Positions 1 through 64,000 of a DNA stretch of 64,000 bases are shown one piece after another. The notes beneath the pieces were generated by a model. It was not told the origin of the DNA, searched no databases, and was given only the letters and a program-made list of their open reading frames with translations. The stretch lies in IMG/VR virus record IMGVR_UViG_3300021255_004000, positions 160,001 through 224,000 of that record; one strand, given 5' to 3'. Both the position numbers and the translations under genes were made by a program. Numbering within the stretch: position 1 is the stretch's first letter; each line of letters opens with the position of its first letter. Source of the DNA: a virus. Its lineage: Duplodnaviria; Caudoviricetes.

Positions 1-565
1 CCTCACAAAGTAATTCATCTCCTGCTTCGTGTCCTAAAGTATCATTAACTTGTTTGAAGTTGTCAAGGTCAAGGAACATAAGATAGAAATCTTTTCCCAT
101 CTCGCTTTTCATTGCAAGCTCACGCAAAAGTCCGCGTCTGTTCAAACAACCTGTAAGTTGGTCTGTATATGCAGCTCTGTCAAGATCTTCTTCATCTTGT
201 TTTAATCTTTTAATGTAACGCCACAATGTATAGACTAAACAACATCCCAATAATGAAAATGCCATTCCTGCACCGCAGTTGATAAATCCTTCGTGAATAA
301 AATTGAGAATTGCAGATGCAAGCATAAAAGCATTGATTGGGAATACTATTTTGAAGACTTTTCCATTTGAAATGATCATTGCAAGAGAAAATGCGAATAT
401 CTGAAAAGCCATCATACAACCGTTGATTGTAACGATTGCAGCTTTTGGAAGTGTGACGAGACAAGGAATGACTCCTAAGCCGTTAAGTAAAATTACTGTA
501 AAAAATATAAGGCCCAGGAGAATCAAAATCTTTGAGATTGTGCGTCTTCTAGGTATGGTCTTCAT
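1..565 (-). CDS. Membrane-anchored GGDEF-domain protein (putative diguanylate cyclase), 3' end runs off the window; not in the ORF track
   Basis: Manual translation from ATG 565: MKTIPRRRTISKILILLGLIFF..., several hydrophobic segments, then AYTDQLTGCLNRRG...FLDLDNFKQVNDTLGHEAGDELL, the typical GGDEF N-terminal motifs. The GG(D/E)EF motif itself is outside the window. Confidence 0.85.
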   Translation of the reverse strand, partial: MKTIPRRRTISKILILLGLIFFTVILLNGLGVIPCLVTLPKAAIVTINGCMMAFQIFAFSLAMIISNGKVFKIVFPINAFMLASAILNFIHEGFINCGAGMAFSLLGCCLVYTLWRYIKRLKQDEEDLDRAAYTDQLTGCLNRRGLLRELAMKSEMGKDFYLMFLDLDNFKQVNDTLGHEAGDELLCE

Positions 566-575
566 ACAAATTAGT

Positions 576-770
576 TTATGGTTCCTCGGGATGTCGGATG
601 TAATAATCAGTTTCAGTAAAGAGTTCGCCACAGTCACTTGGTCTCTCCTTATCATTGATTGTATATCCGAAACAACAACAAGGAACTCTTTCGTTGTTAG
701 GACCTTTAGGCGGAGCAACACGATACTTGCAAAGGCGACATCCTGTAGGTTTAGATTCTTTCTTAGCCAT
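576..770 (-). CDS. Small Cys-rich hypothetical protein
   Basis: 64-aa ORF overlapping the upstream gene; CxxC plus further Cys. Confidence 0.5.
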   Translation of the reverse strand: MAKKESKPTGCRLCKYRVAPPKGPNNERVPCCCFGYTINDKERPSDCGELFTETDYYIRHPEEP

Positions 771-1536
771 TTATTTCCTCAAACTTCAAATCTTTTTGAT
801 ATGTATAACATAATTGTTGTTTCCACAACTCAAATGCTTCTTTTTTGTCAAGTCCTGGGAACAGTGTTTCAAAAAAGAAAACAGTTCCACCATCTGCAAA
901 GTCGATATACTTCACAGGAACATCACAGTTTGCAAGACGCCAATAAACTTTGTCATTGATTTCTTCTGCCCCGTAAGTATAATAAATTGTCTTTGCATTT
1001 GGATATCTTTTATGGAACTCATCAAACTTTGATATAAGCCAATGCAAACACTTTGCATCAGTATTCATTCTTATACCTTTATGTGGGTATTCATCAAACA
1101 CTTGAATGTTTGACTTATTTTTAAGTTCTTCAGGACGAATGTTGTATAAGTCGTAGTAGTAACGAACCCATTCATTTCTTCTTGAAGTATACATAAAAGT
1201 GCCGTTGTTGATATAAGGCTTATCAGTTAAACGAGCATCTGCGAAAACTGTATTCTTATGTTTGATTATTTCTTTAATGTCAGGAAAGAAAACATCTCCA
1301 TCAACTGTCAAGCAGTCTTCTTTACAGTCCATTGCCATTTTCATTCTTATTTGGTCAAGTTTGAACGGATATGTTTCTGCAATCTTTGAATGATTGCACT
1401 CTTCAATAGGTAGGTCTTTTTCTTGGAAAGTTTTTATTTCAACATTAGGCAACTGCTTTTTCAAGTTATCCAAGCAAAACTTTGCAACTGGGTTTTTGAA
1501 AAAGCGGCCTTCAAAATCGTATGTATACACAACCAT
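763..1536 (-). CDS. DXD-motif glycosyltransferase-like protein
   Basis: D-x-x-R helix followed by VDGDV (DXD) and YINNGTF, resembling GT32/GT-A enzymes; GTTAATAT motif just upstream. Confidence 0.5.
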   Translation of the reverse strand: MVVYTYDFEGRFFKNPVAKFCLDNLKKQLPNVEIKTFQEKDLPIEECNHSKIAETYPFKLDQIRMKMAMDCKEDCLTVDGDVFFPDIKEIIKHKNTVFADARLTDKPYINNGTFMYTSRRNEWVRYYYDLYNIRPEELKNKSNIQVFDEYPHKGIRMNTDAKCLHWLISKFDEFHKRYPNAKTIYYTYGAEEINDKVYWRLANCDVPVKYIDFADGGTVFFFETLFPGLDKKEAFELWKQQLCYTYQKDLKFEEING

Positions 1537-1550
1537 ACGATTATATTAAC

Positions 1551-1826
1551 TTAATTCTTATTGAGCATACAATCTGAGCCTTGAACAATTTCCCATTGAT
1601 CTCCCCATTGTTCAACAGCTTCAACTTTGTTTTTATATGCAGGAGTTGTTCTTAAGCACTCATCACATTGAATGTACTTTTTGAAACATTTATGTTTCTC
1701 ATCCCACATTCTACGGACAAATGCAGTTGGCTTTTGATAAACCTCTGCACAGTCAGGACAATAAAAGCCATAAAGATTGTCAAATGTGCAGGTGTTTCTT
1801 ATAAAGGCTTTGATCTTATGCAGCAT
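1551..1826 (-). CDS. Lar-like zinc-binding (restriction alleviation-like) protein
   Basis: CPDC...IQCDEC...KVEAVEQW pattern typical of the Lar family. Confidence 0.45.
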   Translation of the reverse strand: MLHKIKAFIRNTCTFDNLYGFYCPDCAEVYQKPTAFVRRMWDEKHKCFKKYIQCDECLRTTPAYKNKVEAVEQWGDQWEIVQGSDCMLNKN

Positions 1827-2382
1827 ATTGCATCCTTATGTTGTGTGCTCTTTCTTTACAAGAAGCGCAAGTTTCTTTCGAGAAGTCGAACTCTTCTTTT
1901 CTTTCAATCTTCCCTTTCATTTCATCAAGAACAAAAGTTGTGTAGTAGAAATCTTCGATAAAGTCACCAAAGTACTTTTCAGTTGCGGCCCTTGTTCCAT
2001 ACTTACGAATGATGCGGTCTGCTTTACGCGGTGATATTCTGACAAGTTTCTGATAAGCGCTTCCTAAAAGTTCCTGTCCCATTGTCAACACTGTCATAAT
2101 TTCAATGGCAGCAATGCCGGAAATCTTATGCTCTTTTATTTCTTCATTATCTTTCAAATAATGAGCAAAGTCCTTCATATGTTTGTTGACTCTGTCAAAC
2201 GAAGCTTCCATTTCAAGAACCCATTTTGCACCAGGGTGTTTGCGGAAATAAGCTTCCTTTATTTCTTTAGGACAATCATCACTTGAGATGTTGTACTTAA
2301 CTCTCTTAATCTTAATGTGGGTAGCTGCCCAGAAAAGTGTTGCAAAAACAAAAATCCAAGCAATCGTTGCGACTGTGTTCAT
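1816..2382 (-). CDS. Hypothetical protein with N-terminal TM helix
   Basis: 188 aa, hydrophobic N-terminus, GGAG RBS. Confidence 0.6.
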   Translation of the reverse strand: MNTVATIAWIFVFATLFWAATHIKIKRVKYNISSDDCPKEIKEAYFRKHPGAKWVLEMEASFDRVNKHMKDFAHYLKDNEEIKEHKISGIAAIEIMTVLTMGQELLGSAYQKLVRISPRKADRIIRKYGTRAATEKYFGDFIEDFYYTTFVLDEMKGKIERKEEFDFSKETCASCKERAHNIRMQYAA

Positions 2383-2427
2383 TTTTACTCCTATTGATTA
2401 TATTAACGGGCCGAAGCCCATTTTTGA

Positions 2428-2808
2428 TTAGAACTTGAGGCTCCAAGCAGTTGTACGATAAGTCTTTCCTGAAGATGTTTCAACAGAGAAGGCGTACTTT
2501 GGAGAACGAGAATTGAAATCCTTGATCTTGCAGCGGCCGAGGCCAGAAACTTCAACATAAGTTCCAAGAACCTTTTCAGGTGCCTTAATGCCGTTCTTTG
2601 TAAGGAACCACTTTGCACGGCTTTCTGTTACAGGATCGATCTTGTATTCGCCATTTGCATCAAGTGCCTTTGTTGTTACCTTCCAGTCAAGGTTTGCATC
2701 GGTATATGTAAGGCAACAGTTGATCTTTTCAAGATTGTGCTTGCGGCAGAATTCTTCCACCATCTGTCCAAACTCAACATTCAATTCGTGTGCCAATTCT
2801 CTAGTCAT
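2428..2808 (-). CDS. Hypothetical early protein
   Basis: 126 aa, AAGGAG RBS, directly downstream of a class I promoter. Confidence 0.65.
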   Translation of the reverse strand: MTRELAHELNVEFGQMVEEFCRKHNLEKINCCLTYTDANLDWKVTTKALDANGEYKIDPVTESRAKWFLTKNGIKAPEKVLGTYVEVSGLGRCKIKDFNSRSPKYAFSVETSSGKTYRTTAWSLKF

Positions 2809-2834
2809 AAGTTACTCCTTAATTTGTTTTGTTT

Positions 2835-2873
2835 TTACAAAAATAATATAAAAGAAAATTATCAAAAGTTCAA
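2835..2873 (-). promoter_or_regulatory. Class I (sigma70-like, probably early) promoter, copy 1 of 9
   Basis: TTGAAC-17 nt-TATATT-ATT..TGTAA; the same 39-bp layout recurs nine times. Confidence 0.8.
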
Positions 2874-2903
2874 AATAATAAATAAAATCCTTGTATTCAT
2901 ATA

Positions 2904-2932
2904 TTATTATTGTCCCATATAGCTAAAAAAGT
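2904..2932 (+). repeat. 29-bp dispersed element TTATTATTGTCCCATATAGCTAAAAAAGT, copy 1
   Basis: Identical to 27959-27987 and to the reverse complement of 54816-54844. Confidence 0.9.
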
Positions 2933-2940
2933 GGGTTGCA

Positions 2941-3003
2941 ATTATACCTGATAGGGTACAAAAGTTGGTAAATTACTGGAAATTGTACCTGATAGGGTAT
3001 AAT
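2941..3003. repeat. Paired sites with inverted arms and a shared asymmetric core (TACCTGATAGGGTA x2)
   Basis: 14-bp direct repeat at 2945-2958 and 2986-2999; the outer arms ATTATACC/GGTATAAT and the inner arms GGTACAA/TTGTACC are inverted pairs. Confidence 0.75.
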
Positions 3004-3027
3004 CATAATTTTAGTTAATATTGATAT

Positions 3028-3243
3028 ATGAAGAACTTCAAAAAATGGTTGAATGAAAATGGACTTGAGACAGGTCTGACAATGCAACCTAGTGAACAGA
3101 TATTCCGCAAAGATGGGAAGAGTTTCCAAACAGGACGTCTTGCTATGACACTTAAAGATCTTTTTAATGCAGGATATGAACAATGCTTGAAAGACCTTGA
3201 AGACTTTCAACAATCAAGAGCAGCTGAAGAAAATGGTGGCTAA
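3028..3243 (+). CDS. Hypothetical protein
   Basis: 71 aa, GTTAATAT motif at 3014-3021. Confidence 0.6.
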   Translation: MKNFKKWLNENGLETGLTMQPSEQIFRKDGKSFQTGRLAMTLKDLFNAGYEQCLKDLEDFQQSRAAEENGG

Positions 3244-3303
3244 TAAGTTAATATAAAAATAAGTTCAATTTTATGGACATAATTTCTAAATAGAGGTATT
3301 GAA

Positions 3304-4524
3304 ATGAAATTTACACTTTCAAAGAATGAGCTTTCAAAGCTCAGTACACTTGTAAAAACATCACAGACAGTATCTGATGTTTCCATCAAAGCTTCACATT
3401 ATATGTTTAAGCTTGCTGACAAACTTTATGCTTCAATTTACGGAAGCGGAAATGTTGTTGACTTCTCAGTTGAAGTTACTGATGTTGAACTTTCAGGAAA
3501 TGGCTACTTCAATGTTGATGTAACACAGCTTATTCAGGCTTTTGAAAAAGTTTATATGGCTTCTGGAGCAGATGTTGCAACTGCAGATGTTCAGGCAAAC
3601 AAGATTATCGTATCAAACGGTAAGTCACGCATTTCTGTAAACTTGTTTGACTTGCTCGATGAAGCAGACTTCACAGAAGCATTTGCTGCACTTCCTTCAA
3701 AGAAAACTGAAAAGTTTGCCGCAAACACAGTTGTTGCAACAATTACGCCGGATGTCGTTTCCTTTATGGAAACTGTAGGTAAGTTCATCAATATGGTTGG
3801 TAATGACCGTGTTTCAGGTTTGTCATTGAAGGACAACAAAATCCTTTATTGTGACCAGGCATTCTCAATCATTGACAAGACTGTCCCAGATCAGTTGACA
3901 AACGGCGAAAAGGTTTACATTCCGCAGAACACATTTGCATTGCTTTCCGCAATTTCAAAACTTGCAGGTACTTACAATGTAACATATTCTGAAGACGGTC
4001 AGTATATGTTGATTGAAGTTCCACAGATTGGATTCAACGCAATCATCACTGTTCCTGAAACACTTTGTGAATATCCTGAGGACGAAACTCTTAAACAGAT
4101 TTGTCCTGATGAAACAAATATGGTTGAGTTTGATGTTGACATTCCAACATTGCTCACAAAGATGAATATGTTCGATGGTGTTTTCCCATCATCACAGTGG
4201 AGATGGAAGACAATCGAGTTTTACAACAAGAATGAAGACGGCGAAAAGTCAATGAATATGCGTTACAGCAATATGTGCGCAGAAGTTGATACTGACTTGC
4301 CTGTTATGAACTTGAACGAAGTAGGAAACATTCCTGAGTTCAGTTTCCGCCTTGCTTCAATCTTGGTTTATGATTACCTCAATAAACTTGTTGGTGGTGC
4401 AAGAACTGCTCACGTGAAAGTTTCACCGCTTGAAGCAGATCAGCCAAACGGTGTAGGCGTAATCTTTGATGTTGACAACTTCCGTCTCGTAACATCAAAA
4501 ATGGTAAATGAAGATAGCATCTAA
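3304..4524 (+). CDS. DNA polymerase sliding clamp (beta-clamp/DnaN-like)
   Basis: 406 aa; N-terminus MKFTLSKNEL resembles the DnaN start; EYP..LKQICP resembles the (F/Y)PdyrrviP linker; alternating beta/alpha pattern. Confidence 0.55.
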   Translation: MKFTLSKNELSKLSTLVKTSQTVSDVSIKASHYMFKLADKLYASIYGSGNVVDFSVEVTDVELSGNGYFNVDVTQLIQAFEKVYMASGADVATADVQANKIIVSNGKSRISVNLFDLLDEADFTEAFAALPSKKTEKFAANTVVATITPDVVSFMETVGKFINMVGNDRVSGLSLKDNKILYCDQAFSIIDKTVPDQLTNGEKVYIPQNTFALLSAISKLAGTYNVTYSEDGQYMLIEVPQIGFNAIITVPETLCEYPEDETLKQICPDETNMVEFDVDIPTLLTKMNMFDGVFPSSQWRWKTIEFYNKNEDGEKSMNMRYSNMCAEVDTDLPVMNLNEVGNIPEFSFRLASILVYDYLNKLVGGARTAHVKVSPLEADQPNGVGVIFDVDNFRLVTSKMVNEDSI

Positions 4525-4544
4525 TCTATCATTTTAATACCTTT

Positions 4545-4573
4545 AAGGCGTGGTCTTCGTGATCACGCCTTTT
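4545..4573 (+). terminator. Intrinsic terminator followed directly by a GTTAATAT motif
   Basis: AAGGCGTG..CACGCCTTTT. Confidence 0.75.
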
Positions 4574-4589
4574 GTGTTAATATATCATT

Positions 4590-5336
4590 ATGGTTGATTT
4601 TGATATAAAGCATTATTTGATTGATGAAGTCGAAGTTGAAAAGGACCCTCATCGCTTTGATAATTTTTATGGCGACATCGAAAGCAAACCAGAGACAGAG
4701 CAACAATTATTTGCTCTTCAAAAGGAATATCTTGAAAACGGCCGCTCACAGGAAGTGTGGGCGAAAATGTTTGAAATATGTTGGTCGTATATGCAGTCTT
4801 TGATTAAGAAAAGACAGACAGGTGGTAAGTTTATCGAAAAAGAAGAACTTGACGATAAGACTACTGCTGCAACACTTGCATTTATGTCGCAATATTTGAC
4901 AAAGCCTGAGTTTGAAGTTGGCGCTTCATTTGCTGGTATGATGGGATGGAAAATCGTTGAGGTTATGTACAAACCATCTGCTGACGATAAAGCTGTTTCA
5001 ATGTCATTGGAAATTGATGATGACGGAAAGAACACACTTGAGGATTTGATTGCTGCTGAAGAAGTTGGCGGCTGGACATCTCCTGAAGATGATGTATGTC
5101 GAGAAGACCCAATTGATATTATCAATGAAGTACTTGAAGAACTTGATGAAGTTATCGACGATTTCTATTTAAGAACTATTGTAAGAGGCTATTTAACTCT
5201 TTGTCTTAAACATCCAAAGAATCGACATTCAAAAAGAATGTTCTTAAATCGTTGGGCAACAGATCAGAAATCTGAGAAGTTGATTGAATACACAATGTTG
5301 ACAATTCACAACAGATTAAGAGAGGCAAGCAACTAA
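4590..5336 (+). CDS. Phage sigma-factor-like protein
   Basis: AVSMSLEIDDDGKNTLEDLI...SPED resembles sigma70 region 3.2; helical, 248 aa. Confidence 0.55.
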   Translation: MVDFDIKHYLIDEVEVEKDPHRFDNFYGDIESKPETEQQLFALQKEYLENGRSQEVWAKMFEICWSYMQSLIKKRQTGGKFIEKEELDDKTTAATLAFMSQYLTKPEFEVGASFAGMMGWKIVEVMYKPSADDKAVSMSLEIDDDGKNTLEDLIAAEEVGGWTSPEDDVCREDPIDIINEVLEELDEVIDDFYLRTIVRGYLTLCLKHPKNRHSKRMFLNRWATDQKSEKLIEYTMLTIHNRLREASN

Positions 5337-5342
5337 TCATAC

Positions 5343-5368
5343 AAGGCAGCTAACAAGCTGCCTTTTTT
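5343..5368 (+). terminator. Intrinsic terminator followed by an ACTAATT motif
   Basis: AAGGCAGC..GCTGCCTTTTTT. Confidence 0.8.
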
Positions 5369-5373
5369 ACTAA

Positions 5374-6555
5374 TTGAATATGATTAGCAATGTCGATTAT
5401 TTGTTAAGCCTCGTTGGCAAGAACAATGCAGAGATACGAGATACTTGGGTTCTTACAGGTACAACTATCGTATCAAAGCAAACAAGAAGATATATAAAAG
5501 ACTCAATCTTTCAAGTTTCTTGCACTCCTGGCACTCCACTCAATGGAGCAATCCTTTACTGTAAGGCAGATTATTCCGTAGGCGATTTATGGCCTTTAAT
5601 TGACTGGGACTCTTATAGCGTACAAGATATTTCAGGACTCATTGGTTCATATCAAGGAGTTGAAACACCTTTCTTTCAAGTACTTTTGACAAAAGAACAA
5701 CTTGATGAAGTTGAAGATATTCCTGTGAATGAAAATCTTGAGCTGTACAGTGGTTCTCAGGAATGTGGCGGTGTAATCATTGATGATGAACAACTTGGCA
5801 TTATTCTTGGTGAATTAGGTGTGCCATTCCTTCGCATTGATGAACTTGAACTTACAGGAAATGCTATTCGTCAATATTGCATTAAGCCAGCAATGGACTA
5901 TTACTTTGGATATTTCCCAATCATAAAAGAAGAATCAGTTGGCAATATAAGTGCAGGCGGTTCATTCAAAAAAGAATTCCCAGAAGGAGCTTTTGCTTGT
6001 GTTCCTTATTATGTATTAGGCGCTGCAGGAAGTAACGCAGGTTACGGGGCAGGTGCCTTCTCATTGTACCGTGAACAAATGATTTACGGTGGAGCATCAG
6101 GAAGCAGTTTTGGCTCAGGCGTTTCATATCGAAAGTCTGTCCCAGGCTTCGTAGGACTTCACAACAGAGATGCTGCTTTACAAGCACTTGCAGCAAATCA
6201 AGGATATTTGAATTACTTCCGTCGCGAGCACGTGAAAACAATAAAAGAAAACGGCAAAAAGTACGCCACAGGATACTCAACAACTGGCGGAGCCGTATGT
6301 ATAAAATGGTTGTGTGCGTCATATGACTTTGACGACATCAAGTTTTCAATGAGAACAGATTTCCGCAATATTTGTAAAGCTTATGTTTTAAGAAACATTG
6401 GTATGTTGCGTTCAATGGTTAAAAGTGATCTCCCAGGTAACATTGACTATTCAATGTACACATCTCGTGCAGACAGTCTTGAACAGAAAGTTGCAGAGAA
6501 GTGGGAGAAGTGTGCAACTTCAATGGCATTAGCAGTAATGCGTGGTGGTTTATAA
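5374..6555 (+). CDS. Putative head-tail neck protein (T4 gp13-like); real start probably ATG 5380
   Basis: C-terminal AYVLRNIGMLRS..LPGNIDYS pattern resembles myovirus neck proteins; adjacent to terminase. Confidence 0.45.
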   Translation: MNMISNVDYLLSLVGKNNAEIRDTWVLTGTTIVSKQTRRYIKDSIFQVSCTPGTPLNGAILYCKADYSVGDLWPLIDWDSYSVQDISGLIGSYQGVETPFFQVLLTKEQLDEVEDIPVNENLELYSGSQECGGVIIDDEQLGIILGELGVPFLRIDELELTGNAIRQYCIKPAMDYYFGYFPIIKEESVGNISAGGSFKKEFPEGAFACVPYYVLGAAGSNAGYGAGAFSLYREQMIYGGASGSSFGSGVSYRKSVPGFVGLHNRDAALQALAANQGYLNYFRREHVKTIKENGKKYATGYSTTGGAVCIKWLCASYDFDDIKFSMRTDFRNICKAYVLRNIGMLRSMVKSDLPGNIDYSMYTSRADSLEQKVAEKWEKCATSMALAVMRGGL

Positions 6556-6577
6556 TCGACATTGGAGGAGTTAACAA

Positions 6578-8992
6578 ATGAATATTATTCTTCCAGGTGA
6601 ATCGGGCGTAAGCAAATACGATGAAGATCCGAATGCACCACTTTATACTGAAGACAAAGATGTTGTAATGACCAAAGATGAAAAGAAGCATTGGATGGCA
6701 GGCGATGATGTTCCTGTTATTCAAGCAACCAATCCTTGGTCGATGCAAGTTGATGACACAAATGTGGATAAAGATTTTTATAAGCAAAATCTTGAAATGC
6801 CACAGCAACCCGCAGATCAGATACTTACTTTAGGTAAAGCAGACTTCAATCAAAACATAAATAATGTTGCAAGTATCTTACGAGATATTTTGGCAGGTGA
6901 TCCTAAAGCAATGGAAAGGCCCGAGTTCCAAGCGCTCAATTTCCCTGCAATTAAAGCTTATCTTGAATGGGCAATTAAAACAAATACTTTAGCTGATGCA
7001 GCTAAAGGTGACTTGATGAACAATGCTTGGCGTCTTAATTTCAAATGTAGACCGCCAACACCCGAAGAGTTCTTACAAGAAAAGTTTATCGGTGCGCAGG
7101 CTGAAGCTTTGCACAAACCTCTTATTGACATTTTCTGTGAGTTCTTCGACCCACTTAAACCTTATCGAACTTTGGTTCTTACGCAGTGTATCGGTTGGGG
7201 TAAGTCAACACTTTCTACACTTGCACAGCTTTATATCTCAGTTCACTATGCAATGATGTGGCACCCATATCGTTTCTTTGGTATGGCTATGTCTTCAATC
7301 TTTACTCAATGCTTGGGCGGTTGGAACCAAAAGAAAGCGTCAGAATTGTTACTTGAGCCTTTTACTCAGATTCTTGAAGGCGCTCCTTATTTCCAACGCG
7401 TTCGTACACACCAAGATTTGGTTGACGCTTCAGCTGAAGATATAAGTGACTGCATTCACTGGACAACATCAACACCAACATCTGCGCTTGCAATGCAAAA
7501 CGGTGTCAACTATAAGATTATCAATGGTGCAGGTTCTATCTTGGGACAGAACATCATTTCAGCAGTAATTTCTGAGTTGACAATGTTTTCAGAAAATGGT
7601 TGGTCAGACGACAAAATCTTTACATTCTTTACAAAACTTCGTAAAAGAATTGATAACCGTATGAAAGGCAACTACTATGGACGGTTCATCATTGACTCTC
7701 AGCCAAACTCACTTGAAAGTCCTATTGACGAATGGATTTGGGACGAAGGCACAAAAAAGAATAAAAAGAATTATATCGTTACAGGCTCAAGATGGAAGTA
7801 CTTTCCAAAAGAGTTCCCAACAGCGTGGGAGACACCTCGAACAGATTGGAAGCAGCCTGTCAATCTTAAGAAAGACTTTGTTCACGCATTCCCAGTGTTT
7901 AAGGGTGGTGATGGACAGCCGCCTAAAGTTGTTGAGACTGAAAATGAATTATCAACTTACAATCCACAGGATATTGAATGGGCTCCAATGAATCAGATTA
8001 CTTCAAACGGTGTCGTTTCATTCAAAGACAACGCTGAAGAATCTCCAATCAACTTCTTACGAGACCAAGCAGGTATTCCTTCAGGCGCGGCTGACCGTTT
8101 GATTTACAATAAAGAATGGATAGATCATACATTTGATAACAATCTTAAAAACATTTATTCAACGATCATTGCAAAGACTGAAGATGAGCCTGAACATTTG
8201 ATTTGGAATCAAGTTAAAGATAAGTTCTTCAACAAGATTCTTGGTAAATATTATTTCTATTATGAACCGTCTTTGCCTCGTGCTGCATCAATCGACTTGG
8301 CTATTTCAGGCGATACTGCAGGCATTGCAATAAGTCACGTTGAAAGAGATAAAGTGCGACTTGATACACAAGGACAACCTTTGAAAGTTTATGTTACTGA
8401 TATGGTTGTTCCTGTTATTCCTAAAGGTGGTATGATTAACTTGGATGCTTTCAAGTTCTTTATCCTTGACTTAATTCGACTTGGCAATATGAACATTCGT
8501 CACGTGTCGTTCGACTCATTCCAGTCAAGAGCTATGATGCAGTCATTGGAGCGTGCAGGCATTGAAGTTGATTATGTTTCAGTCGATAAGAATAATGCAC
8601 CTTACTTGTCACTTGTTGACTATGTAATTCATAAAAGATATTACTGTGGCAAATCTGTTATGGTAAAGAACAACTTGCTTGCTTTACAAATGGTTAAGCG
8701 AAAGACGACAGGAACAACAAAGATAGATCATATGAACGGTGAAAATGTTTATAGTGATGAGTTCTGTCTTCCAGGTTCAGAATATACAGAGCAAAGTTGG
8801 CAGTGGAGCAAGGTTGGAAGTAATGCAAAAGATATTACTGACTGCATTGCAGGTAACTTGCATTTGCTTGATACTTATGAAAATGAGTATATCCCATTCC
8901 ACATTTGGGATCCATTAAAAGAAAAAGAAAGAACCTATGAGGGTGAAAAGAAAAAGCAACAACTTTTAATTAAAAATATGGGATTCCATTAA
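6578..8992 (+). CDS. terL: Terminase large subunit
   Basis: Walker A-like CIGWGKST, Walker B-like AVISE, RNase H-like nuclease motifs ASIDLA, SFDSFQS, KDITD. Confidence 0.85.
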   Translation: MNIILPGESGVSKYDEDPNAPLYTEDKDVVMTKDEKKHWMAGDDVPVIQATNPWSMQVDDTNVDKDFYKQNLEMPQQPADQILTLGKADFNQNINNVASILRDILAGDPKAMERPEFQALNFPAIKAYLEWAIKTNTLADAAKGDLMNNAWRLNFKCRPPTPEEFLQEKFIGAQAEALHKPLIDIFCEFFDPLKPYRTLVLTQCIGWGKSTLSTLAQLYISVHYAMMWHPYRFFGMAMSSIFTQCLGGWNQKKASELLLEPFTQILEGAPYFQRVRTHQDLVDASAEDISDCIHWTTSTPTSALAMQNGVNYKIINGAGSILGQNIISAVISELTMFSENGWSDDKIFTFFTKLRKRIDNRMKGNYYGRFIIDSQPNSLESPIDEWIWDEGTKKNKKNYIVTGSRWKYFPKEFPTAWETPRTDWKQPVNLKKDFVHAFPVFKGGDGQPPKVVETENELSTYNPQDIEWAPMNQITSNGVVSFKDNAEESPINFLRDQAGIPSGAADRLIYNKEWIDHTFDNNLKNIYSTIIAKTEDEPEHLIWNQVKDKFFNKILGKYYFYYEPSLPRAASIDLAISGDTAGIAISHVERDKVRLDTQGQPLKVYVTDMVVPVIPKGGMINLDAFKFFILDLIRLGNMNIRHVSFDSFQSRAMMQSLERAGIEVDYVSVDKNNAPYLSLVDYVIHKRYYCGKSVMVKNNLLALQMVKRKTTGTTKIDHMNGENVYSDEFCLPGSEYTEQSWQWSKVGSNAKDITDCIAGNLHLLDTYENEYIPFHIWDPLKEKERTYEGEKKKQQLLIKNMGFH

Positions 8993-8999
8993 AATAATA

Positions 9000-9026
9000 A
9001 AGGCGGCCTTGAGCCGCCTTGTTTTT
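9000..9026. terminator. Bidirectional terminator between convergent genes
   Basis: AAGGCGGC..GCCGCCTT. Confidence 0.75.
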
Positions 9027-9582
9027 ATTTGAAGCGTTTATGCATCCATTCATTAAAAGCAACGTCCTCTTCAAGTGTTTCACCACCTAAAGGTGTTCGA
9101 CCGCTGCCGTCTTTGCTTTTTGGATTTTTGAAGCCTTCATCAATTTCTTTGTTTAATGTCGACTTTTCTTTTGCAACTGGGAAGTCTTTTGCTGTCTTTT
9201 CACAGTAATATGTCAATTCACTGATGTCAACATAATCACTGTCGTCAGTGCCGATTGCATCAGTTGTGATAGGATATTTGCCAACAAGATAAGCGGCCTG
9301 CTTTCCATTTGGAAATAAGCCGATTTCAAATGATGTTGTTCTTGCTTTTTTAATTCTTACAACCAATGTTTTATCGAAGTTCATAAACGGATAAACTTCA
9401 ATATAGAAAGCATCAGGAGACTGAAGTACATCAAACTCAACATTTGAAATCTTTTCATAAAGCGCTTTCATAAATGCTGCTTTGTTTTCATTTGTTGTAA
9501 AATGTTCTTCAAGATTTTTCTTTTTGTCTTCTTCCTGCATTGCCTTTACAGATTCAGATAATTTACTCAATTTTTCCTCCAA
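9025..9582 (-). CDS. Hypothetical protein (start probably a TTG a few codons downstream, after GGAGG)
   Basis: 185-aa ORF in the minus-strand run. Confidence 0.6.
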   Translation of the reverse strand: MEEKLSKLSESVKAMQEEDKKKNLEEHFTTNENKAAFMKALYEKISNVEFDVLQSPDAFYIEVYPFMNFDKTLVVRIKKARTTSFEIGLFPNGKQAAYLVGKYPITTDAIGTDDSDYVDISELTYYCEKTAKDFPVAKEKSTLNKEIDEGFKNPKSKDGSGRTPLGGETLEEDVAFNEWMHKRFK

Positions 9583-9928
9583 GTTTTTGATAAGCTTTCA
9601 AATACTCATTAAGTGCACTTGCCAATCTTTTCATAGCGCGAACATTTGAAATATGAGGCAAAGCCATCTGTACTTCCTTACAAAGTTTAAGGGCGTACTT
9701 ACTTAACTTAAGCTCATCAACTTCTTTCTTTTTTGTTTCCATTAAGCGTATGCTTCAGGAATTGGCAAGTCAAAGCAAACAGCTTTGCCATTATGGTCAA
9801 GAGCGTCTCCGCTTTCAATCAATTTATCAAGCTGTTCATTCGAGATACCAAACTGTTCGCGCACATTACTTCTGTGTGAAATTGAAGCAGGATGATGTGG
9901 TGTAATTACAAGTATTCTTTCAAAGTCT

Positions 9929-10342
9929 TCACTCATTTTTGTCCTCCACAATAAGGTTACCCTCATCGTCATATAACATTATTTGTTTAACCCGCACAAA
10001 AGCTGTGGGTTCTATTTTTGAAAGGAACTCGAAAATGCATTCGGGTACCCAACAAGTGTTCCATTCTTTACTTTTCAACTGTCTTATAACAGCCAAAGTT
10101 TTGTTAACTTTTCTTGGGTCAAGTTTATCATAGTCAACTCGAACAGTTTCTCCATTTGGAGAAAGTTCTTTTGACACAAGAATATCAATTATTCCTAAAG
10201 AAACAAGACGATAGTCTCTTAAGTCAATACTTGTCTGTCCAAAGTTTTTATTTATGTGAATTATTTTTTCCATCAACCATTTGAAGATTTGGACAACCTG
10301 CAAAGCAATTTGGATTTCTGTCAAGTAAAACAGCAGCAACAT
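9929..10342 (-). CDS. Hypothetical protein, PxxFxG-module family (divergent)
   Basis: TCWVPECIFEFLSKIEPTAFVRVKQI. Confidence 0.5.
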   Translation of the reverse strand: MLLLFYLTEIQIALQVVQIFKWLMEKIIHINKNFGQTSIDLRDYRLVSLGIIDILVSKELSPNGETVRVDYDKLDPRKVNKTLAVIRQLKSKEWNTCWVPECIFEFLSKIEPTAFVRVKQIMLYDDEGNLIVEDKNE

Positions 10343-10688
10343 CTTCTGTCACAATAATTGTTTCATATTGAAAAACCTCAAGTCGCTTTATGATTGACTC
10401 TGTTTCGTCTTCATAGCCTCCGTCATCAAATATTCCACAAGGACCGTCAGGATCATTTTCATTTTCAGGTACAATGTAATAACTCGAAAGATCCATAATC
10501 TTTTTCTTCGGTCTTACAATTTCATCAGCCATTTGGATAGTGCCTCCATTATATTTAGCAATAGCATCAATAACTGCACACTTTAGCATATCTAAAGACA
10601 TACCGCTTAAGGCCATTGATTGTAATGAGGCATATACATTAGGTGGCAATTTTGTTGCAAGATCTTTTAATTCATCCCAGTCGTTCAT
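10248..10688 (-). CDS. Hypothetical protein, PxxFxG-module family
   Basis: TIIVTEDVAAVLLDRNPNCFAGCPNL. Confidence 0.65.
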   Translation of the reverse strand: MNDWDELKDLATKLPPNVYASLQSMALSGMSLDMLKCAVIDAIAKYNGGTIQMADEIVRPKKKIMDLSSYYIVPENENDPDGPCGIFDDGGYEDETESIIKRLEVFQYETIIVTEDVAAVLLDRNPNCFAGCPNLQMVDGKNNSHK

Positions 10689-10707
10689 TGCCTACCTCAA
10701 TTTGATA

Positions 10708-11145
10708 TTAACTGTTAGGCACGCCTGTATGTAAATAAAGTAACAATGTCCGTGCCAAAACACCTGCTACTCTTTCTGACATTGAAAACTCATCGTCAGT
10801 CTTTCCGCGTTTTTGTCTAGGGAAAGAAGCAACCTGATAAAGTTGAACATAAACACAGTTATCAAGTTTGCTGAATGAAAGTATTTCACAGTGTGAAATG
10901 CATTCAACATACAAATGAGGCAAACTTTTTACATCTGCCTTAACTGCTTCAAGCAACCACTGAGTAATCTTTTCAATCGAATCTCTTGAAAGAATGATCT
11001 GATTGAAGAATTCTTTGTTCTTTACTTTATCCTTGACGATTGCAACACTATAAGTTTGGTAAGGCACATCACAATAAAATTGCAATGAATAGCCATCACT
11101 TGAAACTCTTGCTGCCAAGTCAAGCGGCTCAACTTTCTCTTTCAT
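10708..11145 (-). CDS. Hypothetical protein
   Basis: 145 aa, tightly packed with neighbours. Confidence 0.6.
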   Translation of the reverse strand: MKEKVEPLDLAARVSSDGYSLQFYCDVPYQTYSVAIVKDKVKNKEFFNQIILSRDSIEKITQWLLEAVKADVKSLPHLYVECISHCEILSFSKLDNCVYVQLYQVASFPRQKRGKTDDEFSMSERVAGVLARTLLLYLHTGVPNS

Positions 11146-11148
11146 ATT

Positions 11149-11727
11149 TTAACCCATTTTTGTATCTTCATTCCACCCACAGATTTCAGCATTGATATAT
11201 CGACCATTTTCAAGCAATAAGTCTGAACGAATAGTCATATCACCAATAACAATATCAAGCAGGTCACAATCTTTACGAGGCCTTACCCCAGTAATCTGGT
11301 ATGTACCATCACCCCAAACAACAAGATTGCCCACTGCTGGGCGATGTAACTTGTCGTAGGGTTTATATTTTGGTAAGCCCACAAAACGATCCGCGCCTTC
11401 AGGTTTTTGAGTTTGTTCATCATTGTCTTCAGCATTTTTTGCCTCCGTTAGTTTAGTTATATGCTCTTTGTAAGCAAAAAGAAGTTTACTTTTGTTTACT
11501 CCTGAGTAAAATCTTATTGTTTCTTCATCTTCATCAAACTCAATATAAATGCCATCATAACCTTGAAAGATAGTTTCACCTGTTCTGATATTGTCAAAAT
11601 TGACAAAACCTTGGTATTTATCTGTGTCTGATGCTTGAAGATTTGGGTACCCGATAACTGTTGCAAACTCAGCAAAAACATCTTCATTGTGCTCGAAGTC
11701 ATCGAAAGTAAAAATCATATTAAGCAT
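11149..11727 (-). CDS. Hypothetical protein
   Basis: 192 aa, GAGG RBS. Confidence 0.6.
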   Translation of the reverse strand: MLNMIFTFDDFEHNEDVFAEFATVIGYPNLQASDTDKYQGFVNFDNIRTGETIFQGYDGIYIEFDEDEETIRFYSGVNKSKLLFAYKEHITKLTEAKNAEDNDEQTQKPEGADRFVGLPKYKPYDKLHRPAVGNLVVWGDGTYQITGVRPRKDCDLLDIVIGDMTIRSDLLLENGRYINAEICGWNEDTKMG

Positions 11728-11993
11728 TATTCACCCTCTTTATAAAAGAGAACAAAGCCTGTACTGTTTGCAACAATCTGAACAACAGTAACGCCTTCAC
11801 CGTTCACAAAATCACAAAGCTCTTCTCTTGTACGAAAGTAACTACTTTTCAGTTGCAGCATTCATTCCTCCAAGGTCATATCCATATTTTTCAGCGAGTT
11901 GTTCAATTTCTTTGAAGGTTTTTCCATTCAAAGGGTTGTTCTTTTTACCTCGCCAAAAGTTGATTGTTTTCATAAGCAATGCTTCATTCATAT

Positions 11994-12560
11994 TTACACC
12001 TCTTCTTCACGGACAACGAAAACATCTTTTGTTATTCCATCGCCTCTTGTGTACTCGCGGACTTCGATAATGTCTTTTTCAAAATCACCATCATAAAAGT
12101 AAACTGATGGGCGTTCGCGTGTAAGAGACCAATGAAATATAATATCCCAAATGTCTCTTGCAGACAAATACTCATAAGTATGATGATGATCTTTATCATC
12201 ACGATAGTATCTTGCGTAATCAACAGTGATTGGCTTTTCAAGCTTGTAAACTTTTTCATCATAGTTGGCAAATGCGATTCTTTTGAAATCTTCAAAAGTC
12301 ATTTTCTTTGCATATTCATAAGATGCTTTTTCAAGTTCGAGCCAGTCATAACCTGATGAGCGTTCCAAATCTTGAATGTCTTTCTTAATCAAGTTGAAGT
12401 AATCTTCAAGAGAAATGAAATCAGAAAGTTCATACTCATAAAAAGTTTCTTCAAACTCTTTAACTTCAAAAGGACGCTTAAGCAGGATTTCGTGGTTGAC
12501 AAAACGCTGCCACATTGTAAGAGGAATGATAAATCTAACTTTACTTTTAAGTGAACTCAT
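11994..12560 (-). CDS. Hypothetical protein
   Basis: 188 aa, GGAGG RBS, GTTAATAT at 12579-12586. Confidence 0.65.
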   Translation of the reverse strand: MSSLKSKVRFIIPLTMWQRFVNHEILLKRPFEVKEFEETFYEYELSDFISLEDYFNLIKKDIQDLERSSGYDWLELEKASYEYAKKMTFEDFKRIAFANYDEKVYKLEKPITVDYARYYRDDKDHHHTYEYLSARDIWDIIFHWSLTRERPSVYFYDGDFEKDIIEVREYTRGDGITKDVFVVREEEV

Positions 12561-12586
12561 TTTGCAACCTCCAAAATTATATTAAC

Positions 12587-13525
12587 TTAGTCCCACCAAA
12601 AATCAGCTCTTTCATTCCAAAGATCAGCAATTTTATCAAGGAGAGAACGACGATATGCTTTGAACTCTTTCCAAAGTTTTTCATATTCTTCAATTCTTTT
12701 CTTGTCGTCATCTTTGTATTTTTTCCAAATGTCGTCAGAGCGAGACTTCCAAGGTTCACTGTAAGTATAGTCAAGGTCATTGAGTTGTTTCAAAAGCTTG
12801 CGGTATTCATACAAGTCGTGAAGCTTTCTTCTCTGTCCACGAACAACATTGCGAAGGCGAGGAGAGAGATTATGCAACTCTGTTGTTTCAAAATGAATTG
12901 AATTGGCATACATAATTGCATTGCGGTCAAAGTTGGTAACATCGGGTTCATCTTTGCAGTTGTTTACCCAAGCAGACATCTCTTCCCAAGTATCAAAACT
13001 TGCAATTTGAGTGTGTTCATAAACTTCTTTGTCACAAGGAATATGTCCTTTGAGGTTGCCATCATCATCAATGTCAAATCTGTAAAAGCGTTTACTTTTT
13101 GGGATTTTGTCAGCAGGGATAACATCGACAACTTTCTTATCGAAAATCATCCAAGGTTTGCTGCTTTCTTTGTCGTATGTGTAATAGTACTTACCGCCGT
13201 ACCACTGCAATTCACTTGTTTCCTTTGCACGATCTTGAACATACTTCAACGCATAGAACATATCAGGTGCTTCACAGTTATCAAGGAAGTCAGGAGAGTC
13301 AACATAGCACATTGCTTCGCAACCATATTTGCGAAGATTGTGATACATATGTTCAACTTTCATAATCTGCCACTGAAGCAAAGTGTTATGACCGTTCCAA
13401 GTATCATTCAAAAATGAAACATTTCTGTCATAATCACCAAGTCTTTTGCGGAAGCGATACCAGTATTCTGTTTCAAAAAATTGACTTACAACCCGCTTAA
13501 CTTCTTTGAAAGGGTTATTTCTCAT
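12587..13525 (-). CDS. Hypothetical protein
   Basis: 312 aa ending in FWWD. Confidence 0.65.
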   Translation of the reverse strand: MRNNPFKEVKRVVSQFFETEYWYRFRKRLGDYDRNVSFLNDTWNGHNTLLQWQIMKVEHMYHNLRKYGCEAMCYVDSPDFLDNCEAPDMFYALKYVQDRAKETSELQWYGGKYYYTYDKESSKPWMIFDKKVVDVIPADKIPKSKRFYRFDIDDDGNLKGHIPCDKEVYEHTQIASFDTWEEMSAWVNNCKDEPDVTNFDRNAIMYANSIHFETTELHNLSPRLRNVVRGQRRKLHDLYEYRKLLKQLNDLDYTYSEPWKSRSDDIWKKYKDDDKKRIEEYEKLWKEFKAYRRSLLDKIADLWNERADFWWD

Positions 13526-13988
13526 CAGCTGCCTCCATATATTCTACTATTGATTTAGCAAGTAATTTGCATTCTTCATCAGTAAGTAATTTACTTACAT
13601 CAGGCTTTTCTTTTACACTTGGAAGTCCACAAAGTTTGTTGATGTCAACGAGTATCTTACAGTAACGCTTGCCATCAATTTCAACGCCTGTGTTGCAACA
13701 GTCTTCTCTGCTTTCGTGACAAGGACAGTTGTTGTTTTCACAAGGCTGCAAAATTGTAACATAGCCAGTGTCATTAAGGTTTTCACCATCACAAGTTGCC
13801 TTTTTATCTGATGCAACTTTTGCAACAAGATCCCAGAACATTGCGTCCTCAACAAGTTTTGTTACTTCTTCAATAGAAATGTAGCCTGTCTTAGGATGCT
13901 TAAAATGATACCACTTTACACCATAGTATGCGATGGTACCCACAACAAAAATAATAAAAGCAAGATAAACAATTAACATCAAGTTCAT
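13515..13988 (-). CDS. Hypothetical membrane-anchored Cys-rich protein
   Basis: N-terminal TM helix, multiple Cys. Confidence 0.6.
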   Translation of the reverse strand: MNLMLIVYLAFIIFVVGTIAYYGVKWYHFKHPKTGYISIEEVTKLVEDAMFWDLVAKVASDKKATCDGENLNDTGYVTILQPCENNNCPCHESREDCCNTGVEIDGKRYCKILVDINKLCGLPSVKEKPDVSKLLTDEECKLLAKSIVEYMEAADEK

Positions 13989-14674
13989 AATTTCAATTCC
14001 TCCAAAGATTCTTTATACATTTTATCATAATCCCAAGTTGCTTCTTGTATTCGGAAGAGAGCAGCATTGTGGTTTACATCATCAGTATTAGAAGATGCCC
14101 AACAAAGCCAGTTCTCTTTGTCAAGAGTATATTGTTCACCCCAGTATTCAGCTGCATAAGCAAGCAAGTTTCTTCGATAAAAGTTGCCTGTGCTTGTGTG
14201 AATATCGTGAAAGAATGTTTCAATAATCTCAGTATTTATATGATTAAACTTCCAATCTTTTCGATATGCAAATGGCGTAAAAACTTTAAGAAGAAAATCT
14301 TTGTGCTGTTCACAACGCTTCCAAATAATGTACCTGTCTGTTTCAAGAGTTGGATAATCAAAGTCCTTGAAAGTTAATTGCTCCTTCTTTCTTTTTGCTC
14401 TTTTCCATCTATGAACATATTCACTAATAAAGAGTCCGATTGTATCAATTTCTCGATGACGAGGTTGTGAAATCTTTGCAATGTTGATGTACATACGATC
14501 TTGTGAACAAGACATACTTGCAACAATATTCCCATAATAAGGAATTAAGTCTCGAGGACTGCTTACTTTCAATGGAACATCATCGATTGTAATGTTTGCG
14601 TAAGAAACTCTATCTGGAGAATAATGCATCAAACAAGTATCGCCAAAATCACTTTTGTCTGAAAATTGACTCAT
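13985..14674 (-). CDS. Hypothetical protein
   Basis: 229 aa, GGAGG RBS, GTTAATAT at 14691-14698. Confidence 0.65.
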   Translation of the reverse strand: MSQFSDKSDFGDTCLMHYSPDRVSYANITIDDVPLKVSSPRDLIPYYGNIVASMSCSQDRMYINIAKISQPRHREIDTIGLFISEYVHRWKRAKRKKEQLTFKDFDYPTLETDRYIIWKRCEQHKDFLLKVFTPFAYRKDWKFNHINTEIIETFFHDIHTSTGNFYRRNLLAYAAEYWGEQYTLDKENWLCWASSNTDDVNHNAALFRIQEATWDYDKMYKESLEELKL

Positions 14675-14698
14675 ATATCCTCCAAATAAAATATTAAC

Positions 14699-16341
14699 TT
14701 ACCACTTTTCTTCTGCAGTTTTTTGTAAGTACAAAATCTTGTCAAGAATGTCGTGAAAGTATCGAACTGCATCAATGAAGCTGTTATAGTCAATATGATA
14801 CTCATTCATTGCATCGAACAAACGAGGTCCTATTGTGCGAATGTCATATCCTTCACGAGTCTTTTCAAAAAATGCAAGTGTATAGCAAGTTTCTCTGCCG
14901 TCATCTCCACGCTGGTAACAAACTATTTCAGGCTGACGACCTTTGTCAGCATCATTAGAAGTAATCTTACCGTGGAGTCCTATGTCACCTTTTCGCCAAT
15001 TCAAATCGAACGAAAAGTCAAATTCTTTACCAATCATCTTTACCTCCTATCAAGGCTTCTTTATCAACCTGACTTGCCATGATTTCAAGCAGATTCACTG
15101 TAGGCTTTTTGTCTTCAAAACCTTTGACATCGTGAAGTCCTGCATTATTCTTTTTGCAGTTTTCAATCAATTCATCAATTTCCTTCTGACCGAGTTCCAT
15201 CTTCAATTACCTCCCAAGTATCTGCTTCGGAAAGAGCCGCAAGGCTCATTCCTTCAAGCCATATTTGCCAACCCCAAGGGGACTGTGTTACTCTTAAAAC
15301 TTTTCCGATGTGTCCTTCGTATCGACGATCTTTCTCATCAGCTTCGCCCATACTTAGTACTTTTATTGTTTTACCTACGAGAGATTCAAAATCATTCATT
15401 TTCTTTCTCCCTTAAGAAATAATTTGATACGAGTTGGGATAACAACAAGTGAGTCACAATCATCGCAACATCTACCTGTGTTCTTTACAGGCGCAGGATT
15501 GTTTCCAAACCCATAAAAAGTTTGTCCGCAGATAACGCATTTGAATGTAGGCTTATCCATTTTCAACTCCTTACAATACCAAAGTCAAAGACTCTTCATC
15601 GTACTCGATCTCTGAATAAAGAGCGTACTGTTTAAGAAGCTCTTTCATCTTGTCAATCAATTTGATGTCTTTTCTCATATCAGCAATCTCTTGCTTAAGC
15701 TTACAGATTTCATCTTCCTTTTTGTCGAGTTCATCTGTAAGATGCGTCATTTCTTTTTCAAACTGTCTTTCAAACCCAGCGCGAAGTCTTTCTTTTGCAA
15801 CCTCATAGTTCATCTCCATCTCGCGCTCAGAGAACCTCTTTTCGTTTGCTTCGTCGTCAAAGTTGTCATCATTGTAATAGTAATCTTTGAGAGCATTCAT
15901 TCTCTGATGATGTATCTCATCAAGTCTTTTATACTCCCAAGGACTTACATACTCATCAGGATTCAATTAAGCCACCTCCTCAGTAAGCCACTGCTGAAGG
16001 TCATCAAGATTTTCAATAAGACTTCCAATCTGTTTCCAGCCTTCTCGATTGCTCAAGCAAACTGGGTCAACACTTGATACACAGCACCCGCTTTTGTCAA
16101 TCGAAAACTCTACAACAAACTGTCCTTTGTCAAGTTTTGCTTCAACATAAAAGTAGATTCTATCACGAGGCGTTCCATCAACAGTAAACAAGGCAATGCG
16201 AACATCCCACAGTCCTTTTGCCTTCAAATCAACAAATTCATTGAAGCGCTGTGCAATATCACGCCAAGTTGCAACATTTTTGCCAAGTACAATCTTGTCA
16301 TCTGCTGCTCCTGCCAAAACTGATGCTGGACCTCTAACCAT
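14699..16341 (-). other. Run of small hypothetical early genes (14699-15037, 15175-15399, 15571-15966, 15967-16341 and shorter ORFs)
   Basis: Tightly packed ORFs with RBSs downstream of the class I promoter at 16362-16400. Confidence 0.6.
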
Positions 16342-16361
16342 AGAATCCTCCTTTTGTTCGG

Positions 16362-16400
16362 TTACAATAATAATATAAAAGAGGATTTAGAAAAGTTCAA
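16362..16400 (-). promoter_or_regulatory. Class I promoter, copy 2
   Basis: TTGAAC-N17-TATATT..TGTAA. Confidence 0.8.
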
Positions 16401-16408
16401 AAATATTT

Positions 16409-18358
16409 TTAATATGTCATTGAAAGTGCCTGCTTATCAGTAAACACTTGCCCTTGAACATTATCAAGGGTGTCAGGCATTGTGAGTTTGCCAATCAAGT
16501 CATTATAAACAATATCACGATCTTGCATTGAACTGTAAGAATATTCTCTGTCATCATTGATAACAATAAGGAACTCACCATTTGTAGGAGCCCAGTCATC
16601 TTTGCCATTTTTGTCAGGGCCAATATATCTTTCTCTTTTTGTGATTATGTCAATTTGGTCAAGGCGAATTACATCTCTGTCGAGTTTGTAGAAATTGTTC
16701 ATATACCAAGCTCCTTAAAGTAAAGGATAATTGGAACGCCTTGTATATCAAGATGATGTTCTTTAAGATCGTCTGTAATTGCTCGTGTTATGAATTGGTT
16801 AAGTACTTGAAATGAATCATTGTCAGTAATGCGACCTGTCATAGGAAGAGTAACGTTTCCGAAACGAGGAGTGAGGTCATTCTTTATGTTATATTGATAT
16901 GAAACAAAACACCAATGTTCTTTTTCAGTTGTTTCTTTTTCCATCAAGTTCCTCCAATTCAACATCAAAACATTCATCAATGTCGTGATATGAAATTATA
17001 TATTTCGTCTTGTTCTTAAACTCAACTACATATCCATCAAATACTGCTTTAGATATATTAACTATTTCGTCGAGCGAAAAAGTAGCGCGACCTACTATTT
17101 GTCCCTTTGCGTTGATAAGTTCAACGGACATATCAGTTGCGCCATCTTTCAATTTCCAAGACTTTACCTTCTGAGGAACGAACATAATAATTAGTCAGAT
17201 GCTTTCTGATTTTTATCACGCTGTTCCTGTATCTTCATTGCATCTCCGATTGTAAACTTATCTTCAACAGCTCTTTCTTTTGCAATTCTTTCAAGATTGC
17301 GTTTGTTCTGACGACGCTGTCTACTGTTGAAATGTTTATCATCGTCTTTATGTGTAAAGCCTGCTCCCATTTTAAGTAAGGCGTTTGTCTGAGACTCATA
17401 AGCTTTACGAACAAGGAAAAGGAAGTCTGCAGGAGTTCCATCAGGTACAAGCTGCTGAAACTTGTCAATCAAACTGCCGAACATCATTGCAGAAGTAAGT
17501 TGAGCGTGTGGATTTTCGCCTCTTCCCATCATAAGAGCAATAACCGCTTCTTGTACAAGGTCATTGACTTTTGCAGCTTCTTGTTCTTTTTCTTCTTTCA
17601 TAATTGCAAAAAGCTTATCTTTTGGATCGATTGTCCAAGCAGAGTTAAAATCTTCCCAAGAAATCTTCTGTTCAAGACCACCTGCTTTAAGAATGATACC
17701 GTCTTTTGCCTTATTAAGAATTCTTACTCGTATCAAGTTTTTCTCCTACAACTTCGCGATAGTATATCTTTACTTCTTCTTCAGACAATCTGTCGAGCTT
17801 CTGAATAATCCTTTTTGAATATGCAATCTGCTTCTTTGCATTTGTAAGCTCTTTCTGATGTAAAAAGCGGTCATACCTCAGAATTGTAAATTGCATTCTC
17901 CAAAAGTCTTTTTTCATTTGCTTTGAAAGTGAGCCCCAATCATCAATAACAAATGAAACTTTATTTGGCTTGTTTTCTTTTACATTTCTCCAGCCGTGAG
18001 AGTGAATATGCTTTGTATCATTTGAAACTGCAAATGATTTAGGCTTTCCTGTCCACTCAAGTGTATCAAAGGATTTATAACCAAACTTTGGAATAGCGTT
18101 GAATCCATCTTTCTTGAGGGCAGCAATTTCCTTTTCGATTGCAGGAAGATACACATCCTTTTGTTCGTTGATTTGATATGACGCCCACTTGATTTTGCCT
18201 TTGTGAAAGTCCCTTATTGATGTTTTCATTTCTTCAATAGTCGTATCCATTTGAATTCCAACATCTTCACAGTACTTTCTAAAAACCCTGCCTTTCTCAG
18301 AGTTTGAGAAAAACTTATTTGCAAGCTGCATAAATAATTCCTGTGTTATCTTTGTCAA
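16409..18358 (-). other. Run of hypothetical genes (16409-16702, 16699-16980, 16925-17185, 17191-17736, 17714-18358)
   Basis: Overlapping start/stop packing. Confidence 0.6.
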
Positions 18359-19377
18359 AGTGCACCTCCAAAAAGAAGTCTTAACAATGTTTCATTTGAA
18401 CGCATATTGTAATATGGGTTCTTTTCGTACTTCACTTTCTCGAAGTCATCTCCGATGTTTTCAGTATCAAGAATGAAGCCACAGTTGTGTTCGTGGTTAT
18501 CACAAACAATCAACTTATGAGTACGATACTTAAACTTCTTCAAACCGAGTTCTGTATGTCCTACAACCTGACATTTCAAATGTCCAGGCCAGTTATCTTG
18601 AAGCAATGAATTAGGACGAATCCAAATACAAGATTCACCAGGTGAATCACCACTGCCTGAATATCCACAATGGCAGAAATACTCTGTATCACTGTCAAGA
18701 ATTGCCTTCAATGTTTTAACATTAAAAGTTGTTGAAAAAGCATCCTTGAAATAAGGCTCCATTGCAGTGTAAGCATCGTCCATCATCTTCTTTGCATAAG
18801 CCTGTTTTTCGTGATACTCTTCAATGTACTTCTTTTCTTTTTCAGTTTTCGGATTTACAAGAGAACGAACAACACCATCAAAGAAGACATCTTCAATATG
18901 ATTGTAATTGTACTTCCACTTGTTATATTCACGCATCAGTTCCTTTGGTACTTTGTCCATTTTATGTTTGTCATTGTACCAAGAAACTGTCCTGTTGTAC
19001 CAATGCTGTGAAACGCCTGCGTGTGAAAACAAAACGCCATCAATAAGAACTGCAGGATATATGATATCCATATTCTTTGTGAACATCTCGTAATACATTT
19101 TTTCATATTCAAAATGATGTCCACTACAAGTTTGACTTGAAATGTATGCGTGATCGTGATTGCCTAAACAAATACAGAACTTATCAGGTTCTGCCCGTGC
19201 CATTTCTATAAGTTGTAAAAATCCCTCCTGCATAGGTTTACCATTGAGCTCATCTTCCCAATCGTCAACATAATCACCAAGAGTTACAACATAATCAACT
19301 TTGTCTTTGTTTGCCTTAATGAAGGCGAGAGCCTGATTCCAACTTCCGTGAATGTCAGGTACCACTAGAACTTTCAT
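18355..19377 (-). CDS. Calcineurin-like metallophosphoesterase
   Basis: PDIHG, LGDYVD, LGNHD, FSHAG, VVGHT motifs. Confidence 0.85.
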   Translation of the reverse strand: MKVLVVPDIHGSWNQALAFIKANKDKVDYVVTLGDYVDDWEDELNGKPMQEGFLQLIEMARAEPDKFCICLGNHDHAYISSQTCSGHHFEYEKMYYEMFTKNMDIIYPAVLIDGVLFSHAGVSQHWYNRTVSWYNDKHKMDKVPKELMREYNKWKYNYNHIEDVFFDGVVRSLVNPKTEKEKKYIEEYHEKQAYAKKMMDDAYTAMEPYFKDAFSTTFNVKTLKAILDSDTEYFCHCGYSGSGDSPGESCIWIRPNSLLQDNWPGHLKCQVVGHTELGLKKFKYRTHKLIVCDNHEHNCGFILDTENIGDDFEKVKYEKNPYYNMRSNETLLRLLFGGAL

Positions 19378-19662
19378 ACTTTCTCGTCTCCCAATTTATA
19401 ATTTTATCAACTTCTCTCTGTATGACTGCTGCATCAATCTGCTTTACATCTTCGTCATCATCAACTTCATAATTCCAATAATATTCAAAATTGATATAAT
19501 AACACTTTATATCTTTGCGATAGCCATAATCAATATTGATTACAGATATTTCTTCATCTTCAGTAATTTCAGCAACTTTATTCATAAATTGCTCGTGTTC
19601 TTTTTTACTGAAAAGATATGAGCCTTTCGAAGGCGCATCTGTATCACAGGTCAAATTCACTG

Positions 19663-20364
19663 TCATATTCTCCTCAATAGTTCATCAATCTCATCGTTTC
19701 TTTCTGCGTCTCGAACAGCAGCACCTTCATTTTGACGAATTTCTTCTGTTCGATTTCTGATACGCTGAATGTACTCTTCGTTCGTTTCATCTTTGTAACC
19801 GTCAAGATTTTTAGGCAATTCAGTTAAACCTACATCAGCAGTTTCATCGGTTACAACAACTTCCCAGCCATCAAAAATTGTTGGGTCCTGTTCTGAACAA
19901 AAGTCAAGAACAAATGATGAAAGATAAACAGTTCTCTTTACACCGTTTTTCAGTTCATTAAGAACATCAGTTGTAACATCAACCATTTCCATAGGTCCGT
20001 CAGCGTGATATTTATTTATGAACAACCGATTATTTGCTGTATCAACTTCAACATCAGTCAAACGGTAAACTGCTTTCTTTGCATATTCTTTCTTTGTCTT
20101 CTGAAGATCTTTTCGGATCTCTTCAAGGATCTTATTGTTCTCTTCGTCAAACTCGTACTGCTCTTCACCAATGATTTCACCTTTATTGTAATATGTTACA
20201 ACAGCGCCTGTGAATTCACTAGCAAGATAGTTAAAACCGTTGTCGGTCCAACTGTTATAGCCCAAGTTTAAGCGTCGATGACGAAGAGTTGAGCAGTCTG
20301 TTGTGTCGCCATAATAAAGATCAGCTGTGTATGCGCTTCCTAAAGAATTATTCAATACTGTCAT
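19663..20364 (-). CDS. Hypothetical protein, PxxFxG-module family
   Basis: TVYLSSFVLDFCSEQDPTIFDGWEVVV. Confidence 0.65.
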   Translation of the reverse strand: MTVLNNSLGSAYTADLYYGDTTDCSTLRHRRLNLGYNSWTDNGFNYLASEFTGAVVTYYNKGEIIGEEQYEFDEENNKILEEIRKDLQKTKKEYAKKAVYRLTDVEVDTANNRLFINKYHADGPMEMVDVTTDVLNELKNGVKRTVYLSSFVLDFCSEQDPTIFDGWEVVVTDETADVGLTELPKNLDGYKDETNEEYIQRIRNRTEEIRQNEGAAVRDAERNDEIDELLRRI

Positions 20365-20690
20365 TATGACTCCTCAAAGTAATCATCATCATCTTCATCA
20401 ATCAAGTCGAGATCAATTCCCTGGAAAATGTTTGGATTTTGCTCGAGAAGATATTCCGCATTCGTTTCGGTGATTTTCAATTTACCACCTTCAACATATT
20501 TGCGCATAAACTCAACATCTTTTAATTTGACAGGACACTTCTTTGTATCATATTTAGGAGCATCATCTTCTTTGTTTTCAGTATCTGTCAGAATGTCGGA
20601 CAAATTGAGCCCAGGCATTGAACCTGTGGCCTGTGTAAGAGCTGTCACACTTTGTATCATTTTCAAAAACTCGGAATTACTCTGTCCCAT
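20364..20690 (-). CDS. Hypothetical protein, PxxFxG-module family
   Basis: KLKITETNAEYLLEQNPNIFQGIDLDL. Confidence 0.65.
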   Translation of the reverse strand: MGQSNSEFLKMIQSVTALTQATGSMPGLNLSDILTDTENKEDDAPKYDTKKCPVKLKDVEFMRKYVEGGKLKITETNAEYLLEQNPNIFQGIDLDLIDEDDDDYFEES

Positions 20691-21087
20691 CTTCGTCCTC
20701 CTTCAAAGGTTCTCCTATATTGATATTAACTCCATCAAAAATTGTTGGGTCAACTCTTATCAATTCCTCAACGACTTTATGATGCATACAAACACTGTTG
20801 CCTGTTTCTTTATTGTAAAAGCCGCTTATCACTCTTCTTATTGTTCCTGAAGTCATATAAATAACTCTTGCAGGAAGCTTAAGTTTCTTAATGTCATTTT
20901 CAAATCTTTTATGTTGTTCTTTTGTTAGAACAACTCTTTCGCAAGTACCAATGTCAGTATAGCGAATCATTTCTTCTGCACTTTTATGAAGCTGTTTGAG
21001 CCATTCATCTCGTAAGTTTCTGTCATTCAATGTACAACTCCTTTCCATCAAACAACTCAGGATTCTTATCAAGAAAATATTCCGCAA
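20677..21087 (-). CDS. Hypothetical protein, PxxFxG-module family
   Basis: SVCMHHKVVEELIRVDPTIFDGVNINI. Confidence 0.6.
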   Translation of the reverse strand: MRNIFLIRILSCLMERSCTLNDRNLRDEWLKQLHKSAEEMIRYTDIGTCERVVLTKEQHKRFENDIKKLKLPARVIYMTSGTIRRVISGFYNKETGNSVCMHHKVVEELIRVDPTIFDGVNINIGEPLKEDEDGTE

Positions 21088-21343
21088 CTGCTGAGTTCAA
21101 TGAAATCATCGTACTCTTTTTAATTGCTTCAATAACATATTGTGTCAAAGTCATTTGAGCAGTTGTTGTGTCAATCATCAAGTCTGGATTTCCGTCAAGA
21201 AACACAAACCCAGTGAGATCAAGATCGCCTTTTGCTGAAACACAACTTGTCAAATCTGCTGTGAAGTTTGGAGTACCCCAAGAATCTCCTGGGTGATATC
21301 CAAACTGTTGTGTGCCATTCGGACAAAACTTATTCATCAGCAA
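21023..21343 (-). CDS. Hypothetical protein, PxxFxG-module family
   Basis: MISLNSAVAEYFLDKNPELFDGKELYI. Confidence 0.65.
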   Translation of the reverse strand: MLMNKFCPNGTQQFGYHPGDSWGTPNFTADLTSCVSAKGDLDLTGFVFLDGNPDLMIDTTTAQMTLTQYVIEAIKKSTMISLNSAVAEYFLDKNPELFDGKELYIE

Positions 21344-22394
21344 GTCCTTCGATATGAGGAATGATTTCGCCGCGCTTTACAATCTTTACTTTTGAACCGA
21401 TTTCAATTCCGTGCTTAATCAACCAATTTGCGTTTGAGCAAGATGCTCTCTTAACAGTTGTTCCACAAAGATCAACCGCTTCAACGATTGCAACTGGGTT
21501 GAAGTATTTTCCTGATTGAGACCATTCAATGTCAAGAACAGTTGTTATTGCAACATCAAGTTCAAACTTGATAGCGCAAGAGTTCTTAGGAGTTCTGTTC
21601 TTGAGGTCTTCATAGTCGATAACTTCAGGCTTTACAACCACTCCGTCAATATCATATTCAATGTTTTCACGATTGTTGTACTGAGAAGTACGGAAGGCGA
21701 AAGCTTCTGTCAAGTTCTTTACAACAGCGTGTTCTGGGATTTCAAATCCATTTCCTGAAAGGAATTCCAATTTCTGAACTTCAGTTTTGATTGTCTTTTC
21801 ACCAACTTCCTGCATATCATAAGCAACAAAGTTGAGATTGTCAAGTTCTGAACCGTCAAGATGTTTCATAATTCCTGCAGCAGCATTGCGGCAGTTCTTC
21901 ATCTTGTCTTTGTAGTTTTTGTTGAACATTGAGTGAGACATCAGGATTTCGCCGCGAATTGAACAATCCATTGGCAAGTTCAAAGTTGAATTAACACCTT
22001 TAACAAGCTTTGCATTTTCAGTGATATCATCACCTTCAAAGCCTGTGCCGCGTGTAACTGCCTGAACAAGTTTTCCGTTGCGGAACTTAAGTTCAATTCC
22101 TGCACCGTCCATCTTCTGTTCCATAACATACACACCAGGGTGTTTGCGGAACCATTCTTTGAAAGCAGATTCATCTTTACACTTTGCAAGTGTTCCTGTT
22201 ATCAAATCGTGTTTTGCTTTTGCAAAACCTTCAGTGTGATCGTCATAAGTTACTGTATCAACATAAGTTGGATCAAGAGTTTTCAGTTCATTGACAAGTT
22301 GGTCAAACTCCTTGTCTGACATAATAGGCTCAGCATTGCCGTATGCGATTGATGCTTCTTCGATCTTTGCTTTCAATTCATCAATTCTTGTCAT
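21330..22394 (-). CDS. ligA: NAD-dependent DNA ligase, N-terminal half (domain Ia, adenylation domain, OB fold)
   Basis: MSDKEFDQL, EQKMDG (KxDG), TRGTG..GDDIT, RGEI, RNAAAG, IDGVVVK, RGEIIP; stops right after the OB domain. Confidence 0.9.
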   Translation of the reverse strand: MTRIDELKAKIEEASIAYGNAEPIMSDKEFDQLVNELKTLDPTYVDTVTYDDHTEGFAKAKHDLITGTLAKCKDESAFKEWFRKHPGVYVMEQKMDGAGIELKFRNGKLVQAVTRGTGFEGDDITENAKLVKGVNSTLNLPMDCSIRGEILMSHSMFNKNYKDKMKNCRNAAAGIMKHLDGSELDNLNFVAYDMQEVGEKTIKTEVQKLEFLSGNGFEIPEHAVVKNLTEAFAFRTSQYNNRENIEYDIDGVVVKPEVIDYEDLKNRTPKNSCAIKFELDVAITTVLDIEWSQSGKYFNPVAIVEAVDLCGTTVKRASCSNANWLIKHGIEIGSKVKIVKRGEIIPHIEGLADE

Positions 22395-22418
22395 AAGTTA
22401 CTCCGTATCAATTCAGTT

Positions 22419-22457
22419 TTACAGTAATAATATAAAAGAGGTTGCTTAAGAGTTCAA
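22419..22457 (-). promoter_or_regulatory. Class I promoter, copy 3 (ligase N-half)
   Basis: TTGAAC-N17-TATATT..TGTAA. Confidence 0.8.
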
Positions 22458-23935
22458 TTTTTCCGCTTTCATTTTTACAACTTTTTCATAAAGTTTTTTG
22501 ATTTGTGTGCCACTTTCTTTGATCTTTTCCCTAAGATCGTCCAAGAACATTTTTTGCTGTTTCTTCTGTAGACGAAGTTTTTCCACATTCTTGAAAGAGT
22601 TCATAAGAAACTGAACATTTTTGTCTGACATCTTTTCAATAGGGATTTTCGCCATCTTTTTGATGTACCCATATTCCCGCTGCAAGGCATATTCAGTCAT
22701 TGGAAGATTTCCATACTTATTTGCTTTATAGCGATTTTTGAGAGAAACTTCCAAGTTTCGCTGATGTGTCAATTCAACAATTTTAGACTCAAGAGCTTCA
22801 ATACTGTTTTTGCTTTCATACATCTGGCAGTCCTCAAAAGTATCAAACTCTTTGCCGTCTTCTGAAATATAAACTTTCTTTGTTTCGACTGTCATACCAA
22901 GTCCTCCAACTTAATATCTTTATAAGCATCCTCTCGGATAATGTCGTGTTCAAAATTGTCCATAGGGAAACGATGCCGAGTAATGATTCTCTCACGAACA
23001 ATCAACTTTGCATAAGCTTCAGCATTTTTATCATAAAACTTTCGATAATCGTATGTTTGATTATGAGGTTCATAACCTGGGCTGTTTGGTTTGTCAATAC
23101 AACGGCGGTAACAATATTCATCACTCTTTTTACCGCTGTGCTTGCAAGACAAGCAAGGACTTTTCTGTTTGCTTTCGATGATTATAGTTTCTTCTTCAAC
23201 AGAACGCTCAAGAAACAGGTCGCTCATCAATCTCCTCCTCCTCGAGAAGCTTTTCTGTTTCTCGATTAAGTTCCTGACGATCAGATGAAGTATAAAAAGC
23301 AACTCTTTTCAATTTGAGTTCTGAAGTTTTGTTCTTCAGCATCCCATAAGCGCAGTATGAATTCTTAAGTTTTGCAACTTTATTTTCTGATGCCATCAAT
23401 TTCTCCAAACAAATGTACTACTTTACTAGAATGACCAATGTCAACTGAAATGTCGAACAACTTTTCCAAATTAAGAAAGGGATTAAAACCTGTTGCTGCA
23501 GAAATTTCGATTGTAAAATCATCAGGCAGATTTTTCGTCAATTCTCTAAACTGACCCAAAGTAAGTCCGTCCATTTTCAACTCCTTAATTGTGATAGAGT
23601 TCGCGTGCAACAACGAATGGGTTGCCTTTCTGATAACCATATCTGTCTTTCTTGTAAGCAATTTCAAGTTCGAAGTCCTTTCCAAGTTCAAGAGGACCAG
23701 ATTTTGAAAGGATGCAGTCGAAAGAATTGCTGCCGTAAATTGCCTTATCGCAAGACATCTTTGCAAACTTTTCAGCTTCCTTTTCTGTCTTTGCGATTAC
23801 TGTTGACTTTGCTGTGTATGAACCAAGCTGTGGGTTATAGCGGGTGTACTGATATTCAAACTTGTACCATTTTTTCTTTGCAGCCATTTCAAGGCGGTCA
23901 TCAGTTGTCCAAAGATATGCAGGTTTCTTTTCCAT
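22446..23935 (-). other. Run of hypothetical genes (22446-22895, 22892-23302, 23208-23408, 23380-23766 region, 23585-23935)
   Basis: Packed minus-strand ORFs; several true starts are probably downstream of the ORF-track starts. Confidence 0.5.
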
Positions 23936-23959
23936 AATTTGCTCCTTTTATTTGGCGTT

Positions 23960-23998
23960 TTACAGAAATAATATAAAAGAAGCTAATGCAAAGTTCAA
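23960..23998 (-). promoter_or_regulatory. Class I promoter, copy 4
   Basis: TTGAAC-N17-TATATT..TGTAA. Confidence 0.8.
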
Positions 23999-23999
23999 T

Positions 24000-24491
24000 T
24001 TATTCCCAAGTATTTTTAATTATTTGTACATTTATTCCGTTGAAAAACTCAGGACTGAACTCGATAATTGCCTCAGCTATTGCAGGAAAAACATAAACGG
24101 GAAACTCTCCATAAGATGGAGCAGGAACTGCATCACGAATGCATTTTACCCAAATCAATGTAAAATAAAAGTTTTTGATCTCAGGCGGCATTGGGTATCT
24201 ATCATAATTCTTGATAAAAAACTCTACTGCTTTATCGTAAGCTTTTGAAAAGCCTTTTCTGGAAGCTATTGAAAGTTTATCAACATATGTAATTACGGGT
24301 GATATTGACTGCATTGAAAAGTCGATATAAAAATATCTTTTTACTGCAATGAACACTTGACGATACTTATCTGGGTCATCATCAAAGTCATAGTTTGCTG
24401 CCCAACTTGTCAAAAGACTTCTTGCATACATTGGGTCAAACTTTTTTGTAACTTCAGCCCATTTATTAAGGCTTTCCACCGACTTTGTCAT
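24000..24491 (-). CDS. Hypothetical protein, PxxFxG-module family
   Basis: PVYVFPAIAEAIIEFSPEFFNGINVQI. Confidence 0.65.
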   Translation of the reverse strand: MTKSVESLNKWAEVTKKFDPMYARSLLTSWAANYDFDDDPDKYRQVFIAVKRYFYIDFSMQSISPVITYVDKLSIASRKGFSKAYDKAVEFFIKNYDRYPMPPEIKNFYFTLIWVKCIRDAVPAPSYGEFPVYVFPAIAEAIIEFSPEFFNGINVQIIKNTWE

Positions 24492-25137
24492 ATGTTGTCA
24501 TTTCTCCATCATCTTTACTTGGGCTTCGATTGCTGTTTGTAAGCAGCCACTTACGATAGCATTCCATACATCTTACTTTTACGAGTTTGCCTTCTTTGTT
24601 GTAAATATGTTCAAAATGAATTGTACCTGCGTGAGAGGAGAAACGATACTCGCCAAAGTAATCTCCAATTACCTTAGGATGCTTATGTAAAATATGTTCC
24701 TTAATAAGAGCGTCAAAAAACTCATCATCAGTTTTGTACTGTTTTGGAAGTTGGAAGTTTTCCTGTGTCATTGCATTTGCTTCTTCCATTACAAGCGCTT
24801 CTTTTTCAATAAGAAGTTCAAGTCGTTCAACGCCCCGTAAGATAGATGCTTTTTGATCTTCGATTTCTCTGTCAAGCAATTTTATATGATCATCATAGGA
24901 TGTATAGTTTTCACTTGTATCATCTTTTGGTGGGTCAAACAAACGCATACCGATTGAAAACACATTGCGATTTTTGATACGCTCATCACGGTTCTTTTTG
25001 CGTTCTGACATAAGAGACATTGTCTTTTTGATGGCTGCATCTTTATCAAAAGTTGCCGCCACATCAACAACTTTCTTATCGTCAATTTCGAGATCCATCA
25101 TTTTTTCATCTCGTTCTGTATCTTCTGGGTCAATCAT
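24466..25137 (-). CDS. Hypothetical coiled-coil protein
   Basis: 223 aa. Confidence 0.6.
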   Translation of the reverse strand: MIDPEDTERDEKMMDLEIDDKKVVDVAATFDKDAAIKKTMSLMSERKKNRDERIKNRNVFSIGMRLFDPPKDDTSENYTSYDDHIKLLDREIEDQKASILRGVERLELLIEKEALVMEEANAMTQENFQLPKQYKTDDEFFDALIKEHILHKHPKVIGDYFGEYRFSSHAGTIHFEHIYNKEGKLVKVRCMECYRKWLLTNSNRSPSKDDGEMTTYDKVGGKP

Positions 25138-25332
25138 TCAAAACCTACCAATTTTATCATATCAACTCTAGCATTTTCAAAACCCATTGAAGGCATATCA
25201 CAAGTTGTAAACTCGCCGCCGGAAGTGTCTCTTTCATACTCGAGAATCACGCAGTCATTGCGATGCTCAATCTTTGTAACATTATCAACAGTTATCTTTT
25301 TTCCGTTTTTGAGAAACACTTCTGCTCGCATA

Positions 25333-26058
25333 TTACCACCCCAATTTCTTGTTTGGATCTTTTGCTCGAACAATAACGCAGTTTGCTGGAGAGAGCCCAA
25401 AGTTGATAGTTGAAGGAGTCATCTTCGCAACTTTTACAATAACAACACTTGCGCCTGCTCCACTTGCAACAGTATCACCAATCTCAATGGGAATGCCAAA
25501 CTTATCAGTAAGAGGATGCTTTTTAAGGTACTCATCTTTGTCATTTACTTTAGTTAAAGCAGAGTTAACTTTCATAAATCTTTCAAAACCAAGTACATTT
25601 GCAATGTGTTCTCTTAATGCTACGATAGGCGGATGATTTTCCCAACCAGTGAAATCTTTTTCTTTGTCATCTGCAAAAGACGCTATTTTCAAGTTGAACC
25701 TAACAAGCTTACAAGGCTTATAATTATTTGGATAGTGTCTTTTAACATATTCTTCATTGTCAGTGTAATCTGGCTCACAAGTAGAATAGTAACCGTAGCT
25801 AAAGCCATCAACAATTTTATAAGAGATGTTAAAAAATGTTCTACCAAAGTTGATGTCATTGACACCTTTAACAACATCTTTTGAAATTATTTGGAGTTTC
25901 TTGAAAGCATTGATGCAGCCTTCGGTTGTATCATCACAAGGAAACAAATGATAGAACTTGAAGTAACGAACTCTTTCGCCATCAACTTTTTCACTAAGGA
26001 AATTATCCCAGTCAAGTTCAACATATTCAAGCAGACACTGTTTCTCGATGTATTCCAT
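25333..26058 (-). CDS. Hypothetical protein with a C-terminal DxxGxPIEIGD domain (paralog of 44496-45233)
   Basis: DKFGIPIEIGDTV...PNKKLGW. Confidence 0.65.
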   Translation of the reverse strand: MEYIEKQCLLEYVELDWDNFLSEKVDGERVRYFKFYHLFPCDDTTEGCINAFKKLQIISKDVVKGVNDINFGRTFFNISYKIVDGFSYGYYSTCEPDYTDNEEYVKRHYPNNYKPCKLVRFNLKIASFADDKEKDFTGWENHPPIVALREHIANVLGFERFMKVNSALTKVNDKDEYLKKHPLTDKFGIPIEIGDTVASGAGASVVIVKVAKMTPSTINFGLSPANCVIVRAKDPNKKLGW

Positions 26059-26189
26059 AAAAACTCCTTATTGAATATTAACTCCAAAGAAGTGACTCAG
26101 GATGCTCACAGATCCTTTCTGCAGCGTGTTTGATAGCAGCTTCCCAGTTATAAGTTTTGTTTTTGATTGCCTTTTTGATTGCGGCAACT

Positions 26190-27862
26190 TTAGTCGTCAT
26201 CTTCTTCATCTTCGTTATCTCCTACAGCCTGTTTAATCTGATCTTGAAGTTTTGATAATGCAGAAAGCAAAGCAAGTTTCTTTACCAGTTCATCTGCCTT
26301 GTCAGGAGATGCGCCTTCCATAACAAGTTTTGCGGCCATTGCGTGCATTGACATTGCTGCTTCAAAAGCCTTCCATTCACCATCAGTTTTTGGTCGAACT
26401 TCAGCAGGAAGTTTCCAAGCAGCCTTCTTGTTGATAATGCGGCGGGCGCGTTCAATATCCATTTCACGATATGCTTCGATTTCTTCTTTAAAGAAATCCC
26501 TCAACTTGAAACGAACGTTGTGATCTTTGTAGTCTTTGAACGAAAGAGCATTTGCCATCATTTCAGAAAACGCTTTTGCAACTTTTAAGTTTGTAAACTC
26601 AGCAATGTCTTGCTCAACACCATCATAAACCCACAAGTGGCCATTTACACCTGTCTGTTTGATAGTGACTTTCCAATGGCGGTTCCAACCTGAAGTATGA
26701 TCTTCAAAGTGGTAAACAATTACCACATAATCTTTCTCCAAAGGAAGTCCATAACGGTTATGCATTGCGTCAAATAACCAACCATCACCTATTGGCTTAG
26801 GTGTGTTTGAAAAAGGTCTACCCATTCTTGTGCTCCTTACTGTATGTGTTTAATGCGTCTGCAACAATTTGACAGATGTCGTCAAAGAACAATCCGTCAG
26901 CAAGCGCATCATAAATTGCATCTTTAAGATTTTTCTCCACTTCAGTTTTTGACATTCACCCACCTCTTAATCATAGTAATCTGAAACTTCTTCACCGTTC
27001 CAAAGTCTCATTGGCCCACACCAAGAACCTTTGTAATACCCAGGAATATAAAATCCGCCGTCTTCTGTAGGCTTTACCATAATTCTTTTTGGAATAAGAC
27101 AGTTGCAGTTGTTTGAAAGAACTACATAGTCTTCCCAGAAACTTTGATTGTTTGCTTTTGCAACCATCTTGGCTTTGTCATACTGATCTTTTGTTCCTTT
27201 AAGAAGATCAAAGCCGTACTTTTTATTGTAATCTTTATAAACTGCCTCAAGGCTTTTAAGTGCTTCTTCATCAGGAAGTTTGTATGAATGACCTGTTCCG
27301 CCGCCTTCGTGTTCAAAATGTGTTTGCTTTGACGGCATTTTGACTACAAGAACTGATTTCTTTGATGTCCCAACAATTTTGAAAAATGTTGAAGAATTAC
27401 ACCAATGCTGAACTAAAATTGTTCCAATGGGAATGTCTTCTGGTGACTTCAAAGACTTAATATCCATTTTCAAACTCCTTAGAATGAAGCGAGAACTTCA
27501 GCATTTTCCATTGCAAAGTTTGCATCTTCCATAGCACGAGCCTTTGCCCAAGCAATAGCAGCATCCTTTTCCTTTTTTGTAAGGATGTACTTTCCGTCAG
27601 CGTCAACCTCGTGAATGTAAACCTTGTGAACCATCTTTCGAGGATTGCGGCTGTATGACTGTGACCAACGAATTCTTTCGCGTTCTTCACGAGCCTTTTC
27701 GAGAAGTTCTTCTTTGTCAGTTGATGGTTTTGTTACATCAAAGAAACAAGGATTTTCACCTTTCAAAAGGGCCCAAGCTTTAATTGTAAGATTTGTAGCA
27801 ATATCTTCCCTTTTCCAAGCACCTTCAGAAAATACGCGGAAATATTTGATCTTGTTTGCCAT
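26190..27862 (-). other. Hypothetical early genes (26190-26825, 26967-27473, 27479-27862)
   Basis: AGGAG RBSs, downstream of the class I promoter at 27886-27924. Confidence 0.6.
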
Positions 27863-27885
27863 AATTTGCTCCTTGTTTTGGTTGT

Positions 27886-27924
27886 TTACAAAAATAATAT
27901 AAAAGACATTACATCAAAGTTCAA
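27886..27924 (-). promoter_or_regulatory. Class I promoter, copy 5
   Basis: TTGAAC-N17-TATATT..TGTAA. Confidence 0.8.
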
Positions 27925-27958
27925 TTTTTTCTATAAAATAATTATCATATTTTCATAT

Positions 27959-27987
27959 TTATTATTGTCCCATATAGCTAAAAAAGT
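27959..27987 (+). repeat. 29-bp dispersed element, copy 2 (followed by a TTGACA..TGTCAA inverted repeat)
   Basis: Exact match to 2904-2932. Confidence 0.9.
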
Positions 27988-28033
27988 CAGGTTGACACTT
28001 TTTGTCAATCTGTCTAAATGTTAATATACTTTT

Positions 28034-28900
28034 ATGGGAAATAACGCATATCATAAAAAGGACAGTCTTGAGTTCTTCCCTACACAAGAATGGGTAAAAG
28101 AAGCTTTATACTCAATGATGAAAGGGACTGAGAAAAATATTCTCGATCCTTGCTGTGGAGATGGCGGACTTGAGTACTTTGACAAATATGAATATAAGTT
28201 GATGGACATTGAGAATCGAGGACTTGAAGGTGTTGAACTTTGTGACTTTTTGAAACGCGAGCCAAAAGAAGGAGAGCATTATGACTGTGCTGTTATCAAT
28301 CCACCGTTTAGTCTTACTGATGAGTTCATCACACAAGCGTTCAAATACACAGATGATATTTATTTGATTGCGCCTTTCAAGTCAGTTTATAAGAAATGGA
28401 ACTTTGCAATAGTTGATAGCATTCTTGACTGGAGAATACCTTACCAATGTTTTGCAATTTTGACTTCGGTTGGACTGATGCATTTGAGAAACAAAAAGCA
28501 GTTTACTTTCGGGGCAGTAAAGAACAATGCAGATACATTTTGGGGACAAGAATTACCTTATGAGAAAAGTTGGAAACAAACATTCTTTGTTGCAGAAAAA
28601 GCTCCTGATAAGTGGTTTATTGTAAATCGTTTGACAAAAGCAAGAGTTCAAAGAAATGAGGAACTTATTCAAGAAAAAGATATTTATGCGCCAAATGATG
28701 AGAATGCATTTATTGTTGAAAAGGGAAATACAAACACTAAAGCAGGTGACAAAATAAAGCGAGAGATTATGCTGTTTGATAGCAAAGAAGACGCTTATGC
28801 TTTTCGTCAGAAGTATATTGATAACAGTGATTATGTAAGAAATTATTGTTACTTGTATGGCGGAACTGTACTTGACATCCGCAAGATACCACTGTTATGA
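28034..28900 (+). CDS. DNA amino-methyltransferase (N6-adenine type)
   Basis: FFPT, ILDPCCGDGGL (motif I), VINPPF (motif IV). Confidence 0.85.
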   Translation: MGNNAYHKKDSLEFFPTQEWVKEALYSMMKGTEKNILDPCCGDGGLEYFDKYEYKLMDIENRGLEGVELCDFLKREPKEGEHYDCAVINPPFSLTDEFITQAFKYTDDIYLIAPFKSVYKKWNFAIVDSILDWRIPYQCFAILTSVGLMHLRNKKQFTFGAVKNNADTFWGQELPYEKSWKQTFFVAEKAPDKWFIVNRLTKARVQRNEELIQEKDIYAPNDENAFIVEKGNTNTKAGDKIKREIMLFDSKEDAYAFRQKYIDNSDYVRNYCYLYGGTVLDIRKIPLL

Positions 28901-29425
28901 AAAGATGTACTTTTCTGATACAGCAAACACTAGTGGTTTAATTTGTGGGATAAGTTCTTGAGCATCTTTCAATGTTGTACCTGTACTTACAACATTATCA
29001 ACAAAATACACAGGTCCATCAATGTCCTGCATTGCGTCGTAAAGATACATACCTGATGAAAACTTTTGTCCTTTTAAGTCGATACCATTCTTTTCTTGCC
29101 AAGCTTTTTTGATTGCATATAAAGTCTCTCTTGGTGTACAACCCATAACATCAATGATTGTTACTTCATAAGGACAAACTTCTTTAATGTGTTCACAAAT
29201 TTTTAATGTGTACTCTGCCTTGCCTGTATGTTGCGGGGCGGGTACCAAGAAACAGTCTTTTTTGATTTGAGACGCAAGAAAGTCGCCCATTTCTTCAATG
29301 GCCCATTCATTATTTTCTTTTACACCGTGTGCAACTTCCGAAACATATCCGTGTTTGTAAATGTATGCTTCTGTATCGCCAAGCACAACTTTTCTTGCGT
29401 GTTCTTTATCAACCAACTGTTCCAT
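28895..29425 (-). CDS. Type I phosphoribosyltransferase-like protein (ComF-like)
   Basis: LVPAPQH and the PRPP-loop-like VYFVDNVVSTGTTL. Confidence 0.7.
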   Translation of the reverse strand: MEQLVDKEHARKVVLGDTEAYIYKHGYVSEVAHGVKENNEWAIEEMGDFLASQIKKDCFLVPAPQHTGKAEYTLKICEHIKEVCPYEVTIIDVMGCTPRETLYAIKKAWQEKNGIDLKGQKFSSGMYLYDAMQDIDGPVYFVDNVVSTGTTLKDAQELIPQIKPLVFAVSEKYIFS

Positions 29426-29677
29426 ACAAAAGTTAGTAAGTAATCATCTCCATAGATGGCATAGCGCAGTTGCAGAATGCATTTTTATTGTTTGGACAAT
29501 TTTGACAACATTTAGGTAAGTTTGGTTTATAATCTTCAAAACCAAGTTGCTTGTCAGTTTGATTATGATCTTTCAACCAATCATAAATTGCTTGATTAAA
29601 AACATCGTGGGTTGCACCACTGTGTTCAATCATTACTTGTTCAAGTGTTAAATCACTTGTGTTTGTTACATAAGTTC

Positions 29678-31066
29678 TCATAGTTTAATTGGTTCTCCTG
29701 TTACAATTTCAACTTTATATCCTTTTTCTGTAAGGTGTTGTTGTAGGTACTCTTGAGCATCTTTATCACCGTGTACAAGAAAAATCTTTTTTAATTTTGA
29801 TGTATCAACTTCCTTCAACCAAGCAGCGATTTCATTATAATCTGCGTGAGCAGAGAAAGCGTTAATCTTGTGTACTTCAGCTTTCAAATGATACTCTTTA
29901 TTGTCGATAGTAAGCAACTCTTCTTTTTCAAGTATCTTTCGGCCTAAAGTGCCTTCGCCCATATAACCAACAATAAGAATTGTGTTCTTAGGATTTTCAA
30001 TGCCTTCTTTAAGGTGGTTGATAATTCTTCCTGCTTCACACATTCCATTTGCGGCGATTATGATAGCAGGAACTTGTGACTTTGCAACCAACTGGCTTTC
30101 ACGGAAGTCTGAAATGAACTGCAAAGAACGAACACTAAAAGGATTCTTACCTTTGCTTATAAACTCATTTACAATCTTTTCATTAAAGCATTCAGGATGT
30201 ATGTTGAAAACGCCAGTTGCATTACTTGCCATAGGAGAATCAACATAAACAGGAACTCTTGGAATAGCATTAACAGCCATCAATCTTTTAATGTAATAAA
30301 TAATTTCCTGAGCTCTTTCAACAGCAAACGATGGGATAATTACTTTACCGCCGCGTTTTATTGTTTCATTGATAACAGTTGTAAGTTCTCCGTAACAATG
30401 TTCCAATGACTCGTGTGTACGGTTGCCGTAAGTACTTTCAAGGAATATGTAATCAGGTGCAGGCATATCTGTATCAGGCTTTCTTGTGATAGGATTTGAG
30501 TTGCGTCCTAAGTCACCTGTATAAAGAATATGCATTCTTTCATCTTCTTTTTTAATCAACTTTTGAAGGAAGTTTCTTTTTCTTTTAACTGATATGTCAA
30601 TCATTGATGAACCAAGAATATGACCTGCATCATACATTGTATATGTTATGCGTTCATCAAGTACTTTTTCTTTTCGATATGCGTGGCATCTGAAGTGGTT
30701 GATTGTCTCAACAACATCAGACTCTTCATATGCAGGTCCGCCCTTTTCATACTTTTGAATCTTTGCAGAGTCAAGCATTACTATTGATGCAAGATCTCTT
30801 GTTGCTGGTGTTGAACGGATTGAACCTTTGTAACCGTCTTTGATAAGTTTTGGCAATAAGCCACAATGGTCATAGTGTGCGTGTGTTAAAAAGACTGCTT
30901 GAAGTTTGTCAACTTGGAAAGTGAATTCTCTGTTGCGTTCTTGAGCACTTTCAGCACCTTGCCAAGCGCCGCAGTCAATCATATATGGTAAGCCATCAAT
31001 CTCAAGAATATGTTTTGAGCCAGTGACTTCACCGACAGCCCCGAGAGAGTAGGCGATTATACTCAT
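29678..31066 (-). CDS. MBL-fold beta-CASP ribonuclease
   Basis: IDCG, THAHYDHCG, AGHILGS, TGDLG, ESTYG, PSFAVERAQE, FSAHAD, LVHG. Confidence 0.9.
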   Translation of the reverse strand: MSIIAYSLGAVGEVTGSKHILEIDGLPYMIDCGAWQGAESAQERNREFTFQVDKLQAVFLTHAHYDHCGLLPKLIKDGYKGSIRSTPATRDLASIVMLDSAKIQKYEKGGPAYEESDVVETINHFRCHAYRKEKVLDERITYTMYDAGHILGSSMIDISVKRKRNFLQKLIKKEDERMHILYTGDLGRNSNPITRKPDTDMPAPDYIFLESTYGNRTHESLEHCYGELTTVINETIKRGGKVIIPSFAVERAQEIIYYIKRLMAVNAIPRVPVYVDSPMASNATGVFNIHPECFNEKIVNEFISKGKNPFSVRSLQFISDFRESQLVAKSQVPAIIIAANGMCEAGRIINHLKEGIENPKNTILIVGYMGEGTLGRKILEKEELLTIDNKEYHLKAEVHKINAFSAHADYNEIAAWLKEVDTSKLKKIFLVHGDKDAQEYLQQHLTEKGYKVEIVTGEPIKL

Positions 31067-31359
31067 AAGTCCTCCAATGCGTCAATCAATTCAAGTTTCT
31101 TTTGATAAACGCATTCCTTAACTTTTTTATAATAGGAACGACAACTTTCCCAAACGGTCTTCTCAGTCGCATCTGAAAAAGCAAAAGTTCTTGAAGAAAT
31201 AACAATGTTATCTCTATCCAAAACTGTAACAGCCCACATATTATTTGTAAGGTCTGATATGTAAACTGCGCCCGCGGCATACTTCTTAGAAGTAATTATT
31301 CTACCTAAGTCAGCTTCAATCATTCGATATTTAGTCGTTACGATTGAGCTTTTTCCCAT
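31063..31359 (-). CDS. Hypothetical protein
   Basis: 98 aa, overlaps both neighbours. Confidence 0.5.
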   Translation of the reverse strand: MGKSSIVTTKYRMIEADLGRIITSKKYAAGAVYISDLTNNMWAVTVLDRDNIVISSRTFAFSDATEKTVWESCRSYYKKVKECVYQKKLELIDALEDL

Positions 31360-31829
31360 TTCTCTTTAATCAAATTGATTTGACTAAAAACCAATTCTTC
31401 AATTCTTGGCCAATCAAGATTAAACTCATCAAGGCGAGGTGTACCAATGTTTAAGTCATCAATGTAACAACTGCAAGGAATCTTGCTGTTTATTGTATAA
31501 CGCACTGGGAATGTAATCTTTTTGTTTAAGTTGTTCTTAATTGAAATGCCATCACGCTTAGGTAAAAATACTTCATTAAGTTGGTAACGACAAAGATAAT
31601 CTTTTACATAATTCCAATTGTCAGCATTATCAAGATTTCTTGCTGTATGAATCACTAGATAAATTGGATTCTCAGGATCTTGATAATTGTGTTCGTGAAT
31701 ATGATTGTAAAAGTCAACAAAACCTTTTTGAGGTTTTGGAAAATCATTACCTCCTGCAGGCATTGTTGTAACTGTGCCATCAAAGTCAATACCAATAATG
31801 AATGGCTCATCTTTACTGTATAAGGTCAT
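31338..31829 (-). CDS. HAD-superfamily phosphatase-like protein
   Basis: IGIDFDGTV, HTAR, K, YIDD motifs. Confidence 0.75.
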   Translation of the reverse strand: MTLYSKDEPFIIGIDFDGTVTTMPAGGNDFPKPQKGFVDFYNHIHEHNYQDPENPIYLVIHTARNLDNADNWNYVKDYLCRYQLNEVFLPKRDGISIKNNLNKKITFPVRYTINSKIPCSCYIDDLNIGTPRLDEFNLDWPRIEELVFSQINLIKEKWEKAQS

Positions 31830-32015
31830 TTTTATCCCTACTTCTTAATAAAACAATTTCATTCTCTTTATCGACTTCATAGCCGTCAAGAATATGAGTT
31901 TCAAGATCTAAGTCAACTTCAAACATTGCGTAGCCTTGGTGCGCAAGATCTTGCAAGGTGCACACCAATTCACTGAGTGTCATCTTTTTCATACTTTATT
32001 ATATTAACAAAAAGA

Positions 32016-32039
32016 AAGGCAGTACCGAAGTACTGCCTT
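32016..32039 (-). terminator. Terminator after the sheath gene, followed by a GTTAATAT motif
   Basis: AAGGCAGTAC..GTACTGCCTT plus T-rich tail on the minus strand. Confidence 0.75.
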
Positions 32040-32086
32040 GTTATTTCTCTTATATGTAGAGCTGCAATTTTAACTTTTAATTAAAA

Positions 32087-35017
32087 TTACAAATTAGTTG
32101 TTTGCCCAACGTTCTCGAACTGAAGTTCAACATATTCTGAGAAAGGAGTTACCTTTACTTTAACATAGATTACGAACTTACGAGCAGCTTTTGTAATGTC
32201 TGTGTTTACACCAGCAATATCACAAATTGCTTTTGTCCAAATCTTGTTTGAACCTGTTGTTCTCTTTGCAAGAATTGCTTCAACCTGAGTCTGACGAACT
32301 CCCATCCAATAATCATCAATTGGTTTCTTGATCTGCTGACGCATTACATTGTCGCGAATATCACGCTTACAAAGCAAGAACGCCATCACGTGCTCAAGGA
32401 AAGACCAATCTGTAAGATTGTTAGGATCCTGTGTTGTCTTTGATGATGTTACCATCAAGCCGTCATCAGCATTATAAACGATTGGGTTGATACCCTTTTC
32501 ATCCATAATCTTTGTTGCTGTGTCAGAGAAGTTCCAACGAGCTTTAAGAACAGCACGAGGCAACTGACCGCCCATATCATTGTAGTTGTACCAAGCTGGA
32601 GGCCAACCACCCATCTTGAAGTCGTAAATACGAGCACACATCAAACCAACATCACCAATAGGTTTCATCCAGAATGACTTACCTGTGTAAGCGTCATAGT
32701 ACTGGAACTCACCAGCGAACTGTGCTGTCTGTTTAGAGCGGCCTGTAACTGTGATTTTGCTTGGGTTTGTAAACTCAGCTTTTGTGATGTTCTTTGGAGA
32801 AATTGCAATAGCAAGTTTGTGAGTCATAACCAAAGATGCGTGCTGTGTGTGAACAAACTCTTCACCAGTTGGGTCCATAAAGATGAATACATCGTCATAC
32901 TGAGAATCAAATGCTTCTGTCCAACCCTGCTTTACAACCATCTGGAACTCGTCACGCCAAGAACCACCTGTTGTGCCGTCTTTGATGTTCTGTTCAACTG
33001 CGTATGTTACATAACGCTGACCTTTGAGTTTGAGGTCAAATGTTGTAGGAACCAAAGTACCTGTCAAGTCGTATGTCAATTTGTCATCAACGATACGAGT
33101 ACCTGTGTAGATACCGTGTGAGTCAAGATCATCATCAAATGTTTTGTCTGGGTGGATTTCGATAAATGACATATCGTCGTCGTTCAAAACATTTGGCCAA
33201 TAAATATTTGCACCGTAAGAATCTTTACCCTTTTCATTGAAAGAACCAGTGAACTCACCACCGTTCATCATTTCACCAGGGTAAACTTCCTCAGTTACTT
33301 TGAAAGTCATTGTGTTGAAGTTGATGTCCTTCTTCAAAGGATAGTTTTCATCATCTTCTTTCTCAATCTGGAAGTTGCTTGCAGATACAACATACAAGAT
33401 TTCGTGGTCGATCTGAAGTGATGTTGTATTTGTAGGTGTGATTCCTATTGCTTTACCATCATTCATTGAAACAATGTAATCGCCGTAGATAAGCAATGAC
33501 TGTGTTTCATATGCTTCACCAACATCTGTACAAGTTTTTGCCAAAGTTGTCAAAGATTCTTCTGCATCAGCATTGTACTGATAAAGTTTGAGTTTCTTTG
33601 AAACAGCTTTTTCTTCCGGCATAATTGGTGTTGTGCCATCATATGATACTTCGCAGTACAAGAACAAGTTGTCATCGTTGTTGAAGTCAATTTCGTTGAG
33701 CAAGTCACGAGAAACTTCCTTGAGCTTAGGACCATAAATTACAGGAACAGCAACATCATATAACCACTTATCGTAACCGATAGAAGAAATAGAAACATTT
33801 GTTGTTACTTCAGCAGCAGATTTCTGAACAATGTAACCGTATGAGTAAGGTTTAACATTGAGCAACCAAGTAATTCCCTGATAGCGGTTTACTGGTGATG
33901 TATAAGATTCAGCTGTTGTGTAAGCTGTCTTGTTTCCTGTAGCAGCATCAGTTACAACAAACTCAACATTGAAGAACTTGCTTTCGTCAAAGTCAGCAGT
34001 TGATGTTTCTTCACCTTCTGTTGAAGTGTTTGTTACAGTAAGTTTGTTACCACTTTCGAGGTAAGCAACAACTTCACTCCACTTAGGAGCTTTGCTTCCG
34101 CCGTTTGCAACCAAGTTTTCAATGTTTGTGAACAAGTCAGTCAATGTCAAAAGTGGTGCATCTGTGTTTTCGTATGTGTTTGTTGAAGTAGCCTTGATAC
34201 CAAGGTTTTCAAGTTCTTCAAGAACTGCTGTCTGAGTTGTCAAGCTTGAGTTTGCCAAAATCCAAGAGTTACCGCCAATGATAACTGAGTAAGTACCGTC
34301 TGCAGCCTTTACCCAAACACCACAGTAATAATCTGTAACTGCTTCATCTTCTGAGTTTTCAACATACAACTTGTGGTCAGTTTTGTTTACAGAGTAGTAG
34401 TATGTACCTTCATTAAATCCTGAAGTTTCATCACCCCAGTAGTTGATACCAATTTCCTGAATTGAAGCCCACTGTTTTGCCTGAATACCTGTAATGTAAA
34501 GAGCGATGTTGTCTTTTGTACCGTCAATCTTTCCACCAACAGCATAACCACTTGAGCCGCCAACACCTTTAGGATTTACAATAACATTTACAGTTGTCTT
34601 TTTGTAACCCTGTGCATCCTCAAATCCAACCTGAACCATCTGTGTGTAGTCGATAACATCTTTACCTGTTACATTGTAGAAGTCGATAAGACCTTTTGAT
34701 GTAATGTAAGCGCCACCGAAGTAAGATGGGTACTTTTTAGATGAACCTGCAGGAGCAGAAACATACAAACCATATTCCTGATTGAAAGCTTCAGCTTCAT
34801 AAAGATCAGGCCAGTTTGCTGTTGGGACACCAATCATTGCGTAAATGGCTGTCATATTGCCCTTTTCGAAGTAGTATGGACTTGTTTCTCCTTTAGGAGC
34901 ACGAACTACCATATAACCTTTGATAGTTGAGCTCTCTGTTGATACAGAGAAAGAAGAGTCAATGTCAACGAAAAGCAAACGCCAAGAATTCTTTGAACCC
35001 ATTGAATATCTCCTCAT
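32087..35017 (-). CDS. Contractile tail sheath protein with a large central insertion
   Basis: C-terminal WPPAW..MGG, MDEKGINPI, KTTQ, FVIYVKVKVTPFSEYVELQF typical of sheath proteins; 976 aa. Confidence 0.8.
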   Translation of the reverse strand: MRRYSMGSKNSWRLLFVDIDSSFSVSTESSTIKGYMVVRAPKGETSPYYFEKGNMTAIYAMIGVPTANWPDLYEAEAFNQEYGLYVSAPAGSSKKYPSYFGGAYITSKGLIDFYNVTGKDVIDYTQMVQVGFEDAQGYKKTTVNVIVNPKGVGGSSGYAVGGKIDGTKDNIALYITGIQAKQWASIQEIGINYWGDETSGFNEGTYYYSVNKTDHKLYVENSEDEAVTDYYCGVWVKAADGTYSVIIGGNSWILANSSLTTQTAVLEELENLGIKATSTNTYENTDAPLLTLTDLFTNIENLVANGGSKAPKWSEVVAYLESGNKLTVTNTSTEGEETSTADFDESKFFNVEFVVTDAATGNKTAYTTAESYTSPVNRYQGITWLLNVKPYSYGYIVQKSAAEVTTNVSISSIGYDKWLYDVAVPVIYGPKLKEVSRDLLNEIDFNNDDNLFLYCEVSYDGTTPIMPEEKAVSKKLKLYQYNADAEESLTTLAKTCTDVGEAYETQSLLIYGDYIVSMNDGKAIGITPTNTTSLQIDHEILYVVSASNFQIEKEDDENYPLKKDINFNTMTFKVTEEVYPGEMMNGGEFTGSFNEKGKDSYGANIYWPNVLNDDDMSFIEIHPDKTFDDDLDSHGIYTGTRIVDDKLTYDLTGTLVPTTFDLKLKGQRYVTYAVEQNIKDGTTGGSWRDEFQMVVKQGWTEAFDSQYDDVFIFMDPTGEEFVHTQHASLVMTHKLAIAISPKNITKAEFTNPSKITVTGRSKQTAQFAGEFQYYDAYTGKSFWMKPIGDVGLMCARIYDFKMGGWPPAWYNYNDMGGQLPRAVLKARWNFSDTATKIMDEKGINPIVYNADDGLMVTSSKTTQDPNNLTDWSFLEHVMAFLLCKRDIRDNVMRQQIKKPIDDYWMGVRQTQVEAILAKRTTGSNKIWTKAICDIAGVNTDITKAARKFVIYVKVKVTPFSEYVELQFENVGQTTNL

Positions 35018-35048
35018 CTGAGTCCAAAGACTCAGCTTAATTTTTATA

Positions 35049-35110
35049 AATTAGTTTTGCACGCTGAAAAAGATTCAGATGAAAAAATCACAAAATTTTT
35101 TTAACTAATT
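35049..35110. promoter_or_regulatory. Back-to-back class III (ACTAATT, probably late) motifs for the sheath and holin-like genes
   Basis: ACTAATT at 35049-35055 (-) and 35104-35110 (+). Confidence 0.6.
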
Positions 35111-35129
35111 TTGATGGGGTTGTAAGTAT

Positions 35130-35426
35130 ATGATAAGCTTAAGAGAAATAGCAGACAACAAAAGTGATATCTCCTCAACAAGATGGGCGTTTGGCTTAAT
35201 TATAATGTTTGATATTATCATCATTACATTAAGTATTGCTGCATTTCTTGTTGCACACTTTATTGGTATGCCACTTGATGGATCATTCTTTGGATATGTT
35301 GCAACTCTTCTTGGCGTTGTAACAACTTTAGTAACGACAGGAAAGGCACTTCAGGGTTTTGAAACAAAACACGATGACAAGCAGAAAGATGAAAAGGTCG
35401 AACCTGAAGCAATAGAGGAGAAATAA
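35130..35426 (+). CDS. Two-TM membrane protein, holin-like
   Basis: SSTR motif, two hydrophobic helices, charged C-terminus. Confidence 0.5.
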   Translation: MISLREIADNKSDISSTRWAFGLIIMFDIIIITLSIAAFLVAHFIGMPLDGSFFGYVATLLGVVTTLVTTGKALQGFETKHDDKQKDEKVEPEAIEEK

Positions 35427-35429
35427 TTA

Positions 35430-35450
35430 AAGGCGGCAATTTGCCGCCTT
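35430..35450. terminator. Bidirectional terminator
   Basis: AAGGCGGCAA T TTGCCGCCTT between convergent genes. Confidence 0.75.
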
Positions 35451-35453
35451 ATT

Positions 35454-36506
35454 TTATTTATTCTTTTTCTTAAACATTTGATATTCGGACCACCAACGAT
35501 ACCATTCTTTGAACCGCTGTATAGGTGTTAATGGTCTCCAGCCACTTTGCATAATTTGATATAAGTCTTCACAAACAGGACAACGCTTTGCATTCTCAGG
35601 ATGTGACTGATGCCATCCAGGTGTTATTACTTTTTCAAAATATTTTGGGTTGTCGCTGCTTGCATAGTACTCATCATCAACAAGCCAATTGTGTTTTGAC
35701 TTACATCTCCACCAATGTCCTTGTTCCTGATTGCTTCGATTGACTTCTTCCCAAGTACCGCGTACAAAAGGCTTTTCCCACATTTCATCAAATGATTTGT
35801 AAGTGCCTTCAGGATAACCAAGTTGTTTAACTGCTGCTTCCCATTCTTCTTTGTTATAGAAAGTCAACATACTGTTTTCCCAATCTTCACAACTGGAATA
35901 GTCAATGCCTTTGTAAGAAAAGTGGCGCATTACTTCAGGATCATCTTCAAACTTTCGAACATAGCCAATGTCAGGATTGCTTACCCACGAATAGTTGCAG
36001 GCTTTGCATTTCCAATCGTACATTTCAAGTTCTGGGTCCCAAATTGCTTTTGATACCAACTTTCTTTTGTTGATATATTTCCAGAGTTTCTTTGCTTCAC
36101 GAGGATGCAAATACTTTTCACATTTGTAAAACTCAACTTCTTTATTGCTTTTCGGACCAACATAAGTACAAATTGGAATAACGCCGTGTGGTGTCATAAA
36201 TGACTCAAACTTTATTTCACGAGTTACATAGCCAAAAAGACATTTGATACTGTAATGCTGACCTTCAATGTAAGGAACTTTTTGATTAACAATAAGATGT
36301 CGATCTTCTCCATACCAAATAAGAACATCAATAGTGCCATCTCTTAAAAGGCCACACTGAACAATGACATCTTTTTCAGAAAACATTTTGACTTGATGAA
36401 TATGTTTGTTGCACCAAAAGTCAAAATGAAGCCATTCATTATCAACATAAAGTGATGGTTTATTCTTCATTGTTCTCTCCTGTAATTGACTTGTTATATT
36501 TTTCAA
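35454..36506 (-). CDS. Hypothetical Trp/Cys-rich protein
   Basis: 350 aa, CKAC and CPVC. Confidence 0.6.
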   Translation of the reverse strand: MKNITSQLQERTMKNKPSLYVDNEWLHFDFWCNKHIHQVKMFSEKDVIVQCGLLRDGTIDVLIWYGEDRHLIVNQKVPYIEGQHYSIKCLFGYVTREIKFESFMTPHGVIPICTYVGPKSNKEVEFYKCEKYLHPREAKKLWKYINKRKLVSKAIWDPELEMYDWKCKACNYSWVSNPDIGYVRKFEDDPEVMRHFSYKGIDYSSCEDWENSMLTFYNKEEWEAAVKQLGYPEGTYKSFDEMWEKPFVRGTWEEVNRSNQEQGHWWRCKSKHNWLVDDEYYASSDNPKYFEKVITPGWHQSHPENAKRCPVCEDLYQIMQSGWRPLTPIQRFKEWYRWWSEYQMFKKKNK

Positions 36507-36996
36507 TCCAAGGCTGCTTTACAATTTTAACACCCATCTTTTCAAGTACAGGATATGAAGAGTACAAGTCACTTTCCTGAATTACCCAACCTTCCTGCAT
36601 CCAATATGCAATAGTTTGAACAAAGTACTCACTTGCATAATGCTTAAGCAGCTGTTCAAATCTGTTCTTAAGATGTTGAGTGTACAACTTCCAAGGAAAT
36701 ACTGCAACCATTGAAACACCTAAGTAAGGCGCTCTAAAAATCTTATTCCATTCGTCAACACATACATTACGAAAACTTTCATAAAGATCGTGATGTTTCC
36801 AGAATGCTTCAGGAACATAGCCTATTTCACAAATGTAATCATAGGCCTCAAGAAGTTCACCATAGGTGTTCTCATTCAAACCAATCAAAACACCAGTGAT
36901 TCTTCTTCCTTCTTTTCGTGAGTTAACTAATACTGCATTAACGCGGTTGTGTAGCCCGCTTGGATTCTTATGTGCCATAACATGTGCGGGAATCAA
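36460..36996 (-). CDS. Hypothetical protein
   Basis: 178 aa. Confidence 0.55.
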   Translation of the reverse strand: MIPAHVMAHKNPSGLHNRVNAVLVNSRKEGRRITGVLIGLNENTYGELLEAYDYICEIGYVPEAFWKHHDLYESFRNVCVDEWNKIFRAPYLGVSMVAVFPWKLYTQHLKNRFEQLLKHYASEYFVQTIAYWMQEGWVIQESDLYSSYPVLEKMGVKIVKQPWIEKYNKSITGENNEE

Positions 36997-37024
36997 GTTC
37001 CCGCTCTATTCAAAAGCTTTGTGA

Positions 37025-37690
37025 TTACTTAGGCTGTTTCGGAATGGCCTCGCAATACTCCAAAGCATCAACTGGGGTTATTGCCATCTTTTGCAGTGCA
37101 GCGATACCCATCGCGTGACTTGATAAATCCCAATAATGGTTAAGTACACGGTCAACAAATACTCTGCAATCTTCATTTTCATCAAGGTTCTGTTTGTTTC
37201 TGTTCTGAAATCTTTCCAGCAAGTCAGGCACTTTGACGCAAAAGATTGACATATGATTATTGAAGTAAGCAGGGTTTGGGTTGAAGGTACCAAGAAGTCC
37301 GACTCTTTCTTTGTACGGTCCGAGGTCAATCCCTGTCTCCTCTTCAAACTCGCGAATGGCGGCGTTCTTTCTAACCTCTTTAAGAGCGTCGTCATAACCT
37401 TCAAGCGGAAGATCTTTCATTTCAGAGTCTTCCACTGTACCGCAAGGGAACTCAATAGTTTTTGCTTCTGCACCCCAGCGTGTCTGTTCAACAAAAACGC
37501 AAACAGGATTTTCTCTTGAACTTGCGTCTGCAGCTATCAACATACACCAGTCGTTACAATTCAAACCAACAGGCTTGAAGTTTGGAACATTGTCAAACTC
37601 CTTCTCTACAACGGTAAAGACGGGTGTTTTCATTTTTGTAGTTTCTTTAGTCTTTTTTAGCATTTTTCGCATTCTCCAAAATTGTACCAA
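37025..37690 (-). CDS. Nudix hydrolase, ADP-ribose pyrophosphatase-like
   Basis: VEQTR..IEFPCG..E, AAIREFEEETG (Nudix box with an insertion), PNPA, LDENE as in ADPRases. Confidence 0.8.
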   Translation of the reverse strand: MVQFWRMRKMLKKTKETTKMKTPVFTVVEKEFDNVPNFKPVGLNCNDWCMLIAADASSRENPVCVFVEQTRWGAEAKTIEFPCGTVEDSEMKDLPLEGYDDALKEVRKNAAIREFEEETGIDLGPYKERVGLLGTFNPNPAYFNNHMSIFCVKVPDLLERFQNRNKQNLDENEDCRVFVDRVLNHYWDLSSHAMGIAALQKMAITPVDALEYCEAIPKQPK

Positions 37691-38150
37691 GCAGTTTTAC
37701 ATCGTCAATCTTTTTGAGGTCTTTTCCAACATCCTCAGTTGCAAGTAAACGAGCGCTTTCATATTTCTTATTGTACTTATAAGCTTCTATGTAATCTTGA
37801 ACTGTTGGATATTCAAGAGCTTCATACTTTGTAATCATTTCTTGATTGTTTTTGATAAAGCTTTTTGCATCAAATACCATAGTTGCAAAAGCCAATGCAA
37901 ATATAAAACCAAACAAGCAAACAATGCATCTTATTGTGAAAAATGTCCAATACCAGAGATGCTGCCACCATTCATCTGCATAGCCCATTACTAATGCATC
38001 ACGCAACTTTCGAATGATTCCATCAGATTTTGTTTTATCTGACCAATAAACTCTTTCAAAAATGAAAGCAATCAAATGATGGATTCCAATCAACGCCAGA
38101 CCAGGGATAATCAGGAAACAAAAAACCCCGATAATCAAACTTGTATTCAT
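37647..38150 (-). CDS. Hypothetical membrane protein (2 TM)
   Basis: Two hydrophobic segments. Confidence 0.6.
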   Translation of the reverse strand: MNTSLIIGVFCFLIIPGLALIGIHHLIAFIFERVYWSDKTKSDGIIRKLRDALVMGYADEWWQHLWYWTFFTIRCIVCLFGFIFALAFATMVFDAKSFIKNNQEMITKYEALEYPTVQDYIEAYKYNKKYESARLLATEDVGKDLKKIDDVKLLGTILENAKNAKKD

Positions 38151-38161
38151 TTAGCCACCTC

Positions 38162-38719
38162 TTAAAGTTTGTTGTACCAGTCCGCGTCGTCCAAGTACAT
38201 TTCCATCAATTCAGATATTAACTTGTTGCGAACTTTTGAAGAACTTGCTTCCAAGAAATCTTTTCCAATGTACAATTCCTCGCAAGGAACAACTTTTACA
38301 AGGTCATCTTTGCTGTTTCCGCGCTGGACAACCATCAGAGTTGCCATAAGGAGAATGTCTTCATAGCGGAACCAAGTTGGAAAGTTTTTGTAGGAGTCTT
38401 CGCCGATGATAAGATATAATTCATCATTAGGATACTGTTCTTTGAAGTACTGAACTGTGTTGATTGTACGCCACTTGCTGTCTTTATCTTTTTCAAGGCT
38501 GTCAATTACAATGTTTCCAGGCGCATTTGAAATCATCTTTGTAATGATTGCAACCTTTTCATCGAAAGTAAACAACTTTCTTGAGTCAGGTCGATAGTAA
38601 TCACAAATCGTTGGTACGATGATTACCTTGTCAAGTTTCTTTGCAGCTTCAACTGCGATTTTCAAATGTCCCTGGTGGAACGGGTCAAATGTACCACCAA
38701 AAATTCCAATCTTTGCCAT
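38162..38719 (-). CDS. nadD: Nicotinate-nucleotide adenylyltransferase
   Basis: GIFGGTFDPFHQGH, LIIGEDS, FPTW, ASSSKVR. Confidence 0.9.
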   Translation of the reverse strand: MAKIGIFGGTFDPFHQGHLKIAVEAAKKLDKVIIVPTICDYYRPDSRKLFTFDEKVAIITKMISNAPGNIVIDSLEKDKDSKWRTINTVQYFKEQYPNDELYLIIGEDSYKNFPTWFRYEDILLMATLMVVQRGNSKDDLVKVVPCEELYIGKDFLEASSSKVRNKLISELMEMYLDDADWYNKL

Positions 38720-38932
38720 TTACTTTGCTCCTTTTGGATATCTGAACAACCAATCAGCACCGCCATCCATAAAGATTGACATTGTGTCGATTTCAAATCC
38801 TCGTTTCTTTATTTCGTTGTATTCTTCTTCAGTCAAACGACCACGGTAAGAACCGTAGGCAGGATAATGTTCAACTGCATAAACCAACGCTTTTGTCAAT
38901 TCATCTCGAAGTTTCATTATCCTGCCTCCGAC

Positions 38933-40240
38933 TTATTTCTCGTAAGTCATACGCCAGTCAATTTCCTTGTGCAGTCTTTCGATTGCTTCAGGATTGCGGC
39001 ACATATTCTTTCCAGGTGCATCAGAAAGTTTTGCAACATCCAAGCCGTTTACGATTGCAACCTTGCATACGATATTCAAAGCTTCAATTCCCTGAGGACC
39101 TGACCAATCAGTTCCGATACCGAATGCAACCTTTGCCTTGCCTTTGAAGTACTTATTGATTTCAGTTGCCTTCTGAAGATTGAGACCGTCACTGAACATC
39201 AGAGTTTTTGTAAGAGGGTCAATTCCCAAGCTCTTGTAATGGGCAATCATTTTGTCACCCCAAGCGTAAGGATCTCCAGAGTCGTGGCGTACACCGCTGA
39301 ACAAAGTTGCAAATGTTTTGCGGAAGTCCTTCAAGAAAACATCTGTTCCGATTGTGTCAGTTAAGGCGATACCGTTCATTGTTCCGTATTCTTTAACCCA
39401 AGCATCAAGTGCGAACCAGTTGCTGTAAGCAGGGTTGTGGTAGAGGTGTCCCTGGCCGACTGTCATAATGAACTCGTGAGCCATTGTACCAACGGCGGTA
39501 ACACCGTACTTCATTGCAAGATACATATTTGATGTACCGATGAAGCCCTGGATAGGTCCGATTGCATTGTGCTTTTTCTCTTCGACAAGGCGGCCAATCA
39601 ACCAATCCTGAAGTTCAAAAGAAACGCGGCGGCGGGCACCAAACTCTGAGAAGATGCCAGGTGCAAAAATGCCTTCGCGCATAAAGCGGAGCTTTTCTTC
39701 AGTCTTTTCTTTGAATTCTTTTGCAAGCTTTTCGTAATCATAGTGATTGCGGTAGTATGTTTCTGCGGCGATTTCGAGAACAGGAATTTCGTAATCTGAG
39801 ATTTTCCACTGAACACCTTTTGTGTGAATTGCGAGTCCTGAGATAGGATCATCACCGATTTCAAAGTCTTCAAAATGAGGCTTCCAATCGCGTTCAACTT
39901 CAATAAAGTTGTTGTGAATCCAAGGACGGGTTGCAGGATCTCCAAGGAAAGCGAGTTCCTCTTCTGTGTAACGAAGTGCGCAGTAAGCGCGGATCTGATT
40001 TGTAATTTCTTCACGGTCAGCAGCAGTGTACTTTTCGTGAGATGCAGCATCCCCGACATTGCGAGCCTTGAAGTCCCAAGTTGCGTGATCACCACTGAAC
40101 TGATGCAAGTAAGCCTGTTTCATTGACTTCTTGTACTGATCTGTATCAAGCGGTGACTTGACCATAGGCGGATATTTCAAATTAAACGCCTTCATAACAA
40201 CTGACTCATCGTCAGTCAACTTACCATTGATTTCCCACAT
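38933..40240 (-). CDS. pncB: Nicotinate phosphoribosyltransferase
   Basis: LDTDQYK, SEFGARRR, GTSN, GTMAHE, ALTDT, GVRHDSGDP, FSDGL, FGIGT, KLSD..GK. Confidence 0.92.
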   Translation of the reverse strand: MWEINGKLTDDESVVMKAFNLKYPPMVKSPLDTDQYKKSMKQAYLHQFSGDHATWDFKARNVGDAASHEKYTAADREEITNQIRAYCALRYTEEELAFLGDPATRPWIHNNFIEVERDWKPHFEDFEIGDDPISGLAIHTKGVQWKISDYEIPVLEIAAETYYRNHYDYEKLAKEFKEKTEEKLRFMREGIFAPGIFSEFGARRRVSFELQDWLIGRLVEEKKHNAIGPIQGFIGTSNMYLAMKYGVTAVGTMAHEFIMTVGQGHLYHNPAYSNWFALDAWVKEYGTMNGIALTDTIGTDVFLKDFRKTFATLFSGVRHDSGDPYAWGDKMIAHYKSLGIDPLTKTLMFSDGLNLQKATEINKYFKGKAKVAFGIGTDWSGPQGIEALNIVCKVAIVNGLDVAKLSDAPGKNMCRNPEAIERLHKEIDWRMTYEK

Positions 40241-40257
40241 ATAGGAATACCTCCAAA

Positions 40258-40742
40258 TTATTTGTATCTTGGTTCGTTCATTACGAACAACTGTTTTCTA
40301 AATTGATTTAAGACAACTTCTCTTGCTTCATCATTCAAGCCATAAAGCAATGAGCCTGCTTTTTTAGTGCACCAGTCATCAATAAAGTCTTCTTTTTCTT
40401 CAACGGAGTTTACAACATCGAGAAGTTCATCTCGATCTGAACCATTGTAATCTTCATCCCAATAGATGTAAAATTCCATTTTAGGCCTCCTTAGAAAATT
40501 CTTATTGTTTTTGACAAGTCAAAAGCCAAAACTTCATTTCGAACTGAGTATGATGAACCATCCTGAGTATCAGCTTCTACAGAATAGTTTCCATAGCCTG
40601 CCTCGATCATTTCATTCAAAAAGTCGCGCAATTCTGTTACAGTCAATTCAGACTTTTCAGAAACACCTGAAATGTTGTTTGCATATACTTTTTCATCACC
40701 TATTGTTTCATAAGTCCATTTTGATGTTTCTTTCTTCAACAT
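40258..40742 (-). other. Two small acidic hypothetical genes (40258-40479, 40491-40742)
   Basis: RBSs, directly downstream of class I promoter copy 6. Confidence 0.6.
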
Positions 40743-40766
40743 AATTTGCTCCTTTTGTTTAGGTTT

Positions 40767-40805
40767 TTACAAATATAATATAAAAGAAAACTTGCGGGAG
40801 TTCAA
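40767..40805 (-). promoter_or_regulatory. Class I promoter, copy 6 (upstream of the pncB-nadD-Nudix run)
   Basis: TTGAAC-N17-TATATT..TGTAA; its -35 overlaps the TGCGGGAGTT..AACTCCCGCA hairpin after nadE. Confidence 0.8.
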
Positions 40806-40827
40806 AAACTCCCGCATATTTTATGAA

Positions 40828-41574
40828 TTATTTTTCTGGGTCAAAAACATCGAAGACGACAAGTTTCTTTGCTGTGTTCGGGTGATTGTGCATTCTGTCA
40901 ATCATTTGCTTTGTTTCAAAATCTTTAGGCGGAATTCCATAACGGATGTACCTGTCAAGTGTATCATAAGAAAAGCCCAGGTTGTCTTCGTCGGTTTTGC
41001 CGCACATTCCATCAGAAGGAACTTTGTGAGTCCACTTCTCGCTGATGCCAAGGTAATCTCCCAAAGCGACAACTTCAGTTTTTGTCAACTTTGCAAGAGG
41101 AGAGAAGTCGCCAGTTGCATCGCCCCACTTTGTGCTGTAACCAACATAATCTTCAGAGAGGTTGCAAGTGTTTACAACGCGGCCATTAACCGCAGCAGCA
41201 ATTCCATACAATGTTGCCATACGAAGGCGGGCAGGAGTGTTTGTAGTAAAAACTTTACATTCATTCAAGTCTTTACCAATGTTGATTGCATCGAACAGAG
41301 CGTTATATGCAGTACCAATGTTTACTGTAATAGGCTCAACCCCAAACTCTTTACAAATGTCGATACTGTCCTGAATGTCTGCCTGTGTACCATTCGGCAT
41401 AAGAACAGGAACAACACGATCTTTACCAAGGTATTTGATACCAAGCTTCAAGCAAACTGTGGAATCTTTTCCACCACTTACACCGATAACCATCGGCGAA
41501 TCTTTTCCGTTTTTCTCAAACCAATCTTTGAACCACTTTTCAAGTTTAGGCTCAAAATCTTTAGGATCCAACAT
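40828..41574 (-). CDS. nadE: NH3-dependent NAD+ synthetase
   Basis: GVSGGKDS, NTPARLRM, NLSEDYVGYSTKWGD, KTEV, PSDG, DEDNLG. Confidence 0.92.
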   Translation of the reverse strand: MLDPKDFEPKLEKWFKDWFEKNGKDSPMVIGVSGGKDSTVCLKLGIKYLGKDRVVPVLMPNGTQADIQDSIDICKEFGVEPITVNIGTAYNALFDAINIGKDLNECKVFTTNTPARLRMATLYGIAAAVNGRVVNTCNLSEDYVGYSTKWGDATGDFSPLAKLTKTEVVALGDYLGISEKWTHKVPSDGMCGKTDEDNLGFSYDTLDRYIRYGIPPKDFETKQMIDRMHNHPNTAKKLVVFDVFDPEK

Positions 41575-41753
41575 TTAATGACCTCCAAATCCAATCGTAG
41601 GGATTACATCATAGCATCTTACAATATAACCATTTTTGCGAAGTTCAGCAGCAACTGCAATCATTGCGTCTTCGTTTTCTGTAATGCCTTGACATACAGT
41701 GTTGCCGTCTTTATCACGAGCGACAACTCTGTACTTTGTTACTGCAATACTCA

Positions 41754-42263
41754 TTAGCGAATGTTGCACTGGCAGCATTCCATAACTTTCAATGCAGCCT
41801 CGTGGCTCTCCTTTGTAAGTCCGGCGCAGCAGTCAGCAATAACTGTTACTTCAACGCCTTCGATTGCCTTAAGAGCAAGCGCATTACTGACAACGCAGAT
41901 GTCGGTACAAGTTCCGCAGATAACAACTTCATCGCCTTCTTTGACATATTCTGTCCAGTTGTCAAAACCGAAGTGAGTCTTGTCAATGAAGAGAGTGTTT
42001 TCATCAGTCTCTTCCATAAGTTCAGGAACAACCTGCCAGCCTTCAGTGTCTTTTACGCAGTGCTTTACAGGAAGATGCTTTCCTTCGCCTGTTTCCATAT
42101 AATTTTCACCGTGTGTATCACGAGTGAAAATGATGTTTGCTTTTTCAGCCTTTGCTGCCTGAACCTCTGCTTTAATGCGAGGAATGATTGCAACTGCATC
42201 TTTGTTTGCAAGAGCTCCTGTGCAGAAGTCATTCTGCATATCAACAACAACGAAATGTTTCAT
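41754..42263 (-). CDS. pncA: Nicotinamidase (isochorismatase family)
   Basis: VVDMQNDF, TRDTH, HC, DKTHFG, GTCTDICV. Confidence 0.85.
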   Translation of the reverse strand: MKHFVVVDMQNDFCTGALANKDAVAIIPRIKAEVQAAKAEKANIIFTRDTHGENYMETGEGKHLPVKHCVKDTEGWQVVPELMEETDENTLFIDKTHFGFDNWTEYVKEGDEVVICGTCTDICVVSNALALKAIEGVEVTVIADCCAGLTKESHEAALKVMECCQCNIR

Positions 42264-42832
42264 TATTTACCTCCAATGATTTCATTCAGTGTTTTTGGTC
42301 CCCACTCCATAGCAGGGCACATAATACCAACATTGTACATTTTGACTTCGTGGCCGACAACATCTTCGTAATCTTTCTTCCACTTTTCAATCATATCACA
42401 GTCGTGCGGATTTGTATGCACGTGACCGTAAAGGTGAACAGTATGACCGTGATAAACACCATCGAACATAAAGATCGGATAGTGTGAAAGAATTACAGTG
42501 TTGCCTGCGTTGTCGATATGTTTGTGGTAACCTTCGTACACATCAACAAACTGTCTGCGAAGTTCTTCGTTCTTCCACAACTTATAGTCGTGGTTGCCTG
42601 TAACCCAATGCTTTTTGCCGCGAAGGCGAGCAATCAAGCAGCGTGTTTCATAAGGATTTGTCCAAGAAATATCACCAAGAATCCAAACATCGTCTTCATC
42701 TGAAACGCGTTCATTCCAAATACGAATGATTGCTTCGTTCATTTCGTTAATGTCTTTCCAAGGACGATTGTCAAAATTGATTGCATTTGCGTGTGAGAGA
42801 TGCAAATCTGAAATATAAAACTCTTTACCCAT
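42263..42832 (-). CDS. Calcineurin-like metallophosphoesterase
   Basis: SDLH, LGD, GNHD, SHYP, HLYGHVH, NVG; stop overlaps the pncA start. Confidence 0.85.
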   Translation of the reverse strand: MGKEFYISDLHLSHANAINFDNRPWKDINEMNEAIIRIWNERVSDEDDVWILGDISWTNPYETRCLIARLRGKKHWVTGNHDYKLWKNEELRRQFVDVYEGYHKHIDNAGNTVILSHYPIFMFDGVYHGHTVHLYGHVHTNPHDCDMIEKWKKDYEDVVGHEVKMYNVGIMCPAMEWGPKTLNEIIGGK

Positions 42833-42847
42833 AATTGTATATTAACC

Positions 42848-43587
42848 TCAGTACTCTTTCAGCTTTTCTTCCAATGCAGATTTTGCTTTCAATTCTTCAA
42901 AGTTGTCAGGTGTAATAACAACACAATGAATGCAGTGGTCAAAGCCTTCAACTTTCTTATCAAAGCAATGTCTGTTGCCTGACTTAATCTGCTTCTTTGT
43001 TACGAAACAGCGATGTTTTTCGCAATAGCAGGCAAGGTTTTCTTTGTACCCAATCCCGTTGTTTAATGTCAACACATAATCTTTTTTGTATTCAGGATTA
43101 AACTTAAGATCGTTAAAGTCCATTTTTAGTCCTCCTTTATCAGATTGTAGCCGCCGTCAACCCAAGTAATGTTTCCATCAACTCTTGAAAGTCCCTGTGC
43201 GCCGTCAATGTCATATACATAATCGACCAATTTGTCAAGGTCGAATGCATTTCTTGGAAAGTTGATGAAACCATATTCATCAGTAAGCTTTTCAACAATT
43301 TCGTTATCAGAGAGATCAGAGAATGTATCACTGTCTTCGATACGGAAGTCGTTGATGTAAACCTCATCGAAGAAGTTGATTAAGCCGCCGTTGTCAGCAA
43401 CAAACTTGTTCAAGCTTTCATCAGAGTAATCATTTTCAAAAAGCTCTCTGATATCTTTGCGAGCTGCTTCCTCAAGTTCGTCATCATCGTAGCATTTGTA
43501 AGTGTCCCCGTTGATAGTGAAAGTTGTATCATCGATCTGCTCGATGTCACCTTCATATTGATTCTTTAGGGCTTCAAGCTTATCCAT
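42848..43587 (-). other. Two hypothetical early genes (42848-43123, 43126-43587 very acidic)
   Basis: GGAGG RBSs, downstream of class I promoter copy 7. Confidence 0.6.
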
Positions 43588-43607
43588 AGTTTCCTCCTTT
43601 GAGTTTG

Positions 43608-43646
43608 TTACAGTAATAATATAAAAGACTTTAACTCAAAGTTCAA
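43608..43646 (-). promoter_or_regulatory. Class I promoter, copy 7
   Basis: TTGAAC-N17-TATATT..TGTAA. Confidence 0.8.
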
Positions 43647-44403
43647 TAAAAATCTGCAACTTCTTCAATTTCCCAAGTATTATCATCAATGTCAATTCTT
43701 ATAATAAAATGCAACTTGTCAGTTGACATTTCATCTGTCAAATTATAATCATATACATAAGGTCGGCTGTCCCAATCAAGAAGGTACATACCTACACTGT
43801 AATCGTGAACATTTTCATCAGAGTTTTTATGGAAACGAGTAACGATTCGCCAGCATTTATCGCCAACTTTCCATTCATTTACGCCTCTGTAATTTATTAC
43901 ATCAAAATGTGTCTCAAGATCACTGAATGAAATGTTTGCTCCAAGATAATTGTTGATTGCGGAAAAGATTGCTGACTCATCTACGGAACGCCATAAAGTG
44001 TTTGAAGGTATTTCGCCTTTCATTCAAAAAATCTCCAAGTGTCGTCATCATAAAGAACAATCAAAACATCACTTCTGTCAATAACACCTTCATTCTTAAG
44101 TCTTGTTTCCAATATGTCAGGAGCGTTTTCAGACTTATAAAGATTGAAGAAAGCGTGAAACCTGTTATCGGTTCCACCAAGTGACGTGACAACTATAACC
44201 CAAACAAAGTTTTCATCTTCACTCCAAAGTCGAAAAAGATAGCAACCGTTGTTGAAGAAGTTGGAAGCATTCTTTCCAAGTTCAATGGACTTACCAAGAT
44301 AGTCACTAATTGCTGCTATCATAAGATTATACATTTTACTAGTCAAAGATGGACACCTCCTTTCCATCAAAGTATGTTGGGTCAATGTCGAGAACTTTTT
44401 CAA
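43643..44403 (-). other. Tandem paralogous hypothetical genes (43643-44023, 44020-44403)
   Basis: Shared AI..YLG..I and DD.TW motifs. Confidence 0.55.
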
Positions 44404-44495
44404 ACCACTCTTTGAAGCCTTTGTAAGATGGATTGTGGAAGTTGGTTCTCATCCAACATTTGATTCTTAATGTCAGACGTTCTTCGTCAGTCATA

Positions 44496-45233
44496 TTACA
44501 GTCCCCAAGTCAGTTTCTTATTCGGATTGTTTGTACGAATTACAATAAGCTTTCTAGGTGACTTGTTGTTTACAGTTTCAGGCTCGATTGATGTTACAAC
44601 AAAAGGAACCATCCAAGTTTGATTCTGATACATTACAACATCTCCAATCTCAATAGGAACATTGTAACGATCTTTGTGAACGACAGCAGCAATCTTCTTT
44701 TTATAAACATCTTCAGTCATCTTGATGTAGGCAGCAGATGTTTTGAAGTCATAGATGTCATAATTAAGATTCAGCAACTGATTGAAAACCAAACGAGCAA
44801 CTTCATTGCTTTCCACATCGACATATGTGTAGTCATCTTCACTGAATGAGATCCACTTCATTGTAATTTTATCAACAGTGATGAAGTCATCTTCAGAGAT
44901 TGTAAATCTTCTTCCGCTCCAACTGTTATAAGAGTACTTCCCAGGCTCGCTATAATCTTCATAGAAGTCTTTCTTAGGAATGTAATCATTTCCTGATTTG
45001 TAAACTTTTACGCTGCTTTTTGAAAATGTGTACAAAATTGGCTTTTCATAATTTTCATCATACTTGCCGCCAAGGTCAATATCCAACTGATCTGGGCAAC
45101 TTGGTAAGGCAAGATTTTCTCCAATGACTGAAGTTGTCCAGTACCTTACTTTGTCGCCGTTTGCTTTTTCCTGAGCAACACTAGTAAATGCTTTTGGGTC
45201 AATATAAACTGCCTGTCTTATCATTTTTACCAC
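44496..45233 (-). CDS. Hypothetical protein (paralog of the 25333-26058 C-terminal domain)
   Basis: DRYNVPIEIGDVV...PNKKLTW. Confidence 0.65.
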   Translation of the reverse strand: MVKMIRQAVYIDPKAFTSVAQEKANGDKVRYWTTSVIGENLALPSCPDQLDIDLGGKYDENYEKPILYTFSKSSVKVYKSGNDYIPKKDFYEDYSEPGKYSYNSWSGRRFTISEDDFITVDKITMKWISFSEDDYTYVDVESNEVARLVFNQLLNLNYDIYDFKTSAAYIKMTEDVYKKKIAAVVHKDRYNVPIEIGDVVMYQNQTWMVPFVVTSIEPETVNNKSPRKLIVIRTNNPNKKLTWGL

Positions 45234-45921
45234 TCCACTTTCATAAGTTCTGGGCCTTCATCTGCTCCGCAAACCCATCTTACTTTAAATCCTTTATCTT
45301 CAAAAGCTTTTGTCATAAAGTTTTCAAACTCTTCAACTTCGCTTTTTGTTGCTTTGTGTTTCCATATTTCTTGGAAATCAATTTCTGCGTTATTGTTTCC
45401 AAGATGAACAGCTGTTGCAATTAGAGCTGACATCTTCTTAAAGGACCCTTTGCGAAATCTTTCCAAATCTTCCGCATGCATTTTGTCAATATGTTCTCTT
45501 GCTTCTGATGCAGTAAACTGTTGGTTATCATACCTATGTTCAAGCAAGCTGACTAAACCAAGCGACGCAAAGAACAATAAAACTACTAAAATAATTATAA
45601 TCATATTTGTAGGTGTAACCTCCATATTACCAATCGCCCAAGGCCAAATCATTGTCAATCTCCTATCTTGGCGTTCGATGTCAATACAACATCAGGATTG
45701 TGCTCTTCAAGCGGCTGAATGAATGAAATGAAAACGCTTTCAGGAACATACCCAGTGTTGTCTTCAATCGCTTCCCTAATCACTGTCTTAAATGATTCCA
45801 TTGTTTCCCAGGACATTTCAATATGATCACCAGAAGTTTCACTTTCAATTCTCAGATCTCCGTGGCCTACACGACCACCTGAAAGATAGAAAACATACGA
45901 AACATAAAACAGTTTCTTCAT
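45227..45921 (-). other. Two hypothetical genes (45227-45658 TM-anchored, 45655-45921)
   Basis: Overlapping start/stop packing. Confidence 0.55.
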
Positions 45922-45922
45922 A

Positions 45923-46750
45923 TTAAGCCTCCATCATTTTGTAAAACTCTTCATATGTAATTGTTGCAATTCCGAGTTTCTCAGCCTTAACCATTTTTGC
46001 TGTTCCTGTTTCTGATGATACGAGGTATGAAAGTCCTTTCTTTACGCTTTCAACAGTTCCGCCAAGTTCAGCAACTTTTTCCTCGAGAAGTTTTCTTTTC
46101 TCTTCAGGCTTGAAGTCGTTTGAACCTGTGAAGCAGAATGAAAGCCCAGAAAACTTTCCACCTTCAACAACTTTTGCTTTATCTTCGATTGAAACAAGTT
46201 TGTAGCATTTTTCAATGTCTTCTTTGTTTTCAGCAATAAGGCTGACAAGTTCTTTTGCAGAGTTTTCAGTCCAGCCGTAAACATTTGCAATTTCAGGAAC
46301 AATGTTTAAGCCGTTTACAAGTTTCTGAAGATCAAAGCCTGCATCAACCAAAGACTGAATTGATCTTCGTCCATAACCATCAAGGTCAAATGATGCAAGG
46401 AAGTCAGCAGTTTTGAAAGGCTCTGCCATACGCTTTGCAAAGTTGCGGCGAATCTTTTCTGCATTTTTACCGCAAACATTGTCCAAAGAAGGACTGTTCA
46501 ATTTTGTAAGGAATTCATAGTTTGATGTGATGTTTTCTGCTTCGACAAAATCCTTAATGATAGCAGGTCCGATCTCAAGGACATTCCAAATGTTTGTCAA
46601 TTTTTGGATTTTGTGAAGTACTTTCTGTTCACAGGTAGGATTCGGGCAAAAAAGAACACCCGATTCATTTATTTCGAGAGCTGTCCCGCATACAGGACAG
46701 ATTGTAGGCATATTCCATTTATGTGATTTTGCGTATTCTGCGGCGTTCAT
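45923..46750 (-). CDS. ligA: NAD-dependent DNA ligase, C-terminal half (Zn finger, HhH, BRCT)
   Basis: PTICPVCG...LFCPNPTC Zn finger; EIGP, GYGR, GWTE HhH-like turns; GLSFCFTG..GG.V..SV..LSYLV...K..KAEKLGI BRCT. Confidence 0.88.
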   Translation of the reverse strand: MNAAEYAKSHKWNMPTICPVCGTALEINESGVLFCPNPTCEQKVLHKIQKLTNIWNVLEIGPAIIKDFVEAENITSNYEFLTKLNSPSLDNVCGKNAEKIRRNFAKRMAEPFKTADFLASFDLDGYGRRSIQSLVDAGFDLQKLVNGLNIVPEIANVYGWTENSAKELVSLIAENKEDIEKCYKLVSIEDKAKVVEGGKFSGLSFCFTGSNDFKPEEKRKLLEEKVAELGGTVESVKKGLSYLVSSETGTAKMVKAEKLGIATITYEEFYKMMEA

Positions 46751-46770
46751 AAGTTCCTCCGTTGTTCAAT

Positions 46771-46809
46771 TTACAAAAATAATATAAAAGAACAACGGAG
46801 AAAGTTCAA
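46771..46809 (-). promoter_or_regulatory. Class I promoter, copy 8 (ligase C-half)
   Basis: TTGAAC-N17-TATATT..TGTAA. Confidence 0.8.
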
Positions 46810-46816
46810 AAATATT

Positions 46817-48619
46817 TTATGCTACTTTGAAATAATTACAAATTGCATCATTTACACTAGAAATAAGCGCAAGGTCTTCTGGTGTTGTTTGTGACTTGTC
46901 TGAAACAAAACATTTATATTTCAAGCATTTTGTAACGAAGAGAGTGAACATCATTCTCTTTTTAAGGCCTTTGTCCAAACCATTTTTGAATGCAGAAATA
47001 AGTCTTATTACACAGTTGAAAGTATAATCAGCGCCTGGGCCATTAACATAATCGAGATATTCCTTAGTCAACTGATTGTATTCATCAAAAACTTTAATTA
47101 AGTTTCCACCACCAACAACACCTTCTGTCAAAGCTTCCAAGGCAGACATTGCTTCACCACATTTTCCACCGAAGCCTTTATCACCAATTTCAAGTTCAAG
47201 TTGTCCATCACCTTTTGTACCATCTGCTTTAATTGAACTCATTGATACCTTAAGACGAATACCTGGGATGCCATCAATCTTTGGCAAGTTGTCTTTATTG
47301 ATTTGCAAATCGTGATAGCCTGCTTCAGTCAATGTAAAGAATGGACGAACTCTTGAATATGAAACATTTCCGTCTTTCTCTTTTCCAGGGAGAGCCTTTA
47401 CAATATAAAGATCATCAATAGTTGTTTTATCTGAGAACTCTCCAGCGTAAACGCCAGCGACGTGACTTGTGTATTGAGAGAGTTTGTCATAAATCTTGAG
47501 TTCTGAGAATTTCACGTGTGCAGGACCTTTAGGAACTTTTTTCAATGAGATCGGCAAAATCCAACCCATAATTGTACAGATGTTCATATTGTAAATCAAA
47601 GACTGCTTTCTTTTTGAAAGTTGGTCTTCAGCAACATTGTCATCATCTGAAAGTAACTGCATTCTCAACATCTTAACTCTTTGTTTTCTTGTACCTGCTT
47701 TACCTTTAATAGCAGTAAAGTGATCATCATCTTTCAAGAAGTTGTCATACTCTGTTGTCTTAAATGAACCAGCACGGTTGTAAATCTTTTCGAGTTTTGA
47801 CTCATCATTTTCAGCATAAGCAGCAGCAGGAACTTCACCATATCTTAAAGCTTTATAAAGTTCGTCTTCGTGCTCACTGTCAACTAAGAAAATATCTGCA
47901 GGTTGAACATTGTCTTTGTTGCTCAAACCATAAGAACGATCATCAAACAAAAATCTGAAGTCGTGTTTTCCAAGTGGCTTCAAAAACTCGTGAACAGGAA
48001 TCCAATGTACATCTTTTGTTGCAGCTCTTGTATGCATCATACATTCTTTAATGATTGTATAATTTGAACAAGCAAGAATTGAGTTGTTCCACTCTTTGTT
48101 ATATACAACAGCATCAATAGTTGCTTGTGCAATAGGTACTGTTTTTGAAAGACCTTGATTATCAAAGTAATCAAGAAAGCCCTTAGTGCTTTTTGCTTTA
48201 ATACTTACATAAATATCTTCTTTACAGCAAGCAAGAGCAGTAAGTCCTTCCTGAACAGCTGTTATGCTGTTTGCCTCAAGGCCTGAGGCTTTGTCAGCTT
48301 TACAAAATCCTTTCCAAACGCCCCATTCATTCTTTTCACCAATATCAACGCCAATGCTCTTAAGTAATTCACCAAGTTTATCAACTGCTTCAGGTGAAAC
48401 AATGGTAGGGAGATTTTCTACTTCATCAACAATAGAACTTGCATCAATAATAACAGGTTCTGCGTCATCGCCATCTCTTGTATCAACATATCCTTTTTCA
48501 ATTATGTTGTTTCTTAAAGTCACATAGTAAGCGCCTGAATGCTTAGTCAGCAACTCGCTTCTTTTAACGTGTTGCTCTTCAATCTTTATAAGATTTTCAA
48601 AAAATAATTCCATTCCCAT
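46817..48619 (-). CDS. Hypothetical 600-aa protein, possible PD-(D/E)xK-like fold, probably late
   Basis: QE, PADIFL and ISLKK motifs; ACTAATT at 48625-48631. Confidence 0.5.
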   Translation of the reverse strand: MGMELFFENLIKIEEQHVKRSELLTKHSGAYYVTLRNNIIEKGYVDTRDGDDAEPVIIDASSIVDEVENLPTIVSPEAVDKLGELLKSIGVDIGEKNEWGVWKGFCKADKASGLEANSITAVQEGLTALACCKEDIYVSIKAKSTKGFLDYFDNQGLSKTVPIAQATIDAVVYNKEWNNSILACSNYTIIKECMMHTRAATKDVHWIPVHEFLKPLGKHDFRFLFDDRSYGLSNKDNVQPADIFLVDSEHEDELYKALRYGEVPAAAYAENDESKLEKIYNRAGSFKTTEYDNFLKDDDHFTAIKGKAGTRKQRVKMLRMQLLSDDDNVAEDQLSKRKQSLIYNMNICTIMGWILPISLKKVPKGPAHVKFSELKIYDKLSQYTSHVAGVYAGEFSDKTTIDDLYIVKALPGKEKDGNVSYSRVRPFFTLTEAGYHDLQINKDNLPKIDGIPGIRLKVSMSSIKADGTKGDGQLELEIGDKGFGGKCGEAMSALEALTEGVVGGGNLIKVFDEYNQLTKEYLDYVNGPGADYTFNCVIRLISAFKNGLDKGLKKRMMFTLFVTKCLKYKCFVSDKSQTTPEDLALISSVNDAICNYFKVA

Positions 48620-48634
48620 AATGTAATTAGTAAA

Positions 48635-48660
48635 AAAGGACAGGTTTTTGCCTGTCCTTT
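48635..48660 (-). terminator. Terminator after the AAA ATPase, followed by ACTAATT
   Basis: AAAGGACAGG..CCTGTCCTTT with T-tract on the minus strand. Confidence 0.75.
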
Positions 48661-48694
48661 ATAACTTTTATATTCCTTTATAACTTTTTATAAC

Positions 48695-49840
48695 TTAATA
48701 TGCACCGAAGTCAATGTGCTTTGAAACTGTCAAGCATTCAAGCTTGAGATTGTGTTTCTTACGGAATGTCTGATCTCCAGCAGAAATCCAAATGTCTCCG
48801 TCTTCATCCTTGAACTGTACCCAGTAAGGATCATTTACATCAACATCTGGGTAGAAGCCCTGCCATCTGTCAATCTGAATGTTACCTGTCGGAATAAGTG
48901 CAGGCTTGAGTGAAACTTCCCTAAACTTAAACTTAATGTAGCAGTAATCATTGAGCCAGCCTTTGCAAAGTCCTTTTGATGTGTTCCAAGTATCAGTTAC
49001 TGTGAACTGGTGTCCGTCAAGTGAGAATGTTGCAGCAATATCAATTTCCAACTTGCTTTCGCTGATGTTCATAATCTGAGCGATGTCTTCAACACTCATA
49101 GTTGGGAATGAGTTCATTTCTTTTACGATAGACTGAACGATGTCAAGCGACTGTACACGAGAACCACGCAAAACATCAACAACATCTTTAATGTCATCCC
49201 ATCTTGACTTAATCAAATTGTCTTTGCAGTACTCTTCGATTGCAGCTTCTGAAATGTTTTCATAGCGGAAATGATAGCGAATACGACCTGGGCGTGAAAT
49301 CAGATTTTCATTGAGAGAGAAAACATCGTTCACTGAAAGCAAGTACAAATTGTGTGAAAGTGATTTTGTACCGTCAAGCACTGAAAGCAATGATTCCTGT
49401 GGAGTCATACCTTCATCACCGTTCTTTTTGAACATCTTTTCAAATTCATCGAGAACAACAACACATTCTTTCAAGTCACTCAAAACATTAGGAAGCAAGT
49501 CTGTGTACTGATCTACAACGATGACAGGTCTTGTCTTAATGTAATGTTCAACAATAAGACGGATTGTCAATGATTTACCTAAACCTTTATTTCCAGAGAA
49601 TAAAGCTCCAACATTTTTGTCTTTTTCGATGTCGTAAGACTCCCAAACGTGCTTTGCAAAACTTTCTGCATCGCCGTAGATTTTACCGTGAGAAGTTTTG
49701 TAATCTTCCATCTTATAGAAGTAAGGCGCGTTGGTCATTGGACGGTAGCCGATGCCCCAAGCTCCAGCAGGAAGTTGGTCTACTGTTTTGAGAGCCTCAC
49801 CTTCAAAATAAGTTGCCTCATTGTTGGCTATGATGTACAT
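48695..49840 (-). CDS. AAA+ ATPase
   Basis: GNKGLGKS Walker A, VVLDEFEK Walker B, LLSVLDG, SRPGRI arginine finger. Confidence 0.85.
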   Translation of the reverse strand: MYIIANNEATYFEGEALKTVDQLPAGAWGIGYRPMTNAPYFYKMEDYKTSHGKIYGDAESFAKHVWESYDIEKDKNVGALFSGNKGLGKSLTIRLIVEHYIKTRPVIVVDQYTDLLPNVLSDLKECVVVLDEFEKMFKKNGDEGMTPQESLLSVLDGTKSLSHNLYLLSVNDVFSLNENLISRPGRIRYHFRYENISEAAIEEYCKDNLIKSRWDDIKDVVDVLRGSRVQSLDIVQSIVKEMNSFPTMSVEDIAQIMNISESKLEIDIAATFSLDGHQFTVTDTWNTSKGLCKGWLNDYCYIKFKFREVSLKPALIPTGNIQIDRWQGFYPDVDVNDPYWVQFKDEDGDIWISAGDQTFRKKHNLKLECLTVSKHIDFGAY

Positions 49841-49886
49841 TTATGTACCTCCAAAAAATATTTTAATCTTCTGTTATTATATTAAC

Positions 49887-50795
49887 TTAATTTGGCTTCC
49901 ACATAGGATTTTTATTTCTCATTCTTTGCTGTTGTTTGTAACTCATTTTTGTTTTAACAGGCTTTTGTTCTTCCTCATCTGCATCAAGCAATGACTGCAT
50001 TCTTGTCATAGCATCTTCATCACTCATATCCATTGTGATCATGCCTTTTGCTTTATTGCTTAACACTGGCTGAATATATGCGATTGCATCATTTACTGGT
50101 TCCATTGCAAACTCAGTAAACAGCTGAGGCCTATAAGGAATGCGGCTTTCACTGTCACCGTCTTTTATCTCTGGAATGTCTTCACCTTCAAAGAAATCAG
50201 GCCAAGCATCAAGAATTAAACTTATATCTTTTTCATTAAAATCTTCAACTTTAACATCTTGTTCTTTTAAGTAATCTTTAAACTCTTTTGCAGTACCACA
50301 CTTTTTAATAAAGTCTGAGAGTGAAATTGTGTTGAAAAGATCTGCTTTAATTAAAGAAATTGTAGAAATTCCACCGTGTGAAAATTGCCCATCATCTTCA
50401 TCAATCTTCTCATCAAAAAGCAGTCTGGCGTGTTCTTCATTTGCAGCCAATGCCTTCCTATAAGGCGTTACTTTTTTGCCGTTTAGATTTGTTCCCCACT
50501 TCTTTCCAAGTTCAACAGCTTTGTTCTGTGCTTCTTCTGCAGGAGTAAGTTTATACTTTTCAGCAAGTTCTTTTTTGATTTTGTCAAAGTCTGGAAAGTC
50601 AAACTGGATTGTCCAATCAGAGTGATCATCAGCTTCTGTAAGTTTACCACCAAGCAAACTTGCAACATCAGCAGAAACAACTTGTCGAGAAACGCCTCCT
50701 CGATCTATACTTTTTGACATATCTGGTATTTGTGACCAAGCGTCAAGAAAGTCTTTACTTCTTTTCACCACTATACTTTCATTGAATCTTTGCAT
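49887..50795 (-). CDS. Hypothetical protein, PxxFxG-module family
   Basis: EKDISLILDAWPDFFEGEDI. Confidence 0.6.
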   Translation of the reverse strand: MQRFNESIVVKRSKDFLDAWSQIPDMSKSIDRGGVSRQVVSADVASLLGGKLTEADDHSDWTIQFDFPDFDKIKKELAEKYKLTPAEEAQNKAVELGKKWGTNLNGKKVTPYRKALAANEEHARLLFDEKIDEDDGQFSHGGISTISLIKADLFNTISLSDFIKKCGTAKEFKDYLKEQDVKVEDFNEKDISLILDAWPDFFEGEDIPEIKDGDSESRIPYRPQLFTEFAMEPVNDAIAYIQPVLSNKAKGMITMDMSDEDAMTRMQSLLDADEEEQKPVKTKMSYKQQQRMRNKNPMWKPN

Positions 50796-50798
50796 TCG

Positions 50799-51206
50799 TT
50801 ACTCCATAAATTGTTCCATCTGTAAACCACCAGCCAAATATCCTGTAACTCTTTTTGGTAAACCTGTCGTCATAACTGGAATCATTGTACCATAAGTAAC
50901 AGATCCTTGTACATTAGTTTGAATTGCACCAGTTTTCTTTAATTCATATTTATAATACTCATCATAAGAGTCACAGTACTCAACTTCTTTATTTTCAAAA
51001 TATGTTGGCAGATAATCTATGATTTGTTCAGCATCTTCATAAGTAACAATAATTTTGCCATCTTTTGTCTGTCCCATAGTTGCATCAAGATATGCTTTCA
51101 AACTGTCTGTTGTGCCAAATGACATACTGCGAAACTTGATTGGGCCTGTGTTTCCAAATGAAGGAACAGGAGATGCTATTCTTCTTATACTTGACAATAT
51201 TCCCAT
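50799..51206 (-). CDS. Hypothetical protein, PxxFxG-module family
   Basis: KIIVTYEDAEQIIDYLPTYFENKEVEY. Confidence 0.6.
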   Translation of the reverse strand: MGILSSIRRIASPVPSFGNTGPIKFRSMSFGTTDSLKAYLDATMGQTKDGKIIVTYEDAEQIIDYLPTYFENKEVEYCDSYDEYYKYELKKTGAIQTNVQGSVTYGTMIPVMTTGLPKRVTGYLAGGLQMEQFME

Positions 51207-51267
51207 AATTGAATATTAACAAAAAAGGCGAGCCGAAGCCCGCCAGTAGAGTCCGAGACCCTAGGTT

Positions 51268-52098
51268 TTATTTTGCATCTTCTTTTTCTTCTGAAGCCAT
51301 CAAAGTTTTTTCAACTTCACGAATGCGGTTGCGTTCTGCAATATCTGCTTTAACTCGCTTTTCAACATTATCTGTTTCTTTTATGCCAAACTCTTCTTTA
51401 AGAGTTTTTGCTGCTTCAAGCTGTTCGTCTGTAAATGCTTTATCACAAACAACCACAACAGATTTCAAATAAAAGATGGAATATTCACTGTAAGTACTGT
51501 AACCTGAAGGAGCATTTGTTTTAATGCGGAAGCCTCTTAAATATAAACCGTCCGCATCTGCACCGAGTACAGGAGATGTTACAATCTCGCGTTTCTTATA
51601 ATCTTTTTCATACAATGGATTTTCAAAAGTTAGTGTGAACTCTTCCATTGACTTAATTGCATTAAAGTCCTGCGGCATTTTAATCGACTTAATAGGACCC
51701 ATAGGCGATGTTGAGTAAAGTAATATAATTTCATCGTATGGACGATTAGTTGTTGCAGTAACTTTAATTGATTTTATTGCACCAGCATTCTGAATAACAC
51801 CTGCGCCATCAACGCCTTCATTAAGGAACGAAGGATATGCAGTCAAAATATCATAGGATGTTGAAATATCCTTAGGTACTTTTGTTGCAAGGAAACGCAA
51901 GCCTTTTTCATTTGGCTCAAGAATTGTCAACTCTGACTTGTTAAAGTAGCCACTTGTTGAGCTAATTTCAAAGTTGCTTACATAATCATAACCATCAACA
52001 TCAGCTTTTGCTGCTGAGCTGAACAACACCTGTTCTTGTGCGCAAAGCAATATACAAGTTGCAAACATTACACACAAGAATGACAAAAATCTTTTCAC
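51268..52098 (-). CDS. flaA: Spirochete flagellar filament outer-layer (sheath) protein FlaA homolog
   Basis: Sec signal peptide; GAGVIQNAGAIKSIKV, LTFENPLY....KREI..SPV, YLKSVVVVCDKA and EEFGI match, in order, the Treponema FlaA blocks G.GVVKNVGTIKSIAV, LVWNNPSY..DVRSREV..YPV, YFKDVKIIYDKA and EDLWGI (recalled from memory). Confidence 0.75.
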   Translation of the reverse strand: MKRFLSFLCVMFATCILLCAQEQVLFSSAAKADVDGYDYVSNFEISSTSGYFNKSELTILEPNEKGLRFLATKVPKDISTSYDILTAYPSFLNEGVDGAGVIQNAGAIKSIKVTATTNRPYDEIILLYSTSPMGPIKSIKMPQDFNAIKSMEEFTLTFENPLYEKDYKKREIVTSPVLGADADGLYLRGFRIKTNAPSGYSTYSEYSIFYLKSVVVVCDKAFTDEQLEAAKTLKEEFGIKETDNVEKRVKADIAERNRIREVEKTLMASEEKEDAK

Positions 52099-52726
52099 TG
52101 TCGTACTCCTATGTACACATCAAAAACATCATCAGCGCAGTCATTCTTCAAAGAAATAAGCCATACTTCTTTGAAGCCGCCAATGTTTTTATCGTTCAAT
52201 TTGTTGATGAATGACAATAAATCAACCAAGTATTTATTCCATTCACCACTTCCATTCTTTCCACCATAAAGATGGACAACCAAATGAGTTCCTTCTTTGA
52301 CTTTTGCAACAAAGTCAAGTTTTAAGTTGGACCATTCACATCCTTCCAATGATCTTGTAACTCTTGTTACTATATCACCATTAGGAATATCTATCCAAGT
52401 CTCGCCAAATTCGTTAGTTATTTTATCTTCCAATTTTCTGTCCTGTGTAATTGAATAAAGCAGAAATCATCTGTTTCTGCAACCAAATGATCAGTTGGCT
52501 CAAGATATCCAATCTGAGTATATGCTGATGAATTGACTGCATCTTTCAATGTCTTTTCTGTGTAAGCAAGATCATTGTCAGCAGTATAATTTCCGTAAAG
52601 TTCTTTTACCAAAGTTTCTTTTGGATTCTTGTCGTCAGGACTTACAGCCGCAACAAGATCCGCTGCTACAGAGTTGTTGATAAAAAACCTAACCTTACAA
52701 AGAATAAGTCCTTTCTTCATAATCAA
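52095..52726 (-). other. Two small hypothetical genes between flaB and flaA (52095-52433, 52418-52726)
   Basis: Overlapping packing into flaA; GTTAATAT at 52739-52746. Confidence 0.6.
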
Positions 52727-52746
52727 CCTCCATAAGTTATATTAAC

Positions 52747-53598
52747 TTATTTAAGAAGCGCAAGTACTGTTGATGACTGACTGTTTGCATTTGCCAACAT
52801 TGCAGTTGACGCCTGCTGAAGAATTGCGTTCTTAGTATAATCAACCATTGCTGTTGCCATATCTTCATCACGGATAACGCTTTCTGAAGATGTAAGGTTT
52901 TCAGCAGCAACATCAATACCTTTCTGTGTAAGTTCCATTCTGTTCTGAACTGCACCAAGATCAGCACGCTGCTTGTTTACAACTTTCAATGCTTCGTCGA
53001 CTGTTGCGATAGTTGAGTTTGCTTCATCAGCAGATGCGATAGAAATTGTGTTACCTGCTTCTCCCTGGATATCTTTCAAACCAAGTGCAGCAGCTGTTGC
53101 AGATTCGATGTTGATGCTAATACGCTGGTCAGCATTTGCGCCAATCTGGAATGTCATTTCAGTTCCTGCTTCTTTTCCAAAGCGGCCTGTCAACATATTC
53201 ATACCATTGAACTGTGCAGAACTTGCAATGCGGTCAACTTCTGAAACAAGCTGAGAAACTTCAACCTGAATCTGCATACGGTCTTCATCACTGTAAAGTC
53301 CATTGCTTGACTGAACAGCAAGTTCACGAATACGCTGCAAGATGTCAGAAGTTTCCTGAAGGTAACCTTCTGTTGTCTGAATGAAGCTTACGCCGTTTGA
53401 AACATTTTTTGATGCCTGATTAAGACCACGAATCTGTGAACGCATCTTTTCAGAGATTGCAAGGCCGGCAGCATCGTCACCAGCACGATTGATTTTCTCT
53501 CCACTTGAGAGCTTTTCCATTGAGCTTTTCAATGCAGCAGTGTTAAGTCCTTCCTGTCTTGCTGCAAATATTGAACTCATATTATGATTTATCACCAT
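52747..53598 (-). CDS. flaB: Flagellin, Treponema-type periplasmic flagellar core protein
   Basis: [77 protein letters not shown]; 283 aa. Confidence 0.95.
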
Positions 53599-53658
53599 AT
53601 TGTAAGCCCCTCCTATAGGCTACATAAGGTGGCTTCCTTGCCACCTTATTATATTAAC
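53599..53658 (-). promoter_or_regulatory. flaB leader: GTTAATAT motif plus two GGA-loop hairpins (candidate CsrA sites)
   Basis: ATAAGGTGGC-AAGGAA-GCCACCTTAT then TGTAGCC-TATAGGAGG-GGCTTACA containing the SD. Confidence 0.6.
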
Positions 53659-53669
53659 TCAAAAATCTT

Positions 53670-53927
53670 TTAACAGTTTGTTGTTATGTAATCGTGAAGC
53701 TCATTGGCAAGTGCCTTAATCTCTTCATCAGAAACCATACTGTTGTTCAATGCATCTGTAACAATAGTTGCAAATGTCTTTGGCGAACCTGCAGCTTCAT
53801 AGAGATCGTCAAATGCATCAACGATTTTATTGTGAATAGCATAAGTGTCAATAGTCTCTTTCATATGCTTCTGATTGTCTTTGCTTTCATTGCAATTAAC
53901 AATGCTTTCAAATAATTCTTTTTTCAT
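53670..53927 (-). CDS. Hypothetical protein, probably late
   Basis: 85 aa, ACTAATT at 53943-53949. Confidence 0.6.
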   Translation of the reverse strand: MKKELFESIVNCNESKDNQKHMKETIDTYAIHNKIVDAFDDLYEAAGSPKTFATIVTDALNNSMVSDEEIKALANELHDYITTNC

Positions 53928-54004
53928 TTAAATCCTCTTATAAATTAGTTTTGAAATCATTAAAGGCTGCCTTTAAGCAGCCAATAATCAACAAGGAATA
54001 AGCT

Positions 54005-54532
54005 TTAGTCTCCCCAGTACTTCGTGTTTGCGTAGAAGGCCATAACTTCATCAGCGTGACCTAACTTGTCAAAGTGGAGAACTGCAGCTCCAGTTTTGTA
54101 AGGCTTTGGCTGATTTTCATCGCGGAACTTCAACCAATTCTGATAGTCAATCTTGAACTGTGCAAGGTCTGCTTCATACTTTGCAGCAGCAGCTTTTCCA
54201 GTTTTTGTTCTTTTATCAAACTTCTTTGCTTCAGGTTTTTTAGGACAAGGATTTGCTTTAACCCATTCAGCTCTTTCATCTGCCTGAGAGATACCTGCAA
54301 AAGATCCGATTTCAAATCCTGCTTTTTCAGCGGCAAACTCGATTGTACTTCTCAAGCCATCAGGTGTTGGGAAGTCGAAAAACTCTCCAGTAGGATTGAT
54401 GCCTTCACCATAAAGATAAAGTTCATCATATGTACCTGAGCCTTCAGAAGTGATTTTTGTTTCAACTTTTATGTTCGGAAACTTTTCTGCAAGTTCCTTT
54501 GTAAGACTTTCAAAAAACTGTGCGCATACCAT
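54005..54532 (-). CDS. Hypothetical early protein
   Basis: 175 aa, GGAGG RBS. Confidence 0.65.
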   Translation of the reverse strand: MVCAQFFESLTKELAEKFPNIKVETKITSEGSGTYDELYLYGEGINPTGEFFDFPTPDGLRSTIEFAAEKAGFEIGSFAGISQADERAEWVKANPCPKKPEAKKFDKRTKTGKAAAAKYEADLAQFKIDYQNWLKFRDENQPKPYKTGAAVLHFDKLGHADEVMAFYANTKYWGD

Positions 54533-54543
54533 ATTGTTCCTCC

Positions 54544-54717
54544 TTATTTTGTTCCTTTCATTTCACGGCGGCGCTGGAAGTAAAGATGAGTTGCATCTGA
54601 CAATGAGAGATTTTTTGCATAAAGCTCACCGTTCTCAAAATAAGCACACCAGCGGCCTTTTTTCTCGACAAAAGTTCCTTCATTCTGTGGGTCCTGAAGT
54701 TCGATTGTTGTTCTCAT
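54544..54717 (-). CDS. Small hypothetical early protein (57 aa, not in the ORF track)
   Basis: MRTTIELQDPQNEG..., AAGGAG RBS, downstream of class I promoter copy 9. Confidence 0.55.
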   Translation of the reverse strand: MRTTIELQDPQNEGTFVEKKGRWCAYFENGELYAKNLSLSDATHLYFQRRREMKGTK

Positions 54718-54739
54718 AATTTACTCCTTGTCGTGTTGT

Positions 54740-54778
54740 TTACAAAAATAATATAAAAGATGCTCGTGCAAAGTTCAA
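54740..54778 (-). promoter_or_regulatory. Class I promoter, copy 9
   Basis: TTGAAC-N17-TATATT..TGTAA. Confidence 0.8.
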
Positions 54779-54815
54779 TTTTTATTTAGACATTTTGACA
54801 TTTTTTGTCTAAATG

Positions 54816-54844
54816 ACTTTTTTAGCTATATGGGACAATAATAA
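54816..54844 (-). repeat. 29-bp dispersed element, copy 3 (inverted)
   Basis: Reverse complement identical to copies 1 and 2; adjacent ATTTAGACA..TGTCTAAAT inverted repeat. Confidence 0.9.
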
Positions 54845-54901
54845 ATAAGGAAATACAAGGATTTATTTATTATTGAACTTTTATAAAAATGACTAATTTA
54901 T

Positions 54902-55162
54902 ATGGATCATAGGAAAGTATTATCAGCTAAACTTACTTTTATAAAAAATTATTTACACGGAGCTTCTGGGCGTTGTCTGACACTTCCGTTTGATTGGTTT
55001 TATGTAAGTGAGCCTATGTCTGATAAAGATGCTTATGGCCATCAGTCTTTTAAGGTTGTCGACTTGTTCAGAGAACATAAAGACAGCGTTATTAAGGAAC
55101 TTAAAGAAGACAGCATCAAGGTTGAAACCGTGCCAAAGATGTACATCTTCAAGAAGTGTTAA
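54902..55162 (+). CDS. Hypothetical protein
   Basis: 86 aa, ACTAATT at 54892-54898. Confidence 0.55.
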   Translation: MDHRKVLSAKLTFIKNYLHGASGRCLTLPFDWFYVSEPMSDKDAYGHQSFKVVDLFREHKDSVIKELKEDSIKVETVPKMYIFKKC

Positions 55163-55184
55163 TATATTTAAGTAGGAGATCATT

Positions 55185-55355
55185 ATGGCAGATAGTGAAT
55201 GCACAAAGCCATCTGAGACAGTAACACTTGTCAAAAATGGCGATGAAATTGTTATGGATAAAAAATCATATGAAGAAGGCGTTTTTTCAGGCAAACTCAA
55301 AGTAACTGAAGGAACAGATGGAAAGAAACATCTTCTCGAAAGAATGAACGGCTAA
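55185..55355 (+). CDS. Small hypothetical protein (56 aa, not in the ORF track)
   Basis: AGGAG RBS, MADSECTKPSETV..., GTTAATAT at 55158-55165. Confidence 0.55.
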   Translation: MADSECTKPSETVTLVKNGDEIVMDKKSYEEGVFSGKLKVTEGTDGKKHLLERMNG

Positions 55356-55376
55356 ATCCGTATAAAAGAGGTAACA

Positions 55377-56354
55377 ATGCAATATGATGTAATTGCAGTT
55401 GATATGTTCAACTTGTATTATCGCAAGAAGAACAGTTCACTGGAAAAGGATCCTATATCTATTGCACGGAATATGGTTACTTTTATCAATAACGAGGTTA
55501 TGCAACACCTCACTGATGATGGTAAGTTGTTTCTTTTATATGACCCAATTCCTAAAACGGATTTAGGATTATCAAAAACTTTTAAGTATACTGAGCGTCA
55601 GGAAATTGTACACGCTTACAAAAAGAATCGTACTCACGACAGAAACTGTCTTACAGTTGTTGATCTTGTAAGAAAAAACTTTATCCACCGTGGTGGCAAT
55701 GTTATTTCAGTAATCAGCGACAAATATGAAGCTGATGACTTTATGGAAAGTATTGTCAAAGAAAACGAAGGTAAAGATATTCTTATGATTACCAACGATG
55801 AAGATTGGTGTCGTTATTTGTCACCAAAAGTTGAAATGATGAATACAGATAATTGGCTTAATCTTTTTACTGTTGATTCATTCAGAGAGAAGTACAACTT
55901 CATTCCTTCAATCGCAGGAGTTTGTGTTTGGAAGGCTTGCTTTGGCGATGGTTCTGACAATATCAAAGGCGCACTTCAGGTTAAAGGCCTTAGGAAAGCA
56001 AATGATGTTAAACTTAAAGCTTTTGAATATGTTAAGTATCTTGGTGCAAATCAGGATGTTACTATTAAGCATATTGAAAGCTTAAAGAATCTTAGTCATT
56101 CAGACCTTTTGAATAAGCAAAATAAAACAGTTGAAGAAGAGTTTATTTACGCGCTCAATATGTTTGACCCCAAGTATGAGGTCACTTCTACTTTCTTTAG
56201 CAATCTTCGTGTTATCCAATCAAGATGCGATGATTATTTCAAGTTTGCAACAGCGAAAGAAGTAGATGAAAAGTACAACATTCTTATTGAAAAGACTTTG
56301 GGATTTATCAAAAAAGAAGACCGTACTTTTAAGTTTGGAATGATTAAAGGTTAA
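55377..56354 (+). CDS. 5'-3' exonuclease / T4 RNase H-like flap endonuclease
   Basis: AVDMFN, YKKNR, EADD, TNDEDW, GDGSDNIKG. Confidence 0.85.
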   Translation: MQYDVIAVDMFNLYYRKKNSSLEKDPISIARNMVTFINNEVMQHLTDDGKLFLLYDPIPKTDLGLSKTFKYTERQEIVHAYKKNRTHDRNCLTVVDLVRKNFIHRGGNVISVISDKYEADDFMESIVKENEGKDILMITNDEDWCRYLSPKVEMMNTDNWLNLFTVDSFREKYNFIPSIAGVCVWKACFGDGSDNIKGALQVKGLRKANDVKLKAFEYVKYLGANQDVTIKHIESLKNLSHSDLLNKQNKTVEEEFIYALNMFDPKYEVTSTFFSNLRVIQSRCDDYFKFATAKEVDEKYNILIEKTLGFIKKEDRTFKFGMIKG

Positions 56355-56372
56355 TTATTCCTCGGAGGTTTT

Positions 56373-57356
56373 ATGTTGTATATTTTTGGCGATGTCCACT
56401 TGTCTGCGATGAATCCTTGGAATGCGGATGTCGGCGAAAACTTTATAAAGTGGTTTGAAGAGTTTTGCAAAGAAACAGCAAGAAAAGATATTACAGAAAG
56501 AAACATTCTTTGGCTTGGTGATATTACTGAAAAGGATGTCAACCCTGGCGATGTTATCGACCAAGAGTATCGTATCTTCAAACTTTGTTCAGATTATTTC
56601 GCAAATACATATGTAATTATGGGCAATCACGACTTAAAGTTGTATAAGAAAAAAGCTCAGCATTCATTGAAGTTTTTGCGAAATCTTCCGAATGTAAATA
56701 TTATTGATAGTCCTCGTGACATTAAAATCAATGAAACAGTTGTAAGAATGTTGCCACATTTACGAGTTGAAGGTAAGTCACTTTCAGATTATTATTCACA
56801 ACTTCATTTCCGCACCGATGCTGATTTGGTTGTAGGACATTGGGCAAAGATTGACCCAAATCATCCAAACTGGGGAGGTGTTGATGTTTCAAATATGCGG
56901 GGAAAGGATTTCTGCTTAGGCCACATTCATACAAGAATTGAGCCTTGTTACACAGGCTCTATTTTTGCAAACAAGTCAACTGAAGTTGGCGAAAGAGTTT
57001 ATAAGGTTTATAACAATGGACACGAAGTTCAAAGTGTTGTACTACCCAACTTCCTTGAGTACAGAACTGTAAAGTATCCTGAAGATCCAAACACAGATGT
57101 AACAAGTCCTTATACGACTTTGGTTTTCGATGTTGAAAATGTTGTTTCTGTTCAGCAGGCAAGAGTTCAATATCCAAACATTTATGTTCGTGGAACTGTT
57201 AAGAAAAAGATTGACCGTGAATTGACAGAGTCAGTTAAATCATCTGATGTGTTCTTGTATAAGAATAACCTTCAGGCATACAATGATTGGTTGAAAGAAA
57301 CGAAGTATCCTATCGGAAGGCGTGCTTCGGCGATGATAAATGAATTGTTGAAATAA
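56373..57356 (+). CDS. Mre11/SbcD-like recombination nuclease
   Basis: GDVHL, LGDI, GNHD, GHIH..YTGS. Confidence 0.8.
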   Translation: MLYIFGDVHLSAMNPWNADVGENFIKWFEEFCKETARKDITERNILWLGDITEKDVNPGDVIDQEYRIFKLCSDYFANTYVIMGNHDLKLYKKKAQHSLKFLRNLPNVNIIDSPRDIKINETVVRMLPHLRVEGKSLSDYYSQLHFRTDADLVVGHWAKIDPNHPNWGGVDVSNMRGKDFCLGHIHTRIEPCYTGSIFANKSTEVGERVYKVYNNGHEVQSVVLPNFLEYRTVKYPEDPNTDVTSPYTTLVFDVENVVSVQQARVQYPNIYVRGTVKKKIDRELTESVKSSDVFLYKNNLQAYNDWLKETKYPIGRRASAMINELLK

Positions 57357-57360
57357 GTTC

Positions 57361-57385
57361 AAGGCGGCGGAAAGCCGCCTTTTTT
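57361..57385 (+). terminator. Intrinsic terminator followed by GTTAATAT (57391-57398)
   Basis: AAGGCGGC GGAAA GCCGCCTTTTTT. Confidence 0.8.
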
Positions 57386-57408
57386 ATTGTGTTAATATAA
57401 TTTCTGAG

Positions 57409-58488
57409 ATGTGGCAATTCAGGCCACGAGGAGTTAAAGTGTTAACGATAGACAATTCACAAGAATTGACTGTTCACGACTTTATTAAGAATAAAGAACA
57501 TCAACCTTTCAAAGGTTGGCGAACAGTTGCAAAAACCGAAAACTTCGGTCTTATCTTTGGTTGTACTGCTCCAACATTTGCTGGAATGTTGAAACAGGCA
57601 AACTTCACTGAAGCTGAATGTGATGAGTTCATACAGCTTACAAATAACACACAGGCATATAACGCTGCACTTGCAAACAATATGGGCAGTAAGCATCCTA
57701 TGAAAACTGCTGATGTAAAGTTTATAGTTGTTGCAGATGCAATGCGTACATCATTCTTTGAAACATATCAAGGCCTTATGGGTCGTATCAAGCGAGAGCA
57801 GGCTTTTGCTCTCGCGCACGGTTATGTTCGTTCTTGGCACGGACCTGTAAGACATCTTGCTGAATTAAGATATTTATCAGTTTCACCTAAAGGTGAATTG
57901 CAGGGAGCAGACCGCTCTCTTTATTCTAAAATGTTTTCCCATCTTTTGAACAACGCGTGTAACTCAACAATTCAGACAATGGAATCCCGCATCGCTTTTT
58001 CAACTTGGGTAAACATTGCAAAGTATCTTGCTCTTTGGGGACTTAAATCATATTGTTGGAACAACATCCACGACTCTCTTGACTTTTACATTTACAAGCC
58101 TGAACTTGAGTTGGTTGTTGCATTAGCTAATGCTTGTGCTGCTTGGGACCGTGAACCTGTAAAAGGCATTCATATGTCATTTGATGCAGAGATTTCTGAT
58201 CTTCAAGATTATGAACATCGTTGTGCAACATATTACAAAGCAGGTGTTGGTGTTGATGTTTTGCCTATTGAAGAAGCGATTGAACATTATAACAAAAAGA
58301 ATGGAACAAACCTTAAGTGGTATGGTTGTGATTGGGAATATGACAAGTATGCTTCAAATCGACTTTCAATGTATGAGAAGTATTGTCAGTTAAACGGTAA
58401 AGAAAATGTTGATGAATGGCTTGAACGATGGGGCGGTCCTGTAATCAATCAGCCTGCAATGGCTACTAGGAGAGTTGTAAATGGCTAA
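57409..58488 (+). CDS. polA: Family A DNA polymerase, C-terminal fragment (motifs B and C); likely start GTG 57439
   Basis: RTVAKTENFGLIFG (motif B), GYVRSWHGPVRHL, ACNSTIQ, NIHDSL (motif C); GAGGAG RBS before the GTG. Confidence 0.85.
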   Translation: MWQFRPRGVKVLTIDNSQELTVHDFIKNKEHQPFKGWRTVAKTENFGLIFGCTAPTFAGMLKQANFTEAECDEFIQLTNNTQAYNAALANNMGSKHPMKTADVKFIVVADAMRTSFFETYQGLMGRIKREQAFALAHGYVRSWHGPVRHLAELRYLSVSPKGELQGADRSLYSKMFSHLLNNACNSTIQTMESRIAFSTWVNIAKYLALWGLKSYCWNNIHDSLDFYIYKPELELVVALANACAAWDREPVKGIHMSFDAEISDLQDYEHRCATYYKAGVGVDVLPIEEAIEHYNKKNGTNLKWYGCDWEYDKYASNRLSMYEKYCQLNGKENVDEWLERWGGPVINQPAMATRRVVNG

Positions 58489-59212
58489 GACAGAAGCAAA
58501 GAAATCAAAAATTGAAACACCTATGACAAAGTCAGTTGCAAGACGCGTTAAGATTCAAAAAGGCGAGCCTATTATTGAGCATAAAGAAGAAAAGCCTGCC
58601 CCAAAAAAACGCAGAACAAAGGCTGAAATCGAAGCAGAGAAGAGAGCAAAAGCTGAACGCAAAGCAGAGCTTGCAAGAAAGAAAGCAGAGCGTGAAGCAA
58701 AGAAACTTGCTCGTGAACAGAAGAAAGCTGAAAAAGAAGCCAAGATAAAAGCAAAGGCAGATGCTGTTGCTGCAAAAGAAAAAGAAAAAATTGAACTTGC
58801 AAAGCAGCAAAAAGAAATTGATAAACTTAAGGTTGACACAAAGAAGTATTGTAAGCCTGTCCCAATGACAAAGGCAGATAGAGACCACATCAAAAAGATT
58901 ATGGCAAATCCTGACTTTAAGTTGTCAATGTGTACACAGACTTATGGTAAAAGTACTTTCAGAGTTCTGAATCATCGTGAAAATGAACTTGTCATTTCTG
59001 TTGATGATGTTTATTATTTTTATAATAAGACAACTGATAAAGGAATCAACTTTGGACCAATCTTTGAAACTTGGCTGTGCACAAGTAAACGGATTCCTTG
59101 GACAGATCCAGAACCTGAAGTTAATATACCAAAACAAGAAGTTGCTCAGAAGGTTGTTGTAACAGATGAGCAGAAAAAAGCAATTATGAGAAAGATGAGA
59201 GGTAGACGATAA
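58481..59212 (+). CDS. Lys/Ala/Glu-rich basic protein
   Basis: KKRRTKAEIEAEK followed by a long K/A/E/R helix. Confidence 0.6.
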   Translation: MAKTEAKKSKIETPMTKSVARRVKIQKGEPIIEHKEEKPAPKKRRTKAEIEAEKRAKAERKAELARKKAEREAKKLAREQKKAEKEAKIKAKADAVAAKEKEKIELAKQQKEIDKLKVDTKKYCKPVPMTKADRDHIKKIMANPDFKLSMCTQTYGKSTFRVLNHRENELVISVDDVYYFYNKTTDKGINFGPIFETWLCTSKRIPWTDPEPEVNIPKQEVAQKVVVTDEQKKAIMRKMRGRR

Positions 59213-59213
59213 T

Positions 59214-61229
59214 ATGCCGTTTATGTTCGGGGGCATCCGTGAAAATGCCAAAGCAAAAGACTTGAAAAAAGCTGAGGATATGATTGATGTTATCGTTTGT
59301 GATCATCAGTCTGATGTAGGTGATTATTACATCTTCTTGCTTGATAAACAACCTACTGATGCAATTAAGCAGCTTATATTAAATCGTATCCGTGATGAAG
59401 GATACACAAACTATATGGTACTTAACGCTGTTGAGTGTAAGTATCATAAAGAAGATTTGAAAGGTGAAGGTCTTACTGACTTTATGGTAAAGCACCGTTC
59501 AACTTGGCGTTCATACTTATATGATTACGAAGGCAAACACTGTAAAGCGATTATGTGTTTTGGTCCTGCGATGTATTCAATAAATGCTTCATCTGACATT
59601 ATGACAGGTGACTTTTATGATACGAAGATGTTGCACCCATACTATTATATGGGTCACGAAATCTTTAAGTATGATACATTTGTTTTCCCAGTTGATGGGA
59701 TTGATGACCTTTACCCAGTTTTGAAAAACTCAAGTAACACTGTCAACTTCAAGACAAGATTCTTCTTCGAACAGTTGAAGAATATGAAGAAAGAAAAATA
59801 TTCTTGGCAGCCCAACTTGAATGAACCGAAGTATGTTGTAATCAACAGTAAAGAAGAAGCTGATGATATGTTCAGACGCAATATGAATATGAAGTTGGTT
59901 GCATTCGATACTGAAACAAACGGTTTGAAGTTTTATAAAAACTACATTCACTGTCTTACAATCTGTTGGGACGGCATCACAGGTTATTATGTACCTTGGA
60001 AGTTTGTTGACCCAGTTCTCTTTGAAGAAAATGTAATGTCGTGTGAACACCGTACTGGTGCTAACCCAAAGTTCGACTTGAAGTTCTTTTGGCAACACGG
60101 TGTATCAAGACGCGTAAATGTTACAGATGCAACGGACCGACTTGCGCATTGTATTACATCTGAGGTAAAGTCAGGTTTGAAGCCGCTTGCATATCGTTAC
60201 ACTCCATTTGGTGGTTATGACATCAAACTTGACAAGTGGAAGAAAGAAACAAAGTGTGATGACTATACAAAGATACCAACAGAGATTTTGTCAAAGTATG
60301 CAACGATGGATGCGATTGCAACTTGGCGTATTCAAGTTGAACTTTGGTTGCTTGTTGATGAAATCGACAGAAACTTTCCAAATGAAAAATATCCTGAGTG
60401 GACAATTCGTCGTTGGTATGAAACACAATGTATGGAAATCTACAAGGAAATCTGTAATGTTGAATGGCGCGGTATTTATGTAAATGTTGAACTTATGAAT
60501 AAGTATCGTGAAGAACTTACAAAAGACCTTGATGAAAAAGAAGCAGAACTTCGTAAGATATGGGGTGTAGGTCCTGACTTCAACATTGGCTCAACAACTG
60601 AAGTTGGAAAGTTGTTTGAAAGATTGGGATGGGAATGTTTCGGCCGAAATGATGCTGGAGTTTATTTGACAAATGATGAAGCGATGGGAGCTTGGATAAG
60701 ACAGAATATGCCAGGCGCTGCATTGCTTGCAGAATGGCGTACTGAAAGAACATCAAGAAACTCATTCTTAGGTATCATTGATGAAAAAGGACAGGAAACA
60801 GGTTGGTTGCAATATATTTATCACGATGAGAAAGATGGCAATCCTGAAGAAGGTGGTTCATATCGAGTTCAGCAGTCTTATCTTGTAATGGGAACGGAAA
60901 CTTATCGTTTCATCGGTAAAGATCCAAACTTCCAAAACATTCCTACACGCAACAAGTATGCAGGATATGTAAAGAAATGTATTGATACACCACCTGCTGA
61001 TTTGTACACAATCGTAGGTGACAGCGGAAAAGAGTACAACCTTGCTGAGTTTGAACTTGTTTACACAAACGAGGGTTATAAAACAGCAAAGGAATGTTTC
61101 TCAAATATGCGTCGTTTGAAGTTTATTGAAAATGACCCAGAACATCCTGCAGTGTTAAGATGCGGTTTTGACAAACAAGAAGATGGTTCTTTCAACACTC
61201 CAGATCCTAAAGTTTGGTTTGGAGCATAA
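59214..61229 (+). CDS. polA: Family A DNA polymerase, N-terminal fragment (UDG-like domain, 3'-5' exonuclease, thumb, start of palm)
   Basis: VAFDTETNG (ExoI), NPKFDL (ExoII), YATMDA (ExoIII), FNIGS, TETYRF..DPNFQNIP; no canonical motif A. Confidence 0.88.
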   Translation: MPFMFGGIRENAKAKDLKKAEDMIDVIVCDHQSDVGDYYIFLLDKQPTDAIKQLILNRIRDEGYTNYMVLNAVECKYHKEDLKGEGLTDFMVKHRSTWRSYLYDYEGKHCKAIMCFGPAMYSINASSDIMTGDFYDTKMLHPYYYMGHEIFKYDTFVFPVDGIDDLYPVLKNSSNTVNFKTRFFFEQLKNMKKEKYSWQPNLNEPKYVVINSKEEADDMFRRNMNMKLVAFDTETNGLKFYKNYIHCLTICWDGITGYYVPWKFVDPVLFEENVMSCEHRTGANPKFDLKFFWQHGVSRRVNVTDATDRLAHCITSEVKSGLKPLAYRYTPFGGYDIKLDKWKKETKCDDYTKIPTEILSKYATMDAIATWRIQVELWLLVDEIDRNFPNEKYPEWTIRRWYETQCMEIYKEICNVEWRGIYVNVELMNKYREELTKDLDEKEAELRKIWGVGPDFNIGSTTEVGKLFERLGWECFGRNDAGVYLTNDEAMGAWIRQNMPGAALLAEWRTERTSRNSFLGIIDEKGQETGWLQYIYHDEKDGNPEEGGSYRVQQSYLVMGTETYRFIGKDPNFQNIPTRNKYAGYVKKCIDTPPADLYTIVGDSGKEYNLAEFELVYTNEGYKTAKECFSNMRRLKFIENDPEHPAVLRCGFDKQEDGSFNTPDPKVWFGA

Positions 61230-61233
61230 AAAA

Positions 61234-61332
61234 TGCCGAGGTGATTTCGGATTGGATAAATAAATATCTAAGGAGATATTTCAAGGCTTTTTCCCGCCAA
61301 TAGGATTCCATCCTGCCAATCAAACCTCGGCA
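61234..61332. ncRNA. Candidate structured non-coding RNA (multi-branch)
   Basis: 9-bp closing stem TGCCGAGGT/ACCTCGGCA, inner stem GATTGG/CCAATC, three internal hairpins. Confidence 0.4.
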
Positions 61333-61374
61333 ATAATTTAGTTTTTTTGTTTTCAAAAACTTTACACAAAAATA

Positions 61375-61398
61375 AAGGCGAGCCCTTAAACTCGCCTT
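61375..61398 (-). terminator. Intrinsic terminator
   Basis: AAGGCGAG..CTCGCCTT with T-rich tail on the minus strand. Confidence 0.7.
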
Positions 61399-61419
61399 AA
61401 ATATTTTCAAACTTTTAAT

Positions 61420-61806
61420 TTATTCCCAAACGCTTTCAAAATTGACTTCTGTCAACTGACCTGCTTTAATCTTTTTGAAAGTAGAAGCATTGCATCTTGT
61501 TACTCGAACAACCTTTAAGATGTTGTCAGGAATGTTTCTTTCTTTTGCAATTTTGTTTCGGAACTTAATTGCAGTTTCCATATACTTCATTCGTCTAGGA
61601 CCAATGAATGAGTAAATGCCGCCTTTAAGAATTACAGCATTTGCAGCAGAATGATCACCCCACTCGCTTTCGTAAGGAGTTCTTCCATATCTGTAATCGT
61701 GATAATATTTGATATGGTCTTTATCCTCATCATTCACCAGAATGTAATAAGGCACATCCATTTGATTTCTTGTTTTCTTAGGTGGTTGACTATGATTCCA
61801 ATACAT
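61420..61806 (-). CDS. Hypothetical protein
   Basis: 128 aa. Confidence 0.55.
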   Translation of the reverse strand: MYWNHSQPPKKTRNQMDVPYYILVNDEDKDHIKYYHDYRYGRTPYESEWGDHSAANAVILKGGIYSFIGPRRMKYMETAIKFRNKIAKERNIPDNILKVVRVTRCNASTFKKIKAGQLTEVNFESVWE

Positions 61807-61810
61807 AAGC

Positions 61811-62644
61811 TTACTTCCAGTTTGTTACAATTCTTCCATCAGGATGTATAATGATATTTGAATATCCATCTTTATAATCAACTGATGTTTGTCTTGTCAT
61901 ATCTCCGAGGCAAACCCTTGCCCACTTTCCTTTATAACGGAATGTACAGTATACGAAGAAGTCTCCAATTCTGAATGTTCCTACTTCAATTTCAGGATCT
62001 TCTCGCAACTGATTCCAAATATCAACACTGTACTCATCGTTGCCGATTTCTGTAAGGAATCTGAAAGAAAAGCCTTTCACATTCTCATACTTATCCATCA
62101 TCTTTTTGACATTTTCAACAGTCATTGTGTTGTTGTCAAAAATAGTTTGTAAGCAGCATCTGTCATCGAACAGTTCAATGTTAGGATGTACATAATCATT
62201 TGAACTGATATTGATAACAGGTATGTCAAGCTTCAAAATGTCAGGATTGTAAAGAGTTGTGTTTACAGAAAAGAATTTTCTTTCACCATTCTCACAAAAA
62301 GTATCGTACAACTTTTTCACGTGTTCAATGTAAAGCGAAGGTTCTCCGCCTGTAACTGAAACACGAGCTGTCGGATGATTTTTCAAAACTTTTTTAAGAG
62401 CTTCAATTTGGGCATCAAAGTTTTTGATACCTTTCATTGGGTTCTGTCTTTCAAGGCAAAATGGACAGTGGTAAGGACATTCTCTTGTCATAATAATCTG
62501 ACAGTTGATGTTGTAATAAAGCGGGCGACCAAACTCTGTGGAATCTTTTCGCTCGTTCATACGATATTCAAAGTCCTTCTGCATTTCATCTTTGATGAAC
62601 TGATAATTCGGTATGACCGGAATGAACGGTAATTTGCTGCTCAT
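61811..62644 (-). CDS. Radical SAM protein
   Basis: CPYHCPFC (CxxxCxxC), SVTGGEP, SVNT. Confidence 0.85.
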   Translation of the reverse strand: MSSKLPFIPVIPNYQFIKDEMQKDFEYRMNERKDSTEFGRPLYYNINCQIIMTRECPYHCPFCLERQNPMKGIKNFDAQIEALKKVLKNHPTARVSVTGGEPSLYIEHVKKLYDTFCENGERKFFSVNTTLYNPDILKLDIPVINISSNDYVHPNIELFDDRCCLQTIFDNNTMTVENVKKMMDKYENVKGFSFRFLTEIGNDEYSVDIWNQLREDPEIEVGTFRIGDFFVYCTFRYKGKWARVCLGDMTRQTSVDYKDGYSNIIIHPDGRIVTNWK

Positions 62645-62689
62645 AATTTGCTCCCTTTCAAATAAGGTGGGCTTGCGCCCACCTAAGTT

Positions 62690-63997
62690 TTAGTATCTGT
62701 CTACGATCTTGAGGATTTCTTTCATTGCAGATTCCTCATCGCAGTGGTATGTGTTGAGAACTTCAACCCAAGGATACTTTGTCTTAAGGTTGAGGTCAAC
62801 ATAGTTTGTTGCATTTCCACGAGGATCAGCAACTCCCAAGTTCAACCAAGCGTTGATTGAGCGGGCAGTATCACCAGCTTCATAGTTGCAAGAAGACTCA
62901 CGGATATCTGAACAAGTTTTCAAATCCTCGATGAAAGTCTTCTGCTTTTCAGAAGGCGTATTGTTGAAGTACTGCTTGATGCAGTGTACTGCCTGGTCAT
63001 AGCAGCTCTTTGTGTAAGAAGAGAAGATTGAAGTTGCATCCTTTACTTCTCTTTTTGTACCCAAGCTGAACATCTTTGATACAAGGGATGTATCATTTGT
63101 GAATGTGTTGATGAGATATTCATCCCAGTTAGGAAGTTCCATCGGATTTTTGAGGTACTTCTGAAGTCTTTTGTAATCGCCCATCTTGATGTAGGCAATC
63201 TTCTTTCTGAAAACATCAGCATTCAACCAAGAAGCCATTTTGCGGAACTTGCTGTCGATATCTTCCTTCTTCCAAATTGTAGTTGCACGGTCAAGAGAGC
63301 GAACATAATTCTCGTTTCCTCTTGAGATACACATTATCATTCCTGCGTCAACACATTCCTGATAAGTTTTGTTACCTTCGTTTGTTTCAAACAACGGAAG
63401 GTTGATTGCAGCAGCGCGAGGAGCAGCAACATCATTCTTTTCAACCTTTACATTCTTGTAAGATTCATAAGAACTGATTGTCGGATTGTCAGCCCCAAGA
63501 AGTTTTGCAAGTTTTGCGGCATCAGGTCCAAGGATGTAAGTAACCTTAGGATCATCTCCGCGGTTGTTCTTTGCTGCTTCGAGTTCAAGGATTGTTGAAG
63601 GCACACCAGGAAGATAGCGCATATCTTCGTCAAGAGTGAACTTGTCGTAAGCCTTCTTTTCCATCGTCATAAAGAAGATGTTTTCAGGATGTTCAAAAGT
63701 AATGTTTGAAGCGAAGTTTTCAACAGGTCTTGTCCTCATAAACTGTGAGGAACGATACTTGCGAACAAGACGCTTATTGTTGTTACGCATTCCATAAACA
63801 ATCATAAAGTCCTTGTCTGCAATTTTCTTGAGTTCATTGTCAAAAGCTGTCTGACGAGCTTTCAAATCAGAGCCGATACCTGCATTATCTTCATTAAGAA
63901 CAGATGCATATTTGTCGGCGATATACATAACAGTTTCGACCTCATTACCGTGAAGGTCCTTCCACTGTCTTTCGTAGTTTACCATAGTGTCCTCCAT
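62690..63997 (-). CDS. Hypothetical protein, probably 5'-truncated by the window edge
   Basis: Open frame to the window end, at least 435 aa. Confidence 0.6.
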   Translation of the reverse strand: MEDTMVNYERQWKDLHGNEVETVMYIADKYASVLNEDNAGIGSDLKARQTAFDNELKKIADKDFMIVYGMRNNNKRLVRKYRSSQFMRTRPVENFASNITFEHPENIFFMTMEKKAYDKFTLDEDMRYLPGVPSTILELEAAKNNRGDDPKVTYILGPDAAKLAKLLGADNPTISSYESYKNVKVEKNDVAAPRAAAINLPLFETNEGNKTYQECVDAGMIMCISRGNENYVRSLDRATTIWKKEDIDSKFRKMASWLNADVFRKKIAYIKMGDYKRLQKYLKNPMELPNWDEYLINTFTNDTSLVSKMFSLGTKREVKDATSIFSSYTKSCYDQAVHCIKQYFNNTPSEKQKTFIEDLKTCSDIRESSCNYEAGDTARSINAWLNLGVADPRGNATNYVDLNLKTKYPWVEVLNTYHCDEESAMKEILKIVDRY

Positions 63998-64000
63998 TTG

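Follow-up and report, generated by a model that had tools for sequence, protein, structure and literature searches.

A lineage-restricted family of small, mostly acidic proteins sharing a domain of about 50 residues in ruminant-gut jumbo phages

Introduction

The capsid-targeting sequence of the T4 internal proteins and the cargo-loading peptides of encapsulins are short and unfolded, and the T4 signal is N-terminal and cut off. Ocr, Ugi, p56 and AcrIIA4, which are phage inhibitors, and barstar are small, strongly acidic α/β proteins. The helicase-associated (HA) domain (PF03457), described as helical by Pfam, is said in an NMR paper to bind DNA. In Bacillus phage G, about 35 copies of a zinc ribbon represent a lineage-specific expansion of a small domain, with a proposed role in regulation or conflict (PMC7824862).

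The family analyzed here was recognized in a window of 64,000 nucleotides (positions 160,001 to 224,000 of the virus record IMGVR_UViG_3300021255_004000), in which an earlier note had proposed that nine dissimilar proteins share a strand-helix-PxxFxG-strand module. Like the phage G zinc ribbons, this is a small domain with no assigned function that has been multiplied in one jumbo-phage lineage; unlike them, it has a different fold, has no metal ligands and occurs in a tandem array whose gene content varies between close relatives. It resembles the T4 and encapsulin signals in concept, as a shared short module that would send otherwise unrelated small proteins to one place, whereas it is ~50 residues long, predicted to be folded, mostly C-terminal and also found alone, in proteins that are acidic. 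A short unfolded terminal peptide does not describe a module that may be C-terminal, central, close to the N-terminus or a protein by itself, and no link of the family to the capsid was found. Like Ocr, Ugi, p56, AcrIIA4 and barstar, the family is small, strongly acidic (a property of phage inhibitors and DNA mimics) and α/β in predicted composition, but searches of the PDB and BFVD, and with VIA-align, gave no significant sequence or fold match to a known small phage inhibitor or to barstar.

Evidence for a shared protein module

All nine of the 21-residue strings quoted in the earlier note lie inside the open reading frames (ORFs) assigned to them, and all are on the minus strand (genes are named here by the lower coordinate of their ORF). 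When profiles built from eight strings were compared with 1069 six-frame pieces of the window (71,072 residues), seven of the nine left-out proteins ranked first or second among pieces outside the training set, with E values of 1.9e-4 (20364), 2.5e-4 (21023), 7e-3 (10248), 0.058 (19663), 0.07 (24000), 0.12 (20677) and, as a weak match over 21 residues at rank 2, 0.53 (50799). The proteins 49887 (rank 23, E 12) and 9929 (rank 96, E 49) were not recovered in this way. The same nine runs all placed a tenth gene, absent from the earlier note, first or second outside the training set (E 1.5e-4 to 4.6e-3).

A profile built from 23 copies of the domain, none of them from 9929 or 49887 (profile A1), gave scores of 52-67 bits to its eight training proteins among the six-frame pieces of the window. 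The next best pieces were 9929 (15.2 bits, E 7.7e-4) and 49887 (10.8 bits, E 0.019), both above the best remaining piece at 7.5 bits; in 20 residue-shuffled copies of this database the top score was 8.6 bits, and none of the 20 reached 9.6. The six-frame pieces also contain 15 instances of the bare pattern P..F.G, whereas 200 shuffles averaged 4.5 and never exceeded 10. Both the profile matches and the pattern count stand above shuffled controls and, with the leave-one-out runs, support a genuine shared module in otherwise dissimilar proteins.

Several copies end in ATT TTT GAT GG, which contains what we take to be a Bacteroides-type −7 box (TAnnTTTG), and the module often lies at the 3′ end of a gene just upstream of the next one, so a DNA signal such as the promoter of the following gene, or a chance motif, could be considered instead of a protein feature. 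This explanation has next to no probability: the DNA word is not kept in other copies (TTC CAG GGA, TTC AAC GGA, TGC TTT GCA GGT), the profile matches far exceed those of shuffled controls, and related contigs have such matches too, again on the coding strand. The codons for P (CCA/CCT/CCC), F (TTT/TTC) and G (GGA/GGT/GGC) vary synonymously, so the constraint acts on the protein; an embedded promoter box is rejected for the same reason, and is refuted as far as sequence analysis can do so.

Architecture and predicted fold of the domain

The nine strings mark the most conserved part of an uncatalogued ~50-residue domain, in which a short strand is followed by helix 1, strand 1, helix 2, a PxxF[D/E]G turn and strand 2. 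The motif of the earlier note stands, and the unit is longer than the 21 residues aligned there. Among distinct copies of the domain, the F is invariant (80/80), the P nearly so (76/80), and the G is found in 55 of 78. Hydrophobic residues make up most of the remaining conserved positions, with the spacing expected for helices or strands. There are also conserved acidic positions (E at profile position 33, D/E at 37 and 44) beside basic ones (K/R at 18 and K at 24), which may pair as salt bridges within the domain instead of forming a binding face.

AlphaFold2 models made from different alignments placed the predicted elements in the same helix-strand-helix-strand register. The isolated domain of 20364 was modeled with helices at residues 8-17 and 27-36 and strands at 22-26 and 45-49 (mean pLDDT 73.8), and the full 233-residue protein 19663 with helices at 131-140 and 150-159 and strands at 145-148 and 168-171 (pLDDT 75-84 over residues 100-170, and 58 on average for the whole protein); all four elements, and the P and F, are offset by 123 residues between the two models. 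The 19663 model contains extra strands upstream of the module (residues 99-129).

The fold search suggested in the earlier note was run on the 60-residue domain model and gave no match at E ≤ 0.001 in the PDB (Foldseek) or in BFVD; barstar chains were among the weak PDB rows (E 1.4-3.9, probability 0.02-0.12). VIA-align of this model against 48,161 chains gave a best Z of 4.3, with none at or above 5. Among the listed matches of the full 233-residue model, fold searches aligned only the C-terminal helix (Z ≤ 4.9) or superposed poorly (rmsd mostly near 15 Å). In addition, a sequence search of the PDB with profile A1 gave a best E of 0.25, and ESM Atlas searches with 19663 and 20364 gave scores of at most 0.77 or no usable match.

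Because the isolated domain is predicted to have just two to three strands, it is possible to imagine that a small sheet with two helices is unstable alone and is completed by a second copy, from the same or another paralog; the strands upstream of the module in 19663 may complete the sheet, and many paralogs are encoded side by side. It is the size of the domain that suggests such oligomerization, which we regard as distinctly unlikely. A homodimer prediction for two copies of a 51-residue member, made with the 40-member alignment A2, scored 0.02 against a mark of 0.42 and, having been run without controls, speaks neither for nor against binding.

Member genes in the window

The nine genes of the earlier note occur in clusters of 2, 4, 1 and 2, as described there, and all ten genes are on the minus strand. 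The largest cluster is a tandem array behind a conserved landmark located directly upstream of it, a gene (21330..22394, minus strand) for the N-terminal part of an NAD-dependent DNA ligase (phrog_3869, E 3.3e-86). The first gene of this array, 21023 (21023..21343; 106 residues, 51.9 bits with profile A1), has its module at the extreme C-terminus (21026-21172). It is followed by 20677 (20677..21087; 57.9 bits), the longest ORF of which is 136 residues although its true start is probably a later ATG, with a module at ~20698-20871 and an N-terminal BLASTP group shared with P0027 (120 residues). Next are 20364 (20364..20690; 108 residues, module ~20385-20549, 58.4 bits), which has the acidic tail DEDDDDYFEES after the module, and 19663 (19663..20364; 233 residues, 67.1 bits), in which ~120 residues precede a central module (~19837-20001) and a helical tail of ~56 residues follows it. 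Metatranscriptome contigs from three libraries, 90-95% alike, span 20041-21398, a coverage that is no proof of transcription, since such libraries can hold DNA.

The gene 24000 (24000..24491; 163 residues, 65.0 bits) has a C-terminal module (24003-24182), and its N-terminal BLASTP group also holds P0004, P0009, P0012 and one piece of the related contig L003. In 10248 (10248..10688; 146 residues, 53.7 bits) the module lies at ~10263-10403. The protein 50799 (50799..51206; 135 residues, 57.6 bits) carries its module near the N-terminus (~50958-51143), with a turn that ends in N instead of G and a 52-residue tail containing a second motif, PKRVTGYL; P0010, P0023 and P0029 resemble it by eye. The tenth gene (44339..44494, minus strand) is a 51-residue ORF that is essentially the module alone, with the C-terminal end ...FKEWFEKVLDIDPTYFDGKEVSIFD; the near-identical P0006 (51 residues) has been called as a gene and lies in a three-member cluster.

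Two proteins on the original list of nine differ from the others. The first, 9929 (9929..10342; longest ORF 137 residues, true start probably residue 24), is a divergent member with a partial match at 9998-10099 and a turn, PTAFVR, that lacks the G. Its place in the family is supported through P0048, a full-length homolog (30% identity, E 2e-15) that profile A1 found at E 1.8e-4 among 1.84 billion proteins. The second, 49887 (49887..50795; 302 residues), is a doubtful or partial member whose match (~50160-50225) is limited to helix 2, the turn and strand 2. With a larger profile it scored 8.8 bits (E 0.072) against 8.3 bits for the best noise match; the segment ILDKWPDFFEG is kept in the 120 homologs of 49887 examined, and hhalign of profile A1 with an alignment of these homologs gave a probability of 73% (E 3e-5, 29 columns), against 0.4% for a reversed control.

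Modularity, acidity and the docking proposal

The ten window proteins belong to ten different N-terminal groups, in line with the earlier observation that these parts are unrelated at the BLASTP level, and the 82 proteins of the family as a whole fall into 42 such groups. As had also been noted, the module is mostly near the C-terminus (no more than 12 residues follow it in 61 of the 82 proteins); more than 40 residues follow it in 18 of the 82, and it may also be central (19663), close to the N-terminus (50799) or alone, in stand-alone copies of 51-65 residues that include P0006, P0014 and P0054. The extensions are unrelated to each other and lie before the domain, after it or on both sides. 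They are 0-123 residues long, or 159 in the doubtful 49887, and no recognized domain was found in any of them when 43 family-search matches were scanned against Pfam; matches at or above curated cut-offs were confined to four outliers that are not family members (the HA model in P0042 and P0055, Mug135_C in P0020 and three families in P0036).

The joining of a single conserved module to many unrelated extensions, the charged positions kept across paralogs and the many copies per genome would all be expected if the domain were, as the earlier note proposed, a docking or targeting tag that binds one phage or host hub, for example a replication or transcription factory, a procapsid or a protease, and delivers varied short effectors to it. 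Against this reading, which we consider unlikely, are the stand-alone copies that have no cargo, the shortness of the extensions and their lack of recognized domains, and the fact that no candidate hub was found. A more far-reaching version would be a modular ‘tag plus effector’ system of jumbo phages in which all members are recruited through the domain to a single hub, built by the phage or belonging to the host (such as a procapsid, a compartment for replication, or machinery for proteolysis or secretion), and the 51-residue stand-alone copies act as competitors or regulators of the traffic; there is little probability that the family works in this way.

The family is acidic, since 50 of its proteins have a median pI of 4.57 and 76% are below pI 5, against a median of 5.81 and 23% for 93 other ORFs of the window. 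The module has a median net charge of −5.

Distribution and relationship to known families

A profile of eight window copies, run against 3286 six-frame pieces of 17 loci, matched 10 further pieces at E < 1e-3, all in five close relatives (L001-L005) and all on the strand of the ligase gene. At E ≤ 0.01, every one of these records (23-61 kb) has between 4 and 7 matches, for a total of 26. In related viral contigs the module copies are mostly in a tandem array behind the ligase gene, which is 76-77% identical in L001-L005 and is followed by module genes there too. The gene content of the array differs between relatives, so that L001, L002, L004 and L005 have different paralogs in the same place. 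Relative to the syntenic L003, the module genes are 52, 45, 44, 33 and 34% identical and two of seven have no counterpart; 24 of 32 neighboring genes have one, at a median identity of 64.5%, and several module-free neighbors also diverge fast (36-40% identity). The family genes thus turn over quickly between relatives.

Among 1.84 billion protein representatives, profile A1 found only 55 matches at E ≤ 1e-3, 50 of which are small proteins resembling relatives of those in the window. The protein 19663 has 265 homologs at E ≤ 0.001, and homologs of 19663 and 49887 sit on contigs of 277-296 kb; a search of 185,579 species genomes with 19663, by a method that detects close relatives only, gave none. 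The domain marks out a multigene family confined to one lineage, that of ~290-kb jumbo phages of the ruminant gut, whose members are small and mostly acidic.

The family is in no catalogued Pfam, PHROGs or PADLOC family, as the earlier note had suspected: no model in these collections was matched by more than one of the 40 members of alignment A2, and the nine window proteins gave only scattered sub-threshold matches. Among the papers listed for the HA domain, for paralogous small-protein families of jumbo phages and for rumen jumbo phages, none was seen to describe it.

At the level of sequence, a local similarity to divergent HA repeats appears to be the only link outside the family. The search of the protein library with profile A1 also returned three HA-repeat proteins, P0020 (E 1.2e-7), P0042 (E 4.7e-5) and P0055 (E 8.4e-4), for which the Pfam HA model is listed at E 1e-5 to 1.6e-10; P0042 and P0055 are above its curated cut-off of 28.4 bits and P0020 is just below it (26.2). 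Comparison of profile A1 with 15 HA repeats of these three proteins by hhalign gave a probability of 94% (E 8.7e-8), with 37 matched columns that extend from helix 1 to PxxF; the figure is not independent because the repeats were chosen by the same profile. The likeness spans ~37 columns (helix, short linker, helix, then [DN]PxFF), and both units are short, at 50-65 residues, and can occur as repeats or as additions to other sequence. However, HA repeats are in tandem within one protein, whereas the phage module is present once per protein in many genes, and the phage unit is acidic and has predicted strands.

That the module is a divergent offshoot of the HA domain acting on nucleic acid is highly unlikely. 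The HA model matched none of the 40 A2 members at E ≤ 10 (and none of the nine window proteins at E ≤ 1), and the similarity covers just part of each unit. In addition, an acidic family is ill-suited to DNA binding, the strands predicted by AlphaFold2 contrast with a helical HA domain, and no HA structure was among the PDB rows listed for the domain model by Foldseek or VIA-align, while the HA-repeat protein P0055 matches PDB entry 2kta_A (‘Putative helicase’) at E 0.0044. The module is a new, narrow domain family.

Discussion

The account that we favor, held tentatively and a little short of probable, is that the domain is the working part of these fast-evolving accessory proteins, a compact and acidic unit that binds other proteins rather than a passive tag for one hub. 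The family would have grown by tandem duplication behind the ligase gene. The invariant F and the near-invariant P and G would form the turn from helix to strand, with the F plugging a hydrophobic core; we infer the burial of the F from the sequence pattern. Since these residues would build the turn and the core, the motif would have a structural role and would not be the peptide that binds. The domain itself may be the active element, an acidic protein-binding unit of host-takeover or counter-defense proteins, and the paralogs may be versions diversified for different or fast-changing targets.

The stand-alone copies, which have no cargo, speak for an activity that resides in the module itself. 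Counting against the working-domain account are the conserved charged positions, which may be salt bridges within the domain, a conserved charged surface, which would be compatible equally well with a single common partner, the fast divergence also seen in several module-free neighbors, and the outcome of the fold searches, which gave no structural match to a known small phage inhibitor.

Jumbo phages are abundant in the animal gut and most of their small genes have no annotation. This family provides a handle on about ten such genes per 64 kb, in the form of one fold unit with a clear profile. A tandem array with varying gene content is also a pattern that usually marks host-engaged genes. 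Should the domain turn out to have no more than a structural role, it would remain a new family suitable for inclusion in Pfam or PHROGs. If it acts as an address tag or as a scaffold for binding, a block of ‘dark’ genes would be explained at once, and its 51 residues would make it a very small portable protein module.

Recognition of a shared module in the window

The proposal that dissimilar proteins of the window share a module ending in a PxxFxG segment and a strand came from an earlier note, which quoted nine 21-residue strings, all of which (9/9) lie at the places assigned to them, inside ORFs on the minus strand. Profiles built from these strings, with each protein left out in turn, were searched against the window cut into 1069 six-frame pieces; of the nine left-out proteins, seven ranked first or second among the non-training pieces (E 1.9e-4 to 0.53), and recognition failed for two, 49887 (rank 23) and 9929 (rank 96; genes are named by window coordinate). 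An unlisted 51-codon ORF (44339-44494, minus strand), which ends ...VLDIDPTYFDGKEVSIFD and occupies the gap between two larger genes, ranked first or second in all of these runs. The codons for P, F and G, among others, vary synonymously among copies in a codon-by-codon alignment, so it is the protein, rather than a DNA word, that is constrained.

The two weak members were also scored with A1, a profile of 23 domain copies that contains neither of them. Both 9929 (15.2 bits, E 7.7e-4) and 49887 (10.8 bits, E 0.019) outscore the 20 shuffled databases (maximum 8.6 bits) and any other window piece outside the profile (7.5 bits at most). A full-length homologue of 9929, P0048, was found independently by A1 (E 1.8e-4 in 1.84 billion proteins), and 9929 is counted as a divergent member of the family. 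With A1, 49887 is matched only from helix 2 through the turn to the final strand. The segment ILDKWPDFFEG is kept in the 120 homologues of 49887 examined, and a profile-profile comparison gave 73% probability versus 0.4% for a reversed control. With a larger profile, however, this protein barely exceeds noise, and its membership is doubtful.

Two otherwise dissimilar proteins of ~240 residues, encoded on the minus strand at 25333-26058 and 44496-45233, have in common a C-terminal module of another kind, 57 residues long (..PIEIGD..NPNKKL.W; 39% identity, E 3e-11). The gene at 44496-45233 lies immediately upstream of the 51-aa member of the family.

Extent and predicted fold

The alignment runs upstream beyond the 21 residues first quoted, and gives a unit of ~50 residues. 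An AF2 model of 60 residues from the 20364 protein, using 23 aligned copies, predicts a helix (8-17), a strand (22-26), a second helix (27-36), the turn NPNIFQG and a final strand (45-49), with a mean pLDDT of 73.8. An independent AF2 run on the whole 233-residue 19663 protein, using only its own homologues, places helices at 131-140 and 150-159 and strands at 145-148 and 168-171, plus further strands upstream of the module, one directly before the first helix (pLDDT 75-84 over the module part, 58 overall). The secondary-structure register is identical in both models (offset 123), a comparison that covers two members. Across 80 distinct copies, F is found in 80/80, P in 76/80 and G in 55/78; the remaining conserved positions are mostly hydrophobic, helix 2 also having a conserved E and D, and helix 1 K/R. 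The F of the turn is probably buried in the core.

Relatives and genomic setting

Megablast of the window against deposited phages gave no match. Two of the proteins quoted in the earlier note, 19663 and 49887, have homologues on contigs of 277-296 kb. The gene for the first part of a DNA ligase (21330-22394, minus strand) identified five related viral contigs, L001-L005, at 76-77% identity; its tblastn match spans about 350-360 residues in each. A search with a profile from the eight window copies only, over 17 loci in all (3286 six-frame pieces), added 10 pieces at E < 1e-3, all in these five contigs and on the ligase strand, most of them directly behind the ligase gene. Whole-record matches in L001-L005, fragments of 23-61 kb, number 4, 4, 5, 7 and 6, respectively, and the family appears to have multiplied in tandem.

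Other genes of the window are also of note. The NAD-dependent DNA ligase is split over two genes on the same strand, 23.5 kb apart, which match positions 7-381 (21330-22394) and 384-654 (45923-46750, minus strand) of phrog_3869 (length 656). Two DNA-polymerase pieces occur in swapped order within 57409-61229 (plus strand): of phrog_17 (length 1445), positions 1059-1228 are matched by the gene that comes first (57409-58488) and positions 541-1003 by the one further downstream (59214-61229), and the ORF between them (58481-59212, plus strand, 243 aa) matches no PHROG family at E <= 1e-5. An NAD salvage block (37025-40240, minus strand), encoding a nudix hydrolase, nicotinamide-nucleotide adenylyltransferase and nicotinamide phosphoribosyltransferase, is in keeping with the 'NAD-jumbo phages' that PMC11662467 describes from animal guts.

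When A1 was run against 1.84 billion representatives, 55 proteins were found at E <= 1e-3, 6 of them at E <= 1e-10. By their sequences, fifty look like relatives of the window members, being small proteins of 51-232 residues, and two (P0036 and P0051) look like chance matches. The other three (P0020, P0042 and P0055) are made of helicase-associated (HA, PF03457) repeats. The similarity of the module to such repeats is significant but partial, and the Pfam test of members, the acidity of the family and the strands predicted in the module all speak against a link to the HA domain, which we regard as very improbable.

None of ten protein clusters looked up is named beyond 'hypothetical protein', no Pfam, PHROG or PADLOC model matches more than one of 40 members, and neither a PDB sequence search nor three fold libraries gave a significant match to the module. 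Among the papers listed by literature searches, none describes the family; supplementary tables of gut jumbo-phage papers may list these genes as unannotated clusters. Lineage-specific small-domain expansions in jumbo phages are already known, with phage G as an example in PMC7824862, so the family is new but exemplifies a phenomenon already described.

Architecture, turnover and possible function

As the earlier note had supposed, the N-terminal parts look unrelated, the ten window proteins falling into ten different BLASTP groups (42 groups among 82 family proteins), and the module is usually near the C-terminus (C-terminal in 61/82); more than 40 residues follow it in 18/82, and a few proteins consist of the module alone. 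No scanned protein counted as a family member reaches a Pfam cut-off, so no extension carries a recognised domain. The module defines a new, narrow domain family, whose copies have been joined to varied short extensions.

A second short motif, P[KQ]R[VI][TI]GYL, follows the module in the tail of 50799 (50799-51206, minus strand; about 32 residues past it), P0001, P0023 and P0029, and is shared by 50799 and P0001 although they differ in N-terminal group. Directly downstream of a family gene, 51268-52098 (minus strand) encodes a 276-aa protein with an N-terminal signal-peptide-like stretch (MKRFLSFLCVMFATCILLCAQEQ), which resembles the leader of secreted proteins or lipoproteins of Bacteroidota type. 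In a relative outside the window, P0008 (115 aa), an unrelated N-terminal stretch, which we take to resemble a methyltransferase fragment, precedes a 10248-type module, suggesting rearrangement or mis-assembly.

Family proteins are acidic (median pI 4.57 versus 5.81 in other window ORFs), the module has a median net charge of -5, and a conserved tail, DDDDYFEE, closes proteins of the 20364 group. In a comparison with L003, a syntenic locus, identity is 33-52% for module genes, of which 2/7 are missing there, and has a median of 64.5% for neighbouring genes, of which 8/32 are missing; the more distant L001, L002, L004 and L005 have other paralogues in the same place.

The earlier note took the module for a docking tag, which we consider unlikely, and a role in oligomerisation seems less likely again; both could overlap with a function in protein binding. 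Because some copies stand alone, extensions are short and lack a recognisable domain, and the gene content of the array varies among close relatives, we tentatively favour the possibility that the module is a compact acidic protein-binding unit, which may itself be the functional element of rapidly evolving accessory proteins.

Follow-up and report, generated by a model that had tools for sequence, protein, structure and literature searches.

A predicted nicotinamide-to-NAD+ recycling module in a large uncultured rumen phage

Gene content of the locus

The window, the whole stretch of DNA analysed here, is 64,000 nucleotides long. Its source is a large uncultured rumen phage. The minus strand of positions 37025-42832 encodes a metallophosphoesterase, PncA, an NH3-type NadE, PncB, NadD and an ADP-ribose-pyrophosphatase-like Nudix protein, with catalytic motifs intact in all of them (Table 1). 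The sequence-only reading of this DNA had described four enzymes with intact motifs plus a Nudix and a phosphoesterase on one strand, and the ORFs, family scores and motifs confirm it. The module genes are non-contiguous, with orf65, orf67, orf73, orf83 and a 167 aa two-helix membrane ORF interspersed, and they form two units, each preceded by a copy of one repeated phage promoter. Prs, NadR, PnuC and NadA are all absent from the window; the lack of prs there had already been pointed out, and a search of a 306-kb relative contig was likewise without prs.

Table 1. Features of the module and its flanks, in window coordinates
Feature	Position	Strand	Evidence
Promoter P1, TTGAAC-N17-TATATT with extended CTTTTATATTAT box, ahead of unit 1	43618..43646	-	Repeated motif
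orf153 and orf91, small genes, head of unit 1	42848..43587	-	ORFs with Shine-Dalgarno sites
Calcineurin-type metallophosphoesterase, 189 aa	42263..42832	-	phrog_547, E 3e-35; PDB 1XM7 aq_1665, E 9e-9
PncA, short-form nicotinamidase, 169 aa	41754..42263	-	Pfam PF00857 (Isochorismatase) 115 bits
orf67, small ORF overlapping pncA end, doubtful gene	41575..41778	-	ORF list
NadE, single-domain NH3-dependent NAD synthetase, 248 aa	40828..41574	-	PF02540 160 bits; phrog_11189 E 2.5e-52
Intrinsic terminator ending unit 1	40793..40816	-	10-bp stem, 6 GC pairs, then T-run
Promoter P2, same class as P1, ahead of unit 2	40777..40805	-	Repeated motif
orf83 and orf73, small genes, head of unit 2	40258..40742	-	ORFs with Shine-Dalgarno sites
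PncB, nicotinate phosphoribosyltransferase, 435 aa	38933..40240	-	PF04095 (NAPRTase) and PF17767 (NAPRTase_N)
orf65, small gene	38720..38917	-	ORF list
NadD-type nicotinate-mononucleotide adenylyltransferase, 185 aa	38162..38719	-	PF01467 70 bits
ORF167, predicted two-helix membrane protein	37647..38150	-	Translation
ADP-ribose-pyrophosphatase-like Nudix, 212 aa from ATG at 37663	37025..37663	-	PF00293 27.5 bits
orf178, orf350 and terminator at 35430-35450	35430..36996	-	ORFs

Promoters, terminators and RNA contigs

The window contains nine exact copies of the 18-base promoter motif, every one of them on the minus strand, whereas chance would give 0.24, and the sequence of the motif is that of a predicted sigma-70-like phage promoter. 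The same class precedes both halves of the phage NAD-dependent ligase, a gene that had been noted earlier and is indeed present. In the related phage L035 the P1 motif is found at the same place and the P2 motif likewise lies between NadE and PncB. The terminator of unit 1 starts 12 nt past the NadE stop codon, and that at 35430-35450 (nine pairs, six of them GC) probably closes unit 2.

Contigs assembled in three rumen metatranscriptome studies span the module genes, and their ends coincide with the predicted unit boundaries. Near P1, two of the studies have contig ends at 43597 and 43598, and near P2 there are ends at 40766 and 40750, each pair a weak hint; further ends lie at 40846, near the unit 1 terminator, and at 35429, at the unit 2 terminator. 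The first genes of unit 1, orf153 and orf91, are covered by contigs that also span the phosphoesterase to NadE. The module is probably transcribed, with the contig ends as a weak hint. These data are assembled contigs only, of 90-99% identity (most at 90-95%) and with DNA carry-over possible, and because of that limited identity they concern relatives more than the window phage.

Enzymes of the module

The best solved relative of PncA is P. horikoshii PncA (1ILW; 1e-16), with M. tuberculosis PncA also among the best PDB matches, and the alignment retains the catalytic triad (D8, K95, C123) and the metal site (D49, H51, H68). The stop codon of the phosphoesterase overlaps the pncA ATG (TAATG), which bears out the earlier proposal that the two genes are coupled, here translationally. 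Metal-binding-type residues of the phosphoesterase (D9, H11, D54, N80, H81, H137, H139) are invariant, and its AF2 model (pLDDT 93) has 1XM7 as top fold match (TM 0.72), followed by LpxH, an Ap4A hydrolase and YfcE. Its adjacency to PncA is kept in the relatives L001 and L035 and missing in distant phages.

NadE scores 154.9 bits on TIGR00552 (cut-off 63.65) and carries the P-loop SGGKDS; its best PDB matches are 3FIU (1.3e-32) and 2E18. The former, the best solved relative, we take to be the F. tularensis enzyme, and it raises a Francisella-like order of reactions, in which the NadE homologue would amidate NaMN to NMN as an NMN synthetase and the adenylyltransferase would then convert NMN to NAD+. 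The F. tularensis enzyme does act as an NMN synthetase, and its NAD synthetase activity is only marginal, but in Francisella NadM replaces NadD (PMC3376133), whereas NadD models give the window adenylyltransferase 86-128 bits and those of NadM and NadR about 25 bits. The match to 2E18, the NadE of P. horikoshii, is nearly as good as that to 3FIU; the NadE of M. jannaschii, an archaeal single-domain enzyme, was tested under an ammonia-using NADS heading (PMC3376133); and the nearest natural relatives of the phage NadE are short homologues encoded next to PncB in Ruminococcus. We regard the Francisella-like order as quite improbable.

PncB exceeds two curated cut-offs (TIGR01514, 343.5 versus 269.55; NF003704, 386.6 versus 379) and shares 75-81% identity with its counterparts in L001 and L003 and 56% with that in L035. 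The NadD-type enzyme has the motifs GGTFDPFHQGH and SSSKVR, with (H/T)xGH and SxxxxR retained in relatives; its TIGR00482 score of 111.6 bits lies slightly below the cut-off of 112.45, which weighs against the deamidating route proposed below.

The Nudix ORF was listed as 37025-37690, and homologues place the true start at the ATG at 37663. The family comprises 114 homologues with invariant EFPCGTVE, AAxRExxEETG, FNPNPAYFNN and LDxxEDC. All of the top 50 Foldseek PDB matches of its AF2 model (pLDDT 88.5) are ADPRases or NDP-sugar hydrolases, and hhalign aligns it to E. coli NudF (probability 78.5%), including the NudF loop L9 motif. Judged by the modelled fold the protein is ADPRase-like, in line with the sequence-only reading; the residue aligned to NudF E162, present in the window protein, varies across the family, which weighs against this. 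It could instead spare ADP-ribose and hydrolyse NAD(H), NAD caps or another ADP-compound, braking or regulating NadD output in the manner of NadM-Nudix, whose Nudix domain has been suggested as a regulator of NAD+ level (Iyer et al., PMC9503650). The unconserved E162 equivalent would suit such a role, as would NudE, an 'ADP compounds hydrolase', the model on which the Nudix part of the fusions described below scores best. The structural matches and the loop L9 motif argue for ADP-ribose, and no NCBIfam NADH-pyrophosphatase model reached E <= 0.01, so that we find a regulatory hydrolase unlikely.

Of the smaller ORFs, orf153 and orf91 gave no match in Pfam searches, but genes of 158 and 91 aa, similar in size and position, occupy their place in L035; tblastn with orf91 matched L001 only. 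Family searches with orf67 were without match, and in L035 PncA abuts NadE with no orf67-like gene between, a point against orf67 as a gene. Those with orf83 and orf73 were also empty, tblastn found neither in L001 or L003, and L035 has no called gene at their place between NadE and PncB. A family search with orf65, and Pfam searches with orf178 and orf350, were without match. ORF167 gave nothing in family searches and no homologue in L001 or L003, and it appears to be an insertion specific to this window.

Conservation and origin of the module genes

All six module genes recur in the close relatives L001, L003 and L035 at 48-81% identity, with different intervening genes, and because they do so despite the turnover between them the grouping is not due to chance. 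The Nudix gene adjoins NadD in L001 and L003 and lies three genes away in L035. Surveyed more widely, the cluster extends to distant jumbo phages, in which five core genes recur, and to the cultured phages Phosso and Atu_ph07 (GenBank), which carry most of the set. The distant 265-kb phage L027 has a compact operon, PncB-NadD::Nudix-NadE-PncA, with NadD and Nudix fused, and L028 has a second such fusion; about 45 representatives of the fusion (50% identity clusters) occur in 1.84 billion proteins, one of them adjoining PncB.

Outside phages, the PncB, PncA and NadE of the window are most closely related to genes of gut Clostridia operons ordered NrtR-PncA-PncB-NadD-NadE (L007, L010). Window PncB is sister to Clostridia PncB in the tree, which indicates at least 2-3 independent acquisitions of PncB by phages. 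A 'Ca. Fimenecus' MAG includes one of the relative contigs, and gene similarity together with this single bin point to Clostridia as a candidate host. The bin, and the 54-56% identity of PncB to Clostridia genes, would also fit a mis-assembled or mis-binned host operon, that is, bacterial DNA. This is extremely unlikely: the flanking regions are rich in ORFans and resemble phage DNA, and they include a phage PolA, a split ligase and the repeated phage promoter; module genes are also found on IMG/VR contigs of 61-461 kb and one 295-kb assembly, and the NrtR of the bacterial operons is missing in the phage.

Proposed role in infection

The module is, in our judgement, likely to be a phage-borne form of the bacterial nicotinamide recycling (Preiss-Handler) route that upholds the NAD+ pool in infection. 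In this scheme, where all enzyme activities, the preferred substrates and the gain for the phage are inferred, PncA would deamidate nicotinamide to nicotinate, PncB would join nicotinate to host-made PRPP to give NaMN, the NadD-type enzyme would adenylylate NaMN to NaAD, and the single-domain NadE would use ammonia to convert NaAD to NAD+. This order had been proposed before and agrees with the motifs and family assignments of the enzymes. The ADPRase-like Nudix, which we take to be linked to NadD in function, would cleave ADP-ribose to AMP and ribose-5-phosphate, and host Prs can convert the latter back to PRPP. The cost, PRPP and about four ATP per NAD+ with dependence on host Prs, weighs against the scheme.

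The likely benefit would be an NAD+ pool kept up during infection, independent of host regulation, which would serve NAD+ consumers of the phage itself and soften the effect of abortive-infection systems that cleave NAD+. Rebuilding NAD+ by NARP1 and NARP2 defeats NADase defences (10.1101/2024.02.11.579819), and an anti-defence role of this module is plausible, as the predicted substrates of PncA and the ADPRase are the two NADase products. Pure metabolic supplementation, with NAD+ made for a weakly synthesising host or for the phage ligase and other consumers and no anti-defence role, is possible but doubtful. The ligase is encoded under the module's promoter class, as this explanation would have it, but the reaction of an NAD-dependent ligase yields NMN, not nicotinamide, and therefore the conserved PncA and ADPRase fit the products of NAD glycohydrolases better. 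NARP2 increases NAD+ also when no defence system is present, gut Clostridia carry these genes in a regular NrtR-controlled operon, and Li et al. report complementarity between the NAD pathways of phage and host (PMC11662467), all of which would suit supplementation; the Nudix, however, is retained across distant phages, even fused to NadD. The MAG holding the 306-kb relative contig has NadA, so the candidate host is not obviously auxotrophic, which is weak evidence because the binning is uncertain.

Comparison with known systems

The sequence-only reading had presented the module as a third, deamidating route beside NARP1 and NARP2. Such a route is not newly seen, as Preiss-Handler sets in phages have been known from sequence since 2024, when Li et al. 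(Microbiome; PMC11662467) described in silico complete pncB-nadD-nadE clusters in gut 'NAD-jumbo phages' such as Kuafu_71; similar sets occur in Phosso and Atu_ph07, and the name NARP3 was taken in 2026 by a separate pathway (PMC13464706). The NAD-jumbo phages resemble the window phage as uncultured animal-gut jumbo phages with clustered PncB, NadD and NadE and NAD-consuming genes in the same genome, and there too NAD supply or counter-defence was proposed from sequence only (PMC11662467). That paper names the three-gene core only, mentions pncA in passing and makes no mention of Nudix (PMC11662467), whereas the window has PncA and an ADPRase-like Nudix as conserved members, a metallophosphoesterase coupled to pncA, and two promoter-driven units.

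NARP2 of Vibrio phage KVP40 (Nampt and Nmnat; 10.1101/2024.02.11.579819) also makes NAD+ from nicotinamide with host PRPP and ATP, and has been tested experimentally, whereas the function of the window module is a prediction. NARP2 takes two amidated steps via NMN with a Nampt-type phosphoribosyltransferase and a NadM-type adenylyltransferase, while the window would take four steps via nicotinate, NaMN and NaAD with PncB-type and NadD-type enzymes. The KVP40 adenylyltransferase presumably also has a Nudix domain. NARP1 and NARP1-AP (Adps and Namat, with or without the Macro phosphatase Adpp; 10.1101/2024.02.11.579819, 10.64898/2026.01.28.702374) likewise use both NADase products, ADP-ribose and nicotinamide, and in NARP1-AP, too, an accessory phosphatase can extend the pathway. 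NARP1, however, re-joins ADPR-PP directly to nicotinamide, where the window module would break ADP-ribose down to AMP and ribose-5-phosphate; the window lacks a Prs-like Adps, and in place of a Macro domain it has a calcineurin-type phosphoesterase as accessory enzyme. NARP3, a PnuC-like transporter with a NadR-like enzyme, is another phage NAD+-restoring pathway and is itself validated as counter-defence (PMC13464706), but it imports nicotinamide riboside, and the window is without PnuC or NadR.

The NrtR-regulated pncA-pncB-nadD-nadE operons of gut Clostridia hold the same four enzymes in one operon, together with the Nudix-wHTH repressor NrtR, in place of which the phage has an unrelated, catalytically intact ADPRase-like Nudix and its own promoters. 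The bifunctional NadM-Nudix proteins (PMC3376133 ref. 12; PMC9503650) similarly combine an NAD-synthesis adenylyltransferase with an ADPRase-type Nudix, as do the fusions of L027 and L028, but the phage adenylyltransferase is NadD-type, and the window encodes it apart from the Nudix, with a membrane ORF separating the two genes.

Assignment of the four pathway enzymes

The four enzymes that would convert nicotinamide to NAD+ are assigned by families and motifs, PncB and NadE also by curated cut-offs. The sequence-only reading was solid in its observation of these genes, and its enzymology is sound on family membership and motifs. PncB scores 343.5 bits on TIGR01514 (cut-off 269.55) and 386.6 bits on NF003704 (cut-off 379) and also has an NAPRTase_N domain; against phrog_448, the Nampt family of phages, it reaches just 43 bits. 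NadD finds its best matches among the NadD models (86-128 bits; about 25 bits for NadM and NadR models), where it lies under all the curated cut-offs, for TIGR00482 by 0.85 bit (111.6 vs 112.45); its HxGH and SxxxxR motifs are intact, and it is a candidate NadD-type NaMN adenylyltransferase. PncA is a short isochorismatase-fold protein that matches no NCBIfam PncA model at its cut-off. Among solved structures it comes closest to the P. horikoshii and M. tuberculosis nicotinamidases, and D8, K95 and C123, with the metal ligands D49, H51 and H68, align with P. horikoshii PncA (1ILW), giving the Asp-Lys-Cys triad and Asp/His/His metal site on an isochorismatase fold by which we recognized a nicotinamidase.

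NadE is a single-domain protein with an SGGKDS P-loop (TIGR00552, 154.9 bits vs cut-off 63.65) and is most like PDB 3FIU, which we take to be the Francisella enzyme. The Francisella NadE has been described as an NMN synthetase (PMC3376133), and because of this likeness a Francisella-like order of steps, NaMN to NMN to NAD+, is a candidate; it is improbable, however, with an archaeal NadE scoring nearly equal to 3FIU and a partner adenylyltransferase of the NadD type.

The Nudix protein and NadD::Nudix fusions

Beside the deamidating route stands the Nudix protein, which the sequence-only reading had proposed to return ADP-ribose to AMP and ribose-5-P. Pfam matches this protein weakly (27.5 bits), and sequence comparison with solved ADPRases gives no significant match (E 0.41). 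Its family counts at least 114 members, about 180-210 aa long, in which the REx2EE helix, the FNPNPAYFNN motif and the LDxxEDC motif are invariant; short members have a canonical Nudix box, and in the window copy the box loop is lengthened by an insert of about 19 residues. An AlphaFold model built from the family alignment (pLDDT 88.5) was compared with the PDB by Foldseek, and all 50 of the best 50 matches were ADP-ribose or NDP-sugar pyrophosphatases (Klebsiella/E. coli NudF, NUDT5, YffH, Ndx4). In a profile comparison, LDENEDC aligns with the loop L9 stretch of E. coli NudF that holds E162 and E164. The equivalents of E164 and D165 are invariant across the family. ADPRase activity is predicted as likely, and is not assured because the E162 equivalent is Glu here but variable in the family. 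An origin from the regulator NrtR was ruled out: the protein has no significant similarity to the NrtR of the bacterial loci L007 or L010, and it has no match to the winged-helix family NrtR_WHD and so is not of NrtR architecture.

Stand-alone Nudix proteins of this kind match the Nudix half of a family of fusion proteins of about 365-450 aa, in which a NadD-type adenylyltransferase is joined to an ADPRase/NudE-like Nudix domain. Besides the fusions of two other phage loci (L027, 403 aa; a similar one in L028, 399 aa), an exhaustive HMMER search of 1.84 billion proteins recovered about 45 full-length representatives, clustered at 50% identity (P0242-P0285). This family, whose members often adjoin PncB, is separate from the known NadM-Nudix enzymes. 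Of the two whose gene context was looked up, one has PncB as its neighbour, the other being on a contig of less than 2 kb. The fusions came from the loci and the HMMER search; longer, fused versions of the window Nudix were also sought with a word index, which gave none at E <= 1e-5, and this is weak evidence. A viral-contig profile scan with the Nudix alignment, which was not a census, returned at least three loci among the matches listed. Complex prediction for NadD with Nudix scored 0.00 against a mark of 0.32, which counts neither for nor against binding.

The phosphoesterase

The phosphoesterase is of the calcineurin type with every metal-binding-type residue conserved. Its sole close structural relative is 1XM7 (Aq_1665), a function-unknown protein, and the next fold matches (LpxH, Ap4A hydrolase, YfcE, Mre11) fix no substrate. 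The coupling to pncA that had been read from the sequence is borne out by a stop codon that overlaps the pncA start codon. The pairing persists in the close relatives L001 and L035 and is absent from distant phages.

Gene order and transcription units

The window resembles a large uncultured phage and is rich in ORFs without a family match; it also encodes a family-A DNA polymerase, a beta-CASP nuclease and the adenylation/OB half of a NAD-dependent ligase. Every gene in the ORF list between 35.4 and 43.6 kb lies on the minus strand, arranged in two units (see table), of which the first includes the doubtful gene orf67. When the region was compared by megablast with 50,697 phage records, none matched, and an Rfam scan of 35000-47000 returned neither an NAD+ riboswitch nor any other family above threshold. 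No homologue of the predicted 167-aa membrane protein turned up in L001 or L003. In L035, the record for the homologue of the beta-CASP protein shows a faint match to the Anti-Pycsar Apyc1 family beside RNase-J-like domains.

Positions of features in the window and in related loci
Sequence	Feature	Position	Strand	Remarks
Window	Unit 1, reading order		minus	orf153, orf91, 189-aa metallophosphoesterase, PncA, orf67, NadE, strong terminator
Window	Unit 2, reading order		minus	orf83, orf73, PncB, orf65, NadD, 167-aa membrane ORF, Nudix, orf178, orf350, second terminator
Window	Promoter motif copies	2873, 16400, 22457, 23998, 27924, 40805, 43646, 46809, 54778 (span 2843-54778)	minus	22457 and 46809 precede the two ligase halves
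Window	NAD-dependent DNA ligase, apparently split	21330-22394 and 45923-46750	minus	adenylation and OB domains in one gene (Pfam)
Window	beta-CASP/metallo-beta-lactamase protein	29678-31066	minus	462 aa
Window	167-aa protein	37647-38150	minus	two predicted membrane helices; between NadD and Nudix; window-specific
Window	Nudix true start (ATG)	37663	minus	212 aa, by homologues
Window	PncB	38933-40240	minus	
Window	Spans of assembled RNA contigs	40846-43597 and 37819-40766		two or three studies
Window	Example of stretch uncovered in RNA contigs	43822-44222		left out of evidence
L001	61.5-kb IMG/VR contig			six genes kept
L001	Adenylosuccinate-synthetase-like gene	6279-7361		PF00709, E 1e-13; NadE-PncB interval
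L003	306-kb contig in 'Ca. Fimenecus' MAG			six genes kept
L035	295-kb NCBI assembly			six genes kept
L035	PncB	6568-7773		
L002	Macro-domain protein and sigma-70 family factor	5603-6121 and 6183-7028		461-kb phage with PncB and NadE
L027	NadD::Nudix fusion	6305-7516		
L028	NadD::Nudix fusion	6338-7537		
L007	NrtR-PncA-PncB-NadD-NadE operon	304-5405		bacterial
L010	NadE-NrtR-PncA-PncB operon	3778-7242		bacterial

An extended promoter motif of 18 bases (TTGAAC, 13 bases, CTTTTATATTAT), followed by TGTAA and a strong Shine-Dalgarno site, occurs in nine exact copies in the window where 0.24 would be expected, all on the minus strand. Unit 1, orf153 to NadE, is headed by the copy ahead of orf153; unit 2, running from orf83 to Nudix and beyond, is headed by the copy between orf83 and the terminator of NadE. 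In the NAD cluster of L035 the motif occupies both corresponding positions. A general sigma-70 scan found 36 sites, barely above the 29 expected in shuffles, and meaning attaches to the extended repeated motif alone. The phage's NAD-dependent DNA ligase appears to be split, with its second gene 23.5 kb off and carrying BRCT in its L035 homologue; each half follows a copy of the motif, with the NAD cluster situated between the two halves.

Gut metagenomes of sheep and cattle from 12 studies contain the stretch, as do six metatranscriptome runs. Assembled RNA contigs end within about 10-20 nt of the predicted transcription starts of the two units and at the terminators; for three of the promoter copies, contig ends lie about 10-20 nt downstream. 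These ends hint weakly at transcription of the units in the predicted form, the hint being weak because the contigs belong to near relatives.

Conservation and origin of the cluster

The survey of the cluster that the sequence-only reading had called for, as far as it was run, recovered the six-gene set in three close relatives, at 48-81% identity and with different intervening genes, and similar sets in more distant phages. Phosphoesterase, PncA, NadE, PncB and NadD are contiguous in L035, and about 3.8 kb separates NadE and PncB in L001 and L003. The distant 265-kb phage L027 has, close to genes for phiKZ-like internal head proteins, a compact operon of PncB, the NadD::Nudix fusion, NadE and PncA. 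Within 6 kb, the cultured Sinorhizobium phage Phosso encodes NadE, PncB, a MutT-like Nudix, an adenylyltransferase and a PncA-like 'hydrolase'; in Atu_ph07 an ADPRase accompanies a PncA-like protein and PncB.

PncB was acquired by phages on at least two or three separate occasions, since the PncB tree places the gut phage clade next to Clostridia PncB, the 461-kb phage L002 with Bacteroidota and the rhizobial phages apart. The bacterial relatives are ordinary operons from gut Lachnospiraceae and Ruminococcus MAGs (L007 and L010), likely the kind of source from which the phage genes came, and a Clostridia-like origin is suggested. The PncB of L035 shares 56% identity with that of the window, neighbouring genes sharing about 70-75%, and in the tree a long stem (0.73) leads to the subclade of window, L001 and L003; rapid evolution or replacement of the gene is suggested.

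Possible counter-defence role and comparison with known NAD+ pathways

NAD+ depletion is among the commonest bacterial abortive-infection strategies. Fed by host PRPP, the encoded enzymes would run a full nicotinamide-to-NAD+ cycle, with the ADPRase-like Nudix giving back ribose-5-phosphate and AMP. Nicotinamide and ADP-ribose, both products of NAD glycohydrolases, would be the substrates of PncA and the ADPRase, whereas the NAD-dependent ligase reaction yields NMN. An inferred link to NADase-type defence is best argued from these substrates and from the fusions of NadD with ADPRase. A bolder reading, which we judge less likely than not, is that PncA, PncB, NadD with its ADPRase partner and NadE may form a fourth, deamidating NAD+-reconstitution counter-defence pathway, one that would reuse the two products left by SIR2, TIR and other NADase effectors. 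On this reading, jumbo phages of several lineages would have put the pathway together independently from bacterial salvage operons, and both the pairing or fusion of NadD with ADPRase and this clade's pncA-coupled phosphoesterase would be adaptations to ADP-ribose species that derive from defence. If the counter-defence role is true, it would show phages able to take over an entire recycling cycle from bacteria, beyond a shortcut, and the travelling of PncA and an ADP-ribose hydrolase with the core genes would be explained.

NARP1 and NARP2 were shown by experiment (10.1101/2024.02.11.579819), NARP1-AP adds a Macro phosphatase to NARP1 (10.64898/2026.01.28.702374) and NARP3 consists of PnuC and NadR (PMC13464706), while a 2022 survey of viral NAD systems covered NadV, NadM and NadR only (PMC9503650). 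Clusters of pncB-nadD-nadE in phages were described by Li et al. (PMC11662467), who proposed counter-defence and report no experiment. These clusters and NARP3 have overtaken the claim that the locus was a new, third route. Three phage NAD+-rebuilding pathways have been shown to defeat NAD+ depletion, and the four-step deamidating route has been seen in sequence alone.

The window holds no Prs-like Adps with Namat as in NARP1: tblastn with E. coli Prs found no Prs-like sequence in it (best E 1.5), in keeping with the earlier remark that no PRPP synthetase was visible there, and the suggested search for prs elsewhere, run on the 306-kb contig of L003 as a proxy for the whole genome, gave no Pribosyltran_N match. 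NARP2 pairs a Nampt-type PRTase with a NadM/NatV adenylyltransferase, whereas the window has a PncB-type PRTase and a NadD-type adenylyltransferase. The PnuC-like transporter and NadR-like kinase/adenylyltransferase of NARP3 are likewise missing from the window, where a tblastn search with the E. coli PnuC and NadR proteins gave just a weak match to the HIGH motif of NadD. PncB and NadE do qualify for the Preiss-Handler set of the NAD-jumbo phages, and NadD has the motifs intact with scores under the curated cut-offs.

The locus alone opens no new question. It is a clean example, with a defined promoter/terminator layout, a hint of in vivo transcription and links to the NadD::Nudix fusions, which, with the two-unit promoter layout shared with the ligase and the apparent Clostridia-like origin, are details that it adds. 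Li et al. (PMC11662467) do not treat PncA as a pathway member and leave Nudix unmentioned, whereas PncA and the predicted ADPRase are both conserved members here.

Follow-up and report, generated by a model that had tools for sequence, protein, structure and literature searches.

Spirochete flagella lie inside the cell envelope, beyond the usual interactions between phages and flagella. Auxiliary genes of the psbA type in cyanophages illustrate how a phage can carry the host's most consumed subunit of a machine, which then runs on after host expression fails. Among phages that carry flagellins, the closest described system is FRphi of Enterobacter, a flagellin-remodelling prophage with the flagellin FliC-P and TldR (PMC13418256, bioRxiv 2023.11.30.569447). 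FRphi, a siphovirus with a temperate life cycle, infects an enterobacterium with external flagella and silences its fliC by means of the RNA-guided TldR (PMC13418256), and CsrA-type leader control of flagellin has also featured in this work (PMC13418256, bioRxiv 2023.11.30.569447). The filament of Treponema denticola consists of a core of FlaB1-3 and a sheath of FlaA (PMC13439194; PDB 9pim, 9pil, 10pl); FlaB3 makes up the unsheathed distal part, and the FlaB1 mutants N147A and D162A have impaired motility (PMC13439194). A partner switch between CsrA, FliW and flagellin has been described for hag in B. subtilis and flaB in B. burgdorferi (cited in PMC9481697). Control of flagellin by CsrA-FliW is known in spirochetes and Bacillus, and in T. 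denticola flaB1 and flaB2 the CsrA sites are close to the Shine-Dalgarno sequence (PMC9481697).

The DNA analysed here, a stretch of 64,000 nucleotides from one virus record (the window), contains a cassette of four genes encoding a FlaB, two small proteins and a FlaA-like protein, with a GTTAATAT promoter-like motif at one edge and an intrinsic terminator at the other (Table 1). The window is best explained as part of a large (jumbo-type) phage of gut or rumen Treponema. Like FRphi, this phage carries its own flagellin isoform, which would be expected to replace or join that of the host in the filament. Unlike FRphi, the carriers are phages of about 300 kb with terminal repeats, the flagella are periplasmic and a sheath protein is supplied as well. 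A TnpB/TldR-type domain was not found: the zinc-ribbon model PF07282 had no matches in the complete relative G001 or in the relatives G002 and G003, and there were no transposase-like PHROG matches among the large ORFs of the window. The benefits demonstrated for FRphi, immune evasion or receptor change, are unlikely for a filament beneath the outer membrane. The logic is the same as for psbA in cyanophages, although the machine is a motility organelle and not a photosystem. No published account of a phage FlaA and FlaB pair was found in the literature searched, and in the GenBank phage collection all flagellin matches were distant (56% identity or less for the best piece) and FlaA matches were absent.

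Table 1. Features of the flagellar cassette, in coordinates of the window
Feature	Position	Strand	Basis
GTTAATAT promoter-like motif, upstream of flaB	53651-53658	-	Motif count and conservation
Leader hairpin 1, 10-bp stem, AAGGAA loop (predicted CsrA-type site)	53624-53649	-	RNAfold
Leader hairpin 2, loop presents the Shine-Dalgarno AGGAGG (53609-53614)	53602-53623	-	RNAfold
flaB, FlaB-type core flagellin, 283 aa, D0/D1 only	52747-53598	-	Pfam, PDB match, tree
Second GTTAATAT motif, adjoins the flaB stop, ahead of the 100-aa ORF	52739-52746	-	
100-aa ORF, ATG at 52720	52418-52720	-	Close relatives
112-aa ORF, small phage protein family, translationally coupled to flaA	52095-52433	-	
flaA-like, minimal FlaA sheath protein, N-terminal signal peptide, 276 aa	51268-52098	-	Pfam, profile, fold
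Intrinsic terminator, closes the cassette	51221-51244	-	7-bp GC-rich stem, then T tract

The first-pass annotation had read the two outer genes as a full-length FlaB-type flagellin and a FlaA with a signal peptide, separated by two small ORFs, and the genes do lie where it placed them. Both assignments are borne out. The flagellin matches Flagellin_N (PF00669, 6e-42, residues 3-139) and Flagellin_C (PF00700, 1e-21, residues 198-282), and aligns from end to end with Treponema FlaB chains in the PDB (E about 1e-101 to 6e-107). It has the helical D0/D1 regions of the N- and C-terminus and lacks the outer D2/D3 domains. Identity to Treponema FlaB is 66-72%, and 136 of the 147 host-conserved columns (those at least 95% conserved among 129 Treponema FlaB) are retained. 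When 23 phage flagellins were compared with these 129 proteins, the glycosylation sites S115 and T137 were present in all 23 and S126 in 22, and the equivalent of the FlaA-contacting D162 was again present in all, as in the T. denticola filament. The equivalent of T171 is a serine, and that of S152 is unconserved, which is also the case in FlaB3. The conserved termini suggest that the phage FlaB could be exported by the type III system and polymerise into a filament.

The surface loops, in contrast to these retained features, are unlike those of every host FlaB. Loop 2 is short and lacks the N147 region, with the five-residue NVVTG stretch of T. denticola that holds N147 missing, and GTM is replaced by ASA or ESA. 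Ten invariant or near-invariant host positions are altered in the phage lineage, which could mean an altered or non-assembling protein. The first-pass annotation had noticed departures from consensus in the C-terminus, and these were confirmed as lineage-specific features. At position 241, 114 of 129 Treponema FlaB have R and 19 of 23 phage proteins have V or I; at position 270, all 129 have Q and 7 of the 23 phage proteins have N. Changes at host-invariant sites in the C-terminus of the phage lineage comprise R241V/I, Q236T and G264S.

The FlaA-like gene, which starts with a GTG codon that overlaps the stop of the 112-aa ORF, encodes a confirmed homologue of the FlaA sheath protein, shortened but genuine. 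The 276-aa protein matches the Pfam family FlaA (PF04620) with 35.4 bits against a cut-off of 25, and a profile built from 39 phage FlaA-like proteins matches the T. denticola FlaA chain (9pim/10pl) with an E-value of 1.6e-13 over residues 97-271, the C-terminal helix included. The same profile retrieves exactly one FlaA in each of the five Treponema genomes searched. The AF2 model (pLDDT 82.9) has as its top Foldseek match the sheath protein FlaA1 (9cyn, E 5.5e-6, TM 0.46/0.56), the remaining matches being CBM-like jelly rolls. By inspection and alignment, the protein begins with a predicted Sec signal peptide (charged start, hydrophobic stretch, alanine and acidic mature end) that aligns with the equivalent feature of Treponema FlaA, and it keeps the mature N-terminal strand and the C-terminal helix. 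An invariant serine motif aligns with the region around S86 through which T. denticola FlaA contacts FlaB, which suggests that the phage FlaA may bind to the FlaB core. The protein is about 90 residues shorter than T. denticola FlaA, with three host insertions and the C-terminal tail missing, and falls below the architecture of full-length major FlaA (about 350-375 aa). It is thus a reduced FlaA variant, and the major FlaA of the host is not its orthologue. In the comparison with the T. denticola filament, no counterparts of FlaA1, FlaA2, FlaAP1 and FlaAP2 were seen for the phage.

These peculiarities might be read as the marks of poison subunits, a phage FlaB and FlaA that enter the filament, act there as dominant negatives and stiffen, uncouple or stop the filament so that the cell is immobilised or reshaped. 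The substitutions are lineage-specific and fall at sites invariant in 129 host FlaB, the shortened loop 2 lacks the N147 contact to FlaA, the phage FlaA is without the three insertions and the tail, and N147A or D162A suffices to impair motility in T. denticola FlaB1 (PMC13439194). However, one subunit would be enough for this purpose, yet deep phage lineages have retained a matched pair, and a FlaB identity of 85% between phages whose other proteins are mostly 30-60% identical looks like selection for function. We therefore regard poisoning of the filament as distinctly unlikely.

The conservation of FlaB is evident from a comparison of the window with G001, a relative that is distant but complete. 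Among the 33 proteins that they have in common FlaB ranks first in identity (85%), the others ranging from about 25 to 83% identity and mostly below 60%. The identity to the FlaB of the close relative L128 is only 64%, compared with 85% to that of the distant G001. Values of dN/dS against L128 are 0.12 for flaB and 0.18 for flaA, pointing to purifying selection on both genes. In the tree, the phage flagellins form a single group (support 100/99 and 96), distinct from each of the three paralogue clades of Treponema FlaB, and the host clades contain no phage copy. As to the source of the gene, an origin from the sigma28-driven flaB2 paralogue was considered. The third paralogue in five Treponema genomes is the least similar to the phage protein (64-66%) and clusters with the 286-aa clade, away from the phage group, and such an origin is not supported.

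The pair is found in at least four diverged lineages (the window with L128, G001, G003 with L009, and L124), on phage-like contigs of about 290-385 kb, one of them with terminal repeats. This contig, G001, is 300,878 bp long with direct repeats at its termini, and CheckV puts it at 100%. Relatives of the FlaA-like protein number 158, on contigs up to about 290-310 kb. A pattern scan of IMG/VR with FlaA gave nothing, FlaA in the relatives being detected only by direct search of their records. In G001, flaB and flaA are about 52 kb apart, so the pair need not act as one unit.

The phage setting of both genes, as claimed by the first-pass annotation, is supported by conserved synteny and by the gene context, while misassembled host DNA, which it had named as an outcome that would overturn its reading, is excluded. 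The gene content includes replication and accessory genes of the kind found in large phages, and the neighbours of the cassette are replication genes. An erroneous joining of host DNA to a phage contig, or a recent capture of genes without any role, might be suspected from a flagellin about 70% identical to host genes and from the errors that occur in MAG binning, such as the filing of L009 under a Clostridia MAG. Against this, contigs from independent sheep and gut metagenomes tile the cassette and its junctions, the synteny with flanking phage genes is held in L128, L003 and L009, the phage copies make up their own clade with none inside the host clades, both genes are under purifying selection, and the GC content and promoter motif of the cassette are those of the phage. 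Further sequencing runs with small shares of this DNA (X11-X14, X17-X20) do not count among this evidence. An artefact or passenger is largely refuted and extremely unlikely.

A jumbo phage is defined by a genome above 200 kb together with virion genes, and the latter are harder to recognise in these phages. A PHROG scan of 25 large ORFs in G001 gave replication and accessory genes, and capsid, portal and terminase were not found; scans for virion genes in the relatives gave one weak tail match. Terminase_6N had no matches in G001-G003, nor had Gp23, a search that is uninformative because its control was equally silent. The case for a phage is consequently built on gene content, on terminal repeats and on how IMG/VR classifies the record. 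Since the virion proteins of the clade were not picked out by annotation scans, a structural role is conceivable for the pair, either as decoration or fibres of the virion or as a periplasmic structure for entry, phage exclusion or egress, and the CBM-like jelly roll of the FlaA fold also occurs in phage tail proteins. Such a use outside the flagellum is very unlikely in view of the position of the cassette among replication genes behind the GTTAATAT class of motif and not the ACTAAWT class, the Sec signal peptide, which would be unexpected in a virion protein, and the host-type leader and host-type export and assembly termini that FlaB retains.

The ORF of 100 aa has no match in Pfam or in the Atlas. 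It is restricted to close relatives and a 55% identical copy in the same place in L128 (dN/dS about 0.2), and it has no detectable similarity to the ORF of 96 aa that follows flaB in G001. A complex prediction for this protein with the phage FlaB scored 0.00, which is evidence in neither direction. The ORF of 112 aa belongs to a widespread family with 271 cluster representatives at E<=0.001 and is predicted by AF2 to have an alpha/beta fold (pLDDT 93); no informative PDB match was obtained, and no Pfam family was found across 36 relatives.

The motif GTTAATAT occurs 22 times in the window against 2.5 expected, with 15 of the 22 copies at most 70 nt upstream of an ORF start. It also heads replication and metabolism genes of the phage, while the other class, ACTAAWT, precedes other genes. 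A third copy near the cassette is situated beyond the FlaA terminator at 51213-51220. The copy upstream of flaB is also present in L128, L127 and L003. The earlier claim that the genes stand behind a phage motif rather than a sigma28 promoter holds for the window phage but not for G001 and G003, where a sigma28-type -10 (GCCGATAA / GTCGATAA) takes the place of GTTAATAT, that of G001 being near-consensus for a sigma28 promoter. The flaB leader, for its part, retains the host-type, CsrA-like element.

The predicted leader resembles that of the CsrA-FliW switch in having a GGA in a hairpin loop and a second GGA at the Shine-Dalgarno sequence. Hairpin 1 is also found in L003 and L128, with a compensatory change from G:C to A:T, and hairpin 2 in L003, L128 and L127, and the two-hairpin GGA leader persists even where FlaB identity has fallen to 64%. 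In Treponema, flaB genes for proteins of 286 aa have leaders with the architecture of hairpin 1, and host leaders have a TTCC-AAGGAGG-GGAA element analogous to hairpin 2. The sigma28-type -10 of the relatives and the retained CsrA-like leader suggest that flaB is still partly wired like a host flagellin gene. HMM searches for FliW, CsrA, FliS and Sigma70_r2 in G001-G003 gave no matches. The phage would accordingly depend on the CsrA and FliW of the host, and the lack of FliS, FliW, CsrA and a sigma factor in the complete relative suggests that it supplies only subunits and leaves the remainder to the host.

Contigs from two bovine metatranscriptome studies span the cassette from about 53640-53660 to about 51262-51286. 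They end at 53636 and 53659 on the flaB side and at 51262 and 51286 on the terminator side, where DNA contigs continue past. In the 560 nt past the cassette RNA contigs are absent and DNA runs present, although RNA-free flanks are a weak hint and the contigs show presence in an RNA library, being neither proof of transcription nor of strand.

A leader with two GGA-in-loop hairpins like those of host flaB genes would also suit a regulatory decoy, in which the phage flagellin titrates FliW or FliS, or the leader titrates CsrA, so that the CsrA regulon and host flagellin translation are re-set. The changes R241V/I, Q236T and G264S affect host-invariant positions of the C-terminus, which is the chaperone-binding region of flagellin in other bacteria. 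The control that would be exploited exists in spirochetes as well as in Bacillus (PMC9481697). We consider a decoy unlikely, however, because it leaves unexplained both a conserved FlaA with predicted Sec export and the strong constraint under which FlaB keeps its polymerisation surfaces and its sites of glycosylation.

The reading that we favour, with moderate confidence, is that the host machinery exports FlaB and FlaA and that both become part of the periplasmic flagellum, which would maintain or remodel the filament in infected cells. The retention of the pair across a clade of phages of about 300 kb suggests that they probably take over the supply or the make-up of the filament. Transcription of the cassette would use the GTTAATAT class of promoter that belongs to the phage, and the flaB mRNA with its host-type leader would leave translation under the CsrA/FliW flagellin homeostasis of the host. 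The host would then chaperone FlaB and export it through its flagellar type III system, and FlaA would leave through Sec by its signal peptide. Both may next join the periplasmic flagella, where FlaB would be added to the growing tip and FlaA to the filament surface. For a protein exported to the periplasm such as FlaA, the filament is the only target that we know of there. In this way a matched core and sheath pair might maintain and partly re-specify the filament of the infected cell, and motility and cell shape could be held in the state that the phage requires through a long infection. The altered loops of FlaB together with a correspondingly divergent FlaA are as expected of a co-adapted pair. 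The short loop 2, on the other hand, is FlaB3-like, that is, of the unsheathed filament type, which is odd beside a phage sheath protein, and the ten changed FlaB positions likewise speak against incorporation.

A bolder version of incorporation into the filament, possible but doubtful, is that the Treponema phage clade of about 300 kb reprogrammes the host flagellum with a co-evolved pair that obeys CsrA/FliW, together with a 43-aa FlgM-like peptide that might act on sigma28. This peptide (window 26078-26209) is conserved and has a homologue in G001, while the FlgM Pfam model had no matches in G001-G003. It would silence or redirect the late flagellar genes of the host. If true, this would be the first virus controlling the motility and shape of a spirochete, and a functional parallel to remodelling by TldR in which protein mimicry takes the place of RNA guidance.

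Lytic phages of Treponema are, to our knowledge, almost unknown, and the pair is a firm marker of a Treponema host for a large group of uncultured jumbo phages of the gut and rumen. In the phage FlaB and FlaA nature provides diverged and minimal variants of the host proteins, which can serve as probes for the surfaces needed in sheath-core coupling, glycosylation and CsrA/FliW control. A conserved core-plus-sheath pair in phages implies that the composition or supply of the filament matters to the virus, and it offers a testable route to how movement and shape are maintained in infected spirochetes.

The two flagellar genes lie in a compact cassette spanning positions 53658 to 51221 on the minus strand of the window. 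Family searches, including Pfam, assigned no family to the two small ORFs between them. The 112-aa ORF is a member of a large family of small, mainly viral proteins (271 cluster representatives) that in some cases form the C-terminal domain of larger proteins and in which G58, N60, W65, Y68 and D102 are invariant; an alpha/beta fold without a solved relative is predicted with confidence. In L128, a close relative by backbone genes, the ORF in this place has 218 aa.

Features of the flaB-flaA cassette and of the 43-aa ORF (window positions unless a relative is named)
Feature	Position	Strand	Remarks
GTTAATAT motif	53651-53658	-	heads cassette, 5' of flaB
Leader	between GTTAATAT and flaB	-	52 nt
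flaB	52747-53598	-	283 aa; complete flagellin in Pfam
Second GTTAATAT	52739-52746	-	immediately 3' of flaB stop
100-aa ORF	ATG at 52720	-	no Pfam family
112-aa ORF	52095-52433	-	overlaps end of 100-aa ORF; no Pfam family
flaA	51268-52098	-	276 aa; GTG start overlaps 112-aa ORF stop
GC-rich hairpin and T tract	51221-51244	-	predicted terminator
Third GTTAATAT	51213-51220		heads gene next after cassette
43-aa ORF	26078-26209	-	resembles sigma28-binding C-terminal helix of FlgM
43-aa ORF homologue	G001 253581-253712 (L101:13581-13712)		47% identical; own ribosome-binding site

The first-pass annotation had called a full-length flagellin, which is borne out by Pfam and by end-to-end alignment with the Treponema FlaB chains in PDB (E 6e-107 to 2e-101). 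Identity to the FlaB proteins of Treponema from gut and rumen is 64-72%, and 136 of the 147 columns conserved in at least 95% of 129 Treponema FlaB sequences are retained. The glycosylated S115, S126 and T137 and the equivalent of the FlaA-contacting D162 are all present, while surface loop 2 has lost five residues and with them the N147 region. Positions invariant or nearly invariant in the host are changed at S44A, G165, T166S, M167A, P190, Y217V, Q236T, R241V/I and G264S, with Q270N in the sub-lineage of the window; two C-terminal departures from consensus remarked on earlier are both among these substitutions. That the phage subunits poison the filament is an unlikely alternative. L128 is the phage nearest to the window in its backbone genes; its flagellin (L128:4168-5004) evolves fast and sits on a long branch, with loop 2 shorter still and otherwise invariant N-terminal motifs altered. 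The leader hairpins of this copy are conserved all the same.

The flaA product exceeds the curated Pfam cut-off for FlaA. A profile built from an alignment of 39 relatives matches FlaA, the major sheath protein of T. denticola (PDB 9pim, 10pl; E 1.6e-13, residues 97-271), and detects a single FlaA per genome in five Treponema genomes. The AF2 model (pLDDT 82.9) predicts a jelly roll with long helices after it at the C-terminus, and its best solved match is the flagellar sheath protein FlaA1 (9cyn). Family, profile and fold matches thus bear out the original reading of this protein as spirochete FlaA. It is reduced, with 276 aa compared with 359-374 aa in rumen Treponema: in the alignment the signal peptide, the first mature strand, the Ser-rich motif and the C-terminal helix are retained, and three insertions and the tail are missing. 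The Ser-rich motif aligns with the T. denticola S86 region, which contacts FlaB1, and its S49 is invariant in the 39 aligned sequences. A structural use outside the flagellum is very unlikely.

The surroundings of the cassette are typical of a large phage, with genes for SbcD, a 5'-3' exonuclease, an AAA ATPase and NAD salvage as well as numerous ORFs that lack relatives. The distant relative G001 in IMG/VR (300,878 bp, direct terminal repeats, estimated complete) shares 33 of the 99 window ORFs, most at 25-60% identity, and related contigs of 293-385 kb recur across many samples. HMM scans of G001 gave no capsid, portal or terminase and a single weak tail match, so the viral nature is judged from gene content, classification and terminal repeats. 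Family A DNA polymerase is in pieces in the window (57409-58488 and 59214-61229), and NAD-dependent DNA ligase is encoded by two minus-strand genes 23 kb apart (21330-22394 and 45923-46750), holding the adenylation and the OB/BRCT parts, a split also seen in relatives. The cassette and its two junctions are tiled by contigs from two gut studies, one of them on sheep. The related contigs L128, L003 and L009 have the same neighbours around the pair: exonuclease and small ORFs on one flank, and on the opposite flank a 120-216-aa ORF, the AAA ATPase and the C-terminal half of the ligase. Misassembly is therefore excluded and the genes do sit among phage genes; that the cassette is an artefact or passenger DNA is extremely improbable.

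The pair is present in four diverged lineages. In the window, as in the 293.5 kb L128, two ORFs separate flaB from flaA; flaA directly follows flaB in G003, an IMG/VR relative, and in the 306 kb contig L009, which was wrongly binned into a Clostridia MAG. In L124, from a lineage with contigs up to 385 kb, flaA lies three genes 3' of flaB; its FlaA-like protein has no Pfam match and was recognised by profile comparison (probability 99.96%). The two genes are 52 kb apart in G001. Maximum-likelihood trees place all phage-context flagellins in one group (support 100/99, or 96 with the long-branched L128 copy included), separate from the three paralogue clades found in every Treponema genome sampled; genomic context was checked for some only of the unnamed database proteins in this group. 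A single ancient capture, with retention since then, is the simplest history. FlaB identity is out of step with the phage backbone, at 85% to the distant G001 and 64% to the closer L128, a mismatch suggestive of exchanged alleles or of rates that differ greatly. The two genes evolve under purifying selection (dN/dS 0.12 for flaB and 0.18 for flaA, with dS close to saturation). A 57.5 kb IMG/VR record classed as a provirus (L004, 9965-10843) encodes a flagellin with 60% identity and a similar GGA-loop leader, whose branch is very long and falls outside the jumbo-phage group; the record has no FlaA match, and the gene may be host DNA within generous provirus borders.

GTTAATAT is the most enriched upstream word of the window, with 22 sites (for example 51213-51220, 42839-42846, 28020-28027 and 4576-4583) that have no conserved -35 partner. 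In several window genes it lies exactly six bases 5' of ATG, implying leaderless or near-leaderless mRNAs if it is a -10 element. ACTAAWT is depleted (12 copies, 29 expected), and its residual copies just upstream of other gene starts (such as 53943-53949, 48625-48631, 35049-35055 and 5369-5375) suggest a second promoter class. By sequence, the cassette uses the GTTAATAT class common to replication and metabolism genes. The initial description, a phage motif instead of a sigma28 promoter, holds for flaB in the window but not for G001, which has the near-consensus sigma28 promoter TAAAcTTT-N12-GCCGATAA at this position. GCCGATAA occurs three times in the 300 kb of G001, once before flaB; the most upstream-enriched word there is ACTAATTT, and G003 carries GTCGATAA at the GTTAATAT position.

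The flaB leader is predicted to fold into two hairpins, the first with an AAGGAA loop and the second displaying the Shine-Dalgarno AGGAGG. The same pair, with a compensatory stem change, is found in L003 and in L128/L127, even though FlaB of the latter has diverged to 64%, and also in leaders of Treponema 286-aa flaB genes. This predicted architecture is that of CsrA-controlled flagellin leaders; in T. denticola, CsrA sites close to the ribosome-binding sites of flaB1 and flaB2 have been reported, as has a fliW-csrA operon (PMC9481697). Because of the sigma28-type sites in relatives and the host-type leader, flaB was probably captured with host-type signals and moved under the phage promoter class in the window lineage. 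FliS, FliW, CsrA, sigma factor and TnpB/TldR-type genes were not found in G001. A decoy for CsrA, FliW or FliS is an unlikely alternative. The leader region (53592-53643) is also an insertion hot spot: in a gut metagenome variant (run X5) 652 other bases replace 50 nt just 5' of the flaB start, and L009 has a 241-aa HNH-like ORF (L009:5286-6011) immediately 5' of flaB.

In two bovine metatranscriptome studies, contigs with 93-96% identity to the window extend over flaA, flaB and the two small ORFs. The ends of these contigs, at about 51262/51286 and 53636/53659, fall at the predicted terminator and promoter, and 50700-51260 is covered by DNA runs but by neither contig set. This is a supportive hint of expression only, as such contigs prove neither transcription nor strand.

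The phage would provide just the two bulk filament subunits, FlaB addressed to the flagellar export path with the host translational checkpoint still attached, and FlaA addressed to the periplasm through Sec. Incorporation of both into the periplasmic flagella of infected cells would account for this most economically and has, in our judgement, an even chance of being correct. The outer surfaces of FlaB and FlaA have diverged together from those of the host, which suggests a matched pair that would keep up and re-specify the filament. The effect on the cell may be sustained motility, an altered waveform or shape, or arrest.

The pair had been put forward as undescribed, and full-text literature searches likewise gave no report of spirochete FlaB or FlaA carried by a phage; flagella and Treponema go unmentioned in two recent gut jumbo phage surveys. 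The closest known counterpart is FRphi, an Enterobacter prophage in which TldR assists a switch of flagellin isoforms. In contrast, the present phage is of a different type, the organelle is periplasmic, the sheath is also supplied and TldR is absent, as searched in the complete relative G001.

A further possible link to the flagellar system is the 43-aa ORF. In Pfam it matches FlgM best, though at a score under the cut-off (E 0.011; 16.4 bits, cut-off 25). It is 42% identical over 26 residues to the C-terminal part of T. bryantii FlgM that binds sigma28, and profile comparison (hhalign) yields only 48% probability. It is a possible candidate for a phage anti-sigma28 factor or FlgM mimic and, if the mimicry is real, the phage would be tied to the sigma28 circuit of its host.
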